From the NCBI GenBank assembly GCA_030039155.1, contig JASHQL010000156.1, positions 162 to 64,161 on the forward strand: a DNA stretch of 64,000 bases. Reading direction: 5' to 3'. The notes below the pieces were generated by a model, which saw nothing but the letters and a program-made list of their open reading frames with translations, searched no databases and was not told the origin of the DNA. Positions 1 to 64,000 of this stretch are shown piece by piece. Origin of the DNA: Streptosporangiaceae bacterium. GTDB taxonomy: Bacteria; Actinomycetota; Actinomycetes; Streptosporangiales; Streptosporangiaceae. The number at the start of each line of letters is the position of its first letter. The first letter of the stretch is position 1. Both the position numbers and the translations under genes were made by a program.

Positions 1-22
1 GTCGGCCGGCCTGCCGCCAGCG

Positions 23-559
23 GTGCCAGCCAGACCGCGCAAGCGGACACCGCTCTACCTCGGCATCGCCGCGGTCATCGTGGCGGCCGCGGTCGGCGGG
101 TACTTCGCGTTCGGCCGGTCATCGCCAGGCGCCAGCGGCGCCAGGTCAGGCACCGAGTCGTTCTACCTGACCAGCAGCACGCCGGCCAGGCAGACGGTGT
201 ACTCGGCAACGGCGTCTGGCGTCTTCAGCAGCACCGGCACCAGCAAGACGCTGAGCGACAACGTGTCGTCGATGACCTTTCCGAACGGCACGTTCCTGAT
301 CAGTCATCCGTTCGCCACCGCGCACACGTCCGAGTCCGTGAACTCCAGCACCTGCGTGGTCACCTACCGTGAGTCCGGCCCTGACCGGCTGTACCAGGGC
401 ACCGGCAGCTACGCCGGGATCAGCGGGCAGGGACAGTTCAGGTACGTCGGCACCTGGACCGTGGCCAGGGTCAACGGCAGCTGCGACGAGCAAGGTGCCG
501 CCACGGCGGGCACCGTCAAGCTGGTGATCACCGGAACGAGCAACGTCAAGCTGCCGTGA
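23..559 (+). CDS. hypothetical membrane-anchored or secreted protein
   Basis: GTG-start ORF. A basic N-terminus is followed by the hydrophobic helix LYLGIAAVIVAAAVGGYFAF and then a Ser/Thr-rich soluble part. No family recognised. Confidence 0.5.
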   Translation: MPARPRKRTPLYLGIAAVIVAAAVGGYFAFGRSSPGASGARSGTESFYLTSSTPARQTVYSATASGVFSSTGTSKTLSDNVSSMTFPNGTFLISHPFATAHTSESVNSSTCVVTYRESGPDRLYQGTGSYAGISGQGQFRYVGTWTVARVNGSCDEQGAATAGTVKLVITGTSNVKLP

Positions 560-590
560 CGGTCGGCCGACGGCGCTGAGGGTGGCCTGG

Positions 591-1049
591 CTACCGGCTG
601 GCAGGTGGCGGCGAGAGCCAGAACCAGACCGTGGTCCTGGTCTGGTCGCGCAGGTAGCCCCACTGGTCGGCGAGCGTCTGCACCAGGAACAGCCCGTGCC
701 CGTCCGATGCGTAGACGTCGCCCTTGACTACCGGGGCGCACAGCTCTGACCCGGCGTCGCTGACCTCGATCCTGATGCCGCCTTCGGCCTCCAGGATGAC
801 CATCGAGACGCTGCCGCCCAGATACCTGGAGTTGCTGTGCACGACCGCGTTCGTGACCAGCTCAGAGGTGAGGAGCACGGCGGTGTCCAGCAGCGGGTGT
901 AACTCGCCAAGTGCCTTTGCGACGAATTCGCGTGCCTCATGAACCCGCTCAGGACGGCCTGGCAAGGTGAGGCTGCCGAGTACAGCTGCACCAGCCATGC
1001 TGGCCAGGTCCTCAGTCGCGTCGCTTGCGCGGGCGGCCGTTGATGCCAT
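591..1049 (-). CDS. ATP-binding protein, histidine-kinase-like ATPase / anti-sigma-factor-type fold
   Basis: Trimmed to ATG at 1049 (MASTAARAS). Motifs ELVTNAVVHS and DGHGLFLV are typical of the small RsbW/SpoIIAB-like ATPases that sit beside XRE/DUF397 pairs in actinomycetes. Confidence 0.7.
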   Translation of the reverse strand: MASTAARASDATEDLASMAGAAVLGSLTLPGRPERVHEAREFVAKALGELHPLLDTAVLLTSELVTNAVVHSNSRYLGGSVSMVILEAEGGIRIEVSDAGSELCAPVVKGDVYASDGHGLFLVQTLADQWGYLRDQTRTTVWFWLSPPPASR

Positions 1050-1356
1050 TTCCGGTCGCTCCTTCCTGACTATGCAGGAAACCGGCGAGGCGACCATTTG
1101 CACAAAAACCACCGGTCGGCGATTCAGTTGCCCGTACCTGAGCGGGGACGGCGCGGGCAGGTCACCTCGTATTCCATAATGCTGTGACTGTGCAGCGCAC
1201 GCAAGTGCGTCACACAAATCTTGGCAACGAAATTTCAGATGGGATCGCACCACACGCAGGTTCGCTGCTGTATGGTGTGCCCTAAGCCCGCAGGTGCGTG
1301 GTCCGGCGAGTAGTCGCCGGGGGCCATTGCACAGGCAATGTCCAAAGGGGGCCCGC

Positions 1357-2214
1357 GTGGCGATCGGCCCGACGGTGCGGCGCAGGCGGCTCGGCAGCGA
1401 GTTAAGGCGGCTGCGCGAATCTCAGTCCATCAAGCTGGAAGAGGTCGCCGACAGGCTCGGCCTTGCCCCGTCCACCTTGTCGCGGATCGAGACAGGCAAG
1501 GCGCCAACCAGGACCGCCTACCTCAACTCGATGCTCGAGCTGTACGGGGTCGATGACCCGTCGCAGCGCAAGATCCTGCAGGAGATGGCCAGGGAAGGGC
1601 ACAGAAAGGGCTGGTGGACGGTCTGGGACGGGGTGCTGCCCACCGGCTTCGGCATCTACGTCGGGCTCGAGGCCGAGGCGTCGTCGCTGCGCGTCTATGA
1701 GTCCCAGGTCGTGCACGGCCTGCTGCAGACCGAGGAATACGCACGGGCGATCATGACTGCCGTGCGCAGGCGGCAGACGCCGGACGAGATCGAGCGGCTG
1801 GTTCAGCTGCGCATGCAGCGCCAGGAAGTGGTGCTGCGCTCCGACCCCATCGAGCTGTGGGTCATCCTGGACGAGGCCGTGATCAAGCGGACCATGGGCC
1901 CGCCAGAGCTCATGCGCAAGCAGCTCGACTACCTCTGCGAGGCCAGTTCCTGGCCGCACGTGACCCTGCAAGTGCTGACGTTTGGCAGCGGTTTGCACCC
2001 GGCCCTCGGCGGGCCATTCGCAATTATCGAGTTCCCTGAGCGCTTTGACCCTGATGTCGTTTATTCGGAGGGCGTGTCGGGTCAGGCATATGTCGAAGAG
2101 AGAGAGCGAGAGGTCAGGGCGAGATCTGAGGCCTTCGACCTGCTGCGGGCGACGGCTCTTCCTCCGGCCGATTCATTCGAGCTCATCCGCAAAGCCGCAA
2201 CAGAATGCACATGA
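1357..2214 (+). CDS. XRE-family helix-turn-helix regulator with DUF5753-like C-terminal domain (WhiJ-like)
   Basis: GTG at 1357. HTH LGSELRRLRESQSIKLEEVADRLGLAPSTLSRIETGK. C-terminal region with WW..Y.GLEAEA and QTEEYA motifs. Confidence 0.8.
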   Translation: MAIGPTVRRRRLGSELRRLRESQSIKLEEVADRLGLAPSTLSRIETGKAPTRTAYLNSMLELYGVDDPSQRKILQEMAREGHRKGWWTVWDGVLPTGFGIYVGLEAEASSLRVYESQVVHGLLQTEEYARAIMTAVRRRQTPDEIERLVQLRMQRQEVVLRSDPIELWVILDEAVIKRTMGPPELMRKQLDYLCEASSWPHVTLQVLTFGSGLHPALGGPFAIIEFPERFDPDVVYSEGVSGQAYVEEREREVRARSEAFDLLRATALPPADSFELIRKAATECT

Positions 2215-2447
2215 AAGGAATCACGACTATGACAAACCGCCGTTTCGATCTCGACAATGCGGTCTGGATAACCAGCCGCGCCTGCAACAACTCGGCGTGC
2301 GTGCAGGTGGCGCACCTGCCTGGCGGCATGGTGGCGGTCAGGGACTCCAAGGACACCGCCAAGCCCGCGCACCTGTTCGACAGCGAGGAGTGGGCTGCCT
2401 TCGTCACCGGCGTGAAGGCCGGCGAGTTCGACCTGCCTGTCGGCTGA
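2205..2447 (+). CDS. DUF397 domain protein (BldB-like)
   Basis: WITSRACNNSACVQVAHLPGGMVAVRDSKD is the DUF397 signature. Overlaps the XRE stop. An alternative ATG lies at 2229. Confidence 0.8.
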   Translation: MHMKGITTMTNRRFDLDNAVWITSRACNNSACVQVAHLPGGMVAVRDSKDTAKPAHLFDSEEWAAFVTGVKAGEFDLPVG

Positions 2448-2525
2448 CAGCGCAGCGAGGGCGCTGCTGTCCCTGGGGGACGCGGATACCGCAGACCCCA
2501 GTGACCCTGGATGCGCACGCAACCT

Positions 2526-2558
2526 GATGGCCGCCGGGCGGGCAACCCGGCGGCCATC
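2526..2558. terminator. perfect 13-bp stem hairpin between convergent genes
   Basis: gatggccgccggg / cgggcaa loop / cccggcggccatc. Sits between the DUF397 stop (2447) and the minus-strand XRE stop (2572). Confidence 0.55.
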
Positions 2559-2571
2559 AGCATGACCGGTG

Positions 2572-3435
2572 CTAGCTGGCGCCGGCGAACTCCGCCGCTC
2601 GCTTGCGGATGATCTGCTTGGACTCCTCTGGCGTCGCGCTCATGCTGCTGATCCGGTCCATCGCGGCGGCGTACTGATCGACGTCAGATCGCTTGTCCAG
2701 GTACAGGGCGCTGGTGAGCTGCTCCACGTACACGATGTCCGGCAGGTCCTCGAGCGCGAACTGCAGGATGCTGAAGCCGCCAGGCGCGACGAACGCGCCG
2801 AAGCTGGTGAACGGGGTGACCTGGAGCGTCAGGCCAGGCCGCTCGCTGATCTCCAGCAGGTGCGCGAGCTGGTCGCGCATCACCGCGGCGCTGCCGACCG
2901 GCCGCTGCAGCGCGACCTCGTCGATGATCGCCCACAGCCGCAGCCCGCCCGCGGCGAACCTGCGCTGCCGCTCCTTGCGCAGGTACACCAGCCTGTCGGT
3001 CTCGGCGTCCGGGTAGTCAAGCTGCCTGATTACCGCGCCCGCGTAGTCCTCGGTCTGCAGCAGCCCAGGCACGAACTGGGCGTCGAAGCAGCGGATGGTC
3101 TCGGCCGATTCCTCAAGCCCGATGTAGGCCTGGAACCAGCCTGGCAGCACGTCCTGGTACCGGTGCCACCAGCCGGGCTGGTTCGCCTGGCTGGCCAGCG
3201 TCAGCAGCTGCTCGCGCTCGTCCGGGTCGGTGATGCCGTACCGGTTCAGCAGGTCGGCGATGTCGACTTCCCTGACCGCGTTGCGGCCGAGCTCGATCCT
3301 GCTGATCTTGGACTCGGAGCCGCGGATCGCCCGCGCTGCTTCCTGTGCGGTAATGCCACGCGACTCGCGCAGCCTCCTGAGCTGAGCGCCTAACAGGATC
3401 CGCAGAACCGTCGGGGCGCTGACTCCATCTGTCAT
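2572..3435 (-). CDS. XRE-family HTH regulator with DUF5753-like domain, second copy
   Basis: Trimmed to ATG at 3435 (MTDGVSAPT). HTH LGAQLRRLRESRGITAQEAARAIRGSESKISRIELG. Same C-terminal architecture as 1357..2214. Confidence 0.8.
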   Translation of the reverse strand: MTDGVSAPTVLRILLGAQLRRLRESRGITAQEAARAIRGSESKISRIELGRNAVREVDIADLLNRYGITDPDEREQLLTLASQANQPGWWHRYQDVLPGWFQAYIGLEESAETIRCFDAQFVPGLLQTEDYAGAVIRQLDYPDAETDRLVYLRKERQRRFAAGGLRLWAIIDEVALQRPVGSAAVMRDQLAHLLEISERPGLTLQVTPFTSFGAFVAPGGFSILQFALEDLPDIVYVEQLTSALYLDKRSDVDQYAAAMDRISSMSATPEESKQIIRKRAAEFAGAS

Positions 3436-3764
3436 GGGTTGGCACTCCTCCCTCGGCACCTCCGCGCTGACTATGCTGCCACGCTCGCAGGCCCGCCATT
3501 ACGGCTTCCGGGGTGCCGCCCAATAGCGCCGATATTGAAAACGCAATTGCGTCAGGAACATGCTGATAAAGACGCCGATGCTCATAATATCGCAGATGAG
3601 ATTTCAGGCCACCCCAAAGGTGTCCGGACAGCGCAGGCCGAGCCACCGCCGCCGGGCAGCCGCAAGACACCAGGCTGGACCGGCAAACCGTCCGCGGCGG
3701 CCGCAAGAGTACGATCGCGGCTGCGGCGAAACGTGCGCCGCGACCAGAGGGCGAAGGCGGTGCG

Positions 3765-4712
3765 ATGCGGTATCGGGCGATGGGGAACTCGGGCCTCGTG
3801 GTGTCGGTGGTAGGGCTCGGCTGCAACAACTTCGGCCGCCGGCTGAACCTCGAGGCAACCAAGTCGGTCATCGACGCCGCGATCGACGCAGGCATCACGC
3901 TGCTCGACACCGCCGACAGCTATGGCGGCGGCGGGCTGTCCGAGCAGTTCATCGGGGAGGCGCTGGCCGGGCGCCGCGATCAGGTCGTGCTCGCGACCAA
4001 GTTCGGCCACCAGGGCGCGGACCTGGGCTACGGGCCGGCGGCCGGCGCCAAGGGCGGCCGCGGCTACATCAGGCGCGCGGTGGAGCACTCGCTGCGCAGG
4101 CTGCGCACCGACTACATCGACCTGTACCAGATGCACACGCCGGACCCGGTGACGCCGATCGAGGAGACGCTGGCCGCGCTCGGCGAGCTGGTGCAGGCCG
4201 GGAAGGTCCGGTACCTCGGGCACTCCAATTTCACGCCGCTGCAGATGGCGAAGGCGGCCGCCGCGGCGCGGGAGCTGCGCACCGTGCCATTTGTGTCCGC
4301 GCAGAATCACTGGTCGCTGCTCGAGCGCTGGGCCGAGGTCGACGTCGTGCCGGCCGCCATCGACCTGCGGATCGGCATGCTGCCGTACTCGCCGCTGGCG
4401 AACGGCCTGCTGACCGGCAAGGTCAGGCGCGGCAAGCCGCCCGCGGCCGGCACCAGGCTGGCGGGCCGGGACGACTACGTGACCGAGCAGAAGCTGGACA
4501 AGGTCGAGGCGCTTGCCGAGTGGGCGCAGCAGCGCGACCGCACGCTGCTTGACATCGCGGTCGGCGGGCTTGCCGCACTGCCCGGCTGCACCTCGGTGAT
4601 CGCCGGGGCGACAAGCCCGGAGCAGGTGCGGGCCAACGCAGCGGCCGGCGAGTGGATCCCGACCGCCGAGGAACTCGCCGAGATCGACAAGATCTCTCCG
4701 ATCGTCAGCTGA
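3765..4712 (+). CDS. aldo/keto reductase
   Basis: N-terminus MRYRAMGNSGLVVSVVGLGCNNFG, DTADSYGGG and YIDLYQMH motifs. Confidence 0.85.
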   Translation: MRYRAMGNSGLVVSVVGLGCNNFGRRLNLEATKSVIDAAIDAGITLLDTADSYGGGGLSEQFIGEALAGRRDQVVLATKFGHQGADLGYGPAAGAKGGRGYIRRAVEHSLRRLRTDYIDLYQMHTPDPVTPIEETLAALGELVQAGKVRYLGHSNFTPLQMAKAAAAARELRTVPFVSAQNHWSLLERWAEVDVVPAAIDLRIGMLPYSPLANGLLTGKVRRGKPPAAGTRLAGRDDYVTEQKLDKVEALAEWAQQRDRTLLDIAVGGLAALPGCTSVIAGATSPEQVRANAAAGEWIPTAEELAEIDKISPIVS

Positions 4713-4734
4713 GCACGCACACGGGAGCCCGCCG

Positions 4735-5700
4735 ATGAAGGCCGCACTGTACCGGAGCACCGGCGCCGCTGGCGAGGTGCTGCGGGTCGAGGAGGTCGGG
4801 CGGCCAGAGCCGGGCCCAGGCCAGGTGCGGGTCAAGGTCGAGCTGTCCGGCATCAACCCGACCGACTGGAAGTCGCGCAGCGGGGCCACGCCGCGCCCGA
4901 TCGACGGGTTCCAGATCCCGCACCACGACGGCGCAGGCGTGATCGACGCGGTCGGCGAGGGCGTCGGCCAGGCGCGCATCGGCGAGCGCGTCTGGGTCTG
5001 GCTGGCGGCCGGCAGCAGGTGGGGGACCGCGGCGCAGTGGACGGTGGTGCCGGCCAGGCAGGCGGTGCCGCTGCCAGGCAACGTGCCGGCTGAGCTTGCG
5101 GTCAGTCTCGGCGTGCCCGCGATGACCGCGCACCGGTGCCTGTTCGCTGACGGCCCGGTGGCCGGCCAGCACGTGCTGGTGGCCGGCGGCGCCGGCGCTG
5201 TCGGGCATTTCGCGATCGAGCTGGCCAAGCACGCAGGCGCCAGCGTGGCGGCCACCGTCAGCGGGCCGGAGAAGGCCGCGCTGGCCAGGCAGGCCGGCGC
5301 TGACCTGGTGGTCAACTACCGCGAGGCCGGCGCGGTCGATCAGCTCAGCGAGTTCGCGCCGCGGATGGACCGGATCATCGAGCTGGCGCTCGGCGCCAAC
5401 CTCGACCTGGACCTGGCGCTGTCCGGGCCGCAGACCGTCATCGTGGACTACGCGGCCGAGCCCGCCGATCCGGTGCTGCCGGTGCGCAGCTGCATGACGG
5501 CCAACGTCACGCTCAGGTTCGTGCTGCTGTACGGCGTGCCAGCGGCCGCGATGGACCTGGCGGTCGCCGACATCAGCGCCGCCCTGGCGGCCGGCGCGCT
5601 GACCGCGCTGCCGGTCACCAGGTTCGGCCTTGACCAGATCGCCGAGGCGCAGGAGGCGGTGCGGGCCGGCGCCGTCGGCAAGGTCGTCGTCGTCCCCTGA
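4735..5700 (+). CDS. NADPH:quinone reductase-like MDR (zinc-independent) oxidoreductase
   Basis: GVNPTDW-type motif (SGINPTDWKSRSG) and nucleotide-binding VLVAGGAGAVG. Length about 320 aa. Confidence 0.8.
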   Translation: MKAALYRSTGAAGEVLRVEEVGRPEPGPGQVRVKVELSGINPTDWKSRSGATPRPIDGFQIPHHDGAGVIDAVGEGVGQARIGERVWVWLAAGSRWGTAAQWTVVPARQAVPLPGNVPAELAVSLGVPAMTAHRCLFADGPVAGQHVLVAGGAGAVGHFAIELAKHAGASVAATVSGPEKAALARQAGADLVVNYREAGAVDQLSEFAPRMDRIIELALGANLDLDLALSGPQTVIVDYAAEPADPVLPVRSCMTANVTLRFVLLYGVPAAAMDLAVADISAALAAGALTALPVTRFGLDQIAEAQEAVRAGAVGKVVVVP

Positions 5701-5747
5701 CCGGGCAAACCCATTTTGCCGGGAACGTGCGGTCGCCAGGGCCGGTG

Positions 5748-7040
5748 TCAGGGGCTGAGCCGGTGCAGGTCCCGCGGGAACAGCGTGACCTGCCTGACGT
5801 TCGCCGCGCCGGTCAGCAGGGCGGTCCACCGCTCCATCCCGATCGCCCAGCCGCCGTGCGGCGGCATGCCGTGCTCGAACACCTGCAGATAGCCGGCGTA
5901 CGGCTCGGTCGGTTCGCCGCGGGCCGCCAGCGCCTCGACGTAGTCCTCGTGCCGGTGCAGCCGCTGGCCGCCGGTGACGATCTCGGTACCGCGCAGCAGC
6001 AAGTCGAACCCGTTGCTGTAGCCGGGCCGCGCCGGGTCCGGGTGGGTGTAGAACGGCTTGCTCGCCAGCGGGTAGCCGGTCACGTACAGCAGCTCGCTGC
6101 CGTGCTCGCGCTCCGCCCACTCGCACAGCCACCGCTCGTGGGCCGGCGCCAGGTCAGGCTCGCCGGTCACGTCCTCGCCGGTCGCGCTGGAGATGAGCTC
6201 GAGCGCCTCGGTGAAGTGCAGGTGCGGGATCTGCGCGGGAACCTCGGGCACCCGCGCGCCGAGCAGCTCCATTGCGGAACTCGCCCGTTCCGTAACACTC
6301 GCGGCCATCCCGGCGATGACCTGGCGCAACACCGCCATCACCTCGAAGTGGTCGGTAATGAACCCGAACTCCGCGTCCAGGCTGGTGTACTCGGCCAGGT
6401 GCCTGACGGTGTCCGACGGCTCGGCCCTGAAGGCAGGCCCGACCTCATAGACGCGCTCGAACACCCCGACCATGGCCTGCTTGTAGAACTGCGGCGACTG
6501 GGCCAGGTAGGCGGGCCGGCCGAAGTAGTCGAGGCCGAACACGTTGGCGCCAGACTCGGTCGCCGACCCGACGGTCTTCGGCGTGTGCACCTCGGTGAAG
6601 CCGAGGCCGTCCAGCGCGGCGCGGAAGCCCGCGACGCTGGCCGCGGCTACCTCGAAACCTGACCGCAGCACCGGGTGCCGCAGCGTGGTGGGCGCATGGT
6701 CGAGGATCGTCGGCAGCGACGCGGCCAGCACCGGCCGGTACAGGTCGAACGGCGGCGGCTCGGCCGGTCCTGACAGCTGCGTGATAGCCGGCTCGGTCAG
6801 CTCGGCCCCGCCTGGTGCCTGCGCGTTCGAGGTGACCAGGCCCTCGATCTGCAGCACGGTCTCCTCGCCGAACGGCACGACGGCGCCGGCCGGCAGCACG
6901 ACCTGGGCCAGGCCCGACCGGTCGCGCAGGATGAGGAACGTCACCGACTTGAGCTCTCGGCGCCGGTGCAGCCAGCCGGCGATCGTGACGCGCTCGCCGA
7001 CGTGCGCTGGCAGGTCGGCGGACAGAACTCGTGAGATCAT
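5748..7040 (-). CDS. aspS: aspartate--tRNA ligase, short archaeal/type-2 form (possibly non-discriminating)
   Basis: Trimmed to ATG at 7040 (MISRVLSADL). OB-fold N-terminus with GWLHRRRELKSVTFLILRDRSG. Class II motifs FRAEPS and GGWAIGMERW. About 430 aa. Confidence 0.8.
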   Translation of the reverse strand: MISRVLSADLPAHVGERVTIAGWLHRRRELKSVTFLILRDRSGLAQVVLPAGAVVPFGEETVLQIEGLVTSNAQAPGGAELTEPAITQLSGPAEPPPFDLYRPVLAASLPTILDHAPTTLRHPVLRSGFEVAAASVAGFRAALDGLGFTEVHTPKTVGSATESGANVFGLDYFGRPAYLAQSPQFYKQAMVGVFERVYEVGPAFRAEPSDTVRHLAEYTSLDAEFGFITDHFEVMAVLRQVIAGMAASVTERASSAMELLGARVPEVPAQIPHLHFTEALELISSATGEDVTGEPDLAPAHERWLCEWAEREHGSELLYVTGYPLASKPFYTHPDPARPGYSNGFDLLLRGTEIVTGGQRLHRHEDYVEALAARGEPTEPYAGYLQVFEHGMPPHGGWAIGMERWTALLTGAANVRQVTLFPRDLHRLSP

Positions 7041-7423
7041 CACAGCTCCCTCTGGGGATGTGTGCGACCCCTTGGGAGTGCGGGCGATAAGGGAACTCGC
7101 GGTGCCACCGCACTTTCGCCGGCCGGCAAGCCGGCTCGGCCTCGTTGGCCCGGTCACGGGGGCAGGGCGGCGGGGCATTGGGCCTGCCGCTGGCCGCGGC
7201 CGCCGTTCCTCCCCGCACTCGGGAGTGTCTTCGCCGCCCGGCGGCGAGGCCGCATTCTCAGCTGCCTGCGGCTCTCTGCTGCTCGCCCGACCCGGCGCTA
7301 CTTGTCTCCGTCAGCGCGTTGCCGCAGAGAATACGCGACCGCAGTGCGGCCGGCGACTCAATATGGCGCGGCTCACACAGCCGGCAACTGCCCGCGCCCG
7401 GATCGGCGGCCTACCCTGAAAAT

Positions 7424-8104
7424 ATGTACCTGCCACGCCATTTCACCCAGACCGACCTTGCCGAGATCGCCGCGTTCGTTGACGCGGCCGCGGCCGCGGA
7501 CCTGGTCACCTTCGACGGCACCAGGCCGGTCGCCACCCGGCTGCCGGTGATCTGGGACAGGCCCGCTGACTGGATCCAGCAGGGCGACAACGGGCGGCTG
7601 CTCGGGCACATCGCGATCGCCAACGACCAGTGGCAGACCGCCCAGCCAGGCGCGCAGGCGCTGGCCATCGTGCACGGGCCGCAGGCCTACATCTCGCCGG
7701 CCTGGTACGAGAGCAAGGCGCGGCACGGCCGGGTGGTGCCGACCTGGAACTACCAGGTGGTGCACCTGACCGGCACGCTGACCGTGCACCAGGACAGCGA
7801 GTGGCTGCGCAGCTTCGTCACCAGGCTCACCGCGCTGCACGAGTCAGGGCGCGCGCACCCCTGGGCAGTCACCGACGCGCCGCCCGATTACGTGACCGGC
7901 CAGCTGCGCGCGATCGTCGGCATGGAACTGCAGATCAGCACCATCGAGGCCAAGCAGAAGCTGAGCCAGAACCGCAGCGCGGCCGACCAGGCAGGCGTGG
8001 TGCACGGCCTGCGCGCGGAGCACGGCGACGACCTTGCTGCACTGGCGGTCGCCGACCTGATGGCGGCCAACCTCGAACGCGAGGAGCAGCCAGCCGACGC
8101 CTAG
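7424..8104 (+). CDS. FMN-binding negative transcriptional regulator (PaiB family)
   Basis: ATG at 7424. MYLPRHFTQTD N-terminus, YISPAWY and VPTWNY motifs, and KLSQNR near the C-terminus. Confidence 0.8.
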   Translation: MYLPRHFTQTDLAEIAAFVDAAAAADLVTFDGTRPVATRLPVIWDRPADWIQQGDNGRLLGHIAIANDQWQTAQPGAQALAIVHGPQAYISPAWYESKARHGRVVPTWNYQVVHLTGTLTVHQDSEWLRSFVTRLTALHESGRAHPWAVTDAPPDYVTGQLRAIVGMELQISTIEAKQKLSQNRSAADQAGVVHGLRAEHGDDLAALAVADLMAANLEREEQPADA

Positions 8105-8295
8105 CGCCGCCCGAGCCTCTCCCAGACCCAGCCCAGTCCCGCACGTGATCATGGGCTCCAGTGGCATAGAGCGCGCTGGAGGCCATGATCACGGCCCAGG
8201 TATACCCGCGTGGACAGCTCACGCGGGGCCGGCAGATACTGGCATCCCGGCCGTCGGTTCCTGGCCGGTGCTGCGGATACGAGGGGCACGGCCGC

Positions 8296-8802
8296 ATGTC
8301 ACAGGACAACTGGCCTGGTCAGCCGGGCTATCGGCAACCGGCGCCTGGCCCGTACTGGCAGCCGGGCGCTGGCGCCCCGGCTGCGCCCGGATACCAGCCA
8401 GCTGGTTACCAGCCGGCCGGCCAGTACGGCCCGCCATCGGATGAGCACGTCTGGGCGCTGTGCGCCTACCTGACCACGCTGGTCGCCAGCTTTGTCGGAC
8501 CGCTGGTGATCTACCTGATCAAGAAGGACGAGTCGCCGTTCGTCCGGCGGCACGCGGCCCAGTCGCTGAACCTGGTCATTACCGCGTTGATCTACGGCAT
8601 CGCCTTGTTCGTGCTCATCATCGGCGTCGCGTTCGGCCTGTTCGTGTCGAAGGCCGCGGTGGCCGGCTTCGTGATCCTGATCATCGCGTACCTGGCGCTG
8701 GCCATCGCGCACCTGATTTACCTGGTCATGGCCTGCGTGAAGGCCGGCCAGCGGCAGGACTACCAGGTCCCGGCGTGGATCGCCTTCCGGCTGGTCCGCT
8801 GA
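8296..8802 (+). CDS. DUF4870-like membrane protein with Pro/Gln/Tyr-rich N-terminus
   Basis: ATG at 8296. PGYQPAGYQPAGQYGPP low-complexity head, then HAAQSLN plus hydrophobic helices. Confidence 0.7.
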   Translation: MSQDNWPGQPGYRQPAPGPYWQPGAGAPAAPGYQPAGYQPAGQYGPPSDEHVWALCAYLTTLVASFVGPLVIYLIKKDESPFVRRHAAQSLNLVITALIYGIALFVLIIGVAFGLFVSKAAVAGFVILIIAYLALAIAHLIYLVMACVKAGQRQDYQVPAWIAFRLVR

Positions 8803-8809
8803 TGGCGGC

Positions 8810-9286
8810 CTAGATCAGCGTGCTGCGGGCCCCGTCGCACACCTCGATCGCGGCCATGATCGCCTGGAGCTGCTGTACCTGCTCGGGCGTGAGCTTGTCG
8901 AACATCGACGCGCGGACCTGCTCGACGTGACCCGGCGCGGCCGCCTCCAGCGCCGCCATGCCGGCGTCGGTGAGCCTGGCGATCTGGCCGCGGCGGTCGG
9001 TGGCGCAGAGCATCCGCTCGACCCAGCCGCGCTCCTCCAGCCTGGCGACCGCGTGCGAGAGGCGGCTCTTGCTTGACGTGGACGCGTCAGCGAGCTGAGT
9101 CATCCGCAGCGCGTGCCCTGGCGCCTCGGACAGCCTGACCAGGATCTCGTAGTAACCGTGCGGGATCCCCGAGTCGTGCAGCAGCTGGCCCTCGACCGCC
9201 GCGAACAGCGTGGAGCACGCATTGAGGAAGGTCCGCCAGGCGAGCTGCTCGTCGGCGGACAGCCAGCGGGTCTCGGCAGCCGTCAC
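8810..9286 (-). CDS. MarR-family transcriptional regulator
   Basis: Winged HTH region LRMTQLADASTSSKSRLSHAVARLEERGWVER. 158 aa. Divergent from the YceI gene. Confidence 0.85.
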   Translation of the reverse strand: MTAAETRWLSADEQLAWRTFLNACSTLFAAVEGQLLHDSGIPHGYYEILVRLSEAPGHALRMTQLADASTSSKSRLSHAVARLEERGWVERMLCATDRRGQIARLTDAGMAALEAAAPGHVEQVRASMFDKLTPEQVQQLQAIMAAIEVCDGARSTLI

Positions 9287-9396
9287 ACCACGCAGGATAC
9301 CCGAAGTTGTTGAGCATTTGACAATCCTCGGAAGACTGTGATAGTCATTGAGCGTTCAACCAACAAGCCTTCAACATCCAGCGCCAGCGGGAGTGA

Positions 9397-9966
9397 GTGA
9401 TCATGACAGAGGTTTCCACGGTAACCGGGATCCCTGGCTACGTAGCCGGCACCTGGAACATCGACCCGGTGCACTCGGAGGTTGGCTTCTCCGTGCGGCA
9501 CATGATGGTCAGCAAGGTCCGCGGCCGGTTTACCAAGTTCAGCGGCAAGCTGGTGACCGGCGAGCAGCCGGCCGACTCCGAGGTCACGGCGGAGATCGAG
9601 ATGGGCTCGATCGACACCGGCAACGAGCAGCGGGACGCGCACATCAGGTCGGCCGACTTCTTCGAGGTGGAGACCTGGCCGACGATGAGCTACCGGTCCA
9701 CCGGCGTCCGCGAGGACGACGGCGAGTACGTCCTGGACGGGGAGCTGACGCTCAAGGGCGTCACCAGGAGCGTGCCGCTGAAGCTCGAGCTGAACGGCTT
9801 CGGCCCTGACGCTTACGGCGGCACCAGGGCGGGCTTCACCGCGACCGGCGAGATCAACCGGGGCGACTTCGGCGTCAGCTTCAACGCGGTGCTCGAGACC
9901 GGCGGCACCGTGGTGTCCGACAAGGTGCAGCTGCACCTGGAGATCGAGGCAGTGCTCGCCTCCTGA
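9397..9966 (+). CDS. YceI-family protein
   Basis: WNIDPVHSEVGFSVRHMMVSKVRGRF and GNEQRDAHIRSADFF motifs. An alternative ATG lies at 9403. Confidence 0.85.
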   Translation: MIMTEVSTVTGIPGYVAGTWNIDPVHSEVGFSVRHMMVSKVRGRFTKFSGKLVTGEQPADSEVTAEIEMGSIDTGNEQRDAHIRSADFFEVETWPTMSYRSTGVREDDGEYVLDGELTLKGVTRSVPLKLELNGFGPDAYGGTRAGFTATGEINRGDFGVSFNAVLETGGTVVSDKVQLHLEIEAVLAS

Positions 9967-10008
9967 GCCAGCGCCGGACCGCTGCGGCCCTGAACCCGCC
10001 GACCAACA

Positions 10009-10039
10009 GGCCCTGACCCTGCATGCGGGGGTCAGGGCC
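10009..10039. terminator. hairpin between convergent genes
   Basis: ggccctgaccc ... gggtcagggcc (11-bp stem). Sits between the YceI stop (9966) and the minus-strand stop at 10046. Confidence 0.45.
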
Positions 10040-10045
10040 GCAGCG

Positions 10046-11080
10046 TCAGCTGGCTGCCCAGCGGGCGAGCAGCTCGGCCTCCCGCTCGCGGCTGATGCCG
10101 TTGCCAGGCTGCGGCGTCGGCGATTGCTGCTCCGCAGCGCGCAGATCGGCGATGCTGCTCGACAGCGGGCGCAGTCGCAGGCCAGCCGCCAGGGCCCTGG
10201 CCGGGCTGCCGGCGTTGATGTCCACGTCGGGGTCGTCGGCTGACCACAGCGGCAGGATCTCGCCGTCGATCCCCTCGCCGAGCAGGAACTCCTTGCCGAC
10301 CCAGGTCAGCCTGGTGGCTGGCGGCGCCACCTGCGCCGCGATCGCCTCCAGCATGCCGCCGAAGCCGAATGGCTCGGCCGGGCCGCAGGTGTGGAAGACT
10401 CCGGCCTGCTCGCGCTCAAGCAGGCTGACGCAGAAGCTGGCCTGGTCCCGCGCGTCGATCAGCTGGATGGGATCCTCCGGGTCGGCCGGCGCGAGCACCT
10501 CGCCGCCCGCGGCGATCCGCTGCACCCAGTAGGTGAACCGGTACGACCTGTCGTACGGGCCGATCACGTAGGTGGGCCTGATGATCGTGGTGCGGTCGGC
10601 TCCGTGCAGCTGGGCAGCCGCCTGCTCACAGAGCACCTTGAGCCCGCCGTAGGTCTGCAGCGTGACGTCCTCGGTGTCGGGGTCAGCCAGCTCGGCCAGC
10701 GGGGCGTCCTCGTTAAAGCCGGGCGCGACTGGGGTCTTGTACGCCGACATGGACGAGATGTACAGCTGGCGGCCACCGCGGCCATCGAGCACCTCGGCCA
10801 GCTCGTGCACCTGCCGCGGGAAGTAGGCGGACACATCGACTGTCGCGTCCCACTCGCCAGTGGCCAGCGCTGACAGGTCCGACTTGCCCAGGCTGACCAG
10901 GGCGCCCTCGCTGCTGCCCGGGATGGTGCCCCGGTCACCGGTCAGGTGCGTGGCCTCGGGGAACAGGCCGGCCCCGGTCTTGCCGCGGTGAAACACCGTA
11001 ACCTCGTGACCGTTGTCGATCGCGGCCCGTGCGATGTGCCTGCCGACGAAGGCGGTGCCGCCCATGATCAGAATGCGCAT
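10046..11080 (-). CDS. NAD-dependent epimerase/dehydratase family (extended SDR) protein
   Basis: MRILIMGGTAFVGRHI Rossmann N-terminus. 344 aa. Confidence 0.8.
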   Translation of the reverse strand: MRILIMGGTAFVGRHIARAAIDNGHEVTVFHRGKTGAGLFPEATHLTGDRGTIPGSSEGALVSLGKSDLSALATGEWDATVDVSAYFPRQVHELAEVLDGRGGRQLYISSMSAYKTPVAPGFNEDAPLAELADPDTEDVTLQTYGGLKVLCEQAAAQLHGADRTTIIRPTYVIGPYDRSYRFTYWVQRIAAGGEVLAPADPEDPIQLIDARDQASFCVSLLEREQAGVFHTCGPAEPFGFGGMLEAIAAQVAPPATRLTWVGKEFLLGEGIDGEILPLWSADDPDVDINAGSPARALAAGLRLRPLSSSIADLRAAEQQSPTPQPGNGISREREAELLARWAAS

Positions 11081-11205
11081 GCCTGCTATGCCATCACATC
11101 AGCCGGCTGCACCGCTCGCGAGTTTGCTGCGGGCCTACCCGGCAGTCGGCGGCCTCGGCAGCCACCGCGGAGGCCGGCAACGGGCATTTCAAGATACTTT
11201 GAGGC

Positions 11206-12069
11206 ATGACGCAAACCCCTGGGCCGGTCGACCGCATGCTGGCCGGCCTTCGTGACGCCGGCTACCTGGCCGACACCGGGACCGCGACCGTGGTGCATGT
11301 GGCGACCGCGCTGGACAAGCCGGTGCTGATCGAGGGCCCGGCCGGCACCGGCAAGACCCAGCTGGCCAAGAGCCTGGCCATCGCGACCGGCAAGCGGCTG
11401 ATCCGGCTGCAGTGCTACGAGGGGCTTGACGAGTCCAAGGCCATCTACGAGTGGGATTACCGGCGCCAGCTACTGCAGTTGCAGCTGCACCGGACCGACT
11501 CGGCCGGCAACCTGGCCGAGGCCGGGGTGTTCGGCGAGGAGTTCCTGCTGACCAGGCCGCTGCTCGAGGCGATCCGGTCGGCCGAGCCCGTGGTGCTGCT
11601 GATCGACGAGGTGGACCGGCTCGACATGGAGAGCGAGGCGCTGCTGCTCGAGTTGCTGTCCGAGTACCAGGTCTCGATCCCAGAGCTCGGCACCGTGACC
11701 GCGCGGCACATCCCGCAGGTGTTCCTCACCTCGAACAACACCCGCGACCTGTCCGAGGCACTGAAGCGGCGCTGCCTGTACCTGCATCTGGGCTACCCGA
11801 GCGTCGAACGCGAGGCCGACATCATTCGGCTGCACGTTCCCGAAATGAATGAGCACCTGGCCCGCGAGGTCGCGTCGCTGGTCGCGGTGCTGCGGTCAAT
11901 GGACCTGAAAAAACCGCCGTCGATCGCCGAGTCGCTTGACTGGGCGAGAACCCTGCTGACCCTCGGCGCGGACGCGCTGACCGACGAACTGACCCAGCAG
12001 ACCATGTCGGTGCTGCTGAAGTACGAGCGGGACATCCACACCGCGCTGACCGAGCTGTCGCTGGCCTAG
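11206..12069 (+). CDS. MoxR-like AAA+ ATPase (CoxD-like)
   Basis: Walker A GPAGTGKT and Walker B VLLIDEVDR. About 290 aa. Immediately followed by a VWA gene. Confidence 0.85.
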   Translation: MTQTPGPVDRMLAGLRDAGYLADTGTATVVHVATALDKPVLIEGPAGTGKTQLAKSLAIATGKRLIRLQCYEGLDESKAIYEWDYRRQLLQLQLHRTDSAGNLAEAGVFGEEFLLTRPLLEAIRSAEPVVLLIDEVDRLDMESEALLLELLSEYQVSIPELGTVTARHIPQVFLTSNNTRDLSEALKRRCLYLHLGYPSVEREADIIRLHVPEMNEHLAREVASLVAVLRSMDLKKPPSIAESLDWARTLLTLGADALTDELTQQTMSVLLKYERDIHTALTELSLA

Positions 12070-12071
12070 CC

Positions 12072-13448
12072 ATGCAGGATCTGCTCGGCGCCGTGGTCGA
12101 TGAGCTCAGGAGCATGGGCGTGCCGGTTTCCATCGGCGAGCACCTGGACGCGGCACGCGCACTGTCCGCGGTGTCGCTGCAGGACAAGGAGCTGGTCCGG
12201 GCGACCCTGCAATGCGCGCTGATCAAGCGCGCCGAGCACGTGGCCGCGTTCAACCTGGTCTTCGAGCTGTACACGGCGGGCCGCCGGGCCGAGGACGGCG
12301 GCCTGCTCGCCGAGCTGTCCGACGACGAGCTGGCCGCGCTGCTGCGTGCTGTGATCGCCTCCGATGAGCACGCGCTGCGGCGGCAGGTCGCCGACGAGTA
12401 CGTGCGCAGGTTCGGCGGTCTGGCGCCCGGCGATGCGGTGGCCGGCGTGTTCACCACCATCGCGGTCACCGAGGCGGCCGACCTGGCGGCGCTGCGAGCC
12501 GGCCTCGCGGCGGCTGGCGGGGAAGGAGACGGCGGGGGCGGCGGCGGCGGCACGACCGGCTGGAGCCGGAGCGCGCTGCTGCAGGACCGGCTCGACCGGG
12601 CCGACGCCGACCGGGCGGTCGACCGGTTCCAGGCAGAACTGCAATCGGCGGTGCGCCGCGCGCTGGTCGCCGACCGGGGGGCGCGCGCGGTGCGGGCCAC
12701 CATGCGGGCCGGGCTGGCCGAGCACGCCGATATCGGCACCGCGTCCGCCGCCGAGCGGGAGGAAATGGCCGCGGCGATCGCGCCGATTGCCAGGCAGCTC
12801 ACCAAGGTGCTTGCGCGCAAGTCGCTGCACCGCAAGCGCCGGCTCAGCATCCGCAGGACCGTGCGCAGGGCGATGGGCACCGGCGGCGTGCCGTTCCGGC
12901 TGGTGACCGACCCTGCTCCGCCGCCGCGCCCTGACCTCGTGGTGCTCGCCGACATGTCCGGCTCGGTCGCGACGTTCTCCAAGTTCACCCTGGACCTGCT
13001 CGTCGCGCTTGACAGCAGGCTGAGCAGGCTGCGGGTGTTCTCGTTCGTGGACGGCCTGGCCGAGATCACCGGACTGGTCCGCGACGCCAGGTCCGCTGGG
13101 GCGCAGCTGCTGCCCGCCGATGCTGCCAGGGACGCGATCCGGCTCGGCGGCTCCGACTACGGCTACGTGCTGCGCGACTTCGCGGCGCAGTACGCGCACC
13201 AGCTGTCGGCCAGGTCGGTGCTGCTGGTGGTGGGCGACGCGCGCACCAACTACCTGGACCCGGCGGAGAGCTCGTTCGCGCAGATCCGCCGGCGGGTGGG
13301 CCAGGTGTACTGGCTCAACCCGGAACGGCGCAGGTACTGGGATCAGGGAGACTCGGTGATGAGCAGGTACGCGCCGTACTGCGACCAGGTACAGGAGTGC
13401 AGGACGCTGCGGCAGATCGCCGACTTCGTCCAGTCACTGGCCGCCTGA
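12072..13448 (+). CDS. VWA-domain protein (CoxE-like)
   Basis: Starts 3 nt after the MoxR stop. C-terminal MIDAS-like DMSGS (VLADMSGSV). Gly-rich linker GGEGDGGGGGGG. Confidence 0.8.
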   Translation: MQDLLGAVVDELRSMGVPVSIGEHLDAARALSAVSLQDKELVRATLQCALIKRAEHVAAFNLVFELYTAGRRAEDGGLLAELSDDELAALLRAVIASDEHALRRQVADEYVRRFGGLAPGDAVAGVFTTIAVTEAADLAALRAGLAAAGGEGDGGGGGGGTTGWSRSALLQDRLDRADADRAVDRFQAELQSAVRRALVADRGARAVRATMRAGLAEHADIGTASAAEREEMAAAIAPIARQLTKVLARKSLHRKRRLSIRRTVRRAMGTGGVPFRLVTDPAPPPRPDLVVLADMSGSVATFSKFTLDLLVALDSRLSRLRVFSFVDGLAEITGLVRDARSAGAQLLPADAARDAIRLGGSDYGYVLRDFAAQYAHQLSARSVLLVVGDARTNYLDPAESSFAQIRRRVGQVYWLNPERRRYWDQGDSVMSRYAPYCDQVQECRTLRQIADFVQSLAA

Positions 13449-13473
13449 CCTGGACCAGCCGCCCGCAGGCCGG

Positions 13474-13890
13474 CTACCAGGCGTAGATCCTGGCCGGCAG
13501 CTTCCGCATCGGCGACCGGTCGTCGCCGGCCCAGACGATCAGGACCGGCAGGTCGTCGGGATCCCGGCCCTCGACCGCGATCACGTCCTCGTCCGTGCGG
13601 GTCTCCAGGTGGCCTGACAGCCGCCGGAGCGCCTCGGCCATCCGGTCGAGGTCCGACCTGCTCGCCGTGCTCCAGGCCAGGTACTGGACACCGACGGAGC
13701 CGAGCGACCGTTCCGCGCCATCGCCGAGCGCGCGCAGTGCCAGCTGTGATCCGCCGGCCGACTCCAGCAGCACGGCGGTCGTGTTGCGGTCCACCACCTC
13801 CAGGTCAAGCAGCTCGCGATAGAAGGCGACTGACTTCTCCAGGTTCCGCACAAAGATCACGGCTGCTCGCAGCCGGACTCCATCGGCCAT
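13474..13890 (-). CDS. VOC/glyoxalase-family protein
   Basis: Trimmed to ATG at 13890. The motif VIFVRNLEKSVAFYRELLDLEV is typical of glyoxalase/bleomycin-resistance fold proteins. Confidence 0.7.
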   Translation of the reverse strand: MADGVRLRAAVIFVRNLEKSVAFYRELLDLEVVDRNTTAVLLESAGGSQLALRALGDGAERSLGSVGVQYLAWSTASRSDLDRMAEALRRLSGHLETRTDEDVIAVEGRDPDDLPVLIVWAGDDRSPMRKLPARIYAW

Positions 13891-13986
13891 CCGCTGACCT
13901 CCGCTCGCGCCTTGTGCCTGCCGGTGCCGGCCCCGGTCCCGCTCCGGTCCGCGCACCGGGGACGCGGCTCGGTACCATCCTGCACG

Positions 13987-15048
13987 TTAGCCAGCCGCGA
14001 GTATCGCCGAGTGCAGGTCAAGCAGGGCCGGCACGTCGTCGCGTTGCACCCGGCCCATGCCGCACTCGGTACAGATGCCCCAGCTTCCCTCGGTCTCCGG
14101 CCCGCTCGCCAGCGCGGCGTCGATCAGCCGCACCTGCTCGGCCGTGGTGCCGGGCGCCTGGTCGGCCGGGTGATAGGGCACGAGCGCGAAGTTCAGCTCG
14201 GTCTCCAGGCCGACGGCCAGGTCGGCGAGCGGCGCGAAGTAGCCCTCCTGGTGCTGGTACTGCGGCACGGTGAAGGACACGAAGCTGACCGGGCGGTCTG
14301 CCGCGATCTGGACCGAGTTCACCACCCGGACCTGCAGCGCCAGCGACTCAGGCTGGGTGAAGTGCTGGTGCCCGTAGTCGCCGTAGCACAGGTGCAGGCC
14401 GGCCGGGATGTCGGCCGGCACCTGGTCGATGCAGTGCGCGAGGCCGGCCACGATCGGCTCGAAGGCCTCGTCGCCGCCTGGTCCGAAACTCCCCTCGAGC
14501 ACGCCGAACTCGACGGCGACGTCCCACTGCACCGCCACGTCGTCGTGCGGGACCGCGGCGAGCAGCCGGTCGAGGTCGGCGAACATTGCCTGCTCGTACG
14601 AGGGAAGCAGGGCCGGCTGCTGCTCCGGCACCAGATAGGCGCCGATCGAGGCCAGCGGGGTCGGGTATTCCACCTGGAACCGGACGCCGCGGGGGATGAC
14701 GCCTTGATCACGGAGCTGACTGAACGTCGCGTACGACCCGAGGTAGGCGTCGGCGTAACCGATATCCGGCCAGGTCATCTCGGCCGGATCGACGCCGTCG
14801 GCCAGCCGCAGCTTCGGCATGCCCTCGTAGTCGCCATCGACCACCGCGTCCAGCGGGCCTGCCGGTACCAGCGACGGCCACTGCAGGAACTTCTGCATCT
14901 GGAAGAAGATCCAGTTGCCCCGGTCGCCGGTCTCGCCGTCTGGCAGCCGCCGCAGGCCGGCCGGCACCCGCGTGGTGATCTCGCGCATCACCGTCTCGGC
15001 GTCGGGCAGGTTGACACTTCCGTTGAAATGAGCGTGCGTTGGCGGCAT
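13987..15048 (-). CDS. hypothetical protein, possibly MetE-C-terminal/UROD-like fold
   Basis: Coding-like composition. HLCYGDYGH and CTECGMG resemble the Zn-ligand motifs of cobalamin-independent methionine-synthase-like proteins. The assignment is tentative. Confidence 0.5.
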   Translation of the reverse strand: MPPTHAHFNGSVNLPDAETVMREITTRVPAGLRRLPDGETGDRGNWIFFQMQKFLQWPSLVPAGPLDAVVDGDYEGMPKLRLADGVDPAEMTWPDIGYADAYLGSYATFSQLRDQGVIPRGVRFQVEYPTPLASIGAYLVPEQQPALLPSYEQAMFADLDRLLAAVPHDDVAVQWDVAVEFGVLEGSFGPGGDEAFEPIVAGLAHCIDQVPADIPAGLHLCYGDYGHQHFTQPESLALQVRVVNSVQIAADRPVSFVSFTVPQYQHQEGYFAPLADLAVGLETELNFALVPYHPADQAPGTTAEQVRLIDAALASGPETEGSWGICTECGMGRVQRDDVPALLDLHSAILAAG

Positions 15049-15105
15049 TCCGTTGGCTCCCTCCCGAGTCTGTCCCGAGTATCCACGATCGCCCGGCAGG
15101 CTCGC

Positions 15106-15447
15106 TCACCAGCCGAGCTCCCGCAGCCTGGCGTCGGTGATCCCGAAGTAGTGCCCGACTTCGTGAATCACCGTCCGGCGGACCTGCTCGACGACCTGCT
15201 CCCTGGTGTCACAGATGGCGCAGATGGCCCGCTGGTAGATCGTGATGCGATCCGGCAGCACGCCCGCGTAGTTGGTGGTGCGGCTGGTCAGCGGCACGCC
15301 CTGGTAGAGCCCGAGCAGGCCCGGCCGTCCTGGGCCGTGCTCCACCACCACGGCCACGTTCTGCATGAGCTGGCTGAACTCGGCCGGCAGCCCGTCCACG
15401 GCAGTGCCGACCATCTGCTCGAAGTCGCCGGGATCGACGCTGATCAC
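15106..15447 (-). CDS. small zincin-like metallopeptidase family protein
   Basis: HEVGHYFG (HExxH) near the C-terminus. 113 aa. Architecture of the DUF1025-type metallopeptidase family. Confidence 0.75.
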   Translation of the reverse strand: MISVDPGDFEQMVGTAVDGLPAEFSQLMQNVAVVVEHGPGRPGLLGLYQGVPLTSRTTNYAGVLPDRITIYQRAICAICDTREQVVEQVRRTVIHEVGHYFGITDARLRELGW

Positions 15448-15506
15448 CCCTCCATTCTCTGGCCTGCCTTGCTGGCGGAAGAATCGGCGGTGTGCCCGCG
15501 AGCGAG

Positions 15507-16064
15507 ATGACCTTCCGGCTGCTCGATGGCCGGCAGGCCGCCGAGCTGGTGGCCGACGTGCAGGCGCTGCACGCCGAGGTGTACCTGGCTGCCGGTTCCG
15601 GCGATGGCGAGGCCGGCGGCTTCGCCGCCAGGTTCGCGGTACAGCGCCGCCAGCCTGGTTTTGCGATGGCGGTGGCGCGCAGCGGCGGCTACCTGGTCGG
15701 CTGCGCCGCGGGGATGCCGCTGCGGCCGTCCACCTCGTGGTGGCGCGACCTCACCAGCAAGCTGCCTGACGAGCTCACCGCCGAGCATGCCGGGCGCACG
15801 TTCGCGCTGACCGAGCTGATGGTCAGGGCGTCCTGGCGGCGGCAGGGCATCGGCAGGGCGCTGCACGACCTGCTGCTTGGCGGCCGCGCGGAGGAACGGG
15901 CCACGCTCGTCGTGCCGCCGGCAACGCCCGCTGCGCAGTCCCTGCAGCGCTGGGGCTGGCGGCGGGTCGGCCGGACGCACGACCGGGGGGCTGCCGGGCC
16001 GGCCGCGGACGTGCTGGTCGCCGCGCTCCCGCTGGACAGCTCGCGCCCGGCCGGTGACCGGTGA
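15507..16064 (+). CDS. GNAT-family N-acetyltransferase
   Basis: ATG at 15507. Acetyl-CoA motif WRRQGIGRALHDLLL. Confidence 0.7.
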   Translation: MTFRLLDGRQAAELVADVQALHAEVYLAAGSGDGEAGGFAARFAVQRRQPGFAMAVARSGGYLVGCAAGMPLRPSTSWWRDLTSKLPDELTAEHAGRTFALTELMVRASWRRQGIGRALHDLLLGGRAEERATLVVPPATPAAQSLQRWGWRRVGRTHDRGAAGPAADVLVAALPLDSSRPAGDR

Positions 16065-16065
16065 G

Positions 16066-16944
16066 CTACCTGGCGAGCACCTGGCCGATCCAGCCGGTCA
16101 TCTCGGCGTACACCTCGGCCCTGTTGGTCTCGTTCAGGATCTCGTGCCGTGCGTCCTGGTAGGTGCGCACGGTCACGTCGGTCAGGCCCGCCGCCCGGTA
16201 CCGGTCGGTGAGCGGGCCGATCAGGGTGAGGCCGCCGTTCACCGGGTCGGCCTCGCCCACCGCGATGTAGACGGGCAGGTCGCCGCGCATCTTCGCGACC
16301 TGCTCGGCTGCGGCCAGCCGCCTGGCCCCGACGAACATCGCCTTCGCCGACGCGGTGTCGACGCCGAACCCGCACAGCGGGTCGGCCAGGTAGCCGTCGA
16401 CGATAGCGTCGTCCCGGCTCAGCCAGTCGAAGCTGGTCCTGGCCGGCTCGAACGGGGCGTTGAACATGGACAGGTCGAGCGGCTCGTCCAGGTTGAGCGC
16501 GGGCTCAAGCAGGTCGATTACCGCGGTACCGGTGAGGATCGCGGCGTCCACGTCCGCGCTGTGGTCAAGCAGGTGCTGCTGCACGGCGAACGAGCCCATG
16601 CTGTGCCCGAGCAGGATCAGCGGCAGGCCAGGATGCTCGGCACGGGCCAGCGCGGTCAGCCTGCCGATGTCCCCGACCAGGTTCTGCCAGCCGTCCTCGC
16701 CGAGCTCGCCGAGCTGGCCGGGCTCCGCGGACCCGCCGTGCCCGCGGTGATCCTGGGCGTACACCACCAGGCCGTGCCGGGTCAGCTCGCGGGCGAACTC
16801 CTGGTAGCGCCGCGCGTGCTCGCCCATCCCGTGCGTGAGCTGGACGATGCCGACGGGCTCGCCTTCGGTGTCCCACCGGTACGCGGCGATCTCCCGGCCG
16901 TCGGCTGAGGGGTAGCTGAAGCTGCTATCTGGCATGCGCGACAT
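16066..16944 (-). CDS. alpha/beta hydrolase (lysophospholipase / monoacylglycerol-lipase-like)
   Basis: HGMGEH, DHRGHGGS and nucleophile elbow GHSMGS. Start at 16944 or 16935. Confidence 0.8.
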   Translation of the reverse strand: MSRMPDSSFSYPSADGREIAAYRWDTEGEPVGIVQLTHGMGEHARRYQEFARELTRHGLVVYAQDHRGHGGSAEPGQLGELGEDGWQNLVGDIGRLTALARAEHPGLPLILLGHSMGSFAVQQHLLDHSADVDAAILTGTAVIDLLEPALNLDEPLDLSMFNAPFEPARTSFDWLSRDDAIVDGYLADPLCGFGVDTASAKAMFVGARRLAAAEQVAKMRGDLPVYIAVGEADPVNGGLTLIGPLTDRYRAAGLTDVTVRTYQDARHEILNETNRAEVYAEMTGWIGQVLAR

Positions 16945-17143
16945 TGTGCTGAGGTCCGGCCCGAGCCGCAATGGCGCATGGCTTGACCTCGCCCTTTGGG
17001 CAGCCGCCTACCGCCGCTCCGCGGTCAGCCAGGTCCGCGCTGGCTCGGGCCACCTGGAGGCCGGGCTCGGCTGCCCCGCCGACGATCAGCTGATCTGCGA
17101 CATCGCATTCCCGCTCGGCGACGCGGTGGTGTAGTCGTGGTAC

Positions 17144-18139
17144 ATGGACCCGGTGCGGGCGCTGCGGCAGATCGCCTTCCAGCTTGAGCGGTCAGGCGCG
17201 CCTACCTACCGGGTGCAGGCGTTCCGCCGGGCGGCGCGGGTGCTGAGCGAGCTGCCGCCTGGCGAGCTGGCCAGCCGGATCGGTGACGGCACGCTGCAGG
17301 CGCTGCCCGGCATCGGGCCGTCCACCGCCGAGGTCATCGGGCAGGCGGCCGGCGGCCAGCAGCCCGCGTACCTGACCCGCCTGCTTGACGCCGAGGTGCT
17401 GCCGGAGCAGACCGCGATGCGCCGGGCGCTGCGCGGCGACTGCCACTCGCACTCGGACTGGTCCGACGGCGGCAGCCCGCCCGGCGAGATGGCGCAGGCA
17501 GCACTGGAACTCGGGCACGAGTGGATCGCGCTGACCGATCACTCGCCGCGGCTGACCGTCGCCAACGGCCTGTCCGCCGAGCGGCTCGAAGAGCAGCTCG
17601 CGCTGGTCGACCGGCTGAACGGCGAGTTCGCGCCGCTGCGGATGCTGACCGGCATCGAGGTGGACATCCTCGAGGACGGCAGCCTGGACCAGCGGCCTGA
17701 CCTGCTGGAACGGCTGGACATGGTGGTGGCCAGCGTGCACTCGCAGCTGCGGATGCCGGAACCGGAGATGACCGCGAGGATGGTCGCCGCGGTCGGCAAC
17801 CCGCACGTCGACGTGCTCGGGCACTGCACCGGCCGGATGATCCTCGGCCGCGGCCGGCCGGAGTCCGCCTTCGACCCGGTGGCGGTGTTCACCGCCTGCC
17901 AGCAGCACGGTGTCGCCGTCGAGATCAACTGCCGGCCGGAACGCCAGGACCCGCCGGACCGGCTGATCGAGCTGGCCGCGGAACTCGGCTGCCTGTTCGC
18001 CATCGACAGCGACGCGCACGCGCCCGGTCAGCTCGACTGGCTGGACAACGGCTGCGAGCGGGCCGAGGCGATGGGCATCACGCCGGAGCAGGTCATCAAC
18101 ACCAGGCCGGCGGCCGGGCTGGCCGCGCACCGCGGCTAG
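17144..18139 (+). CDS. PHP-domain protein with N-terminal helix-hairpin-helix region (PolX-C-terminal-like)
   Basis: LPGIGPSTAE HhH motif. PHP metal ligands CHSHSDWSDG, LTDHS and DSDAH. Confidence 0.75.
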   Translation: MDPVRALRQIAFQLERSGAPTYRVQAFRRAARVLSELPPGELASRIGDGTLQALPGIGPSTAEVIGQAAGGQQPAYLTRLLDAEVLPEQTAMRRALRGDCHSHSDWSDGGSPPGEMAQAALELGHEWIALTDHSPRLTVANGLSAERLEEQLALVDRLNGEFAPLRMLTGIEVDILEDGSLDQRPDLLERLDMVVASVHSQLRMPEPEMTARMVAAVGNPHVDVLGHCTGRMILGRGRPESAFDPVAVFTACQQHGVAVEINCRPERQDPPDRLIELAAELGCLFAIDSDAHAPGQLDWLDNGCERAEAMGITPEQVINTRPAAGLAAHRG

Positions 18140-18169
18140 CCCGAGACCGGCGGTGGTCAAGCGGCGTCG

Positions 18170-19039
18170 TCACCGCAGGGCGGCGCGGTGCAGCGCGGCC
18201 TGGTACAGCACGATGGATGCGGCGGCCGCGGCGTTGAGCGAGCTGGCCGAGCCGGTGATGGGAATCCGCAGCGTGTCATCGCAGGCATCGCGCCAGGCGG
18301 AGCTGAGGCCGGTGGTCTCGCTGCCGATCACGGCGACCGTCGGCTGACCGAAGTCATGCTCGGCGAGCCGCCGCGCCGCGCGCTCGTCGGTGCCGGCCAG
18401 GCGGGCACCGATGCCGGCGGCGCGGATGGCCGCGATCCAGTCAAGCACCTGGGCGTGCGACGGCACCCGGACGACCGGCAGCGCGAACAGCGAGCCGGTG
18501 CTGGCCCTGACCGTCCTCGGGTCGTACACATCGGCCGCGTGGCCGGTGACGATCACCCCAGATGCGCCGAAGGCGTCGGCTGACCTGATCGTGCTGCCGA
18601 TGTTGCCAGGGCTGGCTGGCCGGTCCAGCACGATCGCGAGCAGCCCCTGGTCAGCGGGGATGCGGGCCAGGTCGTCCGGCGGCAGTGCCGCGACCGCGAG
18701 CAGCTCTGGCAGCCCCTCGGTCTTCTCGCCAAGCGCGGCCATCAGCTCAGCCGAGACCGCCACCTGGCTGGCCTGAACCTGGTCGAGCAGCTGCCGTGCC
18801 CACCCGGACAGCTTGACTCCGTCGGCGTAGAGCAGGGCGCGGAGCGGCCACCGGTGCCGGACGGCCAGCGAGATCGGGCGCACGCCCTGGACCAGGAACT
18901 CCCCGGCGCGCTGCCGCTTAGCGCGGTTGCTCAGCAGCGCCTCCCACTGCTGGAACCGCGCGTTGCGGGTACTGACCCGCTGGGCACCAGGCACGCCAGG
19001 CAGTCTGGCGGCCGGCTTGACATGTGACCAAACGGTCAC
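18170..19039 (-). CDS. TrmH/SpoU-family RNA 2'-O-methyltransferase
   Basis: SpoU motifs PGNIGSTIRSADAFG, VIGSETTGLS and IPITGSASSLNAAAAASI. The N-terminal start (GTG at 19039) is uncertain. Confidence 0.75.
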   Translation of the reverse strand: MTVWSHVKPAARLPGVPGAQRVSTRNARFQQWEALLSNRAKRQRAGEFLVQGVRPISLAVRHRWPLRALLYADGVKLSGWARQLLDQVQASQVAVSAELMAALGEKTEGLPELLAVAALPPDDLARIPADQGLLAIVLDRPASPGNIGSTIRSADAFGASGVIVTGHAADVYDPRTVRASTGSLFALPVVRVPSHAQVLDWIAAIRAAGIGARLAGTDERAARRLAEHDFGQPTVAVIGSETTGLSSAWRDACDDTLRIPITGSASSLNAAAAASIVLYQAALHRAALR

Positions 19040-19052
19040 CTATTCTCCTGGC

Positions 19053-19805
19053 GTGGACGAGGTGTTCAAGGCACTGGCCGACCCGACCAGGCGCGAGCTG
19101 CTCGACGAGCTGTTCCGGGCCGACGGGCAGACGCTGAGTGCCCTTGAGGAGCGGTTCCCGATGACGCGGTTCGGCGTCATGAAGCACCTGCGCCAGCTCG
19201 AGGACGCGGGGCTCGTCGTGACCAGGCGGCGCGGCCGGGAGAAGCTGCACTTCCTCAACCCGGTCCCGATCCGGCTCATCCACGACCGGTGGGTGAGCAA
19301 ATACGCCGAGCCGTGGGTCGCCGGGCTCAGCGGCCTGAAGCGAGAACTGGAGTCTTCGATGGAGAAGGTGTTCGAGATCTACATCCGGACCACGCCGGAG
19401 CGCCTCTGGGACGCGATCACCGACCCGCAGATCCGGGCCAAGTACAACTTCGGCGCCGGGGTCACCTCGGACTGGACGCCCGGATCGGACTACACCATGG
19501 AGGTCAAGGCCAGGGGACTGGTGCTCGGCGAGGGCACGAACCTCGAGGTCGAGCCGCCACGGCGGCTGGTGCAGACCATGACGGCCCTGTGGGGCGAGGA
19601 CGTGCGGGCAGCGGGCACCAGCAGGATCACCTGGGACATCGAGCCGGTCGGGGACTCCTGCAGGCTCTGCGTCACCCACGACCAGCTGCCCGAGGACGCC
19701 AGCGAACAGCTCTACGGCGGCTGGCCGATGATCCTCTCCGGCCTGAAGACCTGGCTGGAGACCGGCGAGCTGCTCACCACGCCCGGCTCGCTGATGTACG
19801 CCTGA
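19053..19805 (+). CDS. ArsR/SmtB-family HTH fused to SRPBCC (AHSA1-like) domain
   Basis: GTG at 19053. FKALADPTRRELLDEL and GVMKHLRQLEDAGLV, followed by an Aha1/SRPBCC-like C-terminal half. Confidence 0.8.
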   Translation: MDEVFKALADPTRRELLDELFRADGQTLSALEERFPMTRFGVMKHLRQLEDAGLVVTRRRGREKLHFLNPVPIRLIHDRWVSKYAEPWVAGLSGLKRELESSMEKVFEIYIRTTPERLWDAITDPQIRAKYNFGAGVTSDWTPGSDYTMEVKARGLVLGEGTNLEVEPPRRLVQTMTALWGEDVRAAGTSRITWDIEPVGDSCRLCVTHDQLPEDASEQLYGGWPMILSGLKTWLETGELLTTPGSLMYA

Positions 19806-19820
19806 CCAGGCCAGCACGCC

Positions 19821-19910
19821 GGTCACCGGCCAGGACGCTGGTCACCGGCCAGGACGCTGGTCACCGGCCAGGACGCCGGTCACCGGCCAGGACGCCGGTC
19901 ACCGGCCAGG
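19821..19910. repeat. 19-bp tandem repeat, 4 full copies plus a 14-bp partial copy
   Basis: ggtcaccggccaggacgcY repeated head to tail at 19821, 19840, 19859, 19878 and 19897 (partial). A degenerate copy lies at 19806-19820. Intergenic. Confidence 0.9.
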
Positions 19911-19966
19911 GATAGGGCACTGGCGTTGGTTGCGCGTTCAAGCTCGAGGGCTAGGCTTTCCGGCTT

Positions 19967-20680
19967 GTGACCGACCTACCAGGGCAGCAAGCGCCAGCAG
20001 CATTCCGCCAGCACCGGTTTACCCCGCCGCCCGGGGCGACTGACCTGCTGCTGGTGCGGCACGGCCAGTCCGAGGCCTATCTGGACGGCACGCTGTTCCC
20101 GCTGGTAGGCGGCCAGGGCGATCCGCCGTTGTCAGACCTCGGGCACGAGCAGGCCAGGCTGGTCGGTGCCCGGCTCGCCGGGGCCGGGATCTCGGCCATC
20201 TACGTGAGCAACCTGCGGCGGACCGCGCAGACCGCGGCGCCGCTGGCCGGCCTGCTCGGCCTGCAGCCGCAGGTCGACGCAGGGCTGCGCGAGGTGCACC
20301 TTGGGGAGTGGGAAGGCGGCGTGTTCCGCAAGATGGTCGCCACCGGCCATCCGATCGCCGAGCGGATGAGCGCCGAGGAGCGGTGGGACGTGATCCCAGG
20401 TGCGGAGCCTGCGGGCGCGCTGGCCGACCGGGTGCGTGCCACGATCCTGCGGATCGCCGCGAGCCACCCCGGTCAGTGCGTCGCCGCCTTCACGCACGGC
20501 GGCATCATCGGGCAGGCGCTCGCGCTCGCCACCGGATCGCGCCCGTTCGCGTTCCTCGGGTCGGACAACGCGTCGGTGTCCCGGCTCGTCATCACCGGCA
20601 ACCGGTGGATCACCAGGAGCTTCAACGACACCGCGCACCTGGAAGCGGCGGACCAGGCGTCACCGGCCCAGCCGGCCTGA
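19967..20680 (+). CDS. histidine phosphatase (phosphoglycerate-mutase-like) family protein
   Basis: GTG start. LLLVRHGQSE catalytic RHG motif and a later THGG motif. Confidence 0.8.
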   Translation: MTDLPGQQAPAAFRQHRFTPPPGATDLLLVRHGQSEAYLDGTLFPLVGGQGDPPLSDLGHEQARLVGARLAGAGISAIYVSNLRRTAQTAAPLAGLLGLQPQVDAGLREVHLGEWEGGVFRKMVATGHPIAERMSAEERWDVIPGAEPAGALADRVRATILRIAASHPGQCVAAFTHGGIIGQALALATGSRPFAFLGSDNASVSRLVITGNRWITRSFNDTAHLEAADQASPAQPA

Positions 20681-20692
20681 CCGGCCGGCGGC

Positions 20693-21088
20693 TCAGCGCT
20701 GGATGGTCGCCAGCTCGCGCGCCATCAGCTCGATCAGCTTCTCCAGCCCGCGCAACGGCCGGGCCAGCACGGTGATGCTGGTGAGCTTGCCGTCGGCGTT
20801 CCACCGCAGCAGGTCGACGCCCTGGACGAACCGGCCGTCAAGCTCGGCCGCAAACTCCAGCGCCGCGCTTGCCTCGTCGAACCACTCGCCGACGTACCGC
20901 AGCGACGGGCCGAGCACCGCGAACGCGGCCGTCAGGTACCAGGTAGTGAGCGCCTTGCCGTCTTGCGGCGCGAACACGGCCGGCGACCTGAACACCACAT
21001 CGTCTGCCAGCAGGTCGTCGAGCAGGGCCGGGTCGCCCGCCGCGACCGCTGCATGCCAGGAGCGCAGGGCAGGTGGCCGATCGGTCAT
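20693..21088 (-). CDS. NTF2/SnoaL-like family protein
   Basis: 131 aa. LLADDVVFRSPAVF-type SnoaL pattern. Confidence 0.65.
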   Translation of the reverse strand: MTDRPPALRSWHAAVAAGDPALLDDLLADDVVFRSPAVFAPQDGKALTTWYLTAAFAVLGPSLRYVGEWFDEASAALEFAAELDGRFVQGVDLLRWNADGKLTSITVLARPLRGLEKLIELMARELATIQR

Positions 21089-21168
21089 GCCGCCAGTCTG
21101 ACAGCAGTGAAGTTCTTACCCCAAAAACGGTCCACGAACTTCACTGCTCTCTGGGCATACTGGCCGAC

Positions 21169-22179
21169 GTGCAGAACCCGGCGGTGGTGTTCACCGCGCC
21201 AGGCGAGGTGACGCTGCAGGACCTGCCGGTGCCAGAGCCCGGCCCCGGTGAGGTCTTGCTGCGCACCAGCCGGACGCTGATCAGCACGGGCACCGAGCTG
21301 ACCATCCTGTCCGGCAGGTTCCCGGCGGACTCCGCCTGGGGCCGGTACGGCCGGTTCCCGTTCGCCGCCGGGTACAGCGCGGCCGGCCAGGTGGCCGCCG
21401 TCGGGCCTGACGTCCGGCAGGTTCAGGTCGGCGACCTGGTGGCCGCCAGCACGCCGCACGCCAGGTACGCGACGGCCACTGCGGGTTCGCTGGTGGCGGC
21501 CGGCGATGCGGCGGACCAGCTCGACTACCTGCCGTTCACCAACCTCGGCTGCACGGCGATGAACGGCGTGCGCAGGTCGGGCGCCAGCCTGGGCGATGCA
21601 GTGGTGATCTTCGGGCTCGGCATCGTCGGCCAGCTCGCCATGCGGCTGTGCTACCTGACCGGCGCCCGTCCGGTGATCGGCGTCGACGTGGCCGCCCTGC
21701 GGCTGGCCGCCGTTCCCGGCTGGCCTGGCGTGGCGGCGGTCGACGCTTCAGCCGGGGATGTGGCGGGCCGGGTTGCCGAACTCACCGGCGGCCGGATGGC
21801 GGACGTGGTGTTCGAGGTCACCGGCGACCCGGAGCTGATACCCGGCGAGTTCGCCGCGCTGAAGCCGCGCGACGGGCGCTTCGTCGTGCTCAGCAGCCCG
21901 CGCGGCCCGACCACGATCGATCTGCACGATCTGTGCAACTCGCCGAGCCACACCATCATCGGCGCGCATACGACCTCACAGCCGGCCGTCGAGACATTGG
22001 CCAGCCCGTGGACGCGTGCCCGTAACGGCGAGCTGTTCGCCCGGCTGCTGGCCGGCCGCGAGCTGGACCTGGGCCCGCTGGTCACGCACCGGTGGCCGGC
22101 CGGCGATGCGGTCGCTGCCTACCAGCTGCTCGTCGCCGACCGGAGCAGGGCGCTCGGTGTCGTGCTCAGCTGGGATTGA
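21169..22179 (+). CDS. MDR-family zinc-type alcohol dehydrogenase-like oxidoreductase
   Basis: GTG at 21169. GEVLLRTSRTLISTGTE and Rossmann motif VIFGLGIVGQLA. Confidence 0.75.
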   Translation: MQNPAVVFTAPGEVTLQDLPVPEPGPGEVLLRTSRTLISTGTELTILSGRFPADSAWGRYGRFPFAAGYSAAGQVAAVGPDVRQVQVGDLVAASTPHARYATATAGSLVAAGDAADQLDYLPFTNLGCTAMNGVRRSGASLGDAVVIFGLGIVGQLAMRLCYLTGARPVIGVDVAALRLAAVPGWPGVAAVDASAGDVAGRVAELTGGRMADVVFEVTGDPELIPGEFAALKPRDGRFVVLSSPRGPTTIDLHDLCNSPSHTIIGAHTTSQPAVETLASPWTRARNGELFARLLAGRELDLGPLVTHRWPAGDAVAAYQLLVADRSRALGVVLSWD

Positions 22180-23182
22180 GGACCGGGCGTACCTCGCCGA
22201 CCCGGACCGGGCGGTGCTCGCGCAGCGAGACCGCTGCCGCCTCGGCCGCCAGCTCTGACTCGATCGCGTCGGCCACCGGGCACGGCGAGGCCATGCCGCC
22301 GGCCACTAGCTGCGCGAAGGCGGCCAGCTCGGCCCGGTACGCCTGGGCGAAGCGCTCCATGAACGTCGGGTAGGCCGGCCCGCGCGGGAACTGCGCGCCT
22401 GCCTCAAGCGACCCGAGCGGCAGCCGGTCGTCAAGCCCGGCCGCGACGCTGTCCGCCGAACCGTGCAGCTCCAGCCTGGTGTCGTAGCCGCGGCCGTTGT
22501 ACCGGGTGTTGGAGATCACCGCGAGCGTGCCGTCGTCCAGCGTGACCACGCACGCCCCGGTGTCGACGTCGGGGATGTCCGCGATCCACTGCTCGCCCTT
22601 GTTGCTGCCGGTGGCGTAGACCTCGGCCACTTCGCGGCCGGTCACCCAGCGGATGATGTCGAAGTCGTGCACGGTGCAGTCCCGGTACATCCCGCCCGAG
22701 CTTTCCAGGTAGGCGTGCGACGGGGGATAGGGATCGAGCGTCGTGGACCTGATCGAATGCAGCCAGCCGAGCCTGCCCGCACGCAGGTCAGCTCGCGCCC
22801 GGATGCAGGCGGGGTCGAACCTGCGCTGATAGCCGATCTGGATCCGGTCCGCCCAGTCCTGCACGTCGCGGGCAAGCTCTGCCGCCTCTGCGGCGCTGTG
22901 CGCCACCGGCTTCTCGCAGAACACCGGGATGCGGGCGGCGGCCGCCTGGCGCAGCAGGTCCGGGTGCGTGCCGGTGCTGGTGGCGATGACCAGTCCGTCG
23001 ATGCCCGAGTGCCACAGCGCGGCCGCGTCCTCGGCTGTCTCCGCGTGCCATCGCCCGGCTAGCTGGCCGGCCATGCCAGGCAGCAGGTCGGCCACGACGA
23101 GGCCGTCGACGGCCGGCAGCGCGGACAGGATGTCGGCGTGATAGGCACCGATCCGGCCGAGGCCGAGCAGCCCGAGCCTCAT
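22166..23182 (-). CDS. Gfo/Idh/MocA-family oxidoreductase (inositol-dehydrogenase-like)
   Basis: Trimmed to ATG at 23182. MRLGLLGLGRIGAYH Rossmann N-terminus and EKP motif (FCEKPVA). Confidence 0.8.
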   Translation of the reverse strand: MRLGLLGLGRIGAYHADILSALPAVDGLVVADLLPGMAGQLAGRWHAETAEDAAALWHSGIDGLVIATSTGTHPDLLRQAAAARIPVFCEKPVAHSAAEAAELARDVQDWADRIQIGYQRRFDPACIRARADLRAGRLGWLHSIRSTTLDPYPPSHAYLESSGGMYRDCTVHDFDIIRWVTGREVAEVYATGSNKGEQWIADIPDVDTGACVVTLDDGTLAVISNTRYNGRGYDTRLELHGSADSVAAGLDDRLPLGSLEAGAQFPRGPAYPTFMERFAQAYRAELAAFAQLVAGGMASPCPVADAIESELAAEAAAVSLREHRPVRVGEVRPVLNPS

Positions 23183-23472
23183 GGCGTGGCCGCGCCGTGG
23201 GTGACCGGCAGGATCTCGACCAGCCGCCGCCACCTAGGGCTGTAGGTCACCTCCGCCAATTCGCCCACCGCGATGCGGTGGTACTGGTCGTCGGTGACCT
23301 GGTAGGAGTGCCCCGCTGCGGAGATGCCGTCGTCCACGCAGAGGTAATACCGGTCGGGCTCCTCGCTGTCGGTAACCTTCCAGCGCTTCACGATCTCGCC
23401 GGTATAGCTCGCGCGGTCTGGCAGGCTCATCCGGCGAGCATACGCAGGCAGCCAAAGCCCGAGGATCACCAT
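23179..23472 (-). CDS. hypothetical protein, possibly the displaced C-terminus of the upstream membrane protein
   Basis: ORF from ATG at 23472 (MVILGLWLPAYARR...). A hydrophobic start is followed by a soluble tail, with an alternative ATG at 23430. It overlaps the end of 23466..24275 in another frame. Confidence 0.4.
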   Translation of the reverse strand: MVILGLWLPAYARRMSLPDRASYTGEIVKRWKVTDSEEPDRYYLCVDDGISAAGHSYQVTDDQYHRIAVGELAEVTYSPRWRRLVEILPVTHGAATP

Positions 23473-24275
23473 GCCGCCGGCCGCGGCCGGGGCGGCCCGA
23501 TGAGCAGGCCCTGCGCGTGATTGTGGTCGGCAGCCAGGCCGATGGCGGAGCTGACGATGGTCCCGGCGGCCGTGTAGAACCCGAGCGGCAACAGCGGCCA
23601 CAGCGTGCTCCACCGCGGCGGTGCCTGCAACCGGCCGACGCAGACCGGGTGCCAGCTGCCGCCGGAACAGGACCAGGCCTGGCCCTTCGGCAGCGGCATG
23701 CCGGGCGTCGCGGCGGCCGGCCGGACGCCCTGCTGCCGGTACCGCCTGGCTGCGGCCACTCCGGCTGGCGTGGGCCGCCAGCGGATCAGCAGCAACGGCG
23801 CGACAAGCGCGATCCCGAGGACGTCGCCGGCCACCACCGCGGCGTGCCCGGCCTGGTGGCTGACCTGCGACGCGATGATGACGGCCAGGCCGCCCGCGAG
23901 CGCCAGGGCCAGCAGGACCCAGCACACCGTGCGGCCAGGCGAGCGCCTTGCCAGGCCCGCCTGCCTGGCCTGACTGCCGAGCGCGTCGGTCAGTTCCTTG
24001 CGCCACTGGGTGAAGTCATCGCCGTCGTCGCTGAGCAGCACGGGCAGCGGCACGGCTCCGCGCCCGGCCGCCCGGCTGCGCACCCGGTCCACGGTGAGCT
24101 GCTCGAAGGGCAGCAGCGGCCGGCCTGACGGCGGTGCGGCTGCGGCAACCCCGATCGAGAGCACGCCGTCCGGATCCGGCTGCGACCTGAGCACGCCGCC
24201 TGCCGCCAGCGCGAGGACGACGGTGGTGCCGACCTGCGGCGAGTACCTGCAGTTGCTGACCAGGAACGCGATCAC
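23466..24275 (-). CDS. hypothetical multi-pass membrane protein
   Basis: GTG at 24275, just downstream of the enoyl-CoA hydratase stop. Hydrophobic helices VCWVLLALALAGGLAVIIA, VLGIALVAPLLLI and LWPLLPLGFYTAAGTIVSSAIGL. Confidence 0.5.
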   Translation of the reverse strand: MIAFLVSNCRYSPQVGTTVVLALAAGGVLRSQPDPDGVLSIGVAAAAPPSGRPLLPFEQLTVDRVRSRAAGRGAVPLPVLLSDDGDDFTQWRKELTDALGSQARQAGLARRSPGRTVCWVLLALALAGGLAVIIASQVSHQAGHAAVVAGDVLGIALVAPLLLIRWRPTPAGVAAARRYRQQGVRPAAATPGMPLPKGQAWSCSGGSWHPVCVGRLQAPPRWSTLWPLLPLGFYTAAGTIVSSAIGLAADHNHAQGLLIGPPRPRPAAW

Positions 24276-24300
24276 CGCGTCCGGCGGCGGTGCGGGTGAG

Positions 24301-25119
24301 CTAGCGGCCGGTGAACCGGGGCTGCCGCTTCTCGGCGAATGCGCGCTGGCCCTCCAGGTAGTCCTGCGAGCCGAAGCAGGCCTCGACCATGGCCGCCACC
24401 CTGGCCAGGTCGCGGCGGTCGGCTGGCTTGCCCGCCTCCCGGATCGCGGCCTTCGCGGCAGTGACCGTGAGCGGGGCGTTCCCGGCGATGTCAGCGGCAA
24501 GGTCGGTCACCTCCCGCTTCAGGAACGGTCCTGGCACGATCCGGTTCACCAGGCCCATCTGCAGCGCCTCGGCTGCGGAGAAGCGCCTGGCCGAGAACAA
24601 GATCTCCGCGGTCCTTGCCGGGCCGACCAGGTTGATCAGCGCGGTGACGCCGCCGAAGCCGTAGCCGAGGCCGAGCCTGGCGGCCGGGATGCCGAACTGG
24701 CTGTCGTCCGCGGCGATGCGGATATCCGCCTGCAGCGCGGTGAGCAGGCCGCCGCCCATGCAGAAGCCGCGGATCATCGCGATCACGGGCTTATCCAGGC
24801 CGGCCCAGGCCTGGCCGATCGCGGCCATGCTGGCGTCGAACTCTGCGCGCGCCGCCGCGGAGGTGCGCTGCTCGGCGAACTCGGAGATGTCGGCTCCGGA
24901 CACGAACGCCTTGTCGCCGGACCCGGTGATGACCACGACCCGGACCCCGTCGTCGCCCTGCAGCGCGGCCAGCGCGGCTGGCAGCGCAACCCGCATCTGC
25001 GCCGACATCGCGTTTCGCTTCAGCGGGTTGTTGAAGGTCAGCGTGGCAATCCCGGCGCTGACGTCGATCAGCAGCATGTCGGTGCCGGTCTGGTACTGGC
25101 TGCCGCCAGGTGCGGTCAT
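24301..25119 (-). CDS. enoyl-CoA hydratase/isomerase (crotonase) family protein
   Basis: ATLTFNNPLKRNAMS, FVSGADISEF and MIRGFCMGGG motifs. An alternative ATG lies at 25077. Confidence 0.85.
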   Translation of the reverse strand: MTAPGGSQYQTGTDMLLIDVSAGIATLTFNNPLKRNAMSAQMRVALPAALAALQGDDGVRVVVITGSGDKAFVSGADISEFAEQRTSAAARAEFDASMAAIGQAWAGLDKPVIAMIRGFCMGGGLLTALQADIRIAADDSQFGIPAARLGLGYGFGGVTALINLVGPARTAEILFSARRFSAAEALQMGLVNRIVPGPFLKREVTDLAADIAGNAPLTVTAAKAAIREAGKPADRRDLARVAAMVEACFGSQDYLEGQRAFAEKRQPRFTGR

Positions 25120-25129
25120 GTGCGTCCCT

Positions 25130-26323
25130 TCAGATCACCCGCTGGCTGCGGAGCGCGCCGATCTCGGCCGCGGAGTAGCCAAGCTCGGCAAGCACCTCGC
25201 CGGTGTGCGCGCCGGCGTCCGGGCTCGGCGTCCGCACGGTGCCGCCGGCGGCGGCTGGCCCGCCGGTCATCCGCACCGCGTTCCTGAGTATGTCGAGCCT
25301 GCCGAGGTCAGGGTGCTGCACCGCGCCGGTCATGGCCAGGTGCCGCACCTGCGGATCGGCGAATACCTCGTCCATCCGGTAGACCGGTCCGCATGGCACT
25401 CCTGCCTGGTTCAGCGCCGTCACCCAGAAGGCGGTGGTATTGCCGCGCAGCCGGTCGCCGAGCAGGTCGTTCAGCGCGTCGCGATTCGCGTGCCGCCTGG
25501 CGGCGGTGTCGAACCGCGGGTCGGCCGGCAGGCCGGGCAAGCCGGCCACCTCGCACAGGCTGCGCAGCAGCCGCCCGCCTGGCGCGCCCAGGTTGACCCA
25601 GCCATCGGCGGTGCGGAAGCAGCCCATCGGCACCCCGAGCGGGTGGTGGTTGCCCGCCGGGCCTGGCACCTCATGGTCGACCGTCCAGCGGGCTGCCTGG
25701 AAGTCCATCATCGCGATCATGGACTCCAGCAGCGAGGTCTGTACCCAGCAGCCCTCGCCGGTGCTGTCCCTGTCATGCAGCGCGACCAGCACGCCGATCG
25801 CGAGGTACAGGCCCGCTGCCAGGTCGGCGACCGGGATCCCGGCCCTGACCGGCTCGGCGCCGAGCCCGGTGACGCTCATCAGGCCGCCCATGCCCTGGGC
25901 GATCTGGTCCACCCCGCCGCGGCCGCCGTACGGGCCGTCCTGGCCGAACCCGGAGATCGACCCGTAGACCAGCCGCGGATTGCGCGCGTGCACCGCCTCG
26001 AAGCCGAAGCCGAGCCGGTGCTTGACCGGCGGGCGCATGTTCTCGATCAGCACGTCCGCGGTGTCCACCAGGCGCATCAGCACGTCCTGCGCGGCCGGTG
26101 CCTTGAGATTGAGCGACAGCGACCGCTTGTTGCGGTGCAGCTGCTGGAAGTCGCTGTCATGGCGGGCGCCGCCGGTGCTTGGCTGGCCGGCATCGGCCGG
26201 CGGCAGGTCGATCCTGATCACGTCGGCGCCCCAGTCGGCGAGCTGGCGTACGCAGGTCGGCCCGGCCCGCGCCACGGTCAGGTCGATGACCCTGATGTCA
26301 GCGAGCGGGAGCTTGGCGGCCAT
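25130..26323 (-). CDS. family III CoA-transferase (CaiB/BaiF-like)
   Basis: Trimmed to ATG at 26323. IRVIDLTVARAGPTCVRQLADWGADVIRI N-terminus and GFGQDGPY motif. Confidence 0.85.
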   Translation of the reverse strand: MAAKLPLADIRVIDLTVARAGPTCVRQLADWGADVIRIDLPPADAGQPSTGGARHDSDFQQLHRNKRSLSLNLKAPAAQDVLMRLVDTADVLIENMRPPVKHRLGFGFEAVHARNPRLVYGSISGFGQDGPYGGRGGVDQIAQGMGGLMSVTGLGAEPVRAGIPVADLAAGLYLAIGVLVALHDRDSTGEGCWVQTSLLESMIAMMDFQAARWTVDHEVPGPAGNHHPLGVPMGCFRTADGWVNLGAPGGRLLRSLCEVAGLPGLPADPRFDTAARRHANRDALNDLLGDRLRGNTTAFWVTALNQAGVPCGPVYRMDEVFADPQVRHLAMTGAVQHPDLGRLDILRNAVRMTGGPAAAGGTVRTPSPDAGAHTGEVLAELGYSAAEIGALRSQRVI

Positions 26324-26356
26324 GCCGGTACCGGCCTTCCGTGCGCAGCCTGGGCG

Positions 26357-26385
26357 TTGACGAATCAAATGAACAGATTTTTAAT
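26357..26385 (+). promoter_or_regulatory. candidate sigma70-type promoter for the R2-like/SCP2 operon
   Basis: TTGACG (26357-26362), a 17-nt spacer, then TTTAAT (26380-26385). Lies in an AT-rich patch about 40 nt upstream of RBS aggagg and ATG 26425. Confidence 0.4.
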
Positions 26386-26424
26386 AGCACGTACGAGAAG
26401 CACTGTCAGCAGGAGGCCGCAGGC

Positions 26425-27429
26425 ATGACCGAACGCAAGAGCCCGACGGCTGTGCTGCACGAAGGCCCGCGTGCGCTCACCGACGAGCAGGTCCGCGAGA
26501 TCGAGGAGACCGAGCTCGACGGCGTGCTCGCCGTCGACATCGACGACGTGATCGAGTACGTGCACCGGGACCTGAAGTCGCTGCCCGACTTCATGACGCT
26601 GTACCGCAGGTACCTGAAGCAGCGCTGGGACGTGTACGACCTGGACTTCACCCAGGACAAGATCGACTGGACCGAGAAGATGACCGCCGAGGAGCGTGAG
26701 TCGTTCACCGCCATCTCGTCCGGGTTCCACCACGGTGAGCGGCAGGTGGAGATCGAGCTGCCGGTGTTCATGATCGGCGCGAGCGAGGAGGAGAAGGTCC
26801 ACATCGCCGCGCAGATCGAGGACGAGGCGCGGCACACGGTGTTCTTCGACCGGTTCTACCGCGAGGTCGTCGGCCTGGACGGCGACGACATCATGGACGT
26901 GCTCGACGCGTCGTTCCCCTGGGTGTCGGAGACGTTTGTCGGGCCGTTCGGGCTGCTTGCCTATCAGGCCGACGAGGTGCGGCTCAACCCGTACGACGAG
27001 CGGGCCAGGGTGCGGTACGGCACCACCTACTTCCTGTGGATCGAGGGCGTGCTGGCGCTGTCGGTGATGAAGGTGACGCTGTCCTACGCGCGCTGGCGCG
27101 GGGTCCTGCCCGCCTACTACACCGGCTTCACCGCCACCTGCCGGGACGAGTCGCGGCACGTGCAGGGCGGCATGAAGTACCTGCAGGACGCGGTCCGCAA
27201 GGACCCCACGATGATCCACGAGATCCACAACACGCTGCGCACGATCCTGTCGATGTCGGGGGTGGCCAGCCGCCGGATCTACTTCGAGCCGCTTGGCTGG
27301 ACCGAGGAAGAGGTGAACCTGCTGTTCATCCAGCAGCTCCGCCGCAAGCTCAACGACGTCGGCATCGACCTGGCGCCTGACCTGGAAGAGATGCTCAACT
27401 ACGTCAAGCCAGAGCTGGCAGGCGGCTGA
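26425..27429 (+). CDS. ferritin-like di-metal carboxylate protein, RNR-R2 / R2-like ligand-binding-oxidase family
   Basis: RBS aggagg, then ATG at 26425. ExxH motifs EDEARH and RDESRH. About 334 aa. Confidence 0.7.
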   Translation: MTERKSPTAVLHEGPRALTDEQVREIEETELDGVLAVDIDDVIEYVHRDLKSLPDFMTLYRRYLKQRWDVYDLDFTQDKIDWTEKMTAEERESFTAISSGFHHGERQVEIELPVFMIGASEEEKVHIAAQIEDEARHTVFFDRFYREVVGLDGDDIMDVLDASFPWVSETFVGPFGLLAYQADEVRLNPYDERARVRYGTTYFLWIEGVLALSVMKVTLSYARWRGVLPAYYTGFTATCRDESRHVQGGMKYLQDAVRKDPTMIHEIHNTLRTILSMSGVASRRIYFEPLGWTEEEVNLLFIQQLRRKLNDVGIDLAPDLEEMLNYVKPELAGG

Positions 27430-27432
27430 GCG

Positions 27433-27906
27433 ATGACCGAGCCGAAGTTCTTCACCAAGGAATGGGCCGACGCGGTCAGGGAGGCGCTGATCGCCGGGCC
27501 GCCAGAGCAGGCGCGCGTCGGCAAGCTGCAGGAGTACTGGGACTTCTTCGATCTGGTCAAGAGCCTGTATCCGGCGTCCTGGGCGCTTGGCTGCCGTGAC
27601 CTGCCAGCCGAGCTCGGCGACGGCCCGGCGTACCTGCTCGTGCAGTGGGGCGGCGGCACCGTCAGCAACGCCGCGATCATCGGGCCAGACGAGCCGGTCG
27701 AGGCCACGTTCGTGCTGAACATGGACTACGCGGACTGGAAGGCGCTGCATGAGGGCTATGACGCGCAGCGAACCGTGATGTACCGCAAGATCCTGCTCGA
27801 GGACGGGCCGCTGCTCGAGTTCTTCAAGCCGATCTACTTCTTCGTCGAGTGCCTCGCGGTCATTGGCGCGCTGCCTGCGCAGTACCCGGAGCTGACCAAG
27901 TCGTAA
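27433..27906 (+). CDS. SCP2 sterol/lipid-binding-domain protein
   Basis: Starts 4 nt after the previous stop. FFTKEWADAVREAL and YRKILLEDG-type SCP2 pattern. 157 aa. Confidence 0.6.
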   Translation: MTEPKFFTKEWADAVREALIAGPPEQARVGKLQEYWDFFDLVKSLYPASWALGCRDLPAELGDGPAYLLVQWGGGTVSNAAIIGPDEPVEATFVLNMDYADWKALHEGYDAQRTVMYRKILLEDGPLLEFFKPIYFFVECLAVIGALPAQYPELTKS

Positions 27907-29843
27907 CCGAAGCGGGCTGCAAGCGACTCAGCCTCGGTCCTTGCGCCGTCGATCGTCTGCCCTAGCGCCAGCGAAGGGCGATGCCGTACCGCCGAGCACT
28001 CCAGGCAGAAAGCTTCAAGCAACTCCTCCGGCACCGATGCGGGAATGACAGGCGTGTAGTCGGTCACGAGTGACAGCATCCGGCCGTCGATTGGCAGCAG
28101 CCAGCCCAGGCTCACCAACCTGTCAATGACTGGCAGCGCTTCGTGCTCGGACAACCCGCTGGTCAGGTCGGCCAGCCTTACGCCGCGGTCTGCGCGCTGC
28201 AGGATCTCCAGCGTGCAGCCGTCGATGCGGTCCCTGGCGATAGTTGCGACTGGTCGTGTATCGAAAACCCAGCAGCCGTCCGGTTTCTCAACCCGTAGCA
28301 GAGCGCTTGACTCGTAGCTCGCTTGCCAGTCGTCCACTAGCTCGCGCAGGACCCGCCCGTACTCTTCCGGATCCTTGCCCCCGTCGGGCACAAAGTCAAA
28401 ATAATAGACCAGGTCATTCAGATCATCCATTGGATGACCATAAATGTACTGATATGGCTCCGGTGGCCAGCGCCTGGCCACGCCTAGCGCTCGTCCATTG
28501 AAGTCAAGCGGGCTAAAGCGATCGAGTCGCACGCGGCATGCAAATGGCGGCCGCAGATGATGGAGCATCGGAAGTATCTTGAACATCTCGAGATAGTCTT
28601 GCATGTCTTCTCGAGGGAAGCCGTAGAGCAGGTTCCACATCGGGCGGATGCCCAGTTCTTCACACCATTTCAACAGGCGGATGTTGTGGTAAGCGTCAAC
28701 GCCCTTCCGCATCAGTTTCAGGATCGGCGTGCTGAGGCTCTCGATGCCTGGCTGAACGCACCGTATCCCGGCACTATGCATCAGTTCGACCTGTTCACGG
28801 GTCACTTTCGACTTGATCTCATAGAAGATCTTGGCGGGAAGCTTGCGCTCGGCGAGCGCAGGCAGCAGCGTCCGGAAATAGTGGAAGTCCAGAATGTTGT
28901 CGACCGCATTCACGTTGTTGACGCCGTATTGCAGGGCTGACTCAATATCGTGGATAACGCGCTCCGGGCTCTTGCTGCGGAAGAACAAACTGTCGCCGTT
29001 AAGGCCGCAGAATGTGCAGTGTTGCTGGGCTCCATACCAGCATCCGCGACTGGTCTCGATCGGGATCTCGATGTCACCGCCGGACAGCGGCAGGCGTGCC
29101 TGCTCAATTTGCCTGAACCAGTCCTCGTACCGAGGCGTCGGCAGCGCGTCGAGGTCCTGCCACCTGGCAGGTTTACGGGCTTTCGGCTGAGCGCTGGACA
29201 GCATTCCTGGTATCTGTGTCTCGGGACTGCCGGCGTCGTCAAGGTGCTGGGCCAGGTTCAGGAGCGCGGTTTCGCCTTCGCCGGGGCAGACGTAGTCCAC
29301 GGCGGGGAAGAGTCGCAGCACAGACTCGCCCATGACGTCCTCACATGACGCGCCACCGAGCACAATCTTGGACCGGCCGCCCAGCATCTTGAGGCGCTCC
29401 GCCATCGCCAGGCTTGGCGCGAGGTTGAAGGTCGTGTTGAATCCGACGAGATCGAAGTCGCCTTTGGCGATGCCGAGGCTTTCGTCGCGCACCAGATCGC
29501 GTGCCTCTGCGGCCAGATCTGGGAGTATGTTGATGAGCCATTCCGGTACATTCTTTGCCAGCAGGTGACGTTCGATGACCAGACGCATCGCCGGTTCGAT
29601 TTCGTCGCCATGGCCGGGCCACATGGCCGAGAAAACCATCTCGCCGTATAGCGTCTCTGCAGGCATCTGCTCGGAAGCCATGCGGTAGAGATTCAGTCCG
29701 ATGCGGCGAGCGTACTCGACGTTGAGGTACCTGATCTCGGCAGTGTGGCCGTTCGCCTCCAGGACGCCCCGCAGCAGGCTCAGAGCGATTGATGGTCGGC
29801 TGACTGACTGGAATGGCATTTGCACCAAGACTACGTTGGCCAT
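27834..29843 (-). CDS. B12-binding-domain radical SAM enzyme, RiPP-maturation (C-methyltransferase-like) type, paralog 1
   Basis: Trimmed to ATG at 29843 (MANVVLVQMPFQ). Rossmann-like N-terminal half (KIVLGGASCE). Cluster motif GCWYGAQQHCTFCGLNG. About two-thirds identical by eye to 41517..43475. Confidence 0.85.
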   Translation of the reverse strand: MANVVLVQMPFQSVSRPSIALSLLRGVLEANGHTAEIRYLNVEYARRIGLNLYRMASEQMPAETLYGEMVFSAMWPGHGDEIEPAMRLVIERHLLAKNVPEWLINILPDLAAEARDLVRDESLGIAKGDFDLVGFNTTFNLAPSLAMAERLKMLGGRSKIVLGGASCEDVMGESVLRLFPAVDYVCPGEGETALLNLAQHLDDAGSPETQIPGMLSSAQPKARKPARWQDLDALPTPRYEDWFRQIEQARLPLSGGDIEIPIETSRGCWYGAQQHCTFCGLNGDSLFFRSKSPERVIHDIESALQYGVNNVNAVDNILDFHYFRTLLPALAERKLPAKIFYEIKSKVTREQVELMHSAGIRCVQPGIESLSTPILKLMRKGVDAYHNIRLLKWCEELGIRPMWNLLYGFPREDMQDYLEMFKILPMLHHLRPPFACRVRLDRFSPLDFNGRALGVARRWPPEPYQYIYGHPMDDLNDLVYYFDFVPDGGKDPEEYGRVLRELVDDWQASYESSALLRVEKPDGCWVFDTRPVATIARDRIDGCTLEILQRADRGVRLADLTSGLSEHEALPVIDRLVSLGWLLPIDGRMLSLVTDYTPVIPASVPEELLEAFCLECSAVRHRPSLALGQTIDGARTEAESLAARFGYDLVSSGYCAGSAPMTARHSTKK

Positions 29844-29892
29844 CGATTTTCGCCTTTCCTGCCGCGGGAAGCTTGCTGCTCGGGAGCCCGGC

Positions 29893-31245
29893 TCATGCTG
29901 CCCGCTGCCAGCCGATGCCGTCAGCGGACGGGACCAGGCTGCCCGGCACGACGGCCACAGCGCCCTGGCTGGCCGCTGTGCGGGCAGCGTAGGAATGCTC
30001 GGAGTCACCTGGAACGAGTGCGGGATCGTCAGAAGCTGCACCACCGACGAGTTCTATGAACGCGACAATGTCCGCCAGAGCCGAGCCGGTGAGCCGCTTC
30101 GCCGCCCAGAAGTACGAATGCTCGCTGAGACTCTCGATATAGAACGCTCTGAGGAACTGATAGAAAAACCTGTATTCTGTTCGGTACCTGCGTTCGAACT
30201 CGGCCAGTGCCTGCTCTTCCGGGATCGCGCCGGCCAGGCTGCTGTTGATGGCCCGTGCGGCCAGCAGCGCCCCATAAGTGGCCAGGTGGACACCGGAGGA
30301 GAGAACCGGGTCAACGAAGCACGCGGTGTCGCCGACTAGGACCATGCCAGGCCGGTGAAAGCGATCGTGGCAATACGAGTAGTCGCGCCGGATGCGGACG
30401 TGCCCGTAGGGTCCGTCGGTGACGCGGCTTGCGGTCGACAGATATTGCCTGATCAGCGGGCAGGACGCGATGAGCCCGGCGAGGGCGCCAGCTGGATCTC
30501 CCTGGATGCTGGGCGCGAGGTCACCGGGGATCACCGCGCCGACGCTGGTCAGGGTCGCACTGAGCGGGATGTACCAGAACCAGCCGTTGTCGAATGCTAC
30601 CGACAGGATGTTGCCGGAGTGCGGCTCGGGCAGCCGCTTCCCGTTCTCGAAGTAGCCGAACACGGCGATGTTGCGGAAGAAGTCCGAATAGTGACGCTGA
30701 CCTGCCATCCGGCGATAGATCCGGCTGCGGTGCCCGCAGGCGTCGGCGACGAACCTGGCCAGGGCGGTACGCACCCGGCCGTCATCGTCGGTGTACCTGA
30801 TGCCTTGCACCCGACTCTGCCCGACGACGATGTCAATCGCTGAACATCCTTCATGCACGTCAACCCCGGCGCGCCGGGCGTTGTTGAGGAGGATGGCATC
30901 GAACCGCATCCGTTCGACCTGGTAGGCGTAGGAATTGCCGTGCGAGAAGGCGGGCAGGTCGCGAAATTCGAACGTCCATGGCTCAGGGTTGCTGCCCCAT
31001 CTGAATGTTCCGCCATGCTTCACGATGAAACGGCCGGCTTCAAGTTCGTCGCTAACACCGAGGAGGCGGCATATCCCATGGACAGTGGCCGGCAGCAAAG
31101 ACTCACCGATCTGATATCGCGGGAAGTGCTCCTTTTCCAGCAGCAGAACCCGCTGACCTCGCATGGCCACCAGTGCGGCCAGAGTCGCGCCGGCCGGCCC
31201 GCCGCCAGCCACGATCAGGTCATACCGCTCAGAGGCCAGCGTCAC
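29893..31245 (-). CDS. flavin-dependent halogenase
   Basis: RBS AGGGAG, then GTG at 31245. YDLIVAGGGPAG FAD motif, FPRYQIGESLLP, and the halogenase signature GWFWYIPL (WxWxIP). Confidence 0.8.
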   Translation of the reverse strand: MTLASERYDLIVAGGGPAGATLAALVAMRGQRVLLLEKEHFPRYQIGESLLPATVHGICRLLGVSDELEAGRFIVKHGGTFRWGSNPEPWTFEFRDLPAFSHGNSYAYQVERMRFDAILLNNARRAGVDVHEGCSAIDIVVGQSRVQGIRYTDDDGRVRTALARFVADACGHRSRIYRRMAGQRHYSDFFRNIAVFGYFENGKRLPEPHSGNILSVAFDNGWFWYIPLSATLTSVGAVIPGDLAPSIQGDPAGALAGLIASCPLIRQYLSTASRVTDGPYGHVRIRRDYSYCHDRFHRPGMVLVGDTACFVDPVLSSGVHLATYGALLAARAINSSLAGAIPEEQALAEFERRYRTEYRFFYQFLRAFYIESLSEHSYFWAAKRLTGSALADIVAFIELVGGAASDDPALVPGDSEHSYAARTAASQGAVAVVPGSLVPSADGIGWQRAA

Positions 31246-33772
31246 TGATGGCTCCCTCGATGTTGAGCGCACGGCAGCGCAGCGTACGCAGGATGTCGTC
31301 TTGGCCCTCGGTGAGCAGGCGGCGCAGGGCGGCGGGCGGATCGGTGGTGGCGATGTAGGCATCGGTCGCGTCCACTGTCTGCTGGCTGAATGGGCAGGCC
31401 GGATACAGGCCGGCGACGAAGTCTTGCGCCATTGCGGTTGGCCACGTGCGCCAGACCACATCGATCGCACTGAAATAGTCGTCCAGGTAGGGCTCGGTCA
31501 GCGCACGCTGGTCGGGGTAGGCAAACCCGGCCAGCAGCGCACGGAACAGCGCAAGCGGAAGCTCGCCGCTGGTTAGCTTCCGCCACGCGGCCCGCTTGGC
31601 ATCAGCTGCAGGTATCGCTGCGTGACACGTTGCGGCATGCCGTTCACCGGCATCGGTGGCATCGCGGCTCCGCTCGCGGTCGATCTGGCTGGCCCCGGCC
31701 TTACCCCTGCTGACCAACCTGGTCAGCAGCGTCCAGCGCAGGTCGGTGTCGACGAGCAGACCGCTCAGCGCAGCCGAGCCGTCCAGCAGGCCGGCTAGGA
31801 ACGCCAGGTCATCGTCGCGGGTGGCAACCTCGGCAAGCGCTCGCAGGTACGTGAGCTGAGTGTCTGATCCGGCGGGTGCCTGGCTGAGGAGCCCGCGCAG
31901 CGTCGTGGCAATCAGCTCGAGCCCGGTCTCCTGCCAGGCCGGGTCGGCGTAGCGCCTCACCGCCACGCCGGCCTGGCCGAGCAGAGCTTGCGCCATGCTC
32001 ACGTCGGGGACAGTGCCGACGCCTGAGGCGACGAGCTTGACATATTCGCGCGCTGCCATTTCTCCGTCTCGGCACATGTCCCAGGCGGCAGACCAGCACA
32101 ACGCGGCCGGGAGCGAGTCGGCGAAGCCGCCGATGTTGCCGAGAAGCGTGCGCAGCGACCGCTGGTCGAGCCTGATCTTGGCGTAGCTCAGGTCGTCGTC
32201 GTTCACCAGCAGCAGGTCTGGGCAGGATTCCCCGATCATCGCTGGCAACATCGTCAGTTCGCCGGCGACATCGACCTCGACTCGCCCGGTACGAGCCAGG
32301 GCACCGCATGACCGGTTGTACAGCCCGATGGCTATGCGGTGCGACCGCAGGACTGGGTGCTGTCGCGGAGCTTCCTGCAGGACGGCGAATGAGGTGAAGC
32401 GGCCGGCCTCATCGAGGGTGAACGATGGCCGCAAGGTATTGACCCCAGCAGTTTCCAGCCACTGCCGGGACCAGGAAGTTAGCTCACGGCCTGAGGCTGC
32501 CTCAAGTGCCGAGAGCAGGTCAGCCAGCGTCGCGTTTCCCCATGCGTGCGCGGCAAAGTACCTCCGCACGCCGACCAGGAAGTTCTCCCGACCCACCCAG
32601 GCGACAAGCTGTTTGAGCACAGCCGCGCCCTTGGCGTAGGTGATGCCGTCGAAATTGACCTCGACAGCTGCGATGTCCGGGATGTCGGCTGAGATCGGGT
32701 GCGTGGTGGCCAACTGGTCCTGGCGATACGCCCAGGCCTTGTAGAGCTGGGCGAACGTCGTCCATCCGGACGACCAGCGAGTAGCCTCCACCTCGGCAAG
32801 CGTGCCGGCCCAGGTCGCGAACGACTCATTCAGCCAGAGATCATCCCACCAGCGCATGGTGACCAGGTCGCCGAACCACATGTGCGCCATCTCATGCAGG
32901 ATGGTCTCCGCCCGGCCCTGGCGGACGAAGTCGGTGACCCTAGACCGGAAGAGGAACTGCTCGGTGAACGTCACGGCGCCAGGGTTTTCCATGGCGCCCT
33001 CTTTGAATTCCGGCACGAATAGCTGATCATACTTTCCGAACGGATACTTGGTCCCGAAGATATTGTGAAAGAAACCAAAGCCTTGCTTGGTGATCGTGAA
33101 AATCTCGTCCGGATCAAGATACTCGGCCAGCGACTGGCGGCAGAAAATGCCCAGCGGAATGCCGTCGCACTCGTCCTTTGCCAGGTGATAGGGACCCGCG
33201 GCGACCGCCGTGATGTAAGTTGGCATCGGCGGGGTAGCCGGGAACCTCCAGCAGATCCCGTCCTGAACTGGTTCGGTCAAGTCCGGCGCCATGTTAGAGA
33301 CCACGGTCCAGTCCGCTGGCGCGGTGACTGTGAAGGCGAAGCTGGCCTTCAGGTCGGGTTGATCGAAGCACGCATAGACCCGGTGCGCGTCGAACGCCTC
33401 AAGGTCGGAGTACAGGTACGCCCGACCGTCAGCCGGATCGATAAACCTGTGCAGTCCAGCGCCCGTGCGCGAATACTCGCATTCAGCGTCGACCGCGAGG
33501 ACATTCTCTGCGCACAGACCGGTCAGCGCTATGCGGTGGCCGTCGAATGCTGCCGGGTCCACCGGCTCGCCGTTCAGCGTGATGCGGTGAACGCCGGCGG
33601 CCGTCAAGTTCACGAAGGTCGTGGCATCAGGCGCGCGGCTGCTGAACCTGATCAGGCTTGACGATGCGAATGTGCCGGCCGCGCTGGTCAGGTCGAGGTC
33701 AACCTGGTACGAGTCGACCCGGACAAGCGCGGCACGCTGCCGCGCTTCCTGCAGGGTCAGGTCAGCTGACAT
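31229..33772 (-). CDS. pepN: M1-family aminopeptidase N
   Basis: GAMEN exopeptidase motif (EGAMENPG) and HEMAHMWFGDLVTMRWWDDLWLNESFA (HExxH-x18-E). 847 aa. Confidence 0.9.
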   Translation of the reverse strand: MSADLTLQEARQRAALVRVDSYQVDLDLTSAAGTFASSSLIRFSSRAPDATTFVNLTAAGVHRITLNGEPVDPAAFDGHRIALTGLCAENVLAVDAECEYSRTGAGLHRFIDPADGRAYLYSDLEAFDAHRVYACFDQPDLKASFAFTVTAPADWTVVSNMAPDLTEPVQDGICWRFPATPPMPTYITAVAAGPYHLAKDECDGIPLGIFCRQSLAEYLDPDEIFTITKQGFGFFHNIFGTKYPFGKYDQLFVPEFKEGAMENPGAVTFTEQFLFRSRVTDFVRQGRAETILHEMAHMWFGDLVTMRWWDDLWLNESFATWAGTLAEVEATRWSSGWTTFAQLYKAWAYRQDQLATTHPISADIPDIAAVEVNFDGITYAKGAAVLKQLVAWVGRENFLVGVRRYFAAHAWGNATLADLLSALEAASGRELTSWSRQWLETAGVNTLRPSFTLDEAGRFTSFAVLQEAPRQHPVLRSHRIAIGLYNRSCGALARTGRVEVDVAGELTMLPAMIGESCPDLLLVNDDDLSYAKIRLDQRSLRTLLGNIGGFADSLPAALCWSAAWDMCRDGEMAAREYVKLVASGVGTVPDVSMAQALLGQAGVAVRRYADPAWQETGLELIATTLRGLLSQAPAGSDTQLTYLRALAEVATRDDDLAFLAGLLDGSAALSGLLVDTDLRWTLLTRLVSRGKAGASQIDRERSRDATDAGERHAATCHAAIPAADAKRAAWRKLTSGELPLALFRALLAGFAYPDQRALTEPYLDDYFSAIDVVWRTWPTAMAQDFVAGLYPACPFSQQTVDATDAYIATTDPPAALRRLLTEGQDDILRTLRCRALNIEGAISDAGL

Positions 33773-33789
33773 CTCCGGTCCCTTCGTCC

Positions 33790-34434
33790 CTAGCTGGCGA
33801 GCAGCATTCGCACCGATCCCAGCAGCCTGAGCCCAGCCTGACGGCGCTCGCCTTCGGCCGCGCCCAGCAGTCGTGCCACCTCAATGAGGTCGCAGAGTTC
33901 GCTGGTGGCCGAGGTAAGCAGCGACCGCGCGGCCCGGCTCCGCTGCACGATCCGCAACGCCGCGGCGGACTGCGTCGCGAACAGCGATAGCAACTCCAGT
34001 TGGGTCAGCTGAGACCGGCTGAGCTGCTGAGAGTCAAGAACCTCGAGGACGCCGATGGGTTCCTCATCGCAGATCACCGGGCTCGCCATCAGCGTGGCCG
34101 GCACGTAGTTCGTGGACTCCGCGATCTCTTTGGCGAACCGGTCATCGCCGTCCAGGTTGTCGACGATGACTGGCTGGCCTGACTCGAGCACCCACCCGGC
34201 GATGCCCCTGCTGGCCGGAAACCGCGTCCCGACGAGGAAGTCTGCTCCTTCGCCGGCCACGGCCTCGAACACCAGGTCGCCACTCGCGGTGTCGAGCAGG
34301 AAGATCGAACTGGCCGCTGCGTCGAAGATGGCACGCGCGGTGAGCACCACTGAATCCAGGAGCATGCGCTGATCTTCTTCAGAATCGAGCACAGCCAGCG
34401 ACATTGCCGCAGCCAGGGCGTTGTTATTGGTCAT
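33790..34434 (-). CDS. GAF-domain protein with short helical C-terminal extension
   Basis: ATG at 34434 overlaps the S8 stop (ATGA). The GAF-like core runs from SSIFLLDTASGDLVFEAVAG through RGIAGWVLESGQPVIV to PIGVLEVLD. No ANTAR or HTH seen. Confidence 0.75.
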   Translation of the reverse strand: MTNNNALAAAMSLAVLDSEEDQRMLLDSVVLTARAIFDAAASSIFLLDTASGDLVFEAVAGEGADFLVGTRFPASRGIAGWVLESGQPVIVDNLDGDDRFAKEIAESTNYVPATLMASPVICDEEPIGVLEVLDSQQLSRSQLTQLELLSLFATQSAAALRIVQRSRAARSLLTSATSELCDLIEVARLLGAAEGERRQAGLRLLGSVRMLLAS

Positions 34435-35267
34435 CGGGCACCTCGCACATTCGCGGCCGTGAGGTACAGCATGTTCTTGACCTGGAAGGCGGTCAGCTCG
34501 GGATTCTTGCTCAGAATCAATGCGCAATAGCCGGCGATGTGCGGGGTGGCAAAGCTGTTTCCGGTGCAGCGGCGCGTGCCGCCGCCAAGCCATGCCACTT
34601 CCACGTCGACTCCGTGCGCGAAGAACTCAACAGGCGGATGCGGGTTATAGAAGAACTGGCCACTATCTCCGGTGTCATGGCTGCCGACGGAAATGACCGA
34701 GGAGAAGCGCCAGGGATAACTCTCGACTCTGAGGTTGTGCGCCGAGGCGACAAGCGCGGTCTTGCGGAAGTAAGCGTCGTCGGCCAGCACGCGAAGGGCA
34801 TCGGCAAATTTCTGCCTCGTCGTGGAGAGGCTGAGGTTGACGACGTCGAACCGCTGCGCTACGGCCCACGCCAAGCCAGCCATGAGGGCGTCGCCGGTGC
34901 CAGAAAGGCCATGACTCAGTACTCGGACGCTATGAATCTCGCAGTCCGGCGCTACCGAGCGCACGACGCCGGCGCACGCCGTACCGTGACCGCTCAGGTC
35001 GTCTGCTCCGACCGGCACAACTGCCCACCCGCCGTCGGCCTGCCGCTCGACGGCATGCGACCCCTGAACCGGCCCGACTCGTGGATGGCCGCCTTCTACG
35101 CCGCTGTCGACGATGCAGACGCGGACGCCACTTCCGGTAGCGTCGCCCCACGCCTCATGCGCAGTCACCGGAGATGGCCATCTGGTGGCCTCGGCCAGGT
35201 TTGCGCGATCGCGGCCGACGATGTTCCAGGTGAGGGGCGGCCTGGCCAGCCGCGTGGTGTCCATCAC
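34431..35267 (-). CDS. S8-family (subtilisin-like) serine peptidase without signal peptide
   Basis: Catalytic triad motifs VDSGV, HGTACAG and GNSFATPH. GTG at 35267 or ATG at 35264. The start overlaps the upstream stop. Confidence 0.85.
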   Translation of the reverse strand: MMDTTRLARPPLTWNIVGRDRANLAEATRWPSPVTAHEAWGDATGSGVRVCIVDSGVEGGHPRVGPVQGSHAVERQADGGWAVVPVGADDLSGHGTACAGVVRSVAPDCEIHSVRVLSHGLSGTGDALMAGLAWAVAQRFDVVNLSLSTTRQKFADALRVLADDAYFRKTALVASAHNLRVESYPWRFSSVISVGSHDTGDSGQFFYNPHPPVEFFAHGVDVEVAWLGGGTRRCTGNSFATPHIAGYCALILSKNPELTAFQVKNMLYLTAANVRGAR

Positions 35268-38200
35268 TACCTTCCTTCAAGCAGTTGCCGTGCCCAGCCG
35301 ACGCCCACGACATGCCCTTTCCGGCTGAACCACGTCGCTGCCTGCCTGGCCATGTCCGCTGAGCCTGCACGGTCGCCGAGGTCGTGCAAGGCGATGGCCG
35401 TATCCAGGCACGCTGTCGCCCGAACTTCCGGCGAGTCGGTGCGTCGCGAGGCGGCCAGCGCTAGCGCGGACAACTGGCCTACCTCGTGGGTCAGTCCCTG
35501 CCGTGCCATGGTGCGGGCCTGCACGCCGCGACGGTCGGCGGCCGCGGCAGGCATGTCGTCGGATACCGGCGCGAAAGCTAGCTCGGCCGCCTCCGCCAGG
35601 TGCCCGCGTAGCAACTGGATCCGAGCAAGGTCCCGCGCGGCCGTCTCGGTCAGCTGCAGGTCCCCGAGATCTTTGGAGTCGATGTATGCGCGCCGCACGA
35701 TGGACTCTGCCGACTCGAGGTCGCCGGCCATCAGCCGGGTCGCGCCGACGAAGATCGGCAGAGCCACGTGCGCGCGGGCGTTGTCGAGGCCGCTGACTAT
35801 GTGGCCGGCCTCAACGAGGAACGCGTGGGCCTGATCATGCTCGGCAGCCATGGCTGCCAGCATTGCCAGCGGACAGAGCAAGGCAGCTCGTACCGTGCGG
35901 TGCGTGACCGCGTGCGCGCCGAGCAGGTCCCTGCAGCGTGCGATCGCCTGTGCGGCAGCCAGCGGCCCTGCCCAGAGCGAGACGCCAAGCGCGCCGAGGA
36001 CTGTGGCCTGCTCAAGAGCGGCGTCCAGCCGGATCGCCTGGTCTAGGGCAAGGCTGAGGGCCCTGACGGCGCTGGCGTGCCGGCCCTTGCTCTGTTTCGC
36101 GACGCCAATTCGCAGCCAGGCCCTGGCGACTCCCAGGTAGTCGCCTGCCTGTTCGAAGACTGGCAGGGCCTGGCGGGCGGCCTTGACCGACGCGCTGAAC
36201 TGCCTGGGCTGGCCAAGGTAGGCAAGCTGCATTTCGGCATGCGCCTTGATGGCTGGATTGTGCCCGGCAAGTGCTCGGTCACGGGCAGCGGCGAGGTCTC
36301 GCCGCCCGGCCTCGATCTCGCCTGCCATCAGCGCGGCTTCACCCGCCCGCAGAAGCAGCTCGGCGAGACGCTGGTCGTCAGCCGCGCAGAGCTGCAATGC
36401 CCGTCCGAGCAATCCCGATGCGTGCCGCGGATCGCCGCTGCCGAGTGCACGATTGCCGGCTGACCGCAGCGCGTCGATGGCCCGGTCAGCTAGCTGACTG
36501 CGCGTCGCCTCGGGCGTTCCGACTTCCCTGCCGAGCAGCCATGCGCGCTCCCAGTGCGTGCCAGCGATCTCGGCGTCCCCGCCGCTGGCGCTCAACCAGG
36601 CTGCCAGCCGCTCATGTCCGGCGGCGCGCCATCCCTTCGGCATCGAGTCATAAGCGACCTCATGGATCAGAGCGCTGTCGAACCGGTAGGTGGCTGCAGG
36701 CCAGGCAGCGATCTGCCGGATCAGCCGACGCTGCACGAGCGCTGCCAGGCCCTTGGCCAGTCTCGCTGCCAAGTCATCTTCGGCAATGGCAGCGAGTTCT
36801 GCGGCCGTGAAGTCGCGTCCGACCACGGCGGCCAGCCCGAGGATCCTGCGCTCACTGGTGGCGAGCAGGTCCAGCCGGTAGGAGATCAGGCCGTTGATGC
36901 TGACCGGCATCGCCTCAGACGTGCCGCTTCTGGCGACGTTGATGACCTGTTCAAGGTAGAGCGGATTGCCCTCTGCCCGGGCCACCGCGCGTTCTGCCAG
37001 CTCGGCGTCGTGAGCCATCACTTCGTCGAGCTTGGCGGCCAGAACGCGGCAGTCATCATCGCTTAGCGGGCGCAGCATGTCGGCGCGAGCATTCGGTCGG
37101 TGGCCGTTTCGTGCCCGTTCCTGTGTGGGCGTCTCGGGGCGAGCAAGCCACAGCACGGTCACAGCGACTCCAGACAGCCGGGCAGCCAAGCCGTTGACCG
37201 CATTCACAAGCTCCTGGCCCGCCATGTGCATGTCATCGAGAACGAGCACAAGCGGCCGGCCCCTGCCGATCTCGCCGAGCACGCGGCGAAGAGCCCACAC
37301 GGTCTCTGCCGGCGAGATTCCGGGCGAGTCATCGGCCAGTAGTCCCGCCCGCAGCATCGCCAGCGCTTCGGCTACCTCGGCGTCAGGGTGCGTTGGCTGG
37401 TCCCACTGAGCCAGCAGCTTCCTGACTGCCTCGGCCAGCGCCAGCAGTGAGCCGCCGGTGCCATAACCAGGGCAACTGCCGTCGGCGACTAGGGCGCTGG
37501 CGGAACGGGCCCACGCCGTGAACTCAGCGGCCAGCCGAGACTTGCCGATCCCCGCGTCGCCGTACAGGGTCACCAGCTGGCAGCTGCAGTCGCGTACCGC
37601 CAGGCTGTATGCGTGCCGCAGCGCAGCCATCTCGTCCAGGCGGTTCACCATGGGCAGATCGAAGCGGCGCGGGATGGCTGGTGCCCCATCGCTCACGCTG
37701 ACAAGACGGCCAGGCGTGATCTGGTGCGCGAAGCCCTTCAGCGTCAGCGGAGCTGCCGCCTCCTGGTCGGCGACGCCGTCAAGAGCCTTGCGGGTGAGCG
37801 GGCCGAGCAGGATCTCCCCGGCGTTGGCATGTTGCTCGAGCCGCGCCGCCAGGTTCACGGTCTCGCCGGAAACGAGCGTTGCGGCTGCTGCCAGGTCGTA
37901 GGCTGCCACGACCGGCCCGGTGTTCACGCCAATGCGCACATCGAGAGTGACGTGCAGGTCCTTGGCAGCCTCGGCATTGAGGCCAACCAGCGCCTGCCGC
38001 ATCTGCGCAGCCGCTCGAACCGCGCGCAGCGCGTCGTCCTCGTGCACGACGGGAACTCCGAACACCGCCATCACCGCATCCCCGATGTACTTCTCGACCA
38101 CCCCGCCATGCCGCTCGATACAGCTGCTCATGAGGTCGAAGTACCGGAGCATGAGTTCGCGCAGGGGCTCGGGATCAAGGGCGCGGCTCAGTTCCGTGGA

Positions 38201-38335
38201 GCCGACCAGATCGCAGAACAGCACAGTGACGGTCTTGCGAATTGTCAGGCCCTGCTCCCGCCGAGCTCGTTCGCCGCACGACGGGCAGAACTTAGCCTTG
38301 GCCGGCAGCTCTGTCAGGCAGGTCGCGCAGAGCAC
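35267..38335 (-). CDS. zinc-ribbon / class III adenylate-guanylate cyclase / AAA(STAND) ATPase / TPR-like multidomain protein
   Basis: GTG at 38335. CATCLTELPAKAKFCPSCG. Cyclase motifs FCDLVGST, YIGDAVMAVFG, GVNTGPVV and GETVNLAARLE. Walker A GDAGIGKSRL and Walker B LVLVLDDMH. Long Ala/Leu-rich helical repeat tail. No C-terminal HTH. Confidence 0.85.
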   Translation of the reverse strand: MLCATCLTELPAKAKFCPSCGERARREQGLTIRKTVTVLFCDLVGSTELSRALDPEPLRELMLRYFDLMSSCIERHGGVVEKYIGDAVMAVFGVPVVHEDDALRAVRAAAQMRQALVGLNAEAAKDLHVTLDVRIGVNTGPVVAAYDLAAAATLVSGETVNLAARLEQHANAGEILLGPLTRKALDGVADQEAAAPLTLKGFAHQITPGRLVSVSDGAPAIPRRFDLPMVNRLDEMAALRHAYSLAVRDCSCQLVTLYGDAGIGKSRLAAEFTAWARSASALVADGSCPGYGTGGSLLALAEAVRKLLAQWDQPTHPDAEVAEALAMLRAGLLADDSPGISPAETVWALRRVLGEIGRGRPLVLVLDDMHMAGQELVNAVNGLAARLSGVAVTVLWLARPETPTQERARNGHRPNARADMLRPLSDDDCRVLAAKLDEVMAHDAELAERAVARAEGNPLYLEQVINVARSGTSEAMPVSINGLISYRLDLLATSERRILGLAAVVGRDFTAAELAAIAEDDLAARLAKGLAALVQRRLIRQIAAWPAATYRFDSALIHEVAYDSMPKGWRAAGHERLAAWLSASGGDAEIAGTHWERAWLLGREVGTPEATRSQLADRAIDALRSAGNRALGSGDPRHASGLLGRALQLCAADDQRLAELLLRAGEAALMAGEIEAGRRDLAAARDRALAGHNPAIKAHAEMQLAYLGQPRQFSASVKAARQALPVFEQAGDYLGVARAWLRIGVAKQSKGRHASAVRALSLALDQAIRLDAALEQATVLGALGVSLWAGPLAAAQAIARCRDLLGAHAVTHRTVRAALLCPLAMLAAMAAEHDQAHAFLVEAGHIVSGLDNARAHVALPIFVGATRLMAGDLESAESIVRRAYIDSKDLGDLQLTETAARDLARIQLLRGHLAEAAELAFAPVSDDMPAAAADRRGVQARTMARQGLTHEVGQLSALALAASRRTDSPEVRATACLDTAIALHDLGDRAGSADMARQAATWFSRKGHVVGVGWARQLLEGR

Positions 38336-38363
38336 GTCGGCTTCGCCTCTCGGTCGTCCGGCG

Positions 38364-39209
38364 TTACAAGAAGAGGCCGCCGGCGACGTCGCCGGAATGC
38401 GCCACGACGTCTGCACGGCCGGCTTGAAACTGCTCGATGTCGGCCAGCACCGCAGCCTCGCCATCAGACAGGCCGGGAAAGCGCGCCCTGGCGTCAGCTA
38501 TGGCTTCCTTCCTGTGCACCGCTATCTCGTCGGCGGGACTCCCGGCTGCGGGTTCGACGCTTGCCAGCTCAGCAAACAGCGCAATCGCCTTGCTCGCCGT
38601 GTGCAAAGCGCTGAACCCGACCAGTGCGCGCAGCCGCGGTTCAAGGGTCAACCGATCGAGCAAGGCGAAGACCGCTTGCCCGTGTGCTGCATCAGATGCC
38701 GAGTGCCCCGATAGGGCAGCCGTCACATCCTGGCGGCCGGTGGCGGCGCGGATGTGCTCGAGTAGCTGGTCTGCCGGGGGGTTGCCCTCAAGCACGGCGA
38801 GGCAGCCGAGCAGCGCGACCGGATGAACGTCGGCGATCAGCTGATACTGTGCGCCCAGCAGGTCGGTGATCGCCGGCGTCGGCAGCGCGCCGGTCGCCCG
38901 CGATGGGTCCTGGCCTAGCGCGGTCAGGTCGGCGATCACCCACCGGTCGTGACCCCGTTCCTCGCGGACGTGCTGGGTGAAGAAGCCGACAAGCGGCCCA
39001 TTGAGCTTGTCGCCTGGATGTTGCAGACATTGGCGACGAGCGAATCTCAGCAGCGGGACGGCAGCTCGCGCGACCGGATACATGGCGGTGAGGTAGCGAG
39101 CATACGCTGGAGCCAGATCTGGGCTGCGCCAGAACAGATCTGCGGCAATATCAATTGCCGGACGAGCTAGATCGATCTTAGCTCGCAGAATCTCGCCTTC
39201 TCCGGTCAC
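38364..39209 (-). CDS. heme-oxygenase-like iron-containing redox enzyme family protein (TenA/PqqC/HDO fold)
   Basis: GTG at 39209. The HVREERGHDRW motif (E-x2-H type metal ligands) and all-helical composition are typical of the Haem_oxygenase_2 / iron-containing redox enzyme family. Confidence 0.65.
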   Translation of the reverse strand: MTGEGEILRAKIDLARPAIDIAADLFWRSPDLAPAYARYLTAMYPVARAAVPLLRFARRQCLQHPGDKLNGPLVGFFTQHVREERGHDRWVIADLTALGQDPSRATGALPTPAITDLLGAQYQLIADVHPVALLGCLAVLEGNPPADQLLEHIRAATGRQDVTAALSGHSASDAAHGQAVFALLDRLTLEPRLRALVGFSALHTASKAIALFAELASVEPAAGSPADEIAVHRKEAIADARARFPGLSDGEAAVLADIEQFQAGRADVVAHSGDVAGGLFL

Positions 39210-39406
39210 CGGATGCCGACCTCACTACGCAGCCATGCCGATGAGACTGCATGTGGACTTTGTCGGCAGCGTATGAAATGTCGAGGCAGCGAAACTATCG
39301 GCCAATTGGCGGATTTCCGCAGAACAGTGTCCCCCCAGGCGGGGCGCACTCTCGGCCAGGTGGCGGGGGTCGGAACGGGGCCGGATGGGCCTGACAGCTA
39401 GCCTGA

Positions 39407-40042
39407 CTACTCGTCGGGCGCAGTCCTCATTATGATCTCCAGCCGACTATGCAGGCCTAACTTATCGAGGATGCTTTCGATATGGGACTTGACTGTTGAC
39501 CGCGCGATGGAAAGCGCATCAGCGATCTGCGGGTTCGTCATCCCGAGCCGCACCAGCTCAAAGACCTCCCGCTCCCGTCTGGTGAGCTTCCTGCCTGCGT
39601 TGTCCCGGTCGCTGTCAATCTCATCGAGGACGGCGGCGTGGGCGAGTACCTCGTCGACGCCATCGCGCGGAAGCGGCATGTAGCCCGCCATCATCAGTGA
39701 GGCCATGGCGGCCAGGTGACTGGACACCACCTTGCTTCTGATGATGACGCACAGTCCGCTGCGGATGAGTTTCGACGCCCAGTCGCTGGTGCTGGCAACC
39801 AGCACCAGCACTGGCACCGCCACGGCCTTGTCGGCGAGACTGAGCCGAAACAGCGAACCCGCAGTCTCCGCGGTAATCGTCTCCAGGCAGATGACATACA
39901 GGTCCGGTCTTGGCAAATCTGACAGTGGATCGATATTGCGGTCGGCAGCAACGACCTGGACCGCAACGTCGCTGACGCTGGCAAGGGCGTTCTGAACGCC
40001 GCTGAGAACGAACTCATCGTCCCCAGCGACGACTATGCGCAT
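39407..40042 (-). CDS. LuxR-family regulator with atypical receiver-like N-terminal domain
   Basis: RBS GGAGGAGG upstream of ATG at 40042. C-terminal HTH LTRREREVFELVRLGMTNPQIADALSIARSTVKSHIESILDKLG. N-terminus MRIVVAGDDEF is receiver-like. Confidence 0.85.
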   Translation of the reverse strand: MRIVVAGDDEFVLSGVQNALASVSDVAVQVVAADRNIDPLSDLPRPDLYVICLETITAETAGSLFRLSLADKAVAVPVLVLVASTSDWASKLIRSGLCVIIRSKVVSSHLAAMASLMMAGYMPLPRDGVDEVLAHAAVLDEIDSDRDNAGRKLTRREREVFELVRLGMTNPQIADALSIARSTVKSHIESILDKLGLHSRLEIIMRTAPDE

Positions 40043-40152
40043 CCCCTTCCGCCTCCTCCCCGTTTCCGGGTCAGCGAGTGACAGCGGGTGTTGCTAGCAG
40101 CATTCCTCCGTCGTGCCTATAGCCAGCTTGCCATCGGCAAGCATTCCGTCAA

Positions 40153-40169
40153 TACCGCCACTGGCGGTA
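40153..40169. promoter_or_regulatory. perfect 17-bp palindrome, candidate operator
   Basis: TACCGCCA-C-TGGCGGTA. Lies about 110 nt upstream of the LuxR start and just downstream of the MFS stop. The one-base centre is too small for a hairpin loop. Confidence 0.35.
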
Positions 40170-40201
40170 GCAATCCCGGCAATATAGCCTATATCATACG
40201 T

Positions 40202-41464
40202 TTAGGTAACAGCTTCCGGCTGCCCGCGCTGCTTCTTCTGCTCCGATCTCAACGTGCTGAGCTTGCGGGAGGCCAGCACGGCTGAGGCCATGGCTACTGC
40301 GACCGCGGCCACCCCGGCGATGACGAACGTTGGCCGCGGACCGAATGCCTGTCCTATCGTGCCGCCAAGCACCAGGGCCACGACCATGCCGACCTGAACA
40401 AGGCCATTGAGCGACGCGATTGCCTTGCCCCGGTCCGCCTCGGGAGTGCGGCCGATCAGCACCGCACCGAAAGTGGCGTTGAGCGCGGTATTCGCCAGGC
40501 CGATGAGGAGGCCGAAGCAGAGGTAGACCGCGAAGTCCGGGGACAGGCCTGCGCCGATGCAGCCGAGCCCGACGAGCGCGAATCCAGCGAAGGTGATGGT
40601 CACTTGCCACGTGACCGCCTTGGCCCTGGCCGCGACCACCGAGCCAGCCACTCCGCCGACCGCCGCGGCGATCTCCGATAGTCCGTACAGGGACGCAGAG
40701 GTATGCAGGGACACGCGGACGAGGAAGACATCGACGACGTTCACGCCGCCGATCACCACGATCGTCGCGGTGAGTGCCCACATCATCGGCCAGACTATTG
40801 CGTCCTGCCTGATCGCGGAGAAGCCAGCAAACACCCTGGTGAAGGCTCTGGCGGCAGACGGCCGAGTGATGCCTTCCCGGTGTCCGGAGCGACGGGTTTG
40901 CACCAGCATCGCAGCGCAGGTCAGCAGCGCAAACGTAGCGGTGTCGACGAGCACGGCGGTGCGCATGCCAGTCAGTCCGAACAGCAGCCCGCCCAGGCCG
41001 GCACCGGCTGGGGCACCGACCGCGGCAAGACCGGACTGCAAGGCCACGAAGCTGCCGATCTTGTCTTCGCCCACGACTCTGGGCATCAGCGCCGTCCAGG
41101 TGGGCACAGTGAACGCCTGGCCAACCTGGATGGCGAAGACGAGCAGGAATACCGCGACCAGGTCGGAGGTGAAGGCAAGCGCGCAGCAGGCTAGCGTCTG
41201 CGCCGCCGTCGCGATGGCGAGCACGGTCCTGGAGTCGTAGGTGTCCGCAACATGGCCTGCGATACCTATCAGCAGCACCAGTGGCAGTGACTCCACGCCC
41301 AGCATCACTGCCACTGGCCAGATACCGATATGGGCACGCTCGAGGTACAGCAGCAACACGATGGCCAGCACGCTGTCCCCGAGCAGCGAGACGGCACGCG
41401 CCGGTACCACGATCCGGACATCGCGGATGCGCCAGAGCTGTCGTGGCGGGGCCTGCTCGGTCAC
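40202..41464 (-). CDS. MFS transporter
   Basis: GTG at 41464, 9 nt after RBS GGAAGGAG. About 12 hydrophobic helices, for example LLGDSVLAIVLLLYL and GVAAVAVAMASAVLA. Confidence 0.8.
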   Translation of the reverse strand: MTEQAPPRQLWRIRDVRIVVPARAVSLLGDSVLAIVLLLYLERAHIGIWPVAVMLGVESLPLVLLIGIAGHVADTYDSRTVLAIATAAQTLACCALAFTSDLVAVFLLVFAIQVGQAFTVPTWTALMPRVVGEDKIGSFVALQSGLAAVGAPAGAGLGGLLFGLTGMRTAVLVDTATFALLTCAAMLVQTRRSGHREGITRPSAARAFTRVFAGFSAIRQDAIVWPMMWALTATIVVIGGVNVVDVFLVRVSLHTSASLYGLSEIAAAVGGVAGSVVAARAKAVTWQVTITFAGFALVGLGCIGAGLSPDFAVYLCFGLLIGLANTALNATFGAVLIGRTPEADRGKAIASLNGLVQVGMVVALVLGGTIGQAFGPRPTFVIAGVAAVAVAMASAVLASRKLSTLRSEQKKQRGQPEAVT

Positions 41465-41516
41465 CTCACTCACCTCCTTCCTGGCCGGTCCGGCCGGGTC
41501 GCGGTGCCGAGCGGCT

Positions 41517-43475
41517 TCAGGGCACCGGCAGGTAGTCCGGCCGCCGTGCCAGCAGTGACCGGGCATCCGCCAGGTCAGCCGGTGAACCGGGCAGTACGCT
41601 CGAGATCGCGCGATGACGGATGGTGGCTAGCTCTAGGCAGTAGTCCTCCAGCAAGCCTGGGGGCAGCGACTTGGGGACCACGGGCGTGTAGTTGACGATC
41701 AGCGAGAGGATCCGGTCATCCACCTCGAGCAGCCAACCGATGTCCAGCAGCCCGGCTAGGGCTTTGACGCCAGCATCCCCTGCCCCGTCAAGCAGGTCGG
41801 CACGGCGCACACCGCGGTCGGACCGCTGGACGAGGTCAAGCTCGAGCGGCTCGAGGCAGCGCCGTGCCACCAGCGCGCCTGGCCTGGTATCAAACACCTG
41901 GCATCCGTCTGGCGTCTCGGCGCGCAGCAGTGCGCTGCCCGGATACTCGTCGCGCCACTCCTGCACGATCGAGTTCAGCACTACCCCATACTCTTCAGGG
42001 TTGTTGCCGTCGTCCGGTTCGAACTCAAAGTAGTAGGCCAGGTCGTCCAGTGCTGAGTCCGGCAGGCCGTAGACGAGCCGGTAAGCCCTGGACGGCCTGC
42101 GGTTGGCGACCCCCAGGGCCTTCCCGTCAAAGTGCAGCGGGCTGAACCGGTCCAGGCGCACCCGCCCGCCGGCTTCCGGCGGCTGCAGGTGGAAGAGTCG
42201 AGGCAGCATGCCGAACATTTGCAGGTAATCCTGCTTGCGCTCACGCGGGAACCCGTACAGCAGGTTCCAGGTCGCGGCAATGCCCAGCTCCTCTCCCCAT
42301 TTGAGCAGCCGGATGTTGTGGTACGCCTGCACACCCTTGCGCATGAGCATGAGCACCGGCGTGCTCATGCTCTCAATCCCCGGCTGAACGCTGCGGATGC
42401 CCGCCCGGCGCATGAGCACCAGCTGATCCCTGGTGACCTTGGACTTGATCTCATAGAACAGGTGCGCAGAGTGCTCGCGTTTGGCCAGTTCCGGTAGCAC
42501 CGTGCGGAAGTAACGGAAATCAAGGATGTTGTCCACCGCGTGTACGTTCTGGATACCGTACGAAAGCGCGGCGTGGATCTCCCGCAGCACATTGTCCGGG
42601 CTCTTGCTGCGGAACTGGAGGTTCTCTCCGTTCAGCCCGCAGAAGGTGCAATGCTGCTGCGCCCCGTACCAGCAGCCCCGGCTGGTCTCGATCGGGATCA
42701 GCAGCTCTGACTCCGCTATGCCGAGGTCGGCGCGGGCGAGCTGGCCAAGCCAGTCTTCAAACCGCGGCTGCGGCAACGCGTCCAGGTTCTGTGGCGGAAC
42801 AGGCCTGGCAACGCTCGGATGCGCGCGGGACAGCATCCCGGGGATGGCCGTGGCGTCGTCGGCGTGCCGTGCGATGGCGTTCGCCAGATTGAGCAGCGCC
42901 TGCTCGCCTTCGCCTGGGCAGACGTAGTCCACCCAGGGAAAGAGTCGCATCACGGCCGCGCCCATGCCCGCTTCGCAGGAGGCGCCGCCGAGCACAACCG
43001 GCACGCTCGGGTTGGCCGCCTTGAAATAGCGGGCCATCGACAGACTAGGCGCCAAGTTGAAGGTGGTGCTGAAGCATACGAGGTCGAAGCGGCGGTCGAT
43101 GATCTTCCGGCTCTCGGTACTGACGAGGTCGCGTGCCTCCGCCACCAGCGCAGGCAGGAGCTGCCCGATCCACGGGGGAACCCGCTTCCAGGCCGAATAG
43201 CGCGCTAGCTCCTCAGGGCTAGGCTCCCGGTCCTGCCCATCAGGATCCAGCCAGACCGGGGCGAACACGAGGTCGCTGAGGAGAATGTCGGCAGGCAGCC
43301 GCTCAGAGATCGTGGTGTAGAGGTTGACGCCGATGCGGCGGGCGAACTTCATGTTCAGGTAGCTGATTTCGACTATGTGGCCGTGCTGCTCGAGCACCGC
43401 TCGCAGCAGGCTCGGGCCGAGCGCGGGCCTGCGGACAGCCTGGAACGGCATCTGCGGGAACAAGATCCTGGTCAT
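41517..43475 (-). CDS. B12-binding-domain radical SAM enzyme, RiPP-maturation type, paralog 2
   Basis: MTRILFPQMPFQ, VVLGGASCE and GCWYGAQQHCTFCGLNG. Collinear similarity to 27834..29843 along the whole length. Confidence 0.85.
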   Translation of the reverse strand: MTRILFPQMPFQAVRRPALGPSLLRAVLEQHGHIVEISYLNMKFARRIGVNLYTTISERLPADILLSDLVFAPVWLDPDGQDREPSPEELARYSAWKRVPPWIGQLLPALVAEARDLVSTESRKIIDRRFDLVCFSTTFNLAPSLSMARYFKAANPSVPVVLGGASCEAGMGAAVMRLFPWVDYVCPGEGEQALLNLANAIARHADDATAIPGMLSRAHPSVARPVPPQNLDALPQPRFEDWLGQLARADLGIAESELLIPIETSRGCWYGAQQHCTFCGLNGENLQFRSKSPDNVLREIHAALSYGIQNVHAVDNILDFRYFRTVLPELAKREHSAHLFYEIKSKVTRDQLVLMRRAGIRSVQPGIESMSTPVLMLMRKGVQAYHNIRLLKWGEELGIAATWNLLYGFPRERKQDYLQMFGMLPRLFHLQPPEAGGRVRLDRFSPLHFDGKALGVANRRPSRAYRLVYGLPDSALDDLAYYFEFEPDDGNNPEEYGVVLNSIVQEWRDEYPGSALLRAETPDGCQVFDTRPGALVARRCLEPLELDLVQRSDRGVRRADLLDGAGDAGVKALAGLLDIGWLLEVDDRILSLIVNYTPVVPKSLPPGLLEDYCLELATIRHRAISSVLPGSPADLADARSLLARRPDYLPVP

Positions 43476-43495
43476 CGCTCCATCGCTGCTGCACG

Positions 43496-45268
43496 TCAGA
43501 CCGCGTCCGCGAGCTGTGGCACGCGGATGCGTCGCACTGTCTTCTTCTTCGTGTCGGCTGAGTAGAGCCAGTGACCGCGGCGGGCGGCCTCGAGATCGGC
43601 AAGCGGCCTGGTATCGAGGCCGGTGCAGTCAAGCCAGCTGAGCAACGGCGTCTGCGGATCGAGCAGCACGCTGACACCAAGCCAGTGCTCGAATTCCAGG
43701 ACCTGCAGCAGGACCTCGGTTCGTTCCTGGCCAAGGCCGAGGTGGCCGAGGAACTGCCGGAGCTCCGCATACACGCGCGATGCGCCAGTGGCCGGGTCGA
43801 ATGCCTGGGTAGCCGCAGACGGCGTGCCGCGCTCCTCGTGCCGCACCCAGCGCACGAACTCGGTGCCGAGCTCCGGGCCGAGCAGATCCCAGAGCAATCG
43901 CAGAGTGTTTCCGAACGGTCCCAGGTGCAGGATGAACCAGTAGATGTATCGGTAATGCGCGCGCGAGGTGTACTCGTTGGGAAAGTAGTAGAAGCTGCTG
44001 AAGATTCTTGGGTACCGGCGGATCTGCTCTTCCTCCCATGGCGTGACGGTCCACATGACCGCTACATCATTCAGGCGGCCGTCGAACTGCAACTGGTCTT
44101 CGTACTCGGCGGTCAGCTCGGTGCCGGCTAGCGGCGACAGTGAGTGAACTTGAACGTTGCGCATGGCCGGGCGCCACGAGCGAAATTCGAAGTAGAGATT
44201 CAGCGTGTCGGCAAGGTCGTCCGGGGTCTCGGCTGGGAAGCCGATGATCAGCGAGGCAGTTACGCCGATCTGGCGCTCCCACGCGGACCGCACCGCGATC
44301 TTGATGTCCGCTACCTTCAGGCCCTTCTTGATGGCCTGCTGCATGTTTTCCGAGCCCGACTCGACGCCGAAGAAGATCCGGCGGCATCCGGCTTCGTACA
44401 TCAGGTCAAGCAGGCTGTCGTCGATCCGGTCGGTGCGGGCACTGCACGCCCAGTCAAGGTGGAGATCTTCGCTGATCAGCCGTTTGCAGAGGTCCGCTAC
44501 CAGCCTGCGGTTCGTCGTGAACATGTCGTGCACGAACTCGAAATGGCTGCTGGCATGCTGCTCTCGCACCTTCTGCAGCTCGGCGATGATCATGTCGGCG
44601 CTGCGGAAGCGGAACCGGCGCTGGAAGAAAACCTTCGTCGAGCAGAACGTGCACTTATACGGGCAGCCGCGGCCGATCTCGACCGAGACTCCGCGGGCCC
44701 CCCCGTCAATTGGCGGTGGTGTGAGCGTGTAGTCGATGGGCCGGATGTCGTCGGCATCGATCAGCTGCGCTGGCTGGAGCTGCAGCGGGAGCAGCGTCAG
44801 GCGCGAAGCGCCTGGCGGGATGTAGATAAGGCCGGGGCGCACTGAGCGCTGACCGGTCGTGATCGCTTCCCAGAGGAACGTCACGACACTTTCCGCCTCG
44901 CCGATGACGATTCCGTCGATGAATTCATAGGCGGCCATGAGTTCACCGGGCACGCTGCTGGCCTGGGGCCCGCCGAGCACGACAGGCAAGCGGGGATGAA
45001 GTTCCTTGATCCGTTTCGCCAACGTCAGTGTCCGGGGCAGCGTGCCGCAGATCGTGCCAAGGCCAACCAGCCCAACATCCGGGCCGATGTGCAGGCCCGC
45101 AAGGAACTCTTCGAGATCGGTGTTGTCGGATGGCAGATAGTGAATGTCGACAGTCAGTCCGTGGTCTTCTTTGAGAATCGTGCCGACGACCATGACGCCC
45201 AGCGGCATCTCAGCCTGAAACTCGTCAGCTGTGCTGTTGACGAGTATCGCTCTGCTGCTGGGCGTCAC
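43496..45268 (-). CDS. class-B (B12-binding) radical SAM enzyme, distinct subfamily
   Basis: GTG at 45268, 4 nt after the upstream stop. B12-domain pattern PVVLGGPQAS. Canonical cluster GRGCPYKCTFCS. Confidence 0.85.
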   Translation of the reverse strand: MTPSSRAILVNSTADEFQAEMPLGVMVVGTILKEDHGLTVDIHYLPSDNTDLEEFLAGLHIGPDVGLVGLGTICGTLPRTLTLAKRIKELHPRLPVVLGGPQASSVPGELMAAYEFIDGIVIGEAESVVTFLWEAITTGQRSVRPGLIYIPPGASRLTLLPLQLQPAQLIDADDIRPIDYTLTPPPIDGGARGVSVEIGRGCPYKCTFCSTKVFFQRRFRFRSADMIIAELQKVREQHASSHFEFVHDMFTTNRRLVADLCKRLISEDLHLDWACSARTDRIDDSLLDLMYEAGCRRIFFGVESGSENMQQAIKKGLKVADIKIAVRSAWERQIGVTASLIIGFPAETPDDLADTLNLYFEFRSWRPAMRNVQVHSLSPLAGTELTAEYEDQLQFDGRLNDVAVMWTVTPWEEEQIRRYPRIFSSFYYFPNEYTSRAHYRYIYWFILHLGPFGNTLRLLWDLLGPELGTEFVRWVRHEERGTPSAATQAFDPATGASRVYAELRQFLGHLGLGQERTEVLLQVLEFEHWLGVSVLLDPQTPLLSWLDCTGLDTRPLADLEAARRGHWLYSADTKKKTVRRIRVPQLADAV

Positions 45269-45272
45269 CTCG

Positions 45273-46241
45273 TCAGACCTCGCCGTAGTACAGGGCCCGT
45301 AGCGTGTCGACCTGATCTCGGATTCTCTCGGCCGCGGCGTTCACCTTCGACTTGTTCTCCTCCTGCAGGAGCAGATGGCATGAACCGCACGGAGACCTCG
45401 CCAGAACCTCGTCATCAGGGTCGTCCCTGATGACGCCCGATTGGACGGCAAGCTGCCGCGCGCCGATGGTCCTGATCGTCTGCAACACACGACTATTACT
45501 GCGGGCATCCACCGCGTCCTTCAGCGGCGTGTTCTTCACATGCCCGAACCTGAGGTCATGGGGCCCGCGGACATACATGCTCTCGCCGCAGCAGCCGAAG
45601 ATCCCCCCGGTGCTGCGGATCATGAGCGTGGAGGCAGCAAGGCAAGGTTCGCGCTCCGGGAACATGGGGAAGACGCCGGGCTTCAGCTTGGTCGCGCGGC
45701 CAACCCGCATGACGCCGGAGAAGTGCACCCGCATGCGCTCGTCGTCGGTACCGAGGCCAAGTTCCTTGAGGATCTCCTCGAATTCCTCGCCTTCGGTATA
45801 GGTATATCGGATTACCGCGTCGATGCCGAGTTCCCTGGCCTCCTGCAGTGCGCGGCCTATGGCTCGCCTTGGAACGGCGGTTGCGTGATAGACATCGGCG
45901 CTGATGCCGAGTTTGCGCACGTCCAGGATCGAGTGCAGCACCTGCTGGCGTTCGGTGGAATCAACGGACCACGTGCCGTTGGTCGTCACCGAGTAGGCTA
46001 GGCCGAGGTCGCGGACGAGGCCGATCGCGTAGTAGAGCAGGTCTCGGACGTAGAAGACCTCGCCGCCGGTGAACCCTACTTCCGCCAGCGGATCGATCTC
46101 CTTGACCTGTTCAAGGACCGCCTTCAAGTATCCGCGGTCCAGCTTCGTCGTCACCTTTGGTGATGAGTTTGTCGAGCAATGCTGACACGCGAGATCACAA
46201 GACTCGGTCAGCTGGACCCCGACGCGGAGATTCTCGAACAT
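45273..46241 (-). CDS. radical SAM enzyme with C-terminal auxiliary-cluster-like Cys motifs (twitch/SPASM-like)
   Basis: ATG at 46241. CDLACQHC (CxxxCxxC) and GFTGGE. C-terminal Cys motifs EREPC, GIFGCCGE and SPCGSCH. Confidence 0.8.
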   Translation of the reverse strand: MFENLRVGVQLTESCDLACQHCSTNSSPKVTTKLDRGYLKAVLEQVKEIDPLAEVGFTGGEVFYVRDLLYYAIGLVRDLGLAYSVTTNGTWSVDSTERQQVLHSILDVRKLGISADVYHATAVPRRAIGRALQEARELGIDAVIRYTYTEGEEFEEILKELGLGTDDERMRVHFSGVMRVGRATKLKPGVFPMFPEREPCLAASTLMIRSTGGIFGCCGESMYVRGPHDLRFGHVKNTPLKDAVDARSNSRVLQTIRTIGARQLAVQSGVIRDDPDDEVLARSPCGSCHLLLQEENKSKVNAAAERIRDQVDTLRALYYGEV

Positions 46242-46322
46242 CGCACGATGCCTTCCGCGGTCCGATGGCAAGTGTTTTGGATCAGGTAACCCTCAGCAAG
46301 CAGTGATGTACCTGGCGCGTTC

Positions 46323-46553
46323 TTAGCTGACGTATACCGCCCCCACGCGGATCGCGGACTGGTCCATCATGTGCGCGGTGACGAGGTCCGATTCCTCGAC
46401 TTCGCTGATGTTGAGATCTCGCAGCATTGCCTTCTCGTGGTCGGTCAGTTCGAGTTCGCCCAGCGCCGCCGTCGAGTCAGCGCGGAACGCGTCGCGGAAG
46501 CTCTCGTCGGTCAGCAGCTGATTGATGACCTGCTTCACTACCTGGGATGACAC
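46323..46553 (-). CDS. candidate RiPP precursor peptide (76 aa) with LigA/NHLP-clan-like helical leader
   Basis: RBS GAGGAG 7 nt upstream of GTG at 46553. VSSQVVKQVINQLLTDESFRDAFRADSTAALGELELTDHEKAMLRDLNISEVEESDLVTAHMMDQSAIRVGAVYVS. It is the first gene of the collinear cluster, 81 nt upstream of a radical SAM gene. Confidence 0.65.
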   Translation of the reverse strand: MSSQVVKQVINQLLTDESFRDAFRADSTAALGELELTDHEKAMLRDLNISEVEESDLVTAHMMDQSAIRVGAVYVS

Positions 46554-46618
46554 AGCGGCACTCCTCGCTAGACTGGGCCGCTTGGACGAGTGAGCAGAAT
46601 TGCGGCCGCCTTCGCCGC

Positions 46619-46648
46619 AACGTACGTCGCCGTAACCGGGCAATTCAA
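46619..46648 (-). promoter_or_regulatory. candidate promoter for the precursor operon
   Basis: On the minus strand: TTGAAT (46648-46643), an 18-nt spacer, then TACGTT (46624-46619, TAnnnT type). About 65 nt upstream of the GTG. Confidence 0.25.
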
Positions 46649-46681
46649 TCGGTCAACTGGCCGGTTGCCCTGGATGGGCCA

Positions 46682-46717
46682 CCGCCAGATGTCCGCAAGT
46701 CCTAGGCCATCTGGCGG
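46682..46717. promoter_or_regulatory. inverted repeat (10-bp perfect arms, 16-nt spacer): terminator of the upstream gene or an operator
   Basis: ccgccagatg ... catctggcgg. Lies between the TOPRIM-gene stop (46794) and the precursor promoter region. Confidence 0.3.
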
Positions 46718-46793
46718 ATACCCGACCGGCTAAGTCGAAGCCCGCAAGGCACACCTGGCAATGGTGCTGAGGATCAGCCTGGCGCCCGGCTGG

Positions 46794-47456
46794 CTACCCG
46801 CGGCTGAGCAGCGCGGCGAGCGGGTGCGGCAGCCGGTCCAGGTCAAGCGCCCCGGCCAGCAGGCGCGCATACCTGCTCTTGCGCATCGCGCCGCTGCCCA
46901 TGAACCGCCGCAGCTGCGGGCCGGCCGGCCGGCCGCGCCACTGCGGCTGCCGCTGCATGCTGCGGAACGAGCCGAGGTCACCCTGCGAGTCGACGAGCGC
47001 CTCTACCTGGTCGGTGCCGATCGCCCGGATGAGCTCGTCCTCCAGGTCCTTGACGCACACGTAGAAGCCGAGCCGCTCCATCTCGGCCCGCGACTCTGGC
47101 GAGCCGAGGCCGGCGCTGGCCAGGGCACGCCTGACGACGTGCTCCTCGCCGGTGTCGCACAGCCCGGCCAGCCTGAGGCCCGCGCCGGCCGGGCCGAACT
47201 GCCGCAGGAAGCGCGTCATCCCGTGCGCTCCGCCGGCCGGCAGCACCACCAGGCGCTCCGCCTCGAGGTCACGGCCGAGGCGGGCGGCGAGCGTCTCCAC
47301 CGCGATCTGGTCGCTGACGCCCTCGACGAGGACGATCGCCTGCGCGGCCGCGGCTTTCGCCAGCGCCGCCGCCGTCGCCTCGGTCGCGGCGGCCGGTCCG
47401 TGCACGTAGCCGTCGAGCAGCCGGCTGGCCAGCTCGCGCCGGCTGGTGATATCCAT
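46794..47456 (-). CDS. stand-alone TOPRIM (OLD-nuclease C-terminal-like) domain protein
   Basis: Trimmed to ATG at 47456. IVLVEGVSDQ (Toprim Glu) and GLCDTGEE (acidic cluster). About 220 aa with no ATPase domain. Confidence 0.6.
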   Translation of the reverse strand: MDITSRRELASRLLDGYVHGPAAATEATAAALAKAAAAQAIVLVEGVSDQIAVETLAARLGRDLEAERLVVLPAGGAHGMTRFLRQFGPAGAGLRLAGLCDTGEEHVVRRALASAGLGSPESRAEMERLGFYVCVKDLEDELIRAIGTDQVEALVDSQGDLGSFRSMQRQPQWRGRPAGPQLRRFMGSGAMRKSRYARLLAGALDLDRLPHPLAALLSRG

Positions 47457-47491
47457 CGAAATCGTCCCGTTCTGGCGTCCAGCATACCGAG

Positions 47492-48331
47492 GTGACCCGG
47501 TCGCCCGGGCATGACCTGCGGCTTTACACTCGCGCTGTGACATCGCCGCAGCAACCGGCCACCGCGGCCGACCCGGAAGTAGCCGCCACCGTTCGGCTGC
47601 TGCACCGCCGTCACGGCTGGGCCGCGCTGACCGTGACCGGCTTCTTCGCGTTCGCCTTAGGCGAGGGCGCCTACTCCAGCGCGCAGTCGCAGGGCACGCC
47701 GCCGCCGACCTGGTTCCTTGGCCTGGTAATCGCGCTCGGCGCGATGTTCGCCGTCGGCATCGTCGGGTGGGCGGTGGACAGTTCGCTGCTGCGGCGCAAG
47801 CACCCAGACATCCAGGCGCAGGCCGCGCCGATCGCCGCGCGGCACCCGAGCCGGCGCCTGCACCACTTCCCGCCGCGGCACGCGCTGCTCTGGGCAGCGC
47901 GCTGGGTCGGGCTGCTGGTGCTGCTCGGCGTGGCGGTGGTCACCGTGCCCGGTGTCGTGGACGGCGTCGCGTTCCTGACCGGCGCCGATAAGACCGTCAC
48001 GTTCGATCCGGTCTCCTACCAGACGAGCTGCGGTCAGTACGGCTGCCAGACCGGCACCGACGGCATCCTGGAAACCGGCGGCGCGGGTACCAGTGTGACC
48101 TGGCCGGATATGGTGCCGCTGAACAAGCCGTTCGGGGTCCGCGAGCCGGTGTGGCGGTGGGGGCTAGGTGAGGCGCTCATCAGCGGCGACGGCATCGCCA
48201 TCGCCGCTGTCGTGATCAGCCTGGGGATCGAGGGACTGGCCGTCTGGGTGCTGGTCAGCCTGGTCAGGCTGAGCAGAAACTGGATACGCCACCGGCGTCA
48301 GCAGACGCCAGCAGCCGTTGCGGTCGGCTGA
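47492..48331 (+). CDS. hypothetical membrane protein
   Basis: Four hydrophobic helices: ALTVTGFFAFALG, FLGLVIALGAMFAVGIVGW, WVGLLVLLGVAVVTVPGVV and IAIAAVVISLGIEGLAVWVLVSL. The start is uncertain. Confidence 0.5.
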   Translation: MTRSPGHDLRLYTRAVTSPQQPATAADPEVAATVRLLHRRHGWAALTVTGFFAFALGEGAYSSAQSQGTPPPTWFLGLVIALGAMFAVGIVGWAVDSSLLRRKHPDIQAQAAPIAARHPSRRLHHFPPRHALLWAARWVGLLVLLGVAVVTVPGVVDGVAFLTGADKTVTFDPVSYQTSCGQYGCQTGTDGILETGGAGTSVTWPDMVPLNKPFGVREPVWRWGLGEALISGDGIAIAAVVISLGIEGLAVWVLVSLVRLSRNWIRHRRQQTPAAVAVG

Positions 48332-48344
48332 TTCAGCCGGACCA

Positions 48345-48620
48345 TCAGATTCCGATGTGCTTGAGCACGCCGCCGAGCACGCGCGCGCCGAGCGCGCCGG
48401 CCGCGCCGGTCACTACTGCCTTGGTAATGGTCTTGCTGTGCTCGTCGCCGAAGCCCCTGGCCGCCTGCCTAATCGAGCCGGCGGTCGAGCTGAAGCCCTC
48501 GGCGAAGGCGCCGTTGTCGGTCACGGCGTCGTAGGCGCCCTTCGTGACTCCGGCGGCAATCGCAACTGGGGTGACAGCCAGCACGCTCACATCTGCCCAG
48601 AACTCGTTCTTGTTCTCCAC
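48345..48620 (-). CDS. small hypothetical protein (about 91 aa)
   Basis: GTG at 48620 (VENKNEFWADVSV...). Gly/Ala-rich with a hydrophobic segment. Coding-like third-position bias. No family recognised. Confidence 0.4.
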   Translation of the reverse strand: MENKNEFWADVSVLAVTPVAIAAGVTKGAYDAVTDNGAFAEGFSSTAGSIRQAARGFGDEHSKTITKAVVTGAAGALGARVLGGVLKHIGI

Positions 48621-48752
48621 GTTGTCTCTTCCCTCGACTCGAGACGGTTGGCTCGCACGCGCCGTGGCCGTCGGGCGGGTGCTCACCTGAGATGATCCTG
48701 ACACGCGCCGCGCCACCGCGCGAATCGGCTTGCCGTGGCGCAGCCTGGGCGG

Positions 48753-49760
48753 CTACCAAGCGTAGTGTTCCGGAGCCGGACGGTAGCCGGGGAAGATGGT
48801 ATCCAACCGCTCGAGCACCTTGCCGTCCAGGCTCAGCGACACCGCTCGCTGCGCGTCTTCGAGCTGCCCGAGCGTGCGCGGCCCGATGATCGGCCCGGTG
48901 ACGCCGTCCTGGTGCAGCAGCCAGGCCAGCGCGACGCTGCCCGGCTGCTCGCCGATCTCCTCGCACAAGCTCTCGTACGCCTCGATCTGCTCCCGGTGCC
49001 GTTCGACGGCCTCGCGGGCCCGGTCGGCCAGCCGCCGGCGGCCGTCCCGCTGCTGCCTGAGCACGCCGCCGAGCATGCCGCCCTGCAGCGGCGACCACGG
49101 GATCACGCCGACGCCGAACGATCGCGCGGCTGGCAGCACCTCAAGCTCGATCTGCCGGGTCATCAGGTTGTAGATCGACTGCTCGCTGACCAGCCCGAAG
49201 AAGTTACGGGCCGCGGCGGTACCGCAGGCCTGCGCGATATGCCAGCCGGCGAAGTTGGACGAGCCGACATAGAGGATCTTGCCCTGGCTGACCAGTACCT
49301 CCATGGCCTGCCAGATCTCGTCCCACGGCGTGTCCCTGTCGACGTGATGCATCTGGTACACGTCGATGTAGTCGGTCCGCAGTCGGCGCAGCGAAGCCTC
49401 GCAGGCGCGCCGGATGTTCAGCGCGGACAGCCGGTCCTGGTTGGGCCAGTCACCCATCGCCCCGTACAGCTTGGTCGCCAGCACGGTACGCTCCCGGCGG
49501 CCGCCGCCAGCGGCGAACCAGTCGCCGATGATCTCCTCGGTCCAGCCGGCGTGCGACTGGTCGTTGCCCGCGACCTGGCCCGGCGGGGACTGCGCCCCGC
49601 CATACCGGTTGGCTGTGTCAAAGAAGTTGATGCCGAGCTCGTGCGCCCTGTCCATGATCGCGTGCGCGTCCGCCGGAGCGGTGAGCGGCCCGAAGTTCAT
49701 CGTGCCGAGGCACAGGCGGCTGACCCGGAGGCCGGAACGGCCAAGGTGAATGAAGTCCAT
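48753..49760 (-). CDS. aldo/keto reductase
   Basis: MDFIHLGRSGLRVSRLCLGTMNFG, DTANRYGG and YIDVYQMHH motifs. Confidence 0.85.
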   Translation of the reverse strand: MDFIHLGRSGLRVSRLCLGTMNFGPLTAPADAHAIMDRAHELGINFFDTANRYGGAQSPPGQVAGNDQSHAGWTEEIIGDWFAAGGGRRERTVLATKLYGAMGDWPNQDRLSALNIRRACEASLRRLRTDYIDVYQMHHVDRDTPWDEIWQAMEVLVSQGKILYVGSSNFAGWHIAQACGTAAARNFFGLVSEQSIYNLMTRQIELEVLPAARSFGVGVIPWSPLQGGMLGGVLRQQRDGRRRLADRAREAVERHREQIEAYESLCEEIGEQPGSVALAWLLHQDGVTGPIIGPRTLGQLEDAQRAVSLSLDGKVLERLDTIFPGYRPAPEHYAW

Positions 49761-49784
49761 GCGTCCTAGCGTCGCACGGCAGCC

Positions 49785-50075
49785 TCACGCCGATTCGATG
49801 ACCGGATACAGCTTCCGCTCCGGCGGCGCCACGGTGTGCCCGGCCAGGTACCGATCGAGCCGCGGCGCCATGATGGCAGCGGCGGCGTTGGCCTGCTCTT
49901 CCGAAGCCCACAGCACGTATATGTAGTACTGGCCGCTCTGCGCGTCGCCGAAGCAGCTAGCCGCCTGGCACCCTGGCAGCCTGCTGACATCGGGCACGAG
50001 ATCGCGGGCCAGTTCGGCGGCCACCGACTCGTTGCCGTTGTGCAGGGTGAAGCTCACCAGCCGCGCATACATCAA
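49785..50075 (-). CDS. antibiotic-biosynthesis-monooxygenase (ABM/Dabb-fold)-like small protein
   Basis: 96 aa. The YIYVLWASEEQANAA pattern is typical of ABM-domain proteins. Confidence 0.55.
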   Translation of the reverse strand: MMYARLVSFTLHNGNESVAAELARDLVPDVSRLPGCQAASCFGDAQSGQYYIYVLWASEEQANAAAAIMAPRLDRYLAGHTVAPPERKLYPVIESA

Positions 50076-50178
50076 GACCCCCCCGGTGTCTGGTGGCCAC
50101 GATGATAGCGAGCGCGGTCACCGCACCGGGACAAGCTCGCCAGCAAGCCGGCGATGACATCCATCGGCGGGCGATTCG

Positions 50179-51084
50179 TCAGCGGCGAGTCGCCGTGCCG
50201 AGGCTGACCGCGTTGGCCGACACGATCGCGGCGATCGCGATCCAGTCGGCCGGCTGCAGCGCCTGGCCGAGCACCAGCAGGCCGGTCAGCGCCGCGAACA
50301 CCGGATTCGCGCTCATGAACACGCCGAAGTACCTGGCCGAGACGCGGCGCAGCGCGAGCAGGTCGGTGACCATGGGGATGGCCGAGCACAGCAGGCCGGC
50401 CACGGCCGCGCGGCCGAGTGCGACGGCGGTGACCGGCTGGCTGGCCAGGATCCAGATGCCGGCCGGCAGGTACAGCAGCGCCGACAGCCCGGCTGCTGCC
50501 GCCGGTCCCTGCGCGCCGTCCAGCCGGGTGCCGAGCGTCCGGTTCACCAGGATGTAGCAGGCCCAGCAGGCCGCGGCCAGCACGGCGAGGGCCAGGCCCG
50601 GGTAGTCGGTGCTCGGCTGCGGCCTGGCCAGCACCAGCACGGCGGCGGCCGCGACCAGCGCGCAGCCGAGGTCGAGCAGCCTGCGGGTGGCTAGCAGCGC
50701 CACCGTCAGCGGGCCGAGAAACTCCAGCGTCACCGCCAGGCCGAGGCCGATGCGGGCAATCGCCAGGTAGAGCGACAGGTTCATCACCGCGAAGATCAGC
50801 GCGAGGGCCAGCACCGGGAGCCACTGCTGCCGGGTGAACGACCGGTACCTGGGCCGGACGGTGCCGAGCAGGATGGCGGCGGCAACCCACTGCCGGATGG
50901 CCACGACGCCTGCCGGGCCGAGCACGGGGAAGGCCAGCGCCGCGGTCGCCGCGCCGAACTGGTTGGACAGCGCGCTGGCGGTCATCAGCGCGACGCCGGT
51001 GACCCGCTCGGGACGCTGAGCCACCGCGTGGCCGGCCGCCTGGCTGGCCGGCGCTGCGCTGCGGGTGTCCGCCGAGGTGCTCAT
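50179..51084 (-). CDS. EamA/DMT-family transporter
   Basis: About 10 hydrophobic helices with two-fold EamA-like organisation. Divergent from the LysR gene. Confidence 0.8.
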   Translation of the reverse strand: MSTSADTRSAAPASQAAGHAVAQRPERVTGVALMTASALSNQFGAATAALAFPVLGPAGVVAIRQWVAAAILLGTVRPRYRSFTRQQWLPVLALALIFAVMNLSLYLAIARIGLGLAVTLEFLGPLTVALLATRRLLDLGCALVAAAAVLVLARPQPSTDYPGLALAVLAAACWACYILVNRTLGTRLDGAQGPAAAAGLSALLYLPAGIWILASQPVTAVALGRAAVAGLLCSAIPMVTDLLALRRVSARYFGVFMSANPVFAALTGLLVLGQALQPADWIAIAAIVSANAVSLGTATRR

Positions 51085-51152
51085 GGCAGCAGCATGCAGC
51101 GCGCTTATGCATACGCAAAATGCATGCGCTGTGGTATCTATACGCTGAGATT

Positions 51153-52025
51153 ATGAATGAGCTTGAGCTCAGGCACCTGCGCTGCCTGGTGGCGATCGTG
51201 GAGACCGGCAGCTTCACCGACGCGGCGATCGAGCTCGGCGTGTCGCAGGCCGCGGTGTCCAGGAACCTGCTCGCGCTCGAGCAGCTGCTCGGCGTGCGGC
51301 TGCTGCACCGCACCAGCCGCAGCGTCACGCCGACCACCGCGGGCGTGCAGGCGCTCGCGCAGGCCAGGCAGGTACTCGCCGCCGCCGACAACCTGGTCGC
51401 GGCGGCGACCACCGGGCACACCAGGCTGCGGATCGGGCACGCCTGGTCGGCGATGGGCCGGCACACCCTGGAGTTCCAGCGCCACTGGGCAGCCAGGTAC
51501 CCGGACGTGCAGCTCGAGCTGATCAGGACCAACTCGGCGACCGGCGGGCTGGCCGAGGGCCTGTGCGACATGGCGGTGCTGCGCACCGAGGCCGACGCCG
51601 GGCGGTTCGCCAGCGAAACCGTCGGCTACGAGCCGCGGTACTGCGCGCTGGCCGCCGACGACCCGTGGGCACGCAGGCGCTCGATCAGGCTGGCCGAGGT
51701 GCCGCAGCGCACGTTGCTCATTGACCGGCGGACCGGGACCACCACCCCGGAGCTGTGGCCGCAGGACGCCAGGCCGAAGATCCAGGACACCAGGGACATC
51801 GACGACTGGCTCGCCATCATCGCGGCCGGCGGTGGCATCGGCATTACGCCGGAGGGCACCACCGCCCAGTACCAGCGAGATGGCGTGGTGTTCAGGCCGC
51901 TGCGCGACGCGCCTCCCGTTCCGGTCAAGATGATCTGGCGGCGGCATGACCCGCATCCGTCGACGCACGCCGCGATCGCGCTGCTCGCCGACCTGTACCG
52001 CGGCCCGCGGCAGGTCAGACCGTGA
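51153..52025 (+). CDS. LysR-family transcriptional regulator
   Basis: ATG at 51153. LRHLRCLVAIVETGSFTDAAIELGVSQAAVSRNLLALEQLLGVRLLHR. Confidence 0.9.
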   Translation: MNELELRHLRCLVAIVETGSFTDAAIELGVSQAAVSRNLLALEQLLGVRLLHRTSRSVTPTTAGVQALAQARQVLAAADNLVAAATTGHTRLRIGHAWSAMGRHTLEFQRHWAARYPDVQLELIRTNSATGGLAEGLCDMAVLRTEADAGRFASETVGYEPRYCALAADDPWARRRSIRLAEVPQRTLLIDRRTGTTTPELWPQDARPKIQDTRDIDDWLAIIAAGGGIGITPEGTTAQYQRDGVVFRPLRDAPPVPVKMIWRRHDPHPSTHAAIALLADLYRGPRQVRP

Positions 52026-52506
52026 GCGTCAGGATGTTGACGTGCTCGTGCGGGCGGTCGAAGGAGTCGGTAAGCGTCCACCCGCACGCCTGGTAGAAGC
52101 CGACTGCCTCATCGCCGGTGGCCACCCAGAATTGCCGGTAGCCGTGCTGCGCTACGGCCCAGGCCAGCAGCGCCTGCAGCAGCAGCCGGCCGATGCCGCG
52201 GCCGCGCAGTTCCGGCCGGACGATCATGCCCATGATCCAGGGCGACACCTGCTGGCGCTCCGGCGGCTCGAACTCGCCGAGCGCGACCGCGCCGGCCGCG
52301 GCGCCGGCCCGGTCGGCGGCGACGAACGTGACCGGCAGGGCGTCGTGCCCTGCCTCCTGCGTGGTGATGTCGGTCCACTCCGCCAGGTCTGGGCTGTCCG
52401 GCCAGTTGCCCCATTCTGCCCACCGCAGGCGCGCGACCTCAGGAATCAGGCCTGGCTCATCGGCCAGCAGCCTGATCCGCACGGGATCTGATACGTCGGA
52501 CGTCAC
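52015..52506 (-). CDS. GNAT-family N-acetyltransferase
   Basis: VRPELRGRGIGRLLLQALL acetyl-CoA-binding motif. 163 aa. Confidence 0.8.
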   Translation of the reverse strand: MTSDVSDPVRIRLLADEPGLIPEVARLRWAEWGNWPDSPDLAEWTDITTQEAGHDALPVTFVAADRAGAAAGAVALGEFEPPERQQVSPWIMGMIVRPELRGRGIGRLLLQALLAWAVAQHGYRQFWVATGDEAVGFYQACGWTLTDSFDRPHEHVNILTLTV

Positions 52507-52648
52507 TGGCCGAGGTTAGCCCGGCGCGGAACGCCGGCGGCACGGGATGGCACGGGATGGCACGCCATCTTCAGTGAGAGCCGATCCGGCTCGGACACTG
52601 GCGCGGGCCGGCTTGGGGACGGCCGGCGCCCACGCATGGAGGTGCACG

Positions 52649-53083
52649 ATGCCCGTAGATGTCTCGGCCGTGCTCGGCCACCAGCAACTCGCGGCGGCGA
52701 CGGTAAACCCGCGCGGCAGCTTCCGACGCCGGATGGCCTTCCAGGGCGGGCTGACTGGTGCGCTGGCCGGCCAGTTGCTGACCGGCAAGCACCCGACCAA
52801 GGGCCAGAATCAGACACCGCGGTTCGGGGCGGTCGGCGTGCTTGCGGTCACCGAATACGAGGTGGCGCTCTGCAAGCGCGCCAAGCAGAGCGCGGTGTAC
52901 GCGCGGATGCCGCTCAGCGAGGTGAGCAGCGCGGAGTACCGGAGGGGCCTGGTGGGTCAGGTCACGATCACGTTCCGCAACGGCGATACCTGGTACCTGG
53001 AAGCCAGCGTGTTCTTCAAGAAGGGCGCGAAGGCGGTCGTCGCCGTGCTGCACGACCGGGCAGGCGTCACGGCGGCAGCCTGA
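52649..53083 (+). CDS. hypothetical protein
   Basis: RBS ggagg, then ATG at 52649. 144 aa. No family recognised. Confidence 0.45.
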   Translation: MPVDVSAVLGHQQLAAATVNPRGSFRRRMAFQGGLTGALAGQLLTGKHPTKGQNQTPRFGAVGVLAVTEYEVALCKRAKQSAVYARMPLSEVSSAEYRRGLVGQVTITFRNGDTWYLEASVFFKKGAKAVVAVLHDRAGVTAAA

Positions 53084-53136
53084 CGCCCGGGCCGGGGGCG
53101 TCGGCGCGACCCGGCCGGCTACGGCAGGATGGCTGG

Positions 53137-53931
53137 ATGGCTGCCCGTCGCGCTCCCCGGCATGATCACGACGCTGGCGGCCCGGCGGAGATCCTGGCGG
53201 CCAAGGCCGCGGTGCGCGATGAAGTATGGGCGGCGATGCGCGCGGCCGGTGTCGCGCGGTTCCCGGGTGCCGAGGGCCGGATCCCGAACTTCACCGGCGC
53301 CGAGGCTGCCGCGGAGCGGCTGCGCGGCACGCCGGAGTGGCAGGCGGCACGCACGGTGAAGGCCAACCCTGACTCCCCGCAGCTGCCGGTCCGCCAGCGC
53401 GCGCTGCAAGACGGCAAGACCGTCTACATGGCGGTGCCGCGGCTGGCCGAGGACGAGCCGTTCTTCGCGCTCGACCCTGACCACCTGAGCGTGCCGCCGC
53501 GCGCCGCCGCGTCCATCAGCGGGGCAGCCAGGCACGCAAGGAAGGTGTCGCTCGCCGAAGTCGAGCCGGTCGACCTGGTGGTGATGGGCAGCGTCGCGGC
53601 CGGCCAGGACGGAGCGCGGCTCGGCAAGGGCGGCGGCTTCGCCGACCTGGAGTTCGCGCTCGCCAGCGCGGCCGGCCTGATCGGCCCGGCCACCGTCACC
53701 GTGACGACCGTGCACGAGCTGCAGGTCCGGCCGGCCGGCTCGATCCCGCTCACCGCGCACGACGTGCCGGTCGACCTGGTGGTGACGCCTGAGCGGGTCA
53801 TCGACTGCCGGGGTGCTGGCCGCCCGGAGCGGCCGGCGGCCGGCCTGGTCTGGGCCGATCTGACCGGCGAGAAGATAGCCGCCATCCCGCTGCTGGCCGC
53901 GCTGAGCCAGGCACGTTCCCGTCCTGAATAG
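53137..53931 (+). CDS. 5-formyltetrahydrofolate cyclo-ligase family protein
   Basis: ATG at 53137. The KAAVRDEVWAAMR, GRIPNF, MAVPRL and GKGGGFADLE pattern is typical of the 5-FTHF cyclo-ligase fold. Confidence 0.65.
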   Translation: MAARRAPRHDHDAGGPAEILAAKAAVRDEVWAAMRAAGVARFPGAEGRIPNFTGAEAAAERLRGTPEWQAARTVKANPDSPQLPVRQRALQDGKTVYMAVPRLAEDEPFFALDPDHLSVPPRAAASISGAARHARKVSLAEVEPVDLVVMGSVAAGQDGARLGKGGGFADLEFALASAAGLIGPATVTVTTVHELQVRPAGSIPLTAHDVPVDLVVTPERVIDCRGAGRPERPAAGLVWADLTGEKIAAIPLLAALSQARSRPE

Positions 53932-53940
53932 CGGAACTGG

Positions 53941-54798
53941 CTAGCGCGGTGCGGTCTGCGCTGACATCCGCCTGAACGCGTCCTCGGTTGCCGATCCCGG
54001 CGCCGCGCAGTACACGATCAGCCGCTGCCCGGTGTCGCCGATGTGCATGACCTGGCACTCGAAGTCGAGCAGGCCCTCGTCCGGGTGCCGCACCTGCTTG
54101 CGCATCGGCCCGCGTGCCTCGACCTCGTGTGCCGCCCACATCTGCGCGAACATCGGCGACAGGCCGAGCATCTCGGTGACCAGGCTGTCGATCTGCGGAT
54201 CGGCCGGGTAGCGGGCGTAGGAGGCGCGCAGGTCGGCGACGGTGGCCCTGGTGAAGTGCACGAACTGCTCGTCAGACCAGGCCACATCGGTGGCGGAGCG
54301 GCGGAAGGTCCAGCGGATCATGTTCCGGTCCTGGTGCCGGGACAGGTCGCCGATGAAACGGGTGGCGAGCTGGTTCCAGGCCAGCACGTTGTACGCGGCG
54401 TCGACCACGTAGCCGGGCGTGTGCCGCAGGCTGTCGAGCAGGTGCCGGATGCCGGGCGTGATCTCGCGGCTGGGCTCCGCCTGCCGCGGCGGCGCCTCGT
54501 CCGCCATCCGGAACAGGTACTCGCGCTCGCCGGTGCTGAGCATGAGCGCCCTGGCGAGCGCGTTCAGCACCTGCCGTGACGGCCGCGGGCCGCGGCCCTG
54601 CTCGAGCCTGATGTAGTAGTCGACCGAGATGCCGGCCAGCTGGGCGACCTCCTGACGGCGCAGCCCTGGCGTCCGGCGCTGCCCGGTGGCCGGCAGCCCG
54701 GCATCCTTCGGCGACACCCTGGCGCGCCTGGCCCGGAGAAACTCGGCAACCTCGGCGCGCTCCCTGGCCCGTTCCGGCTGGCCGGCGGTGCTGCTCAT
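53941..54798 (-). CDS. MmyB-like XRE-family transcriptional regulator
   Basis: ATG at 54798. GLRRQEVAQLAGISVDYYIRLEQGR and an MmyB-type C-terminal sensor region. Divergent from the SDR gene. Confidence 0.8.
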   Translation of the reverse strand: MSSTAGQPERARERAEVAEFLRARRARVSPKDAGLPATGQRRTPGLRRQEVAQLAGISVDYYIRLEQGRGPRPSRQVLNALARALMLSTGEREYLFRMADEAPPRQAEPSREITPGIRHLLDSLRHTPGYVVDAAYNVLAWNQLATRFIGDLSRHQDRNMIRWTFRRSATDVAWSDEQFVHFTRATVADLRASYARYPADPQIDSLVTEMLGLSPMFAQMWAAHEVEARGPMRKQVRHPDEGLLDFECQVMHIGDTGQRLIVYCAAPGSATEDAFRRMSAQTAPR

Positions 54799-54901
54799 GC
54801 CTGCCAGCTTGCCACCGGGCCGGACGGCCAGGGTGGTACCGGTAGTCCCAGGCTCGGCCGGTCTCTTCGGGCCGGGCTGGCCGCGACCATAGCGTGGCCG
54901 T

Positions 54902-55663
54902 ATGACAGCGAAGATCGCCCTGGTCACCGGGGCCAACAAGGGGATCGGGTTCGAGACAGCCGGTCAGCTCGCGGCCGCCGGGATGACCGTGCTGATCGGC
55001 GCCCGTGACGAGGGGCGGGGCAGGGCGGCCGAGCAGGCGCTGCGCGACGGCGGCGCTGACGCGCACTTCGTCCAGCTCGACGTGACCGACGCCAAGTCGG
55101 TCCAGCGGGCGGCGGAGCGGATCGAGGCGGAGTACGGCAGGCTGGACGTTCTGGTGAACAACGCCGGCACCGCGAGCGTCGCCCGGTTGCGCGGCCTGCC
55201 GAGCCAGACGTCGCTTGCCGACATGCGGGCGGTGTACGAGATCAACGTGTTCGGCATCGTGACCGTGACCAACGCGATGCCGCCGCTGCTGCGCCGCGCG
55301 GAAGCCGCCCGGATCGTCAACGTGTCCAGCGAGGTCGGCTCGATCACCTCGCAGACCGACCCGGCCAGCCCGCTCAGCCAGATGCCGGCCTCGGCGCAGT
55401 ACCCGTCATCGAAGGCCGCGGTCAACATGCTCACCGCGATGTACGCCAAGGAACTGAAGGACACCCCGATCAAGGTCAACGCCGCGAACCCCGGCTACAC
55501 CGACACCGACTTCAACGACCACCGCGGCTTCCGGTCGGCGGCCGAGGGCGCGGAGCCCAGCGTGTACCTGGCAACGCTGCCAGCCGGCGGACCGAGCGGC
55601 ATCCTGTGGGGCCACATCTGGAAGGCCGACGGCAGCGGCGGCTACGGCCAGCTCGGCTGGTAG
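54902..55663 (+). CDS. SDR-family oxidoreductase
   Basis: TGANKGIG, NNAG and YPSSK (YxxxK) motifs. Confidence 0.85.
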   Translation: MTAKIALVTGANKGIGFETAGQLAAAGMTVLIGARDEGRGRAAEQALRDGGADAHFVQLDVTDAKSVQRAAERIEAEYGRLDVLVNNAGTASVARLRGLPSQTSLADMRAVYEINVFGIVTVTNAMPPLLRRAEAARIVNVSSEVGSITSQTDPASPLSQMPASAQYPSSKAAVNMLTAMYAKELKDTPIKVNAANPGYTDTDFNDHRGFRSAAEGAEPSVYLATLPAGGPSGILWGHIWKADGSGGYGQLGW

Positions 55664-55697
55664 CACGCGGAGCCTGCGGGCTGTTAGCGTCGGCGCC

Positions 55698-56414
55698 GTG
55701 AGCGAGCGCCCGCCAGCGCACGGAACGGCCCGGGCTGACCAGGACGGCATGCCGCGCTACCCGGCCCCGGCTGGCCCGATTATCTGGGCGCTGCCAGAGC
55801 CGCAGCCGCCGCCGAGGCGGCGGCTGATCGCCAGGTCGGCCGTCGTCCCGCTGGCCAGGGTGATCGCCGCCGGGTCGGCGGCGGGCTGGGTCGCGGCCGC
55901 CGTGGTGTTTGCCTGCACCTTCGTCGCGCCGCGCGCAGTCTCCGGTCTTGACAGCGTCAGGACCGTCACCGACCTGATGTTCGGAGCCCTGGATTCCGCG
56001 GTCGTGCTCTGCCTGCTGCTCATGAGCAGGACAGCGCCGGGTGACCGGCCGGCCCGGGCCCTGCGGCAGGCGTCGCGGCGCGCGCATCCGGTCCGCGGCT
56101 GGCGCCCGCGGCTGAGCCGGGTGCTGCAGTTCTTCTGGCTGACGCCGGTGGCGCCCGCGCTGCCGCGGTGGGCCCGCAGGCTGCTCGCAGCGGCGCTCTG
56201 GGCCAGCACGGTGGTTGGGTTCTGGCAGCTCGCGGACGGTTCCAGCCCGGCCGATCGGACCGTGCAAGGCCAGCGAGCCGACGCGGCCATCTGGCTGGCA
56301 CATCTCATCGTCTGGTGCGTGCTCGGCTGCGCCGTGCTCAGCCGCCGTCGCGGTTCCGACATCCGCTGGCAGCAGCTCCAGGCGCACCGGGTGGCCGGCC
56401 GCCGGGCGCCTTGA
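55698..56414 (+). CDS. hypothetical membrane protein
   Basis: GTG-start ORF with several hydrophobic helices (WVAAAVVFACTFVAP, AVVLCLLLM, IWLAHLIVWCVLGCAVL). Arg-rich loops. No family recognised. Confidence 0.4.
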   Translation: MSERPPAHGTARADQDGMPRYPAPAGPIIWALPEPQPPPRRRLIARSAVVPLARVIAAGSAAGWVAAAVVFACTFVAPRAVSGLDSVRTVTDLMFGALDSAVVLCLLLMSRTAPGDRPARALRQASRRAHPVRGWRPRLSRVLQFFWLTPVAPALPRWARRLLAAALWASTVVGFWQLADGSSPADRTVQGQRADAAIWLAHLIVWCVLGCAVLSRRRGSDIRWQQLQAHRVAGRRAP

Positions 56415-56463
56415 CATGCGGGGTTAGCGTGGAGGCAGCACGTCGTGGCAGGGAGATCAGACA

Positions 56464-56805
56464 ATGCCCGGATCAGGCCATCCGCTGCATGCAGTAGCCC
56501 TCATCAACCAGCCGCTCGGCACTCCGCTGATGGCGATCGCGGCCTATCTGGTGGTGCTCATCACCATGCTCGTGCTCGGCGTGTTCATGGGCTGGGACCG
56601 GTCAGGCCGACGTGGCGACGGCGGCAGGGGAGGCACCCGCAGGCCGCCGGAGCGCCAGCCTGGCCCTGATGACGGCGGGCGGCCGCTTGACCCGGCCGAG
56701 CCGTCGCTGGCCGACCACCTCGCGGCCTGGGAGAGCCAGCTCGCCGCCGGCGGCGACCAGGTGAAGACGCCAGACCAGGAAGACGCCCCGGTCGGCACGA
56801 GCTGA
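56464..56805 (+). CDS. small hypothetical membrane protein
   Basis: One strong helix (MAIAAYLVVLITMLVLGVFMGW) followed by a Gly/Arg/Pro-rich tail. Weak support. Confidence 0.3.
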   Translation: MPGSGHPLHAVALINQPLGTPLMAIAAYLVVLITMLVLGVFMGWDRSGRRGDGGRGGTRRPPERQPGPDDGGRPLDPAEPSLADHLAAWESQLAAGGDQVKTPDQEDAPVGTS

Positions 56806-56899
56806 AGCCAGCGGTACCTCGGCCCGGCGCGCTCCATCCTGCAGCAGCCTGTTGGAGTGGCGCTACGCCGTTGCCGCCTCGGTGCGCACCGGGCCTGAC

Positions 56900-58102
56900 T
56901 CAGTCAACGCCGGCGGCGGCCAGGCGGCGCAGGGCGAGTTCGGCGTAGAGCGCGACGCCGTCGGCGAGGACCGAGTCGTCGAACGCGGCCTCGGCCGAGT
57001 GGTTCGACGGCGCGGTCTGCGGGTCCAGGTCAGGCGGGCAGGCGCCGAGCAGGACGAACGCGCCCGGCACCTGCTGCAGCACGAACGAGAAGTCCTCAGA
57101 GCCGGTGAGCGGCTGGCCGGGTACCGCCACCCGGCCGGCGCCGAACACGTCGGCCGCGGCCTCGGTGGCGAAGGCCGCCTCGGCGGCGTCGTTCGCGGTG
57201 ACCGGATAGCCCTCCGCGTACTCCGCGTCCGCGGACAGCCCGTGCGCCTCCGCGATGCTGTGCACCAGCCGGACCGTGCCCTGCCGGAGCCGGCTGCGTG
57301 CCGCAGGGCTGTAGGACCTGACCGTGGCCTCGAACGTGGCAGTGTCTGGTATCACGTTGCGCGCGGTGCCGGCATGGATCATGCCGACGGTGATCACGAC
57401 GGGGTCGAACACGTCGAACCGGCGGGTGACGAAGGTCTGCAGCGCCGTCACCATCTCGCAGGCCGCCGGGATCGGGTCGGCGTTGCGGTGCGGGATCGAG
57501 GCGTGCCCGCCGCGGCCGCGCACGGTCACCGTCAGCGAGTCAGAGGCGGCCAGCGCCGGGCCCGGCCTGGTCGCGATCGTGCCGAGGTCGAGCAGGTGCG
57601 AGAAGACGTGGATCGCGTACCCGGCAACCGGCCGCTGGCCGGCGGCATCGAGGACGCCTTCGTCGATCATGAACCTTGCCCCGAAGGCGCCTTCCTCGCC
57701 CGGCTGGAACATGAACAGCACGGTTCCTGGCAGCTCCGGCTGCCTGGCGGACAGCAGCCTGGCGGCGCCGGCCAGCATCGCCACGTGCAGGTCGTGCCCG
57801 CAGGCGTGCATCGCCCCTTCGACCTCCGACGCGAACGGCAGGCCGGTGGCCTCGGTGACCGGCAGCGCGTCCATGTCCCCGCGCAGCAGCACGACCGGTC
57901 CTGGCTGCCCGCCGCGCAGCACCGCGGTCACCGAGCTGAGCTGCCGGCCAACCGTGACCTCGACCGGCAGCCCGGCGAGCGCGTCGAGGATCTTGGCCTG
58001 CGTCCGCGGCAGCTGCAGGCCGATCTCCGGGTCACGGTGGATCGCGTGCCGCAGCTCGGTCACATCGGCTGCCAGCTTTGCTGCCTCATCACGAACCGTC
58101 AT
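56900..58102 (-). CDS. M20-family amidohydrolase (aminoacylase / hippurate-hydrolase-like)
   Basis: ATG at 58102. LRHAIHRDPE, MHACGHD and FQPGEEG motifs. Confidence 0.85.
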   Translation of the reverse strand: MTVRDEAAKLAADVTELRHAIHRDPEIGLQLPRTQAKILDALAGLPVEVTVGRQLSSVTAVLRGGQPGPVVLLRGDMDALPVTEATGLPFASEVEGAMHACGHDLHVAMLAGAARLLSARQPELPGTVLFMFQPGEEGAFGARFMIDEGVLDAAGQRPVAGYAIHVFSHLLDLGTIATRPGPALAASDSLTVTVRGRGGHASIPHRNADPIPAACEMVTALQTFVTRRFDVFDPVVITVGMIHAGTARNVIPDTATFEATVRSYSPAARSRLRQGTVRLVHSIAEAHGLSADAEYAEGYPVTANDAAEAAFATEAAADVFGAGRVAVPGQPLTGSEDFSFVLQQVPGAFVLLGACPPDLDPQTAPSNHSAEAAFDDSVLADGVALYAELALRRLAAAGVD

Positions 58103-59000
58103 GTTCACCGTCCCAATCGGAATGCCTGGCATGCCAGGCCGCGCCCACGGCCGCCGAGGTACCGGAATCCTCCGACCTTACGACGTCAAGCTCTGCCGCC
58201 ACCGCACCAAGTCCGCGCCGCAGCGGCCCGGCCAGCAACGACCAGGACGCGGTCAGCCCGCCGCCGACCACCAGCAGCTCCGCGCCGAACCTCGCGAGCC
58301 ACGGCGCGAGTGCCTGCCCGAGCCGCAGGCAGGCAGTCTCCAGGACGGCCGACGCGGCAGCGTCACCGGCAACCGCGCGAGCAGCCACCGCACCCGCGTC
58401 AAGGCCGTCACCGGCCGGCACCCTGGCGCGGTAGGCGGCGGCGATCGCCCGGTTGCTGACCGTCTCCTCGAGCGGGCGGCCGTCGATCAGCAGCCGGTAG
58501 ACATGCCCGCCGGGTGGCACCGACGGCCCGGCCGAGACCGCGGTGCCGGCGTCAAGGAACGCGGAGCCGACGCCGGTGCCGAGGGTGATCGCGACGACCC
58601 GCCGGCGGCCACGGGCCGCGCCGGCCACCCACTCGCCGAGCCCGAACGCGTCCGCGTCGTTGACGAACGCGATCCGGCGCGGCGGCGGGCGCAGCCGCGC
58701 GGTCAGCGCTGCTCGCAGGTCCAGGCCGGCCAGCGCGTCGAACTTGCCGACGTCGCGGAACCGGCCGATGCCGTTGCGGTAGTCGAACGGGCCGGGAATG
58801 GCGACCGCCAGCGTCTCGCTGGCCCCCGGCCGGATCTGCCCGGCGCAGGACGCCAATGCCGCGACGATCGCCGAAGCGCTGCCGCCGCCGTCCAGCGCCA
58901 GCCGGTGCGTGGACGAAGGCAGCAGCCGCCAGCCAGCCGGGTCGACCCGGCTGGCCTGCACGTGCGTGCCGCCGACCTCGAGCACCGGGCAGCTGGTCAT
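58089..59000 (-). CDS. ROK-family protein (sugar kinase-like)
   Basis: N-terminal LEVGGTHV and the later LGTGVGSA motif. ATGA overlap with the upstream gene. Its stop overlaps the M20 gene start. Confidence 0.7.
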   Translation of the reverse strand: MTSCPVLEVGGTHVQASRVDPAGWRLLPSSTHRLALDGGGSASAIVAALASCAGQIRPGASETLAVAIPGPFDYRNGIGRFRDVGKFDALAGLDLRAALTARLRPPPRRIAFVNDADAFGLGEWVAGAARGRRRVVAITLGTGVGSAFLDAGTAVSAGPSVPPGGHVYRLLIDGRPLEETVSNRAIAAAYRARVPAGDGLDAGAVAARAVAGDAAASAVLETACLRLGQALAPWLARFGAELLVVGGGLTASWSLLAGPLRRGLGAVAAELDVVRSEDSGTSAAVGAAWHARHSDWDGEHDGS

Positions 59001-60706
59001 CGCACCACCGCCTGCACGACCCGCACCGGCACCGGCCCGTCCGCCACCAGCTGGTAGTCCCCGACCTGAGCCGGGATCACGATGGTCTCCGCGTACGCCA
59101 GCGAGTGCGACCGGCCCGACCAGCGGATGACCGCGCCGGCCCCGTCGACCACGGTCAGCACATGGAACCGGTCGCCGGTCCGCAGCCCGGCGCTCGCAGC
59201 CGGGCTGAGCACCAGCCTGCGAACCTCGAAGAACATCTCGGGCAGCGCGCCGAGCAGCTCGTGCCGCCAGCCGTCGCCGGAGCCGATGGTCCTGGCCGGC
59301 TGGATCAGGTCGGCGCGGACGGCCGGCCCGCTGCGCCCGGCGTTCAGGTTGCGGAAGGCATGCCCGACGTGCACCGGCCGCTGCGTGCCGTCCTGATCCC
59401 GGCGCAGCCAGTCATAGAACCGCAGCGAGTACAGGTAGGGAGTGGCACTGACCTCGAGGACCACGTTTCCCTTGCCGCTGGCATGCGGGGTGCCCGCAGG
59501 CACCAGGAACAGCTGGTGCGGCGAAGCCGGGAACGTCTGCACGAACCGCTCGATGTCGAAGCTGACGCCATGCTCGTCGGCCGCCCGCGCGCACCTGGCG
59601 AACTCATCGACGCACGATTCCGCGCGCAGGCCCAGGTAGATCACGCTGTCCGGTTCGCTCGCCATGACGTAGTAGGACTCGTGCTGGGTGTACGGCCAGC
59701 CGAAGACCTCGCGCATGTCCTGCTCGGTCGGATGGCAGTGCACCGAAAGGTTCCCGCCGTCGAGGGTGTCGAGATAGTCGAACCTGATCGGGAACGACGT
59801 GCCGAACCGCCCGGTGACCTGCGTTCCGAGCACTTGCTCAGGGTGCAAGGACACCAGCAGCTGCAGCGGCACCTCGACAGTGCCGACGCCGGCGTCACCG
59901 AGCAGGATGCCGCTCTCCGGCGCGATCAGCTCATAGCCGAGCGCGGTGTTCCTGGCGTCCGGGTTGATGCCAAGCTCGCGCTGCGCCCAGTGGCCGCCCC
60001 AGGGGGTGGTGTTGAACACCGGGCGGGTGCGGAATGGCTGGCCGGCCAGTGCCCGCAGGCTGTCGCGCAGCTCGCGGCCGCCGAGCCACCGCGGCCTGGC
60101 CGGCTCCTGCATGTCGATCCAGCAGTCGATCCGTGCCGCCATGCCGTCGCGGTGCCGGTCGAGCAGCGGCCAGTCGACGAAGAACAGCCGGCGCAGGGAC
60201 GCTGGACCCGCCTGCGCAGGCTGGCCGAGGTTGCGGCCGCGCCCTGCTGCCACCGCCGCTTCCGCGTAGCGCTTCGGCAGGTCCGCGTACCACAGCAGGT
60301 CATGCCCGACGAGCGCCGCGCCCGGCCCGACTACCAGGGTCAGCCGCCCGGCCCGCCGCGGCGGGTCCGGCAGGGCGTCGAAGAGCTGGCCGATCGGCCC
60401 GGTGGCCAGCGTCGCGAAGTGCGGGTCGCCGCGCAGCCGCGCCGCCGGGGCGGTCCTGGTCAGGATCCGGGCCCACGGCGCTGCATGCTCGCGCAGGTCG
60501 AGCACGTCCGCGCCGACTCCGCCAGCCCGCAGCGCGGCCGTGAGGCCGGCCACCAGCGCGTCCCAGTCGAGCACGGCCGGCCCGTCGACCGCGACGACCC
60601 AGGCGCCATCCGGCAGGCCGGCGCACAGTGCGGCCCAGCCCGAGGACACCTGGCCGCCGGCACACGGGTAGGCCGGCCTCTGGTCATACCGGTTGCCGCT
60701 GGCCAT
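58997..60706 (-). CDS. class I mannose-6-phosphate isomerase-family protein with about 200-aa N-terminal extension
   Basis: Cupin/PMI motifs TPWGGHW, FPIRFDYLDT, LSVHCHP and ESYYV. The N-terminal domain is unassigned. Confidence 0.7.
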   Translation of the reverse strand: MASGNRYDQRPAYPCAGGQVSSGWAALCAGLPDGAWVVAVDGPAVLDWDALVAGLTAALRAGGVGADVLDLREHAAPWARILTRTAPAARLRGDPHFATLATGPIGQLFDALPDPPRRAGRLTLVVGPGAALVGHDLLWYADLPKRYAEAAVAAGRGRNLGQPAQAGPASLRRLFFVDWPLLDRHRDGMAARIDCWIDMQEPARPRWLGGRELRDSLRALAGQPFRTRPVFNTTPWGGHWAQRELGINPDARNTALGYELIAPESGILLGDAGVGTVEVPLQLLVSLHPEQVLGTQVTGRFGTSFPIRFDYLDTLDGGNLSVHCHPTEQDMREVFGWPYTQHESYYVMASEPDSVIYLGLRAESCVDEFARCARAADEHGVSFDIERFVQTFPASPHQLFLVPAGTPHASGKGNVVLEVSATPYLYSLRFYDWLRRDQDGTQRPVHVGHAFRNLNAGRSGPAVRADLIQPARTIGSGDGWRHELLGALPEMFFEVRRLVLSPAASAGLRTGDRFHVLTVVDGAGAVIRWSGRSHSLAYAETIVIPAQVGDYQLVADGPVPVRVVQAVVR

Positions 60707-60789
60707 GGGTTCCCAATCCGGCTACGACCGCCTAAAGTCCGAACATGATCGCCGGCGCCCGCCTGAGCTGGACCGGACCTCCGCTCGCT

Positions 60790-61866
60790 TCATTCGGCGC
60801 TGAGCGCGATGAGCGTGCGCAGCCCCGCACCGCTCCGGCAGCGCGCGAACGCGGCATCGAGATCATCGAGCGGCATCGCGCCGGTGCTCAGCGCCGCCAG
60901 GTCGAGCAGGCCGCGCCGGTACAGCCGGAAGAACCGGTCGAAGTCCACGTGCGGGCGCACGTTGCCGGTCAGGCAGCCGAGAATCCGCGACTGGCTGGGC
61001 ACGAAGGACCTGGCGTCGATCGTGATCGTGGTGCCAGGCGGCACCACGCCGATCAGCGTCGTGGTGCCGCCTTCGCGGGCCAGCCGCACCGCGCTCTCCA
61101 TCGCCTGCGCGGTGCCGGCCGACTCGAAGACATAGTCGAAGCCGTCCGGCTCAAGCGCCCGCACGGCCGGCTCGTCGGCAGGCATGACGTCGGTGGCGCC
61201 GAGCCGCAGCGCGCGGTCGCGCCGCTGCCGGTCTGGGTCGACCATGACGATGCGGTCGGCGCCGGCCAGCCGGCAGCCGAGCAGCACGCTCAGCCCGATG
61301 CTGCCGGCGCCGAGGATCGCCACCTTGGTGCCGTATTCGACCTCGGCGATATTGAAGACCGCGCCGAGCCCGGTGGAGGCGGCGCAGCCGACGATCGCGG
61401 CAACCGGCAGCGGCACGTCCGCCGGTACCGGGATGACCGAGCCCTCCGGCACGATGGTCTGCTCGGCGAAACCGCCCGCGCCGAATCCCTGCACCAGCGG
61501 CACGCCGTCAAGGATCAGCCGCGGCGGCCGCTCGGTGCGCTGGCGGCAGAGCATCGGCCGCCCGGTCTCGCAGTAGCCGCAGTGACCGCAGTTGTGGGTG
61601 AGCGCGACCGCGACCCGGTCGCCTGGCCTGACCGCGGTGACGGCCCGGCCTGTCTCCTCCACCACGCCCGCGGACTCATGCCCGAGCACGACCGGGAACG
61701 TGTCGATGAGCTGGCCATCTGCCCAGGCGACGTCGGTATGGCAGACGCCGGTGGCGACCAGGCGTACCCGGACCTCGTCGTGCTCGAGCGGCGCGAGCTC
61801 GACCGTGCAGATCTCCGCGGCCTGTCCTGGCGCCCGGATCACCGCGGCGCGCGCAGTCCTGCTCAT
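60790..61866 (-). CDS. zinc-dependent alcohol dehydrogenase
   Basis: GVCHTD, GHESAG and CGHCGYCETG (structural Zn) motifs. Rossmann GAGSIG. Confidence 0.85.
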   Translation of the reverse strand: MSRTARAAVIRAPGQAAEICTVELAPLEHDEVRVRLVATGVCHTDVAWADGQLIDTFPVVLGHESAGVVEETGRAVTAVRPGDRVAVALTHNCGHCGYCETGRPMLCRQRTERPPRLILDGVPLVQGFGAGGFAEQTIVPEGSVIPVPADVPLPVAAIVGCAASTGLGAVFNIAEVEYGTKVAILGAGSIGLSVLLGCRLAGADRIVMVDPDRQRRDRALRLGATDVMPADEPAVRALEPDGFDYVFESAGTAQAMESAVRLAREGGTTTLIGVVPPGTTITIDARSFVPSQSRILGCLTGNVRPHVDFDRFFRLYRRGLLDLAALSTGAMPLDDLDAAFARCRSGAGLRTLIALSAE

Positions 61867-61919
61867 GGCCCTGGAATATCATATTGCACTGCATCAGGCC
61901 ACGGCGCGAGGAGGAATCG

Positions 61920-62804
61920 ATGACGCGTCCGCCGATTCCCAAGCGCTTGCTCAGCAGCATGTACATGCCGCCCAACGTGGACGTCATCGCTGAGCAGGAC
62001 GAGCCGGTCAACCAGGTCGACGGCCTGCACTGGCACGACTTTCACAAGCTCGTGTGCGTGATGAGCGGGTCCGGCGTGCACGTGCTGAACGGCGTGTCGC
62101 ATGAGATCACGCCGGGCGTCGCGTTCCTGCTCGCGCCGTCGGACTTTCACGCCTGGCTGCCGAACGGCGAGGGCTGCCTGCTGTACAACATCGACTTCAT
62201 GCCGCGGGTCCTCGCGCCGTACCTGCAGTCCGCGCTGTACGACGCCACCAGGCTGGGCCGCGGCCCGCTGGTGGTGCGCGACATGGCCGATCTCGAGCCG
62301 ATTATGCAGGCCATGGTGAAGGAATGCGGCCGCCTGGCCAGGCCGGACGCGCAGCTTGCCATGGTCTGCCTGCTGCAGTACCTGCTGGTCGAGCTGATCA
62401 GGCGGGCCGATGTGGCCGAGTCGCTCAGCTCGAAGAGCGCCAGCGGCATGCACGAGGGCGTGCGGTGGGCGCTGACCTACATGGAGCAGCACTATCGCGA
62501 CCCGCTGACGCTCAAGGACGTGGCGGCCGAGGCGCGGCTGTCACCGAGCTACTTCAGCCAGCTGTTCCACGAGTTCGTCGGCGTCACCTTCCAGGAGCAC
62601 CTGCAGATGCTGCGGTCCGGCTTCGCCGGCTCGCTGCTGCGCGCCACCGACATGTCGGTCACCGACATCTGCCACGCGTCCGGGTTCAGCGACCTGTCGC
62701 ATTTCGAGCGCGCGTTCAAGGGCCGCTACGGCATGCCGCCGAGTGCCTGGCGGCGCGCGGTCCGGCAGGGCGAGGACCTCGTGCTGCACGGCGTGGGCGC
62801 CTGA
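61920..62804 (+). CDS. AraC-family transcriptional regulator
   Basis: RBS gaggagg, then ATG at 61920. C-terminal HTH pair with SPSYFSQLFHEFVGVTFQE and GFSDLSHFERAFKGRYGMPPS. Confidence 0.85.
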   Translation: MTRPPIPKRLLSSMYMPPNVDVIAEQDEPVNQVDGLHWHDFHKLVCVMSGSGVHVLNGVSHEITPGVAFLLAPSDFHAWLPNGEGCLLYNIDFMPRVLAPYLQSALYDATRLGRGPLVVRDMADLEPIMQAMVKECGRLARPDAQLAMVCLLQYLLVELIRRADVAESLSSKSASGMHEGVRWALTYMEQHYRDPLTLKDVAAEARLSPSYFSQLFHEFVGVTFQEHLQMLRSGFAGSLLRATDMSVTDICHASGFSDLSHFERAFKGRYGMPPSAWRRAVRQGEDLVLHGVGA

Positions 62805-62920
62805 GCCGGGCCGGAAGATACGCGGCATTTGGCCGTGGATAGTGCTAGCCCGGCCGGTTCACCTGGTGTTTCCCTGAAGAAGCTACCGGCCCACGTTGAT
62901 CATGCCTGGAAGGAGGCACG

Positions 62921-63724
62921 ATGCCTGGCGTTTCCGTCGACGGCCGTGCTACGGACGCGCGGTCAGAGTATGAGCGCAACGGCTACGTGATCGTCCGCGA
63001 CGTACTCGATGCCGACCTGATCGGCGAAGCCAGGAACCACGTGGAGTGGCTGCTCGACCAGCACCCAGATACCCGGCCAGAGCTACTCGATACCGAGCTG
63101 GTGAAGGACGACCCGTTCTGGGTGCGGCTGGTCAGCGATGACCGGCTGCTCGACATCGCGGAGCAGTTCATCGGCCCCGACATCGCGCTGTTCGCCTCGC
63201 ATTACGTCGCCAAGCCGCCGTACGACGGGCAGCCGGTGCTGTGGCATCAGGACGGGAGCTACTGGCCGCTTGAGCCGATGGAGGTCGTCTCGCTGTGGCT
63301 CGCCGTGGACGAGTCCACGCCGGAAAACGGCTGCCTGCGGGTGGTGCCAGGGAGCCAGAACACTGATCTTCAGCAGGTGAAGGAGCGGACCGACGTCGCC
63401 AACGTGCTGGGCTCGGCGATGGACGACCAGTTCGTGGATGAGCAGCAGGCCGTCGACCTGGTGCTGCGTGCAGGCGATGTGTCGATACATCACCCGCACG
63501 CGATCCACGGCTCCAATGCGAACACGTCGCCGAACTGGCGCCGTGGCCTGACCATCCGCTACATCCCCACCTCCACGCGCATCATCAAGCGCGGCGATGT
63601 GGAGCGGCTCACCCCGATGCTCATGCGCGGCCGTGCGGTACCTGGCGTGAACGAGTACGCCTCGTGGCCGAAGTACAAGCCCGGACAGCACTTGTACTTC
63701 CGCGGCAGCGAGTCCTGGGCCTGA
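62921..63724 (+). CDS. phytanoyl-CoA dioxygenase (PhyH) family Fe(II)/2-oxoglutarate oxygenase
   Basis: YERNGYVIVRDVL, WHQDGSYW (HxD facial triad) and a distal HGS motif. Confidence 0.8.
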   Translation: MPGVSVDGRATDARSEYERNGYVIVRDVLDADLIGEARNHVEWLLDQHPDTRPELLDTELVKDDPFWVRLVSDDRLLDIAEQFIGPDIALFASHYVAKPPYDGQPVLWHQDGSYWPLEPMEVVSLWLAVDESTPENGCLRVVPGSQNTDLQQVKERTDVANVLGSAMDDQFVDEQQAVDLVLRAGDVSIHHPHAIHGSNANTSPNWRRGLTIRYIPTSTRIIKRGDVERLTPMLMRGRAVPGVNEYASWPKYKPGQHLYFRGSESWA

Positions 63725-63780
63725 CGGTTGAGCCTTTGCCGTGAATTGTGACATTACAGAGCAGAAGGGACCGCATTTAT

Positions 63781-64000
63781 ATGCGCATGATCTTCCGCGA
63801 ACGGCCGAGCCGCCGCAGTGCCGCAGCACTGCTGGCGCTGGCGCTGACCGCGGGCATGGCAACCGCCTGCTCGGCCGGATCTGCCACCGGATCGAGTAAC
63901 AGCGCCCGGTCTCAAGAAGTCATCTTCCAGACCTGCTGCGGATTCAACGAGGACCCCACGAACTTCAACCCGTTCCTGCCCGACAGCCTGAACGACTCGG
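63781..64000 (+). CDS. lipoprotein, probably an ABC-transporter solute-binding protein (5' partial, runs off the window)
   Basis: RBS gaaggga, then ATG at 63781. Signal peptide with lipobox LALALTAGMATAC. The open frame continues to the window end. Confidence 0.55.
   Translation, partial: MRMIFRERPSRRSAAALLALALTAGMATACSAGSATGSSNSARSQEVIFQTCCGFNEDPTNFNPFLPDSLNDS

Follow-up and report, generated by a model that had tools for sequence, protein, structure and literature searches.

An acquired RiPP-type gene island in a Streptosporangiaceae bacterium with an NHLP-clan precursor and the aroma-sacti core

Thirteen consecutive minus-strand genes in a 64,000-nucleotide stretch of DNA from a Streptosporangiaceae bacterium (the window) raise the question of whether they build a ribosomal peptide and, if so, by the logic of which class. 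The first-pass annotation read them as a RiPP-type cluster that could not be placed in any class. The RiPP reading is supported by an NHLP-clan precursor and by relatives of the radical SAM enzymes that modify peptides. The claim of unplaceability stands in part. The combination matches no experimentally described RiPP class, yet the locus has a proteusin-like logic in its NHLP-clan leader, radical SAM epimerase-like enzyme and B12 C-methyltransferases. What is new here is the core of the aroma-sacti system inside the cluster and an aroma-sacti peptide fused to the tail of its oxidase.

Layout and recurrence of the island

All thirteen open reading frames are present (Table 1), and Pfam and NCBIfam searches bear out every domain assigned earlier: Radical_SAM; B12-binding with Radical_SAM, three times; MFS_1; GerE; Haem_oxygenas_2; Guanylate_cyc with AAA_16 and TPR; Peptidase_S8; GAF; Peptidase_M1; and Trp_halogenase. 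Catalytic motifs are intact in every enzyme of the cluster.

Table 1. Features of the island, in order of transcription
Feature	Coordinates	Strand	Supporting model
Precursor 1, 76 aa: NHLP-clan helical leader and predicted 15-aa core	46323..46553	(-)	
rSAM1, twitch-type radical SAM, YydG/EpeE (peptide epimerase) homologue	45273..46241	(-)	TIGR04078; PDB 8ai6 profile
B12a, class-B cobalamin radical SAM, ApyD-like	43496..45268 (alternative start 45208)	(-)	NF050148; PF02310 + PF04055
B12b, RiPP-maturation radical SAM C-methyltransferase	41517..43475	(-)	TIGR03975, 531 bits (cutoff 282)
MFS exporter	40202..41464	(-)	PF07690, 101 bits; PF05977
LuxR-family (GerE HTH) regulator, receiver-like N-terminus	39407..40042	(-)	PF00196, 63 bits
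Heme-oxygenase-like dimetal oxidase (HDO) with fused precursor 2	38364..39209	(-)	PF14518 (Haem_oxygenas_2)
Class III nucleotide cyclase + AAA_16 (STAND) ATPase + TPR	35267..38335	(-)	PF00211, 79 bits; PF13191, 63 bits; TPR_12
S8 subtilisin-like peptidase, predicted leader protease	34431..35267	(-)	PF00082, 93 bits
Stand-alone GAF-domain protein, putative cNMP sensor	33790..34434	(-)	PF01590, 61 bits
M1 aminopeptidase N paralogue, predicted N-terminal trimming	31229..33772	(-)	TIGR02412, 1016 bits
Flavin-dependent halogenase, CndH-like	29893..31245	(-)	PF04820, 204 bits
B12c, second C-methyltransferase, B12b paralogue	27834..29843	(-)	TIGR03975, 550 bits

The co-directional, tightly coupled genes (27834-46553) form a low-GC3 island, with GC3 of 0.74-0.83 in cluster genes against 0.88-0.95 in the flanks and bulk GC of 0.61-0.68 against 0.72. 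Genes of ordinary metabolism (enoyl-CoA hydratase, CoA transferase, aldo-keto reductase) lie on its flanks. The close spacing reported earlier was read directly at each junction. A 4-nt gap separates the rSAM1 stop from the B12a GTG start, and 20 nt separate the B12a stop from the B12b ATG; the TAG stop of the cyclase/STAND gene overlaps the S8 GTG start, the S8 and GAF genes share an ATGA overlap, i.e. translational coupling, and the M1 and halogenase genes overlap by 17 nt. The first of these gaps depends on an ambiguous start: a public gene call of identical sequence begins B12a 20 codons later (570 aa), which widens the gap to 64 nt.

The same gene set, 76-aa precursor included, recurs in at least four other loci, among them NEAU-GS5, JGI locus L061, where gene order is kept, and the metagenome-assembled genome GCA_030155785. 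This recurrence, the GC3 and GC contrast and the ordinary neighbours place the gene set beyond chance. The cluster is real, was acquired horizontally and serves a ribosomal peptide natural product.

Precursor 1 and the radical SAM enzymes

The 76-aa open reading frame, preceded by a GAGGAG Shine-Dalgarno sequence 7 nt upstream of its GTG start, had been proposed as the precursor, and it is conserved: each homologous locus that retains this region has it directly upstream of rSAM1, always at 76 aa. Of ten homologues in all, nine are exactly 76 aa long, and their C-terminus is conserved. The leader (aa 1-61) ends in D-L-V-T-A-H. Its boundary with the predicted 15-aa core, MMDQSAIRVGAVYVS (aa 62-76, nt 46326-46370), is drawn from the V-x-A-H junction that precursor 1 shares with aroma-sacti peptides. 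The locus had been said to lack a nitrile-hydratase-type leader, but precursor 1 passes NF038399 ('Os1348 family NHLP clan protein') by a margin of 0.6 bits only (40.6 bits, cutoff 40), and NF038399 and TIGR04509 each recognise all five homologues that were tested. Precursor 1 itself scores 30.1 bits against TIGR04509, matches PF14407 weakly and does not reach the threshold of the classical NHLP model TIGR03793; one homologue bears the Os1348 family NHLP clan name at NCBI. The AF2 model has helices over residues 2-65 and disorder over 65-76, and its best fold match, a weak one, is Os1348 (6lk7). By sequence comparison, then, a precursor family with an NHLP-clan leader and a shared V-x-A-H junction is established.

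Four radical SAM enzymes accompany this precursor, and their closest characterised relatives (YydG/EpeE, ApyD and TIGR03975 proteins) agree with the peptide-directed role proposed for them earlier. Sequence similarity identifies rSAM1 as a distant homologue of YydG/EpeE. Its family profile matches YydG (PDB 8ai6) with E = 4.9e-33 over residues 5-297, and C200, C217, C218, C285 and C288 are invariant in the family. All auxiliary cysteines are kept, and C218 aligns with EpeE Cys223, the hydrogen-atom donor. The TIGR04078 score, 82 bits against a cutoff of 300, is far below the YydG equivalog level, and the position of EpeE Asp210 has no conservation in the rSAM1 alignment, so that a different radical chemistry is possible. 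The family is very rare, with about 12 clusters among 1.84 billion representatives.

B12a scores 252 bits against the ApyD model NF050148 (cutoff 750), carries CxxxCxxC at residue 202 and has orthologues in L059 and L003; ApyD performs beta-methylation of peptidyl Tyr. B12b, with a Cx7Cx2C motif at residue 268, has orthologues in NEAU-GS5, L061, L059 and L065. B12c is 57% identical to B12b, and a second, divergently placed TIGR03975 copy is also found in the metagenomic locus L065.

The aroma-sacti core and a fused second peptide

The heme-oxygenase-like oxidase, cyclase/STAND protein, S8 peptidase and GAF protein, earlier taken as additions to the cluster, are instead the conserved core of what NCBI names the 'aroma-sacti cluster'; more than 408 metagenome loci contain it, as does a Streptomyces plasmid. 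This widespread and uncharacterised system comprises a YydG-like radical SAM, HDO, peptide, cyclase/STAND, S8 and GAF, which form in that order an operon of overlapping genes on the plasmid and in many metagenome loci. In relatives the cyclase/STAND gene always follows HDO or its peptide, and the GAF gene keeps its place in all of them. In the window, the metal-binding and transition-state motifs of the cyclase are present, and the protein scores 150 bits, below cutoff, against TIGR03903 ('TOMM kinase/cyclase'). The S8 peptidase retains its triad (D54/H94/S238); by family it lies nearest to the QhpE leader protease and to mycosin, each below cutoff.

In aroma-sacti loci a free peptide of ~65 aa follows the oxidase, whereas in the window that peptide is fused to the oxidase C-terminus as a second precursor. 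The HDO domain (about aa 1-220) is followed by a linker, by half an aroma-sacti leader (aa ~245-271, …LSDGEAAVLADIEQFQAGRADVVAH) and by a 10-aa core, SGDVAGGLFL (aa 272-281, nt 38367-38396), across a junction, …DVVAH-SGDVAGGLFL, that has the V-x-A-H of the 76-aa precursor. Comparison of the tail with free aroma-sacti peptides gives a probability of 97% (E = 7e-11), and comparison with the 76-aa precursors gives an hhalign P of 4.5e-4, with none of 300 shuffles reaching the observed score; the match to NF045560 is weak (15 bits). S. becharense has the equivalent peptide in free form, at 62 aa. The oxidase domain itself has invariant H80, E84, H87, E141, D173 and H176, and its AF2 model (pLDDT 88) finds 3dde, CADD, UndA and BesC by Foldseek. 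AF2 does not place the fused core in the active site and predicts it to be disordered (pLDDT <50). The first-pass annotation had passed over this second peptide on the heme-oxygenase-like protein.

Integration, alternatives and predicted pathway

Since the precursor-rSAM-B12 set and the HDO-cyclase-S8-GAF set each occur alone, it is repeated co-location that points to their functional integration. The island is probably one integrated RiPP cluster, an elaborated member of the aroma-sacti system that uses an NHLP-clan precursor. It is unlikely that it consists of two independent systems with separate products and no shared steps, namely a proteusin-like operon (precursor, rSAM1, B12 enzymes, MFS and perhaps M1, halogenase and B12c) beside a separate aroma-sacti module (HDO with its peptide, cyclase, S8 and GAF). 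Such a division would suit the minimal cores L059 and L003, which hold only precursor, rSAM1 and B12 enzymes, the four loci (L064, L067, L074, L148) that have HDO, peptide, cyclase, S8 and GAF with neither 76-aa precursor nor TIGR03975 enzyme, and the weak likeness of the 76-aa precursor to free aroma-sacti peptides (P = 0.012). Nevertheless, in at least four independent loci, and in the more divergent L069, rearrangement has not separated the two parts. Fused-tail HDOs occur with separate NHLP-like precursors, and tail-less HDOs with free peptides. The aroma-sacti module in the window lacks its own radical SAM enzyme, and the one in the canonical operon is homologous to rSAM1 (99% probability). 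Strand, coupling and GC3 are uniform over the whole island. Furthermore, the V-x-A-H junction common to both parts is present where S8 is, and degenerates to RVSH in L059, where an M16-like peptidase takes the place of S8, and to GIAR in L003, which has no S8. L003, the sole locus with a Tyr-less core, also has no halogenase within 10 kb; very few loci underlie either co-variation.

Somewhat more doubtful is the idea that the peptide on the HDO tail serves as a signal and not as a product. S8 would free the short, hydrophobic SGDVAGGLFL, the cyclase/STAND protein would sense it through its TPR domain, the cyclase would make cAMP or cGMP, GAF would read this out and LuxR would activate the biosynthetic genes, a pheromone-to-cyclic-nucleotide relay controlling the RiPP operon. 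Known peptide pheromones are short, hydrophobic and C-terminal, and the cores resemble them. The genes for peptide, cyclase/TPR, S8 and GAF always sit side by side with translational coupling, the cyclase retains its catalytic residues, regulators of the LuxR or SARP type are found close by, and TIGR03903 is an earlier curator link of cyclase-STAND proteins to RiPP loci. However, an HDO with its metal ligands intact accompanies the peptide in nearly every case, and usually a radical SAM enzyme does too, a pairing that suggests extensive chemical modification of the kind a product would undergo. The tandem peptide copies with varied cores in L082 and L083 look like product diversification, no pheromone-specific export or import system is evident, and the literature searched yielded no experimental precedent. 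A non-peptide pathway, in which the 76-aa protein is structural or regulatory and the radical SAM/B12 enzymes act on a lipid, cofactor or other small molecule, is very improbable: B12a is partly similar to BchE, HpnJ, PhpK and AprD4-type enzymes, Os1348, the leader family's namesake, was detected in cells as a stable folded dimer, and one metagenomic study judged antiSMASH TIGR03975 hits likely false positives, but all four radical SAM proteins have peptide enzymes as best matches, every locus preserves the small ORF's length, position and C-terminal sequence, two peptidases and a CndH-like halogenase lie in synteny with it, and a leader-plus-core peptide that alternates between free and fused forms behaves as is typical of RiPPs.

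A single integrated cluster would be predicted to yield a short peptide that bears epimerised residues, C-methyl groups and a chlorinated Tyr, with every chemical step assigned by homology. The folded leader of precursor 1 would recruit the maturases. rSAM1 may then abstract C-alpha hydrogens and re-donate hydrogen from Cys218, converting selected Val, Ile or Ala of the core to the D-configuration, and the three cobalamin-dependent enzymes, ApyD-like B12a and the TIGR03975 pair B12b and B12c, could methylate side chains at unactivated carbons, with up to three types of target site. Tyr74 would be chlorinated by the halogenase, which resembles CndH, a tyrosine chlorinase type (PDB 3E1T, E = 2e-150), contains GxGxxG, WxWxIP and Lys76 and is conserved in NEAU-GS5 and L063. 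HDO may carry out an O2-dependent oxidation of its own fused tail, of the free precursor, or of both. S8 would cleave after V-x-A-H, and the M1 aminopeptidase would trim until a D- or methylated residue blocks it. The latter has GAMEN and HEXXH-X18-E motifs and meets the housekeeping PepN equivalog cutoff, so that synteny after GAF (NEAU-GS5, L061, L063) is what argues for a dedicated role. Export would fall to the MFS protein, whose gene adjoins a B12 enzyme in sister loci, a conserved arrangement. Finally, LuxR, cyclase/STAND/TPR and GAF could form a cyclic-nucleotide regulatory relay; the LuxR gene is kept between the MFS and heme-oxygenase-like genes in sister loci.

An aroma-sacti system within a compositional island

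The thirteen minus-strand open reading frames described in the first-pass annotation were all found as described, and their tight junctions can be read in the sequence. A 4-nt gap separates rSAM1, a twitch-type radical SAM protein, from B12a, the first of three cobalamin radical SAM enzymes (B12a, B12b and B12c), and a 20-nt gap separates B12a from B12b. The genes of the cyclase/STAND/TPR protein and the S8 peptidase share a stop/start overlap (TAG/GTG), those of S8 and the GAF protein an ATGA overlap, and those of the M1 aminopeptidase and the halogenase 17 nt. Every domain assignment made there was borne out by Pfam and NCBIfam, and catalytic motifs are intact across all island enzymes. The start of B12a is ambiguous, as a public gene call on the same sequence places it 20 codons further downstream.

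In composition the block forms an island, with GC3 of 0.74-0.83 against 0.88-0.95 in both flanks and bulk GC of 0.61-0.68 against 0.72. The genes flanking it belong to ordinary metabolism, and the window is identical in sequence to a contig of the metagenome-assembled genome (MAG) GCA_030048905.1. No integrase or tRNA was seen at either island border, and a tRNA search of the window found none. An Rfam search of the window returned no matches, hence no cobalamin or SAM riboswitch, and a promoter/terminator scan was uninformative, with no more matches than in shuffled sequence. Directly upstream of the island, a gene of host-like GC3 (0.91) encodes an OLD-like TOPRIM domain protein (PF20469, 35 bits). 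The 362-aa product of the gene adjoining the other border weakly resembles the ferritin-like diiron small chain of ribonucleotide reductase (PF00268, 43 bits). This gene has a GC3 of 0.93 and a GC2 of only 0.36 and probably lies outside the island.

Coordinates of the island genes, their neighbors and the features discussed in other loci
Feature	Sequence	Coordinates	Strand
76-aa precursor	window	46323-46553	-
rSAM1, twitch-type radical SAM	window	45273-46241	-
B12a, cobalamin radical SAM	window	43496-45268	-
B12b, cobalamin radical SAM	window	41517-43475	-
MFS exporter	window		-
LuxR regulator	window		-
HDO with fused C-terminal tail	window	38364-39209	-
Cyclase/STAND/TPR protein	window	35267-38335	-
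S8 peptidase	window	34431-35267	-
GAF protein	window	33790-34434	-
M1 aminopeptidase	window	31229-33772	-
Halogenase	window	29893-31245	-
B12c, cobalamin radical SAM	window	27834-29843	-
OLD-like TOPRIM domain protein	window	46794-47543	-
362-aa PF00268-like protein	window	26341-27429	+
HDO with low-complexity insertion	L001 (NEAU-GS5)	14949-15935	
Ureohydrolase	L001 (NEAU-GS5)	246-1187	
Ureohydrolase	L063 (MAG GCA_030155785.1)	8395-9450	
Overlapping contig end	L063 (MAG GCA_030155785.1)	1-276	
Overlapping contig end	L065 (MAG GCA_030155785.1)	10922-11115	
rSAM1 homolog with low-complexity insertion	L067 (S. becharense)	10663-11877	
Minimal locus	L003	2931-8304	
Minimal locus	L059	1-9540	
Tandem NHLP-like peptides	L069	373-801	-
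Cytochrome P450	L069	8520-9797	+
Bridging peptide	L077	12159-12377	
Bridging peptide	L079	12331-12552	
Tandem aroma-sacti peptides	L082	4160-6107	
Tandem aroma-sacti peptides	L083	2320-2983	

All parts of an aroma-sacti system appear to be present in the window, namely a YydG-like radical SAM protein, a heme-oxygenase-like dimetal oxidase (HDO), a peptide, a cyclase, an S8 peptidase and a GAF protein. The canonical arrangement is exemplified by Streptomyces sp. NBC_00184, in which the overlapping genes OG778_RS33810 to RS33785 of the linear plasmid NZ_CP108138.1 encode, in order, a radical SAM protein, an iron-containing redox enzyme (PF14518), an aroma-sacti peptide, a cyclase, an S8 peptidase and a GAF protein. 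The window has the same six components in the same HDO-to-GAF order, together with a homologous peptide tail (97% probability). It differs in that the peptide, reduced to the C-terminal half of its domain, forms one protein with the HDO, the radical SAM gene has moved to the operon head, and an NHLP-clan precursor, three B12 radical SAM enzymes, a halogenase, an M1 aminopeptidase, an MFS exporter and a LuxR regulator have been added. The canonical radical SAM protein (L148, Streptomyces plasmid operon) matches rSAM1 with 99% probability and E = 3e-18.

This neighborhood is widespread. A metagenome scan with the profile of the HDO gave more than 408 loci. Among the 80 fetched, the genes for the HDO, cyclase/STAND, S8 and GAF proteins recur in that order, in many cases with one or two distant YydG-like radical SAM proteins ahead of them. 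The run from cyclase/AAA/TPR to GAF (38335 to 33790 in the window) is ordered as in loci L064, L067, L074, L106 and L148, and the neighborhood is also present in cultured Streptomyces and Streptosporangium strains. A family peptide occurs in 42 of the 63 loci with enough downstream DNA (38 free, 4 fused), and the free peptides pass NF045560 'aroma-sacti cluster domain-containing protein' with 57-74 bits (cutoff 30). Searches of the literature, mostly outside the subscription journals, for TIGR03975, Franean1_4349, 'aroma-sacti' and HDOs with RiPPs returned no experimental paper on aroma-sacti and no description of the system, which is defined only by curated HMMs.

The HDO itself passes PF14518 (39.9 bits vs 28.9). 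Its dimetal ligands H80, E84, H87, E141, D173 and H176 are invariant in an alignment with 24 relatives, and its AlphaFold2 (AF2) model has the heme-oxygenase-like dimetal oxidase fold, with a DUF structure, CADD, UndA, AetD and BesC as Foldseek neighbors. The same alignment reveals a C-terminal extension present in close relatives and absent from distant ones, ending …LSxxEAxLLxxIE…DVVAH-SGDIAGGLFL. The HDO tail resembles the segment …LTDHEKAMLRDLN…DLVTAH-MMD… of the separate 76-aa precursor (hhalign P = 4.5e-4 over 30 columns), with a score of 22.1 compared to 8.8 ± 1.7 for column shuffles, none of 300 of which reached it. Against a profile of 16 free aroma-sacti peptides, the fused tails match through to the C-terminus with 97% probability and E = 7e-11. 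The tail in the window, which holds only the C-terminal half of the aroma-sacti domain, reaches 15 bits (E = 0.02) against the NF045560 cutoff of 30.

The alternation of free and fused forms ties the peptide to the HDO. Fused-tail HDOs accompany separate NHLP-like precursors in the window, in Streptosporangiaceae NEAU-GS5, in loci L061 and L065, and in the divergent L069, and HDOs without a tail occur alongside free aroma-sacti peptides. For instance, in Streptosporangium becharense (L067) a tail-less HDO is followed first by an rSAM1 homolog (98% probability) and next by a free ORF of 62 aa with the ending …SLSEAEVALLVSIHEQLRENAPEVEAH-IVGGLLF. In the AF2 model of the fusion the tail is not docked in the active site and the fused core is predicted to be disordered; the tail could serve as substrate, signal or leader mimic. 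Low-complexity insertions were observed in two proteins of this group, one of ~60 aa rich in Ala, Gln and Pro within the enzyme domain of the NEAU-GS5 HDO, the other of ~70 aa rich in Ala, Ser and Pro before the PC…CC motif of the S. becharense rSAM1 homolog.

Further loci illustrate the range of the free peptides. Both L082 and L083 encode tandem aroma-sacti peptides with near-identical leaders and differing cores (VADQSTVGGLVW and SQPPADTTGGVVW in L082, VEGVATGVIVW and VEEPTGVIVW in L083), the pattern expected of RiPP precursor diversification. In L077 and L079, peptides with an NHLP-like N-terminus (NF038399, 29 bits) continue through …PAVEAH into a short acidic core, ATPEYE or ATPENYE, and so bridge both precursor types; the same loci encode a free aroma-sacti peptide, …ETSAH-VAMTIGGLFF.

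The NHLP-clan precursor and its putative maturases

The first-pass annotation held that the locus has no nitrile-hydratase-type leader, which is wrong at the clan level. Against NCBIfam NF038399 ('Os1348 family NHLP clan protein') the 76-aa ORF scores 40.6 bits, just above the cutoff of 40; it narrowly misses TIGR04509 'NHLP-related RiPP peptide' (30.1 bits, cutoff 34), matches PF14407 and LigA weakly, and gives no match to TIGR03793 at E <= 0.01. All five homologous precursors tested match both NF038399 and TIGR04509, and one homolog already carries this NHLP-clan name at NCBI. Os1348, an 85-aa helical protein and presumed precursor from a Pseudomonas antibiotic locus (PMC7726476), is the top PDB match by sequence and by fold, both weak. 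The AF2 model, of only moderate confidence, has a helical leader and a disordered C-terminus, and its fold matches are non-significant.

Ten relatives of the precursor were recovered among 5.8 billion proteins, nine of them exactly 76 aa long, and their C-termini conserve A-I/L-R/K-V/I-G-A/S-V-Y-V/I-S/T. Both types of precursor have a V-x-A-H junction, and a search for the junction signature across the window found only the 76-aa precursor and the HDO tail. The predicted cores, MMDQSAIRVGAVYVS for the precursor and SGDVAGGLFL for the tail, contain no Cys. That of the precursor is dominated by Val and Ile and has one conserved Tyr, three residues from the end.

rSAM1 matches a solved epimerase, its family profile aligning with YydG/EpeE (PDB 8ai6) over almost the full length (E = 4.9e-33). 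Five Cys besides the CxxxCxxC motif are invariant in the family, and the CC pair, PC motif and CGxC motif all line up. The auxiliary Cys are conserved, and C218 aligns with EpeE Cys223, the hydrogen-atom donor in epimerization of Val and Ile (PMC13012085); the position of EpeE Asp210 is not conserved. The best family is TIGR04078 (YydG) at 82 bits, short of the equivalog cutoff of 300, TIGR04517 (PoyD-type epimerase) is absent among the 25 best families, and PF13186 SPASM has no match in rSAM1. Judged by sequence, rSAM1 is thus a homolog of the epipeptide epimerase, not an equivalog.

The rSAM1 family is small. An indexed search found ~19 relatives, and only two of 185,579 species genomes carry a member, the other 49 matches being generic radical SAM N-termini. 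Among 1.84 billion representatives, ~12 clusters exceed 260 bits, nested among the 212 YydG-like clusters that reach E <= 1e-30. None of 113 pattern matches from a metagenome scan with the rSAM1 profile was confirmed, and a plasmid collection held no family member, only radical SAM proteins 24-25% identical.

B12b and B12c, paralogs of 57% identity, score 531 and 550 bits against TIGR03975 'RiPP maturation radical SAM C-methyltransferase' (cutoff 282), which shows the presence of C-methyltransferase genes, not activity. Their cluster motif is an unusual Cx7Cx2C (CWYGAQQHCTFC) in place of CxxxCxxC, and a winged-helix-like C-terminal region (…LEILQRADRGVRLADL…LVSLGWLL…) could be a candidate leader-binding (RRE-like) domain. 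The nearest family to B12a is ApyD, at 252 bits against a cutoff of 750; this B12 radical SAM enzyme methylates the beta position of a peptidyl Tyr close to the C-terminus (PMC10635010). Tyr is unlikely to be an obligatory target of B12a, because an ortholog occurs in a Rhodobacteraceae MAG (L003) whose core lacks Tyr. L003 is the only locus with a Tyr-less core, and no halogenase lies within 10 kb of it (few loci were compared). The halogenase of the island is very close to CndH (PDB 3E1T, E = 2e-150). CndH is a tyrosyl chlorinase.

Known RiPP classes and the proposed maturation

The island fits best as an elaborated form of the aroma-sacti neighborhood, and more broadly among the RiPPs. Functional integration of its two modules, the HDO-cyclase-S8-GAF module and the precursor-rSAM1-B12 core, is a reading to which their repeated linkage points. 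In the proposed scheme, the YydG-type epimerase, the three B12 C-methyltransferases and the tyrosine halogenase would act on the 15-residue core, S8 would be the leader protease, cutting after the His of V-x-A-H, and the M1 aminopeptidase would trim after S8 cleavage. S8 and M1 are assigned these roles because V-x-A-H is common to both precursors and degenerate in both loci without S8 (RVSH in L059, GIAR in L003), a co-variation that, like that of Tyr and halogenase, spans few loci only. Epimerization, C-methylation, Tyr chlorination and oxidation by the HDO are predictions from homology, and the product would be a compact, protease-resistant, heavily alkylated D/L-peptide. The shared junction supplies a directly testable leader/core boundary.

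Among described classes, proteusins (polytheonamides, landornamide, aeronamides) share several features with the island. Common to both are a sizeable folded leader from the nitrile-hydratase clan (here by the clan-level model), a radical SAM epimerase (predicted here) and several cobalamin C-methyltransferases (TIGR03975), and a flavin halogenase is known in sponge proteusins (srp) as well. The cluster may operate as proteusin pathways do, combining B12 methylases and a radical epimerase with a leader of the NHLP clan, the leader belonging at clan level only and rSAM1 failing the PoyD test. Unlike in proteusins, the leader is of the Os1348 subfamily, below TIGR03793, the epimerase-like enzyme is of the YydG/EpeE rather than the PoyD type, and the core is only ~15 aa. 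Moreover, the HDO-precursor fusion, cyclase/STAND, GAF, S8 and M1 occur in no described proteusin pathway. The window variant, an attractive target for genome mining and engineering, would be a case in which chemistry like that of proteusins evolved on another epimerase scaffold.

In the epipeptide system of Bacillus subtilis (YydF/YydG, or EpeX/EpeE), the epimerase EpeE is homologous to rSAM1 over its whole length, and rSAM1 keeps the radical SAM cluster, auxiliary-cluster Cys and H-donor Cys. However, the precursor is unrelated to YydF, S8, M1 and MFS genes stand in place of the YydH/I/J-type protease/ABC genes, and enzymes for methylation, halogenation and oxidation are added. The aminopyruvatide pathway contributes ApyD as the best match of B12a, and the window lacks its MNIO and P450.

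Borosins offer a parallel to the HDO, since their core is either fused to the enzyme C-terminus (OphMA-type) or encoded by a separate gene (SonA/SonM-type), and SonA turns up as a weak structural match of the 76-aa leader. Only the fused/split alternation is shared, as the fused enzyme domain is an oxidase (PF14518) here and a SAM-dependent alpha-N-methyltransferase in borosins. On a tentative and rather doubtful reading, the HDO would be peptide-modifying, with the free ~65-aa gene product or its own C-terminus as substrate in a borosin-like self-modifying fusion, and the cyclase/STAND-TPR and GAF proteins would provide a link to cyclic-nucleotide signaling. If true, ribosomal peptide maturation would gain its first functionally defined HDO, and 'aroma-sacti' would be a new RiPP class widespread in soil actinomycetes, with the window a hybrid carrying proteusin-type chemistry. 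For HDOs in ribosomal peptides, a 2026 review of these enzymes names a single bioinformatic lead. Once the action of this HDO on a peptide is shown, new enzyme chemistry would open up, and for a neighborhood known from HMM names the window is a tractable entry point.

The OS3 cluster of Pseudomonas sp. Os17 shares the leader-domain family NF038399, and Os1348 is needed for antibiotic activity (PMC7726476). Its partner enzymes are a GNAT protein, a peptidase and a SagB-type dehydrogenase, with no radical SAM, B12, halogenase or HDO gene. A sactipeptide, as the NCBI name implies, is rejected on the absence of Cys from both cores and of PF13186 SPASM from rSAM1. A bottromycin is likewise rejected, as none of the 13 proteins carries a YcaO domain, in agreement with the first-pass annotation, the leader is N-terminal rather than a follower, and the aminopeptidase is M1, not M17.

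Sister loci and their variants

The gene set with a small ORF, whose recurrence elsewhere had been proposed as a check, is found in NEAU-GS5, in the JGI contig L061 and in MAG GCA_030155785. NEAU-GS5 carries nearly the whole set in two divergent operons, L061 has precursor, rSAM1, B12, MFS, LuxR, HDO, cyclase, S8, GAF and M1 genes in the order of the window, and in GCA_030155785 the set extends over two contigs, L065 and L063, that overlap end to end. Because of this overlap, a second 76-aa precursor and a second rSAM1 paralog can be placed between HDO and cyclase in that genome. The second precursor copy reads frameshifted, which could reflect an assembly error or a pseudogene.

Two loci are minimal. 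L059 comprises precursor, rSAM1, both B12 types and an M16-like peptidase, and L003 precursor, rSAM1 and a B12a-type enzyme. Since both lie amid relaxase, resolvase, recombinase and transposase genes, a mobile precursor-rSAM1-B12 core cassette is suggested. A GDL/Nif11-type radical SAM/SPASM maturase is also encoded in L003; it is divergent and stays below the cutoff of TIGR03913 (510 bits).

In NEAU-GS5 and L063, a gene for an agmatinase-like ureohydrolase (PF00491; NF002564, 138 bits) sits between M1 and halogenase, and one is also found at the end of L059; the window lacks it and has the extra B12c instead. An OspR-type peptide arginase converting Arg69 to ornithine was considered and rejected, as the sister genes are classical PF00491 rather than OspR-type PF12640 and the window has no such gene.

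Of loci L068-L070, which resemble HDO-cyclase-S8-GAF modules free of other maturases, L069 has a P450, a B12-binding radical SAM protein and two NHLP-like peptides further upstream. The latter are tandem 68-aa peptides ending VEGH-FDLTIY and VEGH-FGLTVY (NF038399, 34-36 bits) that adjoin the B12-binding radical SAM gene, and the cytochrome P450 gene lies directly upstream of the fused-tail HDO. L068 has an additional O-methyltransferase, and the two loci appear to be one more elaborated version of the system.

Follow-up and report, generated by a model that had tools for sequence, protein, structure and literature searches.

A flavin-dependent halogenase of the tyrosine-phenol lineage in a candidate proteusin-type RiPP cluster of a Streptosporangiaceae bacterium

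Flavin-dependent halogenases (FDHs) use FADH2, O2 and a halide to form HOCl, which is directed by a lysine residue; this chemistry is established for FDHs. CndH acts on a tyrosine-type phenol ring. CndH/CepH-type enzymes work on tyrosine or peptides bound to NRPS carrier proteins, and the halogenases of glycopeptide pathways can need a Tyr that is beta-hydroxylated or a substrate tethered as a thioester (PMC12615548). Three characterised FDHs encoded within RiPP clusters, MibH (NAI-107), ChlH (chlorolassin) and the proteusin brominase SrpI, have Trp as their target and come from Trp-halogenase lineages (PMC12615548; bioRxiv 10.1101/2025.01.12.632611). A halogenase-fold flavoprotein that is not a halogenase is found in the QhpG/QhpE/QhpD system of quinohaemoprotein amine dehydrogenase, where QhpG is a Trp dihydroxylase (PMC7876137).

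The halogenase described here shares with CndH, CepH, BhaA, Tcp21 and VhaA the FDH lineage, the aligned K76, the FAD and WxWxIP motifs and the predicted fold (TM 0.81–0.83 to CndH). Like CndH and the glycopeptide halogenases, it does not have the extra C-terminal lid domain of the Trp halogenases. Unlike the CndH/CepH-type enzymes, it has RiPP genes as neighbours, with no NRPS or carrier-protein motif in 64 kb, and its subclade is a separate branch marked by four fixed substitutions and by the loss of about 42 residues. As for MibH, ChlH and SrpI, the gene lies within a RiPP cluster, and as for SrpI the precursor combines an NHLP-clan leader with a candidate residue near the C-terminus; in contrast to these three enzymes, to which it has no significant similarity, the accompanying precursor is free of Trp.

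The cluster resembles those of the proteusins polytheonamide and landornamide in its NHLP-clan leader, a radical-SAM enzyme of putative epimerase type and TIGR03975 C-methyltransferases, and that of landornamide also in an arginase-family gene, which is present in related loci only. It differs from proteusin clusters in the short Os1348-type leader, which barely passes its model, in the 76-aa precursor with a very short core, in the apparent removal of the leader by an S8 protease and an M1 aminopeptidase, in a conserved pair of cyclase/ATPase and GAF proteins, and in a radical-SAM enzyme nearest to YydG but under the model cut-off. With the Qhp system it has in common a halogenase-fold flavoprotein, a subtilisin-like protease, radical-SAM enzymes and the maturation of a small peptide; however, all matches are under the curated cut-offs and the dehydrogenase subunits are absent. 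Neither the present cluster nor any RiPP halogenase directed at Tyr turned up in the literature searches. The characterised RiPP halogenases in the surveyed literature are Trp-acting enzymes of Trp-halogenase lineages, against which a Tyr-lineage enzyme in a RiPP cluster is new.

The halogenase gene and its lineage

Two overlapping genes are considered first. Positions are those of the window, i.e. the whole 64-kb stretch of DNA analysed.

29893..31245, minus strand: flavin-dependent halogenase, 450 aa; CndH/CepH tyrosine-phenol lineage, short RiPP-associated subclade
31229..33772, minus strand: M1-family aminopeptidase (PepN-like), 847 aa; TIGR02412, 1016 bits

The open reading frame 29893..31245 is present on the minus strand and its translation has 450 aa; an independent gene call on contig JASICE010000433.1 (GCA_030044795.1) gives an identical start and length. 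At the start, the minus strand reads ...ATCGAGGGAGCCATCAGTG..., that is GAGGGAG, 6 nt and GTG at 31245. The aminopeptidase frame ends, stop codon included, at 31229, so the two genes overlap by 17 nt. A sequence-only reading had described exactly this arrangement, with a ribosome-binding site 6 nt before a GTG lying 17 nt inside the 3' end of pepN, and all of it can be read in the sequence. The frame is open upstream as far as 31470. Alignments of homologues and of CndH begin at residues 1–9 counted from the start at 31245, and the next in-frame GTG would truncate the Rossmann beta-1 strand. The overlap may give rise to true translational coupling.

In four related loci (L001, L002, L003 and L085), an arginase-family gene separates the M1 and halogenase genes; it has no counterpart in the whole window by tblastn, and the direct M1–halogenase junction is specific to this genome. 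The M1 gene could be taken for a housekeeping neighbour ('pepN'). This was rejected: copies 67–74% identical occupy the same position in L001–L003, and its GC3 of 0.79 is island-like, compared with about 0.9 in the flanks, making it a conserved cluster member. It is a probable leader-trimming peptidase.

The presence of the catalytic lysine and of the WxWxIP motif separates halogenases from monooxygenases. Both GGGPAG and GWFWYIPL, the signatures first reported for this protein, are in the translation. The FAD-binding motif GxGxxG corresponds to G14-G-G-P-A-G19, of which G14, G15, G16, P17 and G19 do not vary across 71 aligned relatives. The WxWxIP motif is W222-F-W224-Y-I226-P227, inside G221-WFWYIPL228, and is likewise invariant in the 71 relatives; the translation also contains F41-PRYQIGESLLP52. 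The catalytic lysine, for which PrnA K79 and CndH K76 served as references, is present as K76 in FIVKHGGTFRWG; in the alignment to CndH it pairs with K76 in FPIKRGGTFRWG, and it is invariant across the subclade and the 71 relatives. The match to the halogenase family is far above chance, since the Pfam model Trp_halogenase (PF04820) scores 204.1 bits against a cut-off of 21 and the match to CndH has E = 2e-150.

Among PDB sequences, CndH (3e1t) scores 505 bits, with 56% identity across 404 residues; CmlS scores 220 bits and PltA 119 bits. The digeranylgeranylglycerophospholipid reductase 3oz2 reaches 53 bits and QhpG (7ctq) 22 bits. The Trp halogenases do not exceed 25 bits (Thal 25, PrnA 20), and MibH is absent from the 60 best PDB sequence matches. 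The fold search ranks the relatives in the same order. An AF2 model (pLDDT 87.4 with 71 sequences; 49.3 with 8 sequences) has CndH 3e1t as its best Foldseek match (TM 0.81/0.83), and the 14 best PDB chains are all phenol/pyrrole FDHs. One Foldseek entry, PDB 8ZOP, carries the name FasV; this code was not found in the searchable literature.

The nearest named database relatives are glycopeptide tyrosine halogenases of the CepH/Tcp21 type (about 60–65% identity). In a neighbour-joining tree, the enzyme falls into a short, monophyletic subclade of eight database proteins (P0001–P0008), sister to the CepH/Tcp21-like clade. The subclade is marked by four fixed substitutions (S97L, K287R, F315L and S332A) and by a deletion of about 42 residues preceding a conserved C-terminal LVPSxDGxxW tail; the NRPS-linked clade keeps this segment. 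Judged by sequence, the protein is a genuine FDH of the CndH/CepH tyrosine-phenol lineage with intact catalytic motifs. The earlier assignment to the phenol/pyrrole type rather than the Trp type (CndH 505 bits, PrnA 20 bits) can thus be narrowed to this tyrosine lineage, and the enzyme does not group with monooxygenases (QhpG, 22 bits) or geranylgeranyl reductases (3oz2, 53 bits).

The low-GC island and related loci

The halogenase gene is part of an island of low GC content that spans about 20 kb, and the composition of the halogenase and M1 genes matches that of the island. The other genes of the island are as follows.

27834..29843, minus strand: B12-binding radical-SAM RiPP C-methyltransferase no. 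2, 669 aa; TIGR03975, 549.7 bits (cut-off 281.85)
33790..34593, minus strand: GAF-domain protein; Pfam GAF, 60.6 bits
34431..35267, minus strand: subtilisin-like S8 serine protease, 278 aa; Pfam Peptidase_S8, 93 bits
35267..38464, minus strand: adenylate/guanylate-cyclase and AAA_16 ATPase protein, about 1065 aa; Pfam Guanylate_cyc and AAA_16, start codon uncertain
38364..39209, minus strand: haem-oxygenase-like iron redox enzyme (PF14518), 281 aa; Pfam, 39.9 bits
39407..40042, minus strand: LuxR/GerE-family response-regulator-like transcription factor; Pfam GerE, 63 bits
40202..41566, minus strand: MFS transporter, probable exporter; Pfam MFS_1, 100.9 bits
41517..43475, minus strand: B12-binding radical-SAM RiPP C-methyltransferase no. 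1, 652 aa; TIGR03975, 531.5 bits (cut-off 281.85)
43496..45268, minus strand: B12-binding radical-SAM enzyme, 590 aa; Pfam B12-binding and Radical_SAM
45273..46241, minus strand: YydG-like radical-SAM enzyme, putative peptide epimerase, 322 aa; TIGR04078, 82 bits (cut-off 300)
46323..46553, minus strand: precursor peptide, 76 aa, NHLP-clan (Os1348-type) leader; NF038399, 40.6 bits (cut-off 40)

The second C-methyltransferase closes the minus-strand operon, with its start 49 nt past the halogenase stop. A 461-aa minus-strand frame at 26365–27750 was tried in this place and rejected, its codon-position GC (0.93/0.38/0.65) being that of an antisense shadow of a plus-strand gene. The model nearest to the 590-aa B12 radical-SAM enzyme is ApyD (NF050148; 251.7 bits, under the cut-off of 750). 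For the YydG-like enzyme the top PDB match is YydG itself (69.6 bits), and orthologues with 65–80% identity adjoin the precursor in L001, L002, L088 and L089. Orthologues of the haem-oxygenase-like enzyme occur in L003 and L088. The scanned island genes included no recognisable flavin reductase.

The S8 protease, a candidate leader endoprotease, has QhpE and mycosin as its nearest NCBIfam models, both under cut-off, and orthologues with 76–80% identity in L001–L003. GAF orthologues in the same loci have 213–223 aa and 72–73% identity, and the true start of the GAF protein probably lies near 34434, for a length of about 214 aa. The cyclase/ATPase protein, a probable regulator, scores 150 bits with the TOMM kinase/cyclase model TIGR03903, under its cut-off, and is 59–71% identical in L001–L003. 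Genome contigs scanned with this protein as anchor gave only relatives with about 27–46% identity, none linked to other cluster genes.

The three longer related loci, L001–L003, share the order cyclase/ATPase – S8 – GAF – M1 – arginase-family – halogenase, and every protein of the block shows 59–80% identity. The arginase-family protein of the relatives has agmatinases as its nearest PDB entries, and the peptide arginase OspR is not in its 60 best PDB matches. All subclade halogenases with readable neighbours are among peptide-tailoring genes, and the adjoining genes are M1, arginase-family, B12 radical-SAM or JmjC-like. FDHs with about 41% identity that also adjoin a B12 radical-SAM gene (e.g. 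in L132) were considered as a second RiPP link and rejected, their neighbours being BamE-like and lipid-A acyltransferase genes.

The precursor passes NF038399 marginally (40.6 against 40) and scores 30.1 bits with TIGR04509, under the cut-off of 34. Its C-terminal core is ...AHMMDQSAIRVGAVYVS; the whole peptide contains two His (H39 and H61), no Trp and one Tyr (Y74), three residues from the C-terminus. Only four precursor clusters were found among 5.8 billion proteins, with R69 and Y74 invariant in all, and a fifth, frameshifted copy is present in L002. The five precursors share the C-terminus AH[ML]M[DY]QSAIRVG[AS]VY[VI][ST]. The Tyr is invariant and Trp is absent from all five, in agreement with the initial description of a Trp-less core; His61 is likewise invariant. 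The NHLP-clan model, the TIGR03975 and YydG-like enzymes and the synteny conserved elsewhere uphold the original view of the operon as RiPP-like. The family is small, with eight halogenases and five precursors, mostly on short metagenomic contigs.

NRPS motifs were searched in the same loci. The A3, A8, C3 and PCP motifs have no match in the 64-kb window, which bears out the suspected lack of a carrier-protein partner within the visible 64 kb. The subclade loci L001–L003 have no A3, A8 or PCP and a single isolated C3-pattern match (L002). The sister-clade relatives (53–64% identity) have A3/A8/C3/PCP motifs on five of the longest contigs (L096, L099, L104, L110 and L118). Metagenome contigs scanned with the subclade alignment gave no new subclade member, and the matches served as the sister-clade control.

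Proposed substrate and alternatives

We propose, with a probability of roughly 0.6, that the protein is an active FADH2-dependent halogenase of the tyrosine lineage, a lineage that a rare proteusin-type RiPP pathway of actinobacteria has taken over from carrier-protein-dependent (NRPS) biosynthesis, and that it acts most likely on Tyr74. FADH2 would be supplied by a flavin reductase, and its reaction with O2 and chloride (or bromide) would yield HOCl, which Lys76 would steer onto an electron-rich aromatic ring. This ring is most likely that of the single invariant Tyr74, which would become 3-chloro- or 3,5-dichloro-tyrosine. Chlorination of the precursor at Tyr74 is the most likely function suggested by the sequences; we infer the substrate residue, the halide used and the timing relative to leader removal. 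From their families, the YydG-like enzyme would introduce D-residues, the three B12 radical-SAM enzymes would C-methylate the peptide, the S8 protease and the M1 aminopeptidase would remove and trim the leader, and the MFS protein would export the product.

The Tyr is present in all known precursors and no complete cluster lacks the halogenase, so there is no negative case for the link between the two. The RiPP-pathway enzyme might instead act elsewhere than on the Tyr74 phenol, i.e. on His61, on a pre-modified residue or on the Tyr after another change, or the halogenation might be cryptic, a transient halogen driving a later cyclization or elimination that leaves the final product halogen-free. 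His61 equals Tyr74 in invariance; we know of no FDH that halogenates histidine. The cluster encodes four radical-SAM enzymes and an iron redox enzyme that could alter a residue first, and L085, L086 and L089 have JmjC/cupin-like genes beside the halogenase or the precursor, but a JmjC gene is absent from the window. The related VhaA of vancomycin needs a beta-hydroxylated Tyr (PMC12615548). Given that the glycopeptide relatives can require a beta-hydroxylated or tethered substrate, peptide-bound Tyr would be a real change of substrate. However, among the characterised relatives of the lineage, Tcp21 and VhaA both target phenol rings of the tyrosine type (PMC12615548), and we consider another target unlikely.

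A separate role is compatible with position alone, because the halogenase is 15 kb from the precursor and behind regulators. The gene could then be a passenger of the island, without biosynthetic meaning in its position, and act on a tyrosine tethered to a carrier or on a small phenol made elsewhere in a genome of which 64 kb are visible; the closest characterised relatives do require carrier-bound substrates (PMC12615548). Against this, L001, L002, L003 and L085 all retain the M1 – (arginase) – halogenase order, with frames that overlap or lie close together, the subclade stands apart from the NRPS-linked clade and has lost the C-terminal segment of about 42 residues, and the full NRPS motif sets occur in the sister-clade loci and not in the window or the subclade loci, the L002 match apart. 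These features make a passenger role improbable. Least credible of all is a halogenase-like monooxygenase that hydroxylates a peptidyl aromatic residue in the manner of QhpG, together with radical-SAM enzymes and a QhpE-like S8 protease: the QhpG fold is halogenase-like, closest to CmlS (PMC7876137), and the NCBIfam models of QhpG (NF049967) and QhpE score 144.7 bits on the halogenase and 102 bits on the neighbouring protease, but both are under their cut-offs (240 and 165), the QhpG structure 7ctq reaches 22 bits against 505 for CndH, and K76 and WxWxIP are intact and invariant.

Meaning for the family and for peptide halogenation

Returning to halogenation of the precursor at Tyr74, we see about even odds for a broader reading, in which the subclade would represent the first FDHs to halogenate (Cl/Br) Tyr in a ribosomal peptide. 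The enzyme would be a captured NRPS-type halogenase that has lost a C-terminal segment, and would mark an undescribed, very rare actinobacterial family of short, heavily tailored peptides resembling non-ribosomal ones, with D-residues, C-methylations, ornithine in some and chlorotyrosine.

If this is true, a carrier-independent peptidyl-Tyr halogenase would extend enzymatic late-stage peptide halogenation and cross-coupling to a further residue. The four substitutions and the deletion offer a direct handle on the requirements of carrier-protein dependence. The cluster is a compact and defined target for heterologous expression, which would give a new type of hypermodified peptide, and the halogenase would be a clear case of the transfer of a tailoring enzyme from non-ribosomal to ribosomal peptide pathways.

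The halogenase and its lineage

The halogenase ORF, on the minus strand, starts with a GTG at 31245, stops at 29893 and encodes 450 amino acids. As the sequence-only reading had noted, its translation carries GGGPAG (residues 14–19) and the WxWxIP signature (GWFWYIPL, residues 221–228); residues 41–52 read FPRYQIGESLLP, and a lysine lies at position 76, inside FIVKHGGTFRWG. The frame is open as far upstream as 31470. We favour the start at 31245 because homologues start within a few residues of it, the alignment to the chondrochloren halogenase CndH (PDB 3e1t) begins at residue 4, and an independent gene call (source contig GCA_030044795.1, JASICE010000433.1) has the same start.

The protein matches the Pfam Trp_halogenase model with 204 bits (cut-off 21). 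Among PDB sequences, CndH ranks first (505 bits), followed by FasV (8zop; 251), CmlS (220), RadH (144) and PltA (119); across all PDB sequences searched, the tryptophan halogenases reach just 20–25 bits, and MibH is absent from the best 60 matches. K76 pairs with the CndH lysine and, like the FAD motif and WFWYIP, is invariant across 71 aligned relatives. The AlphaFold2 model built from this alignment is confident (pLDDT 87.4, pTM 0.90). Its top structural match is again CndH (TM 0.81/0.83), and those that follow (FasV, CmlS, Bmp2, RadH, ChlB4, PltA and Mpy16) are all phenol or pyrrole halogenases, in agreement with the type proposed earlier. The refuting outcome set by the sequence-only reading, grouping with monooxygenases or geranylgeranyl-reductase-like enzymes together with loss of the halogenase lysine, was not seen. 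CndH acts on a tyrosine-type phenol ring.

The seven nearest database proteins (447–474 aa) are 69–76% identical to the window halogenase. A second group comprises thousands of actinobacterial proteins of about 490–510 aa and about 60–65% identity, many labelled CepH; the enzyme of Actinoplanes teichomyceticus belongs to this group. A neighbour-joining tree with FasV as its root places the window halogenase together with the seven short proteins in a single clade. Its sister is the large CepH/Tcp21-like clade, and CndH is basal. Four fixed substitutions (S97L, K287R, F315L and S332A) separate the short clade from its sister; it also lacks about 42 residues directly before the C-terminal LVPSxDGxxW, the motif itself being kept. 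Judged by its sequence, the enzyme is a member of the CndH/CepH lineage and would work like a flavin-dependent halogenase.

The cluster and the aminopeptidase junction

Every gene from 46553 down to 27834 lies on the minus strand.

Genes of the cluster in order of transcription, all on the minus strand.
46323–46553, precursor, 76 aa, upstream end (NHLP-clan NF038399)
adjoining the precursor, YydG-like radical-SAM enzyme
ApyD-like B12 radical-SAM enzyme
RiPP C-methyltransferase (TIGR03975)
MFS transporter
LuxR-type regulator
38364–39209, haem-oxygenase-like iron redox enzyme (PF14518)
within 33790–38464, cyclase/AAA-ATPase protein
S8 protease
within 33790–38464, small GAF protein
31229–33772, M1 aminopeptidase
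29893–31245, halogenase
ending at 27834, second RiPP C-methyltransferase (TIGR03975)

The precursor narrowly passes the curated NHLP-clan model NF038399 (40.6 bits, cut-off 40), and the closest match of the radical-SAM enzyme beside it is the epimerase YydG. Together with the methyltransferases and the synteny described below, these genes uphold the RiPP-like operon of the sequence-only reading. A 461-aa minus-strand ORF (26365–27750) was rejected as the last gene: its codon-position GC (0.93/0.38/0.65) marks it as the antisense shadow of a gene on the plus strand, which leaves the second methyltransferase as the last gene of the operon. The plus-strand gene (26341–27429; GC3 0.93) lies inside the low-GC island, convergent with the operon end, and weakly matches the ribonucleotide-reductase small-chain (ferritin-like di-iron) family.

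GC content is 58–70% across about 26–47 kb and 71–74% in the flanks, and third-position GC is 0.72–0.83 in the cluster against 0.88–0.93; aminopeptidase and halogenase both have the island composition. This composition suggests that the island (about 26000–47000) was acquired horizontally. At its upstream edge lies an OLD-like TOPRIM protein (46794–47543, minus strand).

Reading frames in the operon mostly overlap or are closely spaced. The aminopeptidase ORF finishes 17 nt inside that of the halogenase, whose GTG is preceded by GAGGGAG-CCATCA, with a Shine–Dalgarno-like element 6 nt before it, exactly as first described. In four related loci (L001, L002, L003 and L085) an arginase/agmatinase-family gene separates the two; in L001 it overlaps the M1 gene by 4 nt and the halogenase gene by 8 nt. 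No such gene is present at the junction or elsewhere in the window. The M1 C-terminal tail (...CRALNIEGAISDAGL) differs from that of the relatives (...CRARDREEAR), and a short stretch immediately before the halogenase start is similar to the arginase–halogenase spacer of L002 (AxCATCGAGG). These features are only suggestive of a loss of the arginase gene, which may have created the 17-nt overlap.

Related loci

All subclade halogenases with readable neighbours lie among peptide-tailoring genes. L001 (Streptosporangiaceae bacterium NEAU-GS5), L002 (an Actinomycetota MAG) and L003 (a JGI metagenome contig) share the order cyclase/ATPase–S8–GAF–M1–arginase-family–halogenase, every protein sharing 59–80% identity with the corresponding window protein; directly upstream, L001 and L002 also encode the precursor and the YydG-like enzyme. 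Two shorter contigs read arginase–halogenase–JmjC-like (L085) and ABC fragment–B12 radical-SAM–halogenase–serine hydrolase (L087).

A motif scan of the 64-kb window found no NRPS adenylation, condensation or carrier motif. In the subclade loci the scan gave a single match, an isolated one in L002 to the condensation-type pattern C3. NRPS motifs do occur in L096, L099, L104, L110 and L118, five of the longest contigs of the sister clade. The genomic context thus switches from NRPS to RiPP where the lineages divide in the tree.

Several other features of these loci were recorded. In all larger ones the cyclase/AAA-ATPase and small GAF proteins are encoded side by side between maturase genes and peptidases, and resemble a dedicated pair for cyclic-nucleotide signalling within the cluster; cyclase relatives in other genomes (about 27–46% identity) are linked to no other cluster gene. 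The PF14518 enzyme is conserved in the longer cluster versions (window; L003, 1187–1966; L088, 13431–14279). In some relatives the precursor is flanked by two YydG-like radical-SAM genes (322 aa); the regions concerned are 1–253 and 882–1859 of L001 and 181–1149 and 2396–3364 of L089. The precursor and the main operon of L001 are divergently transcribed. An extra JmjC/cupin-like gene, absent from the window, occurs in L089 and L085/L086. A more distant halogenase relative (about 41% identity) lies between two B12 radical-SAM genes in L132 (5–6020), as also in L131, L133, L140, L141 and L144; we rejected these as a peptide context, since BamE-like and lipid-A-type acyltransferase genes look lipid-modifying instead.

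Precursor, probable target and significance

The 5.8 billion database proteins contain just four precursor clusters. L002 (8–276) adds a fifth copy, which is frameshifted, with the leader in one frame and ...MLADLNISGVEESGLVVAHLMYQSAIRVGAVYVT in the other; it reflects a mistake in the assembly or else is a pseudogene. That assembly (GCA_030155785.1) has a second, intact precursor and a longer cluster version on another contig, L088. All five precursors end in AH[ML]M[DY]QSAIRVG[AS]VY[VI][ST]. The invariant residues of the window precursor are His61, Arg69 and Tyr74, Arg69 being conserved although the window lacks the arginase-family gene. Tryptophan, reported missing from the core, is absent from the whole window precursor, and Tyr74 is its sole tyrosine.

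Like CndH, the characterised relatives Tcp21 and VhaA of this lineage have phenol rings of the tyrosine type as substrates (for these two, review PMC12615548), and Tyr74 is therefore most likely the halogenation target. Every precursor has the tyrosine and every complete cluster the halogenase, which leaves no contrasting case for co-variation. A different target in the same pathway, or cryptic halogenation, is unlikely. That the halogenase is a passenger serving a carrier-based or small-molecule pathway outside the visible DNA is less probable still, given the conserved synteny and the switch from NRPS to RiPP context. A hydroxylase like QhpG, the halogenase-fold tryptophan dihydroxylase, is very improbable, as the lysine and WxWxIP are intact and QhpG scores 22 bits against 505 for CndH.

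The initial finding was correct and its interpretation, with these refinements, supported. The RiPP halogenases named as characterised in a 2025 review (PMC12615548) and a 2025 preprint (bioRxiv 10.1101/2025.01.12.632611) are MibH, SrpI, ChlH and a lanthipeptide brominase; all act on tryptophan, as first noted for the MibH and SrpI types, and a 2026 halogenase catalogue mentions MibH as the sole RiPP enzyme. In the openly searchable literature we found neither this cluster nor any RiPP halogenase directed at tyrosine described. Unrelated to the RiPP halogenases known so far, the enzyme belongs by sequence to the CndH/CepH lineage, but the window shows no carrier-protein partner, the contextual feature of that group. 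The gene is a candidate for the first enzyme to halogenate peptidyl tyrosine in ribosomal peptides. It is experimentally tractable and lies in a very rare, compact cluster.

Follow-up and report, generated by a model that had tools for sequence, protein, structure and literature searches.

The S8 protease gene and the adjoining GAF gene form the invariant core of a cassette that recurs across many actinobacterial genomes, in most loci beside small peptides that share an acid-rich V-x-A-H tag. The pair was analyzed in a 64,000-nt stretch of DNA (the window) from a Streptosporangiaceae bacterium (GCA_030039155.1, contig JASHQL010000156.1), in which it follows a gene for a cyclase-STAND protein. 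We tentatively propose, as a real possibility a little short of probable, that the S8 enzyme is a tag-directed processing protease partnered by the GAF protein as ligand sensor, with the cyclase-STAND protein as the source of a cyclic nucleotide (cNMP).

The three genes are closely spaced on the minus strand (Table 1), and the G+C content of the region is below that of its flanks. The initial annotation had linked them by two overlapping stop/start codons. The overlap is present at the S8/GAF junction, where ATGA holds the GAF start (ATG, 34434-34432) and the S8 stop (TGA, 34433-34431). The letters TAGTG are found at the cyclase/S8 junction (TAG, 35269-35267; GTG, 35267-35265), but the ATG at 35264 is more likely to be the S8 start than the GTG at 35267, because a GGAAGG Shine-Dalgarno sequence lies 5 nt upstream and this start agrees with the 277-aa database twin (P0001). 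It lies 2 nt past the cyclase stop, so that these two genes do not overlap, with tight coupling kept. The cyclase start given previously, GTG 38335, is supported by its position 28 nt past the stop of the upstream gene, by GAGAGG upstream, and by the zinc ribbon, which begins there as in the homologues.

Table 1. Position of the cassette, its domains and neighbouring features in the window
Feature	Coordinates	Strand	Remarks
M1 zinc aminopeptidase gene	31229..33772	-	17 nt downstream of the GAF gene
GAF gene	33790..34434	-	ATGA junction, translational coupling with the S8 gene
S8 protease gene	34431..35264	-	Other possible start, GTG 35267
Cyclase-STAND gene	35267..38335	-	1022 aa from GTG 38335; stop TAG 35269-35267
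C-terminal helical region, TPR-like, presumed sensor	35270..36787	-	Weak TPR_12 match, below cutoff
AAA_16 STAND-type P-loop NTPase	37172..37642	-	PF13191, 63 bits
Class III cyclase catalytic domain	37760..38236	-	PF00211, 79 bits
Zinc ribbon, N-terminal CxxC...CxxC	38264..38329	-	Weak Zn_Ribbon_1 and DZR_2 matches (Pfam)
Haem-oxygenase-like iron enzyme gene (PF14518)	38364..39209	-	Directly upstream of the cyclase gene
Aroma-sacti-like peptide tail	38367..38492	-	In-frame C-terminal fusion to the haem-oxygenase-like ORF
LuxR/GerE-type regulator	39407..40042	-	Context; second gene upstream of the cyclase gene
MFS_3-type exporter gene	40202..41566	-	Context
NHLP-clan RiPP precursor, 76 aa	46323..46553	-	GTG start, GAGGAG Shine-Dalgarno; tag 46371-46388

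Anatomy of the three proteins

Pfam returned the domain architecture first assigned to all three proteins, and every motif quoted for the cyclase-STAND protein is in its translation (CATC...CPSC, FCDLVGST, YIGDAVMAVFG, GVNTGPVV, GETVNLAARLE, GDAGIGKSRL and LVLVLDDMH). This protein matched Guanylate_cyc (3.6e-22), AAA_16 (4.7e-17) and, weakly, a zinc ribbon, whose four Cys are all kept in 29/35 homologues. Relatives of the cyclase domain in the PDB are Cya2 (2W01) and CyaB (3R5G), and the metal-binding Asp residues align to both. The two Asp (FCDLVG and IGDAV) are both kept in 34/35 homologues, as is the substrate Lys, and the transition-state residues of TVNLAARLE are kept in 34/35 (Asn) and 35/35 (Arg). 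Judged by these residues, the domain looks catalytically competent, in keeping with the motifs claimed for it. At the second substrate-specifying position, where canonical ATP-using cyclases pair the Lys with Asp or Thr, the window has Thr but most homologues carry Ala, Val or Arg ahead of a conserved Leu; the position is non-canonical, and the nucleotide made by the cyclase is therefore uncertain.

In the NTPase, Walker A reads GIGKS/T in 35/35 homologues, Lys included, with DD or ED at Walker B. The C-terminal part had been described as TPR-like repeats: a helical region is present, but the TPR call is weak (TPR_12, 17.3 bits vs. a cutoff of 30.1), and the corresponding region of the homologues gave faint TPR_12 and TPR_MalT matches. 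As previously stated, a C-terminal HTH is missing, since no GerE/LuxR match was found by Pfam in the 1065-aa ORF or in the homologues examined; the output of the protein would thus be the nucleotide alone, without DNA binding. The separate LuxR gene noted upstream was located.

The S8 protein (Peptidase_S8, PF00082, 2.5e-26, 93 bits) has an intact D/H/S triad and no signal peptide, as originally described. Residues D54, H94, N178 (the oxyanion Asn) and S238 align to D32, H64, N155 and S221 of subtilisin BPN' and are invariant in 24 homologues, and the structure model gave a TM-score of ∼0.67 to subtilisins. The prodomain and the calcium loop are also absent, the latter by a natural deletion, and the enzyme is predicted to be cytoplasmic and calcium-independent. 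In the S1 pocket an invariant His replaces Gly154 and residues 161-166 are deleted, which, from the alignment, fits an unusual P1 residue. The best NCBIfam match was QhpE, a small cytoplasmic subtilase that takes the leader off a radical-SAM-modified peptide, at 102.4 bits vs. a cutoff of 165; the S8 gene has no qhp operon context (QhpA, QhpC or QhpD). The nearest relatives of the S8 protein (69-80% identity) are all in RiPP clusters, with chemistry that differs between clusters.

The third gene encodes, as had been proposed, a stand-alone GAF domain (Pfam, 2.4e-16), in a protein of 214 aa with a C-terminal extension of three helices. Its nearest solved relative, both in sequence (E 1.4e-12) and in fold (E 4e-11), is the cAMP-bound GAF domain of Lcd1 (5W10). 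CyaB2, PDE2 and PDE10 also gave matches with their cNMP-binding GAF domains, and the best sequence and fold matches further include entries 1YKD, 1MC0 and 2ZMF. The fold matches also take in the non-nucleotide GAF domains of PtsP, fRMsr, DevS and NreA. The NKFDE motif, reported earlier as not seen, is partly there: N, F and E are kept, but K and D are lost. With the cNMP contact residues placed where we take them to be from PDE2A, the PDE-type motif FxxxVDxxTGYxT reads FAxxIAESTxYVP; the first Thr alone is kept, and Ala105 and Pro112 are invariant. This contact motif is only partly kept in the GAF family, and the ligand is therefore perhaps not a cyclic nucleotide.

These features bear on an alternative that we consider somewhat unlikely, namely that the S8 enzyme is a RiPP processing protease without any gating by a cNMP through the GAF protein. 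The latter would instead bind the product peptide or a metabolite, or act as a ligand-independent inhibitor or chaperone in place of the subtilisin prodomain, and the cyclase-STAND protein would be a pathway regulator working via the general cAMP network of the cell. The loss of the Asp and of the second Thr of the contact motif, the non-nucleotide GAF domains among the fold matches and an S8 enzyme that has no prodomain are consistent with this alternative, but the best match in sequence and in fold is a cAMP-bound GAF domain.

The S8-GAF pair and its neighbours across genomes

Scanning one genome per species, we found a match to the S8 protein of the window in at least 561 species genomes; the comparison set comprised 88 loci related to that of the window. 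Of the 80 fetched loci with neighbouring DNA present, nearly all have the GAF gene adjoining the S8 gene, immediately downstream wherever the tblastn survey located it. A 4-nt overlap is the commonest S8-to-GAF junction (33/51 measured loci) and is more than chance; most other junctions overlap by 8-32 nt. The S8 gene is found with no GAF gene in two close relatives (loci L003 and L086), and a search for S8-GAF fusion proteins found none. The cyclase-STAND gene is present in 46/84 loci, directly upstream and on the same strand in ∼30. The expectation of a conserved three-gene unit thus holds in that the triad occurs in many genomes, but the invariant core is the S8-GAF pair, joined by the cyclase-STAND gene in about half of the loci.

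In some relatives the pair is adjoined, in place of the cyclase-STAND gene, by an MFS exporter that carries a fused cNMP-binding domain (PF00027, found in 39/39 high-scoring MFS matches); stand-alone cNMP-binding proteins are found as well. No nearby PF00027 reader was found in the loci with a cyclase gene, which leaves the GAF protein as the sole local candidate reader. The alternative without cNMP gating would accord with the loci that have no local cyclase gene and with the two that have no GAF gene. Against it stand the lack of any other nearby reader in cyclase-bearing loci and the recurrence of cNMP-binding exporters beside the pair where the cyclase gene is missing.

The commonest arrangement has three further members that the initial annotation did not recognise, namely genes for a haem-oxygenase-like protein and a radical SAM enzyme and a small peptide of its own. 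The first neighbour of the cyclase gene is usually the haem-oxygenase-like gene, whose upstream position is kept in ∼22 loci. When an aroma-sacti peptide served as the query (reverse test), the search led back to the radical SAM and haem-oxygenase-like genes, the peptide and the cyclase-STAND, S8 and GAF genes. Within the window, the RiPP cluster also holds two TIGR03975 C-methyltransferases (531 and 549 bits vs. a cutoff of 282), a YydG-like radical SAM enzyme and an ApyD-like enzyme; an NHLP-clan precursor together with radical SAM tailoring enzymes gives it the features of an NHLP/proteusin-type cluster. The M1 aminopeptidase gene, possibly for a second, trimming protease, has an equal position in L002 and L084. 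The MFS_3 exporter of the window scored 111 bits on the MFS-cNMP HMM of other loci, but is without the cNMP-binding domain.

Loci of the Gaiellales type have, ahead of the pair and in this order, an ECF sigma gene (45 loci), an 85-aa NHLP-like protein (43 loci) and an FTCD_C protein, in an arrangement that is syntenic beside housekeeping-like genes, e.g., an XseA-like gene. The 85-aa protein is conserved but has no conserved C-terminal core, and is therefore no obvious RiPP precursor. By analogy with CalpL/CalpT/CalpS, where release of an ECF sigma factor depends on a protease switched on by a second messenger, S8-GAF might be a signal-activated regulatory protease that cuts a regulator such as an anti-sigma-like small protein. 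The sigma gene and the coreless protein that precede the pair would suit such a role, which we nevertheless judge improbable: no ECF sigma gene is present in the cassette of the window or of the Streptomyces-type loci, most of the small post-sigma proteins are without the VxAH tag, tagged peptides with obvious core regions are found instead, and the nearest S8 relatives lie inside biosynthetic clusters.

An acid-rich tag on small peptides beside the pair

Tagged small peptides with several RiPP leader types lie beside S8-GAF in most loci. The motif [DE][VI]x[AG]H occurred 329 times, compared with 125 for the reversed motif and ∼80 expected from composition, and ORFs of ≤200 aa with at least two copies were found in 38 loci vs. 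1 for the control. Acid-rich [VI]-x-[AG]-H gave 153 motifs in 68/89 loci, and the reversed-motif control 17 motifs in 13 loci. The strict tag is missing in 21/89 loci, many of which are truncated contigs (L001 is not). The cassette has no fixed tie to the B12-radical-SAM cluster, a context in which it is found only in the window, L002 and L084.

Tagged types include NHLP precursors, aroma-sacti peptides, class III lanthipeptide-like precursors, multi-core Cys peptides and repeat peptides, the last sitting exactly between the GAF and MFS genes. The placement of the tag varies. The L087 precursors of class III-like type carry it ahead of the LELQ leader motif rather than at the leader-core boundary, and its copies in the repeat peptides are set apart by short basic segments. 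Hence, the tag could be a docking or recognition element rather than the scissile site.

Two peptides in the window bear the tag. The NHLP-clan precursor (NF038399, borderline at 39.5 bits vs. a cutoff of 40) ends with ...EESDLVTAH MMDQSAIRVGAVYVS before the stop codon, and its orthologues in L002 and L084 keep both tag and core. The second is the tail fused to the haem-oxygenase-like gene, which ends with ...RADVVAH SGDVAGGLFL (DVVAH, 38397-38411). An HMM of the stand-alone peptides of relatives aligned to residues 240-280 of the fused ORF (8.8 bits, E 8e-5). In Streptomyces-type loci such peptides stand alone upstream of the cyclase gene, and they scored 69.8 bits on NF045560 (cutoff 30).

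The presence of S8-GAF beside tagged precursor peptides favours signal-controlled peptide maturation over phage defence, the two roles raised at the outset, and the comparative data fit maturation far better. A Pycsar/STAND-type anti-phage module, in which the STAND part would sense an invader, the cyclase make a cNMP and GAF-S8 act as a suicide or effector protease, with its location in the island coincidental, is very improbable. Conflict systems are known in which STAND NTPases are paired with a cyclase or a peptidase (PMC7159879), PADLOC PycC models match the cyclase domain (best E 2e-19), a generic 'subtilase' model matches the S8 protein, and a lowered G+C content would also agree with such a module. 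However, the PADLOC matches are generic, those to PycC reflecting the cyclase fold only; the GAF protein gave none, and an effector of the Pycsar type is absent. Around the cassette lie, consistently, genes for biosynthesis, peptides or exporters and not for defence, the Gaiellales-type arrangement is syntenic beside housekeeping-like genes, and the cyclase-S8-GAF triad is not described in the eLife survey.

Proposed mechanism and comparison with known systems

In the proposed maturation pathway, S8, GAF and cyclase would form the core of a portable cassette for small-peptide processing and signalling. The helical-repeat and NTPase part of the cyclase-STAND protein would sense a cue, leading to synthesis of a cyclic nucleotide, most likely cAMP. 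The nucleotide would be read by the GAF protein in the window and by the MFS-fused cNMP-binding domain in related loci. The GAF protein, produced in step with the protease via the overlapping codons, would license or restrain cleavage of precursors that S8 is predicted to recognise and cut at the acid-rich tag; the NHLP-type precursor and the tail on the haem-oxygenase-like gene are its candidate substrates in the window. The outcome would be intracellular cleavage in coordination with export.

This mechanism is supported by (i) S8-GAF adjacency, the conserved cyclase gene, the cNMP-binding neighbours and the cAMP-bound relative of the GAF protein; and (ii) the tag enrichment, the reverse test, the S8 relatives in RiPP clusters, the QhpE match and the altered S1 pocket. 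It is weakened by the variable tag placement, the loci without a strict tag or without a GAF gene, the partial cNMP contact motif, the non-canonical cyclase position and the lack of S8-GAF fusions. A wider reading, which we regard as unlikely, is that a single second messenger licenses both release steps of a ribosomal peptide in a widespread actinobacterial system. The cue would then perhaps be the tagged precursor itself, bound via the TPR-like region, and the cNMP would switch on the GAF-controlled subtilase and, in related loci, open the cNMP-gated MFS exporter. The protease-GAF pair and the tag would serve at least five precursor families: NHLP/proteusin-like, aroma-sacti, class III lanthipeptide-like, multi-core Cys and unmodified repeat peptides. 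On this wider reading, S8 would be a general leader protease for actinobacterial RiPPs.

The leader protease is unknown or encoded outside the cluster for many actinobacterial RiPP clusters, chiefly those of class III/IV lanthipeptides and NHLP-type peptides (PMC8960859; PMC10885120). Leader removal is a practical bottleneck in RiPP natural-product work. With its simple portable tag, S8 would be a directly testable candidate that could become a tool for core release in heterologous hosts. The GAF protein, the STAND cyclase and the cNMP-binding exporters suggest post-translational second-messenger control of maturation and export, a form of control of RiPP maturation that we did not find described in the searchable literature. 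It would also explain, in concrete terms, what some of the numerous orphan cyclase-ATPase proteins in actinomycetes do. The acid-rich tag common to small peptides beside the cassette is newly seen here and offers a genome-mining handle for small precursor genes overlooked by gene callers. Our literature search returned no description of the S8-GAF cassette.

Like the known RiPP S8 peptidases (LanP, e.g., NisP; PatA/PatG; QhpE), the S8 protein of the window has a subtilisin fold with the D/H/N/S set intact and is encoded within a peptide biosynthetic cluster; it resembles QhpE in small size and cytoplasmic location, although the QhpE equivalog cutoff is not reached. It differs from them in the absence of prodomain, signal peptide and calcium loop, in its altered S1 pocket, in translational coupling to a GAF protein and in being a type common to unrelated precursor families via the V-x-A-H tag. 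These distinguishing features were not found described for the known enzymes in the literature.

The mycobacterial cyclase-ATPase-LuxR proteins are of the Rv0386 type, with which the cyclase-STAND protein shares an N-terminal class III cyclase, an AAA_16 STAND NTPase and helical repeats. In contrast to that type, it has no C-terminal GerE/LuxR HTH and has an additional N-terminal zinc ribbon, and its substrate Lys is retained (Gln and Asn in Rv0386). Its cyclase and STAND-like region also aligns to positions 282-933 of the 1267 of TIGR03903 (TOMM system kinase/cyclase fusion). Membership was rejected (150 bits vs. a cutoff of 705.75, and no Pkinase match), but the model is named for RiPP (TOMM) clusters and gives an annotation-level precedent for a cyclase-STAND protein in a RiPP cluster. 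No cluster-specific NCBIfam model matched the radical SAM and haem-oxygenase-like representatives or the cyclase, S8 and GAF proteins of the window; among the parts of the aroma-sacti cluster, a model exists for the peptide alone. Compared with the aroma-sacti peptides of NF045560, for whose cluster no paper was found in the literature, the window has a related tail that is fused to the haem-oxygenase-like gene rather than stand-alone.

Lcd1, the cAMP-dependent diguanylate cyclase of Leptospira, carries the best match to the GAF protein; its GAF domain is fused to the output domain, whereas that of the window is separate, has three more helices and is presumed to have a protease as its partner. 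Membership of Pycsar was rejected, with only generic PycC matches and no cNMP-binding TIR/TM effector in the window. Relative to CalpL/CalpT/CalpS and Pycsar, the messenger is made by a different enzyme, the sensor domain and protease family differ as well, and the context is neither CRISPR nor defence, but the logic would be comparable: the nucleotide messenger of a sensor enzyme is read by a domain that controls a protease or a membrane protein.

Setting of the triad in the window

All genes in the block listed in the table lie on the minus strand and are tightly spaced, and a terminator scan from the haem-oxygenase-like gene through the B12 radical SAM gene revealed no convincing internal terminator. 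The G+C content of the block was 0.61–0.68 against 0.70–0.73 in the flanks. Three B12 radical SAM enzymes are encoded in all, two of them TIGR03975 C-methyltransferases. The block is a complete-looking proteusin-like RiPP cluster, and the triad formed by the cyclase-STAND, S8 protease and GAF genes sits in its middle. Translation and Pfam searches recovered these three genes as described in the initial annotation, which had also correctly placed a LuxR-type gene two genes upstream of the cyclase gene; the haem-oxygenase-like gene lies between.

Positions of the features in the window (in gene order) and in related S8 loci (L numbers)
Feature	Locus	Position	Strand
Whole gene block	Window	27834–46553	−
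1. NHLP-clan precursor, 76 aa	Window	46553–46323	−
2. YydG-like radical SAM enzyme	Window		−
3. ApyD-like B12 radical SAM enzyme	Window		−
4. TIGR03975 C-methyltransferase	Window		−
5. MFS exporter	Window		−
6. LuxR-type regulator	Window		−
7. Haem-oxygenase-like iron enzyme (ORF of 281 aa; 220–250 aa in relatives)	Window		−
C-terminal tail of the haem-oxygenase-like ORF	Window	38367–38492	−
8. Triad: cyclase-STAND gene	Window	38335–35267	−
8. Triad: S8 protease gene	Window	35264–34431	−
8. Triad: GAF gene	Window	34434–33790	−
9. M1 aminopeptidase	Window		−
10. FAD halogenase-like enzyme	Window		−
11. Second TIGR03975 enzyme	Window		−
S8 gene	L003	10001–10834	
S8 gene	L086	10001–10807	
Split cyclase and AAA_16 genes	L085	15334–16666	−
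85-aa protein after ECF sigma gene	L080	9056–9313	
Repeat peptide	L018	5467–5661	−
Repeat peptide	L008	11486–11812	−
Class III lanthipeptide-like precursor	L087	5399–5852	−

All motifs quoted earlier for the cyclase protein were found in the long ORF at 38464–35267. The GTG at 38335, already proposed as its start, is most likely the true one, because it follows the TAA of the upstream gene by 28 nt, is preceded by GAGAGG and coincides with the onset of the zinc ribbon. A TAGTG overlap had been proposed for the next junction. The cyclase TAG (35269–35267) does share its G with a GTG, but the ATG at 35264 is better placed as the S8 start: it has the better Shine-Dalgarno spacing and agrees with the 277-aa database twin of the protein (P0001). 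Depending on which of the two candidate S8 starts is used, the genes overlap by 1 nt or are separated by 2 nt. Inspection of the sequence bore out the overlap of S8 stop and GAF start as ATGA (34434–34431).

The tail of the haem-oxygenase-like ORF is in frame and C-terminal (...LSDGEAAVLADIEQFQAGRADVVAH SGDVAGGLFL*, that is, ...RADVVAH-SGDVAGGLFL*). It aligned with the aroma-sacti peptide HMM, and stand-alone counterparts follow the gene in Streptomyces-type loci. The window thus appears to carry an aroma-sacti-like peptide, which would be a natural fusion of enzyme and precursor or else a peptide gene nested in the ORF.

Features of the three proteins

Pfam searches of the cyclase ORF returned Guanylate_cyc (residues 77–235, 3.6e-22) and AAA_16 (residues 275–431, 4.7e-17), together with weak zinc-ribbon matches and a sub-threshold TPR_12 match; they found no HTH domain, in accord with the missing C-terminal HTH noted before. 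The closest solved relatives were Cya2 (2W01) and CyaB (3R5G). Of 35 homologues in related loci, 34–35 retained the two metal-binding Asp residues, the substrate Lys and, for the transition state, Asn and Arg; the Walker A Lys was kept in all 35 and the four zinc-ribbon Cys in 29. The position canonically occupied by Asp/Thr in adenylyl cyclases was variable (Thr in the window, mostly Ala elsewhere). With its catalytic residues kept and this position unconserved, the enzyme looks active, but its nucleotide product is not certain. In L085, beside an intact S8–GAF pair, the gene calls split the cyclase and AAA_16 parts into two short genes of 201 and 254 aa, suggesting a decayed or frameshifted cyclase-STAND gene at that locus.

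The second gene encodes a Peptidase_S8 (2.5e-26). The catalytic triad reported earlier is intact: D54, H94 and S238, as well as N178, are invariant among homologues and align to D32, H64, S221 and N155 of subtilisin BPN'. The protein lacks a hydrophobic N-terminal segment, in accord with the earlier statement that it has no signal peptide, and its sequence contains no prodomain. The family is naturally devoid of the calcium-A loop (BPN' residues 75–83; around residue 100 of the protein), and for this reason its best fold matches were engineered calcium-independent subtilisins; the natural deletion is the one that engineers introduced into subtilisins and peptiligases for calcium independence. 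Loss of the loop would suit a cytoplasmic enzyme. The floor of the S1 pocket (residues 161–166; protein residues ∼179–186) is deleted as well, and an invariant His takes the place of Gly154. H177, E182, W186 and R187 are among the pocket residues of the protein. The best NCBIfam match, QhpE, fell under the cutoff. The closest named relative was Streptosporangiaceae bacterium NEAU-GS5.

The product of the third gene is a GAF protein (2.4e-16), whose model (mean pLDDT 82) has three helices after the GAF fold. Its best fold match was the cAMP-bound GAF domain of Lcd1 (5W10), which by sequence ranked second behind CyaB2 (1YKD); other matches were the PDE2 and PDE10 GAF domains and non-nucleotide GAF domains. 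Conservation in the family is strong around FAxxxAESTxYVP, a stretch that keeps the PDE-type contact motif only in part. All 120 GAF homologues among the matches listed were stand-alone proteins of ∼215 aa. None of five odd-length GAF matches contained an S8 domain, and a profile search of 1.8 billion representatives for GAF fusions returned mostly giant multi-GAF proteins. The main rival to the scheme favoured below, and the less probable of the two, likewise takes the S8 enzyme as a processing protease but would give its GAF partner another ligand or a prodomain-like role.

Recurrence of the S8–GAF pair in related loci

The S8 family comprises at least 7995 database proteins at E≤1e-10, mostly of 270–290 aa. 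Scanning a single genome of each species yielded at least 561 S8 matches; the best 80 of these and eight loci fetched by protein look-up were analyzed, and neighbouring genes were placed by six-frame HMM searches. In virtually all loci with neighbouring DNA present, the S8 and GAF genes were adjacent, and the GAF gene lay directly downstream wherever a tblastn survey located it. A 4-nt overlap of the two genes was seen at 33 of 51 junctions; the remaining junctions mostly showed overlaps of 8–32 nt. Of the proposed three-gene unit, the S8–GAF part is therefore near universal in these loci, whereas the cyclase-STAND gene was found in only 46 of 84, directly upstream in ∼30.

Two arrangements recurred among the loci. 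Streptomyces-type loci carry, in turn, a radical SAM/SPASM gene, a haem-oxygenase-like gene, the gene of a 60–96-aa aroma-sacti peptide (NF045560, 69.8 bits) and the cyclase-STAND, S8 and GAF genes. The B12 radical SAM and M1 context of the window was found again only in L002 and L084, where the precursor core MMDQSAIRVGAVYVS is nearly identical, and other close relatives of the S8 protein were located in YcaO/azoline or LanM clusters. The cassette is thus portable and not specific to the cluster of the window. In two loci, L003 and L086, whose S8 proteins are 77% and 71% identical to that of the window, no GAF gene was found downstream of S8, and no tagged peptide was found with the tag pattern used (see below). 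Both lie in biosynthetic clusters, one encoding a halogenase and a P450, the other combining YcaO and a B12 radical SAM enzyme.

In Gaiellales-type loci the ECF sigma gene is followed by genes for an 85-aa NHLP-like protein, an FTCD_C protein, S8 and GAF, and for an MFS exporter that carries a fused cNMP-binding domain; a separate cNMP-binding protein is often encoded too, and a cyclase-STAND gene sometimes lies nearby. The 85-aa protein, conserved directly after the sigma gene in L005–L082, combines an N-terminal LPPAPxxWVxAAQELP motif with a C-terminal NHLP/'Frankia_peptide'-like domain, and it contains no conserved core peptide. It was considered as a general S8 substrate and dropped, since most copies have neither the tag nor a conserved core; from its position it might be anti-sigma-like. 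A regulatory protease of the CalpL type would fit such sigma-linked loci but does not fit the window, and we consider this account of the S8 protein improbable.

An acid-rich tag and the proposed role of the protease

An acid-rich [VI]-x-[AG]-H motif is common to the small peptides of these differing neighbourhoods. It occurs in aroma-sacti peptides (...EPEVQAH-SEIAGGALF*), the window precursor and its orthologues (...EESDLVTAH-MMDQSAIRVGAVYVS*), class III lanthipeptide-like precursors (...ESDVEAH-SAVSEAGSTVSLAACA), multi-core Cys peptides (EEPEVIAH ahead of each core) and Gaiellales-type repeat peptides (...DEQDVEGH RNKAI...EEPDVEAH RFKA in L018; four DVEAH repeats in L008). The window holds two tag stretches, ...NISEVEESDLVTAH-MMDQSAIRVGAVYVS in the NHLP precursor and ...QFQAGRADVVAH-SGDVAGGLFL in the haem-oxygenase-like tail. 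In six frames of all loci, [DE][VI]x[AG]H was found 329 times; the reversed motif gave 125, and composition alone predicts ∼80. Short ORFs with at least two copies occurred in 38 loci (control, 1). When acidity was required, 153 motifs in 68 of 89 loci were obtained against 17 motifs in 13 loci for the control, and the last motif lay a median of 18 residues from the stop codon.

Nearly all Gaiellales-type loci contain a repeat peptide, encoded by a small ORF exactly between the GAF and MFS genes and divergent from the exporter. It has two to five copies of an acidic spacer and D-V-E-A/G-H, each followed by a short basic segment; some end in just 3–5 residues (RFKA, RHKA, IRR, IKR). Besides those of L018 and L008, such genes were seen at similar positions in ∼35 other loci, and in the six loci whose gene calls were inspected they had not been called. 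In L087, L076 and L042, class III lanthipeptide-like precursors with an EVEAH tag adjoin RamC-type synthetases. The tag of L087 is N-terminal to the LELQ leader motif and not at the core boundary. Its placement where leader and core meet is thus not constant, and the tag may mark a first cleavage site or a docking site.

The protease is constant beside peptides whose only common feature is the tag, and the simplest reading would have S8 recognise this tag and cut there. A cNMP theme around the cassette is robust: besides the cyclase it takes in PF00027 domains on exporters, separate cNMP-binding proteins and the GAF protein, the nearest solved relative of which binds cAMP. Where the cyclase gene is present, no PF00027-type cNMP-binding domain was found nearby, leaving the GAF protein as the only local candidate reader. 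We therefore favour, tentatively and at somewhat less than an even chance, a scheme in which a messenger would coordinate cytoplasmic cleavage with export. A conflict- or defence-type module, the alternative offered in the initial annotation, drew only generic PADLOC matches (PycC-fold and 'subtilase') and none for the GAF protein; it was rejected as the main explanation, and a defence role for the cassette is very improbable.

Leader peptidases of the S8 family, cyclase-ATPase proteins and GAF domains that bind cAMP are all known individually. With the TOMM kinase/cyclase fusion family TIGR03903, the occurrence of cyclase-STAND proteins in RiPP clusters is already on record, and an NCBIfam model exists for the aroma-sacti peptide domain. 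In open-access papers we found no account of the S8–GAF pair, of its coupling to a cyclase or to cNMP-binding exporters, or of the V-x-A-H tag. These comparisons point to (i) a putative RiPP processing protease with an unprecedented set of sensor and partners; and (ii) a tag common to several RiPP classes.
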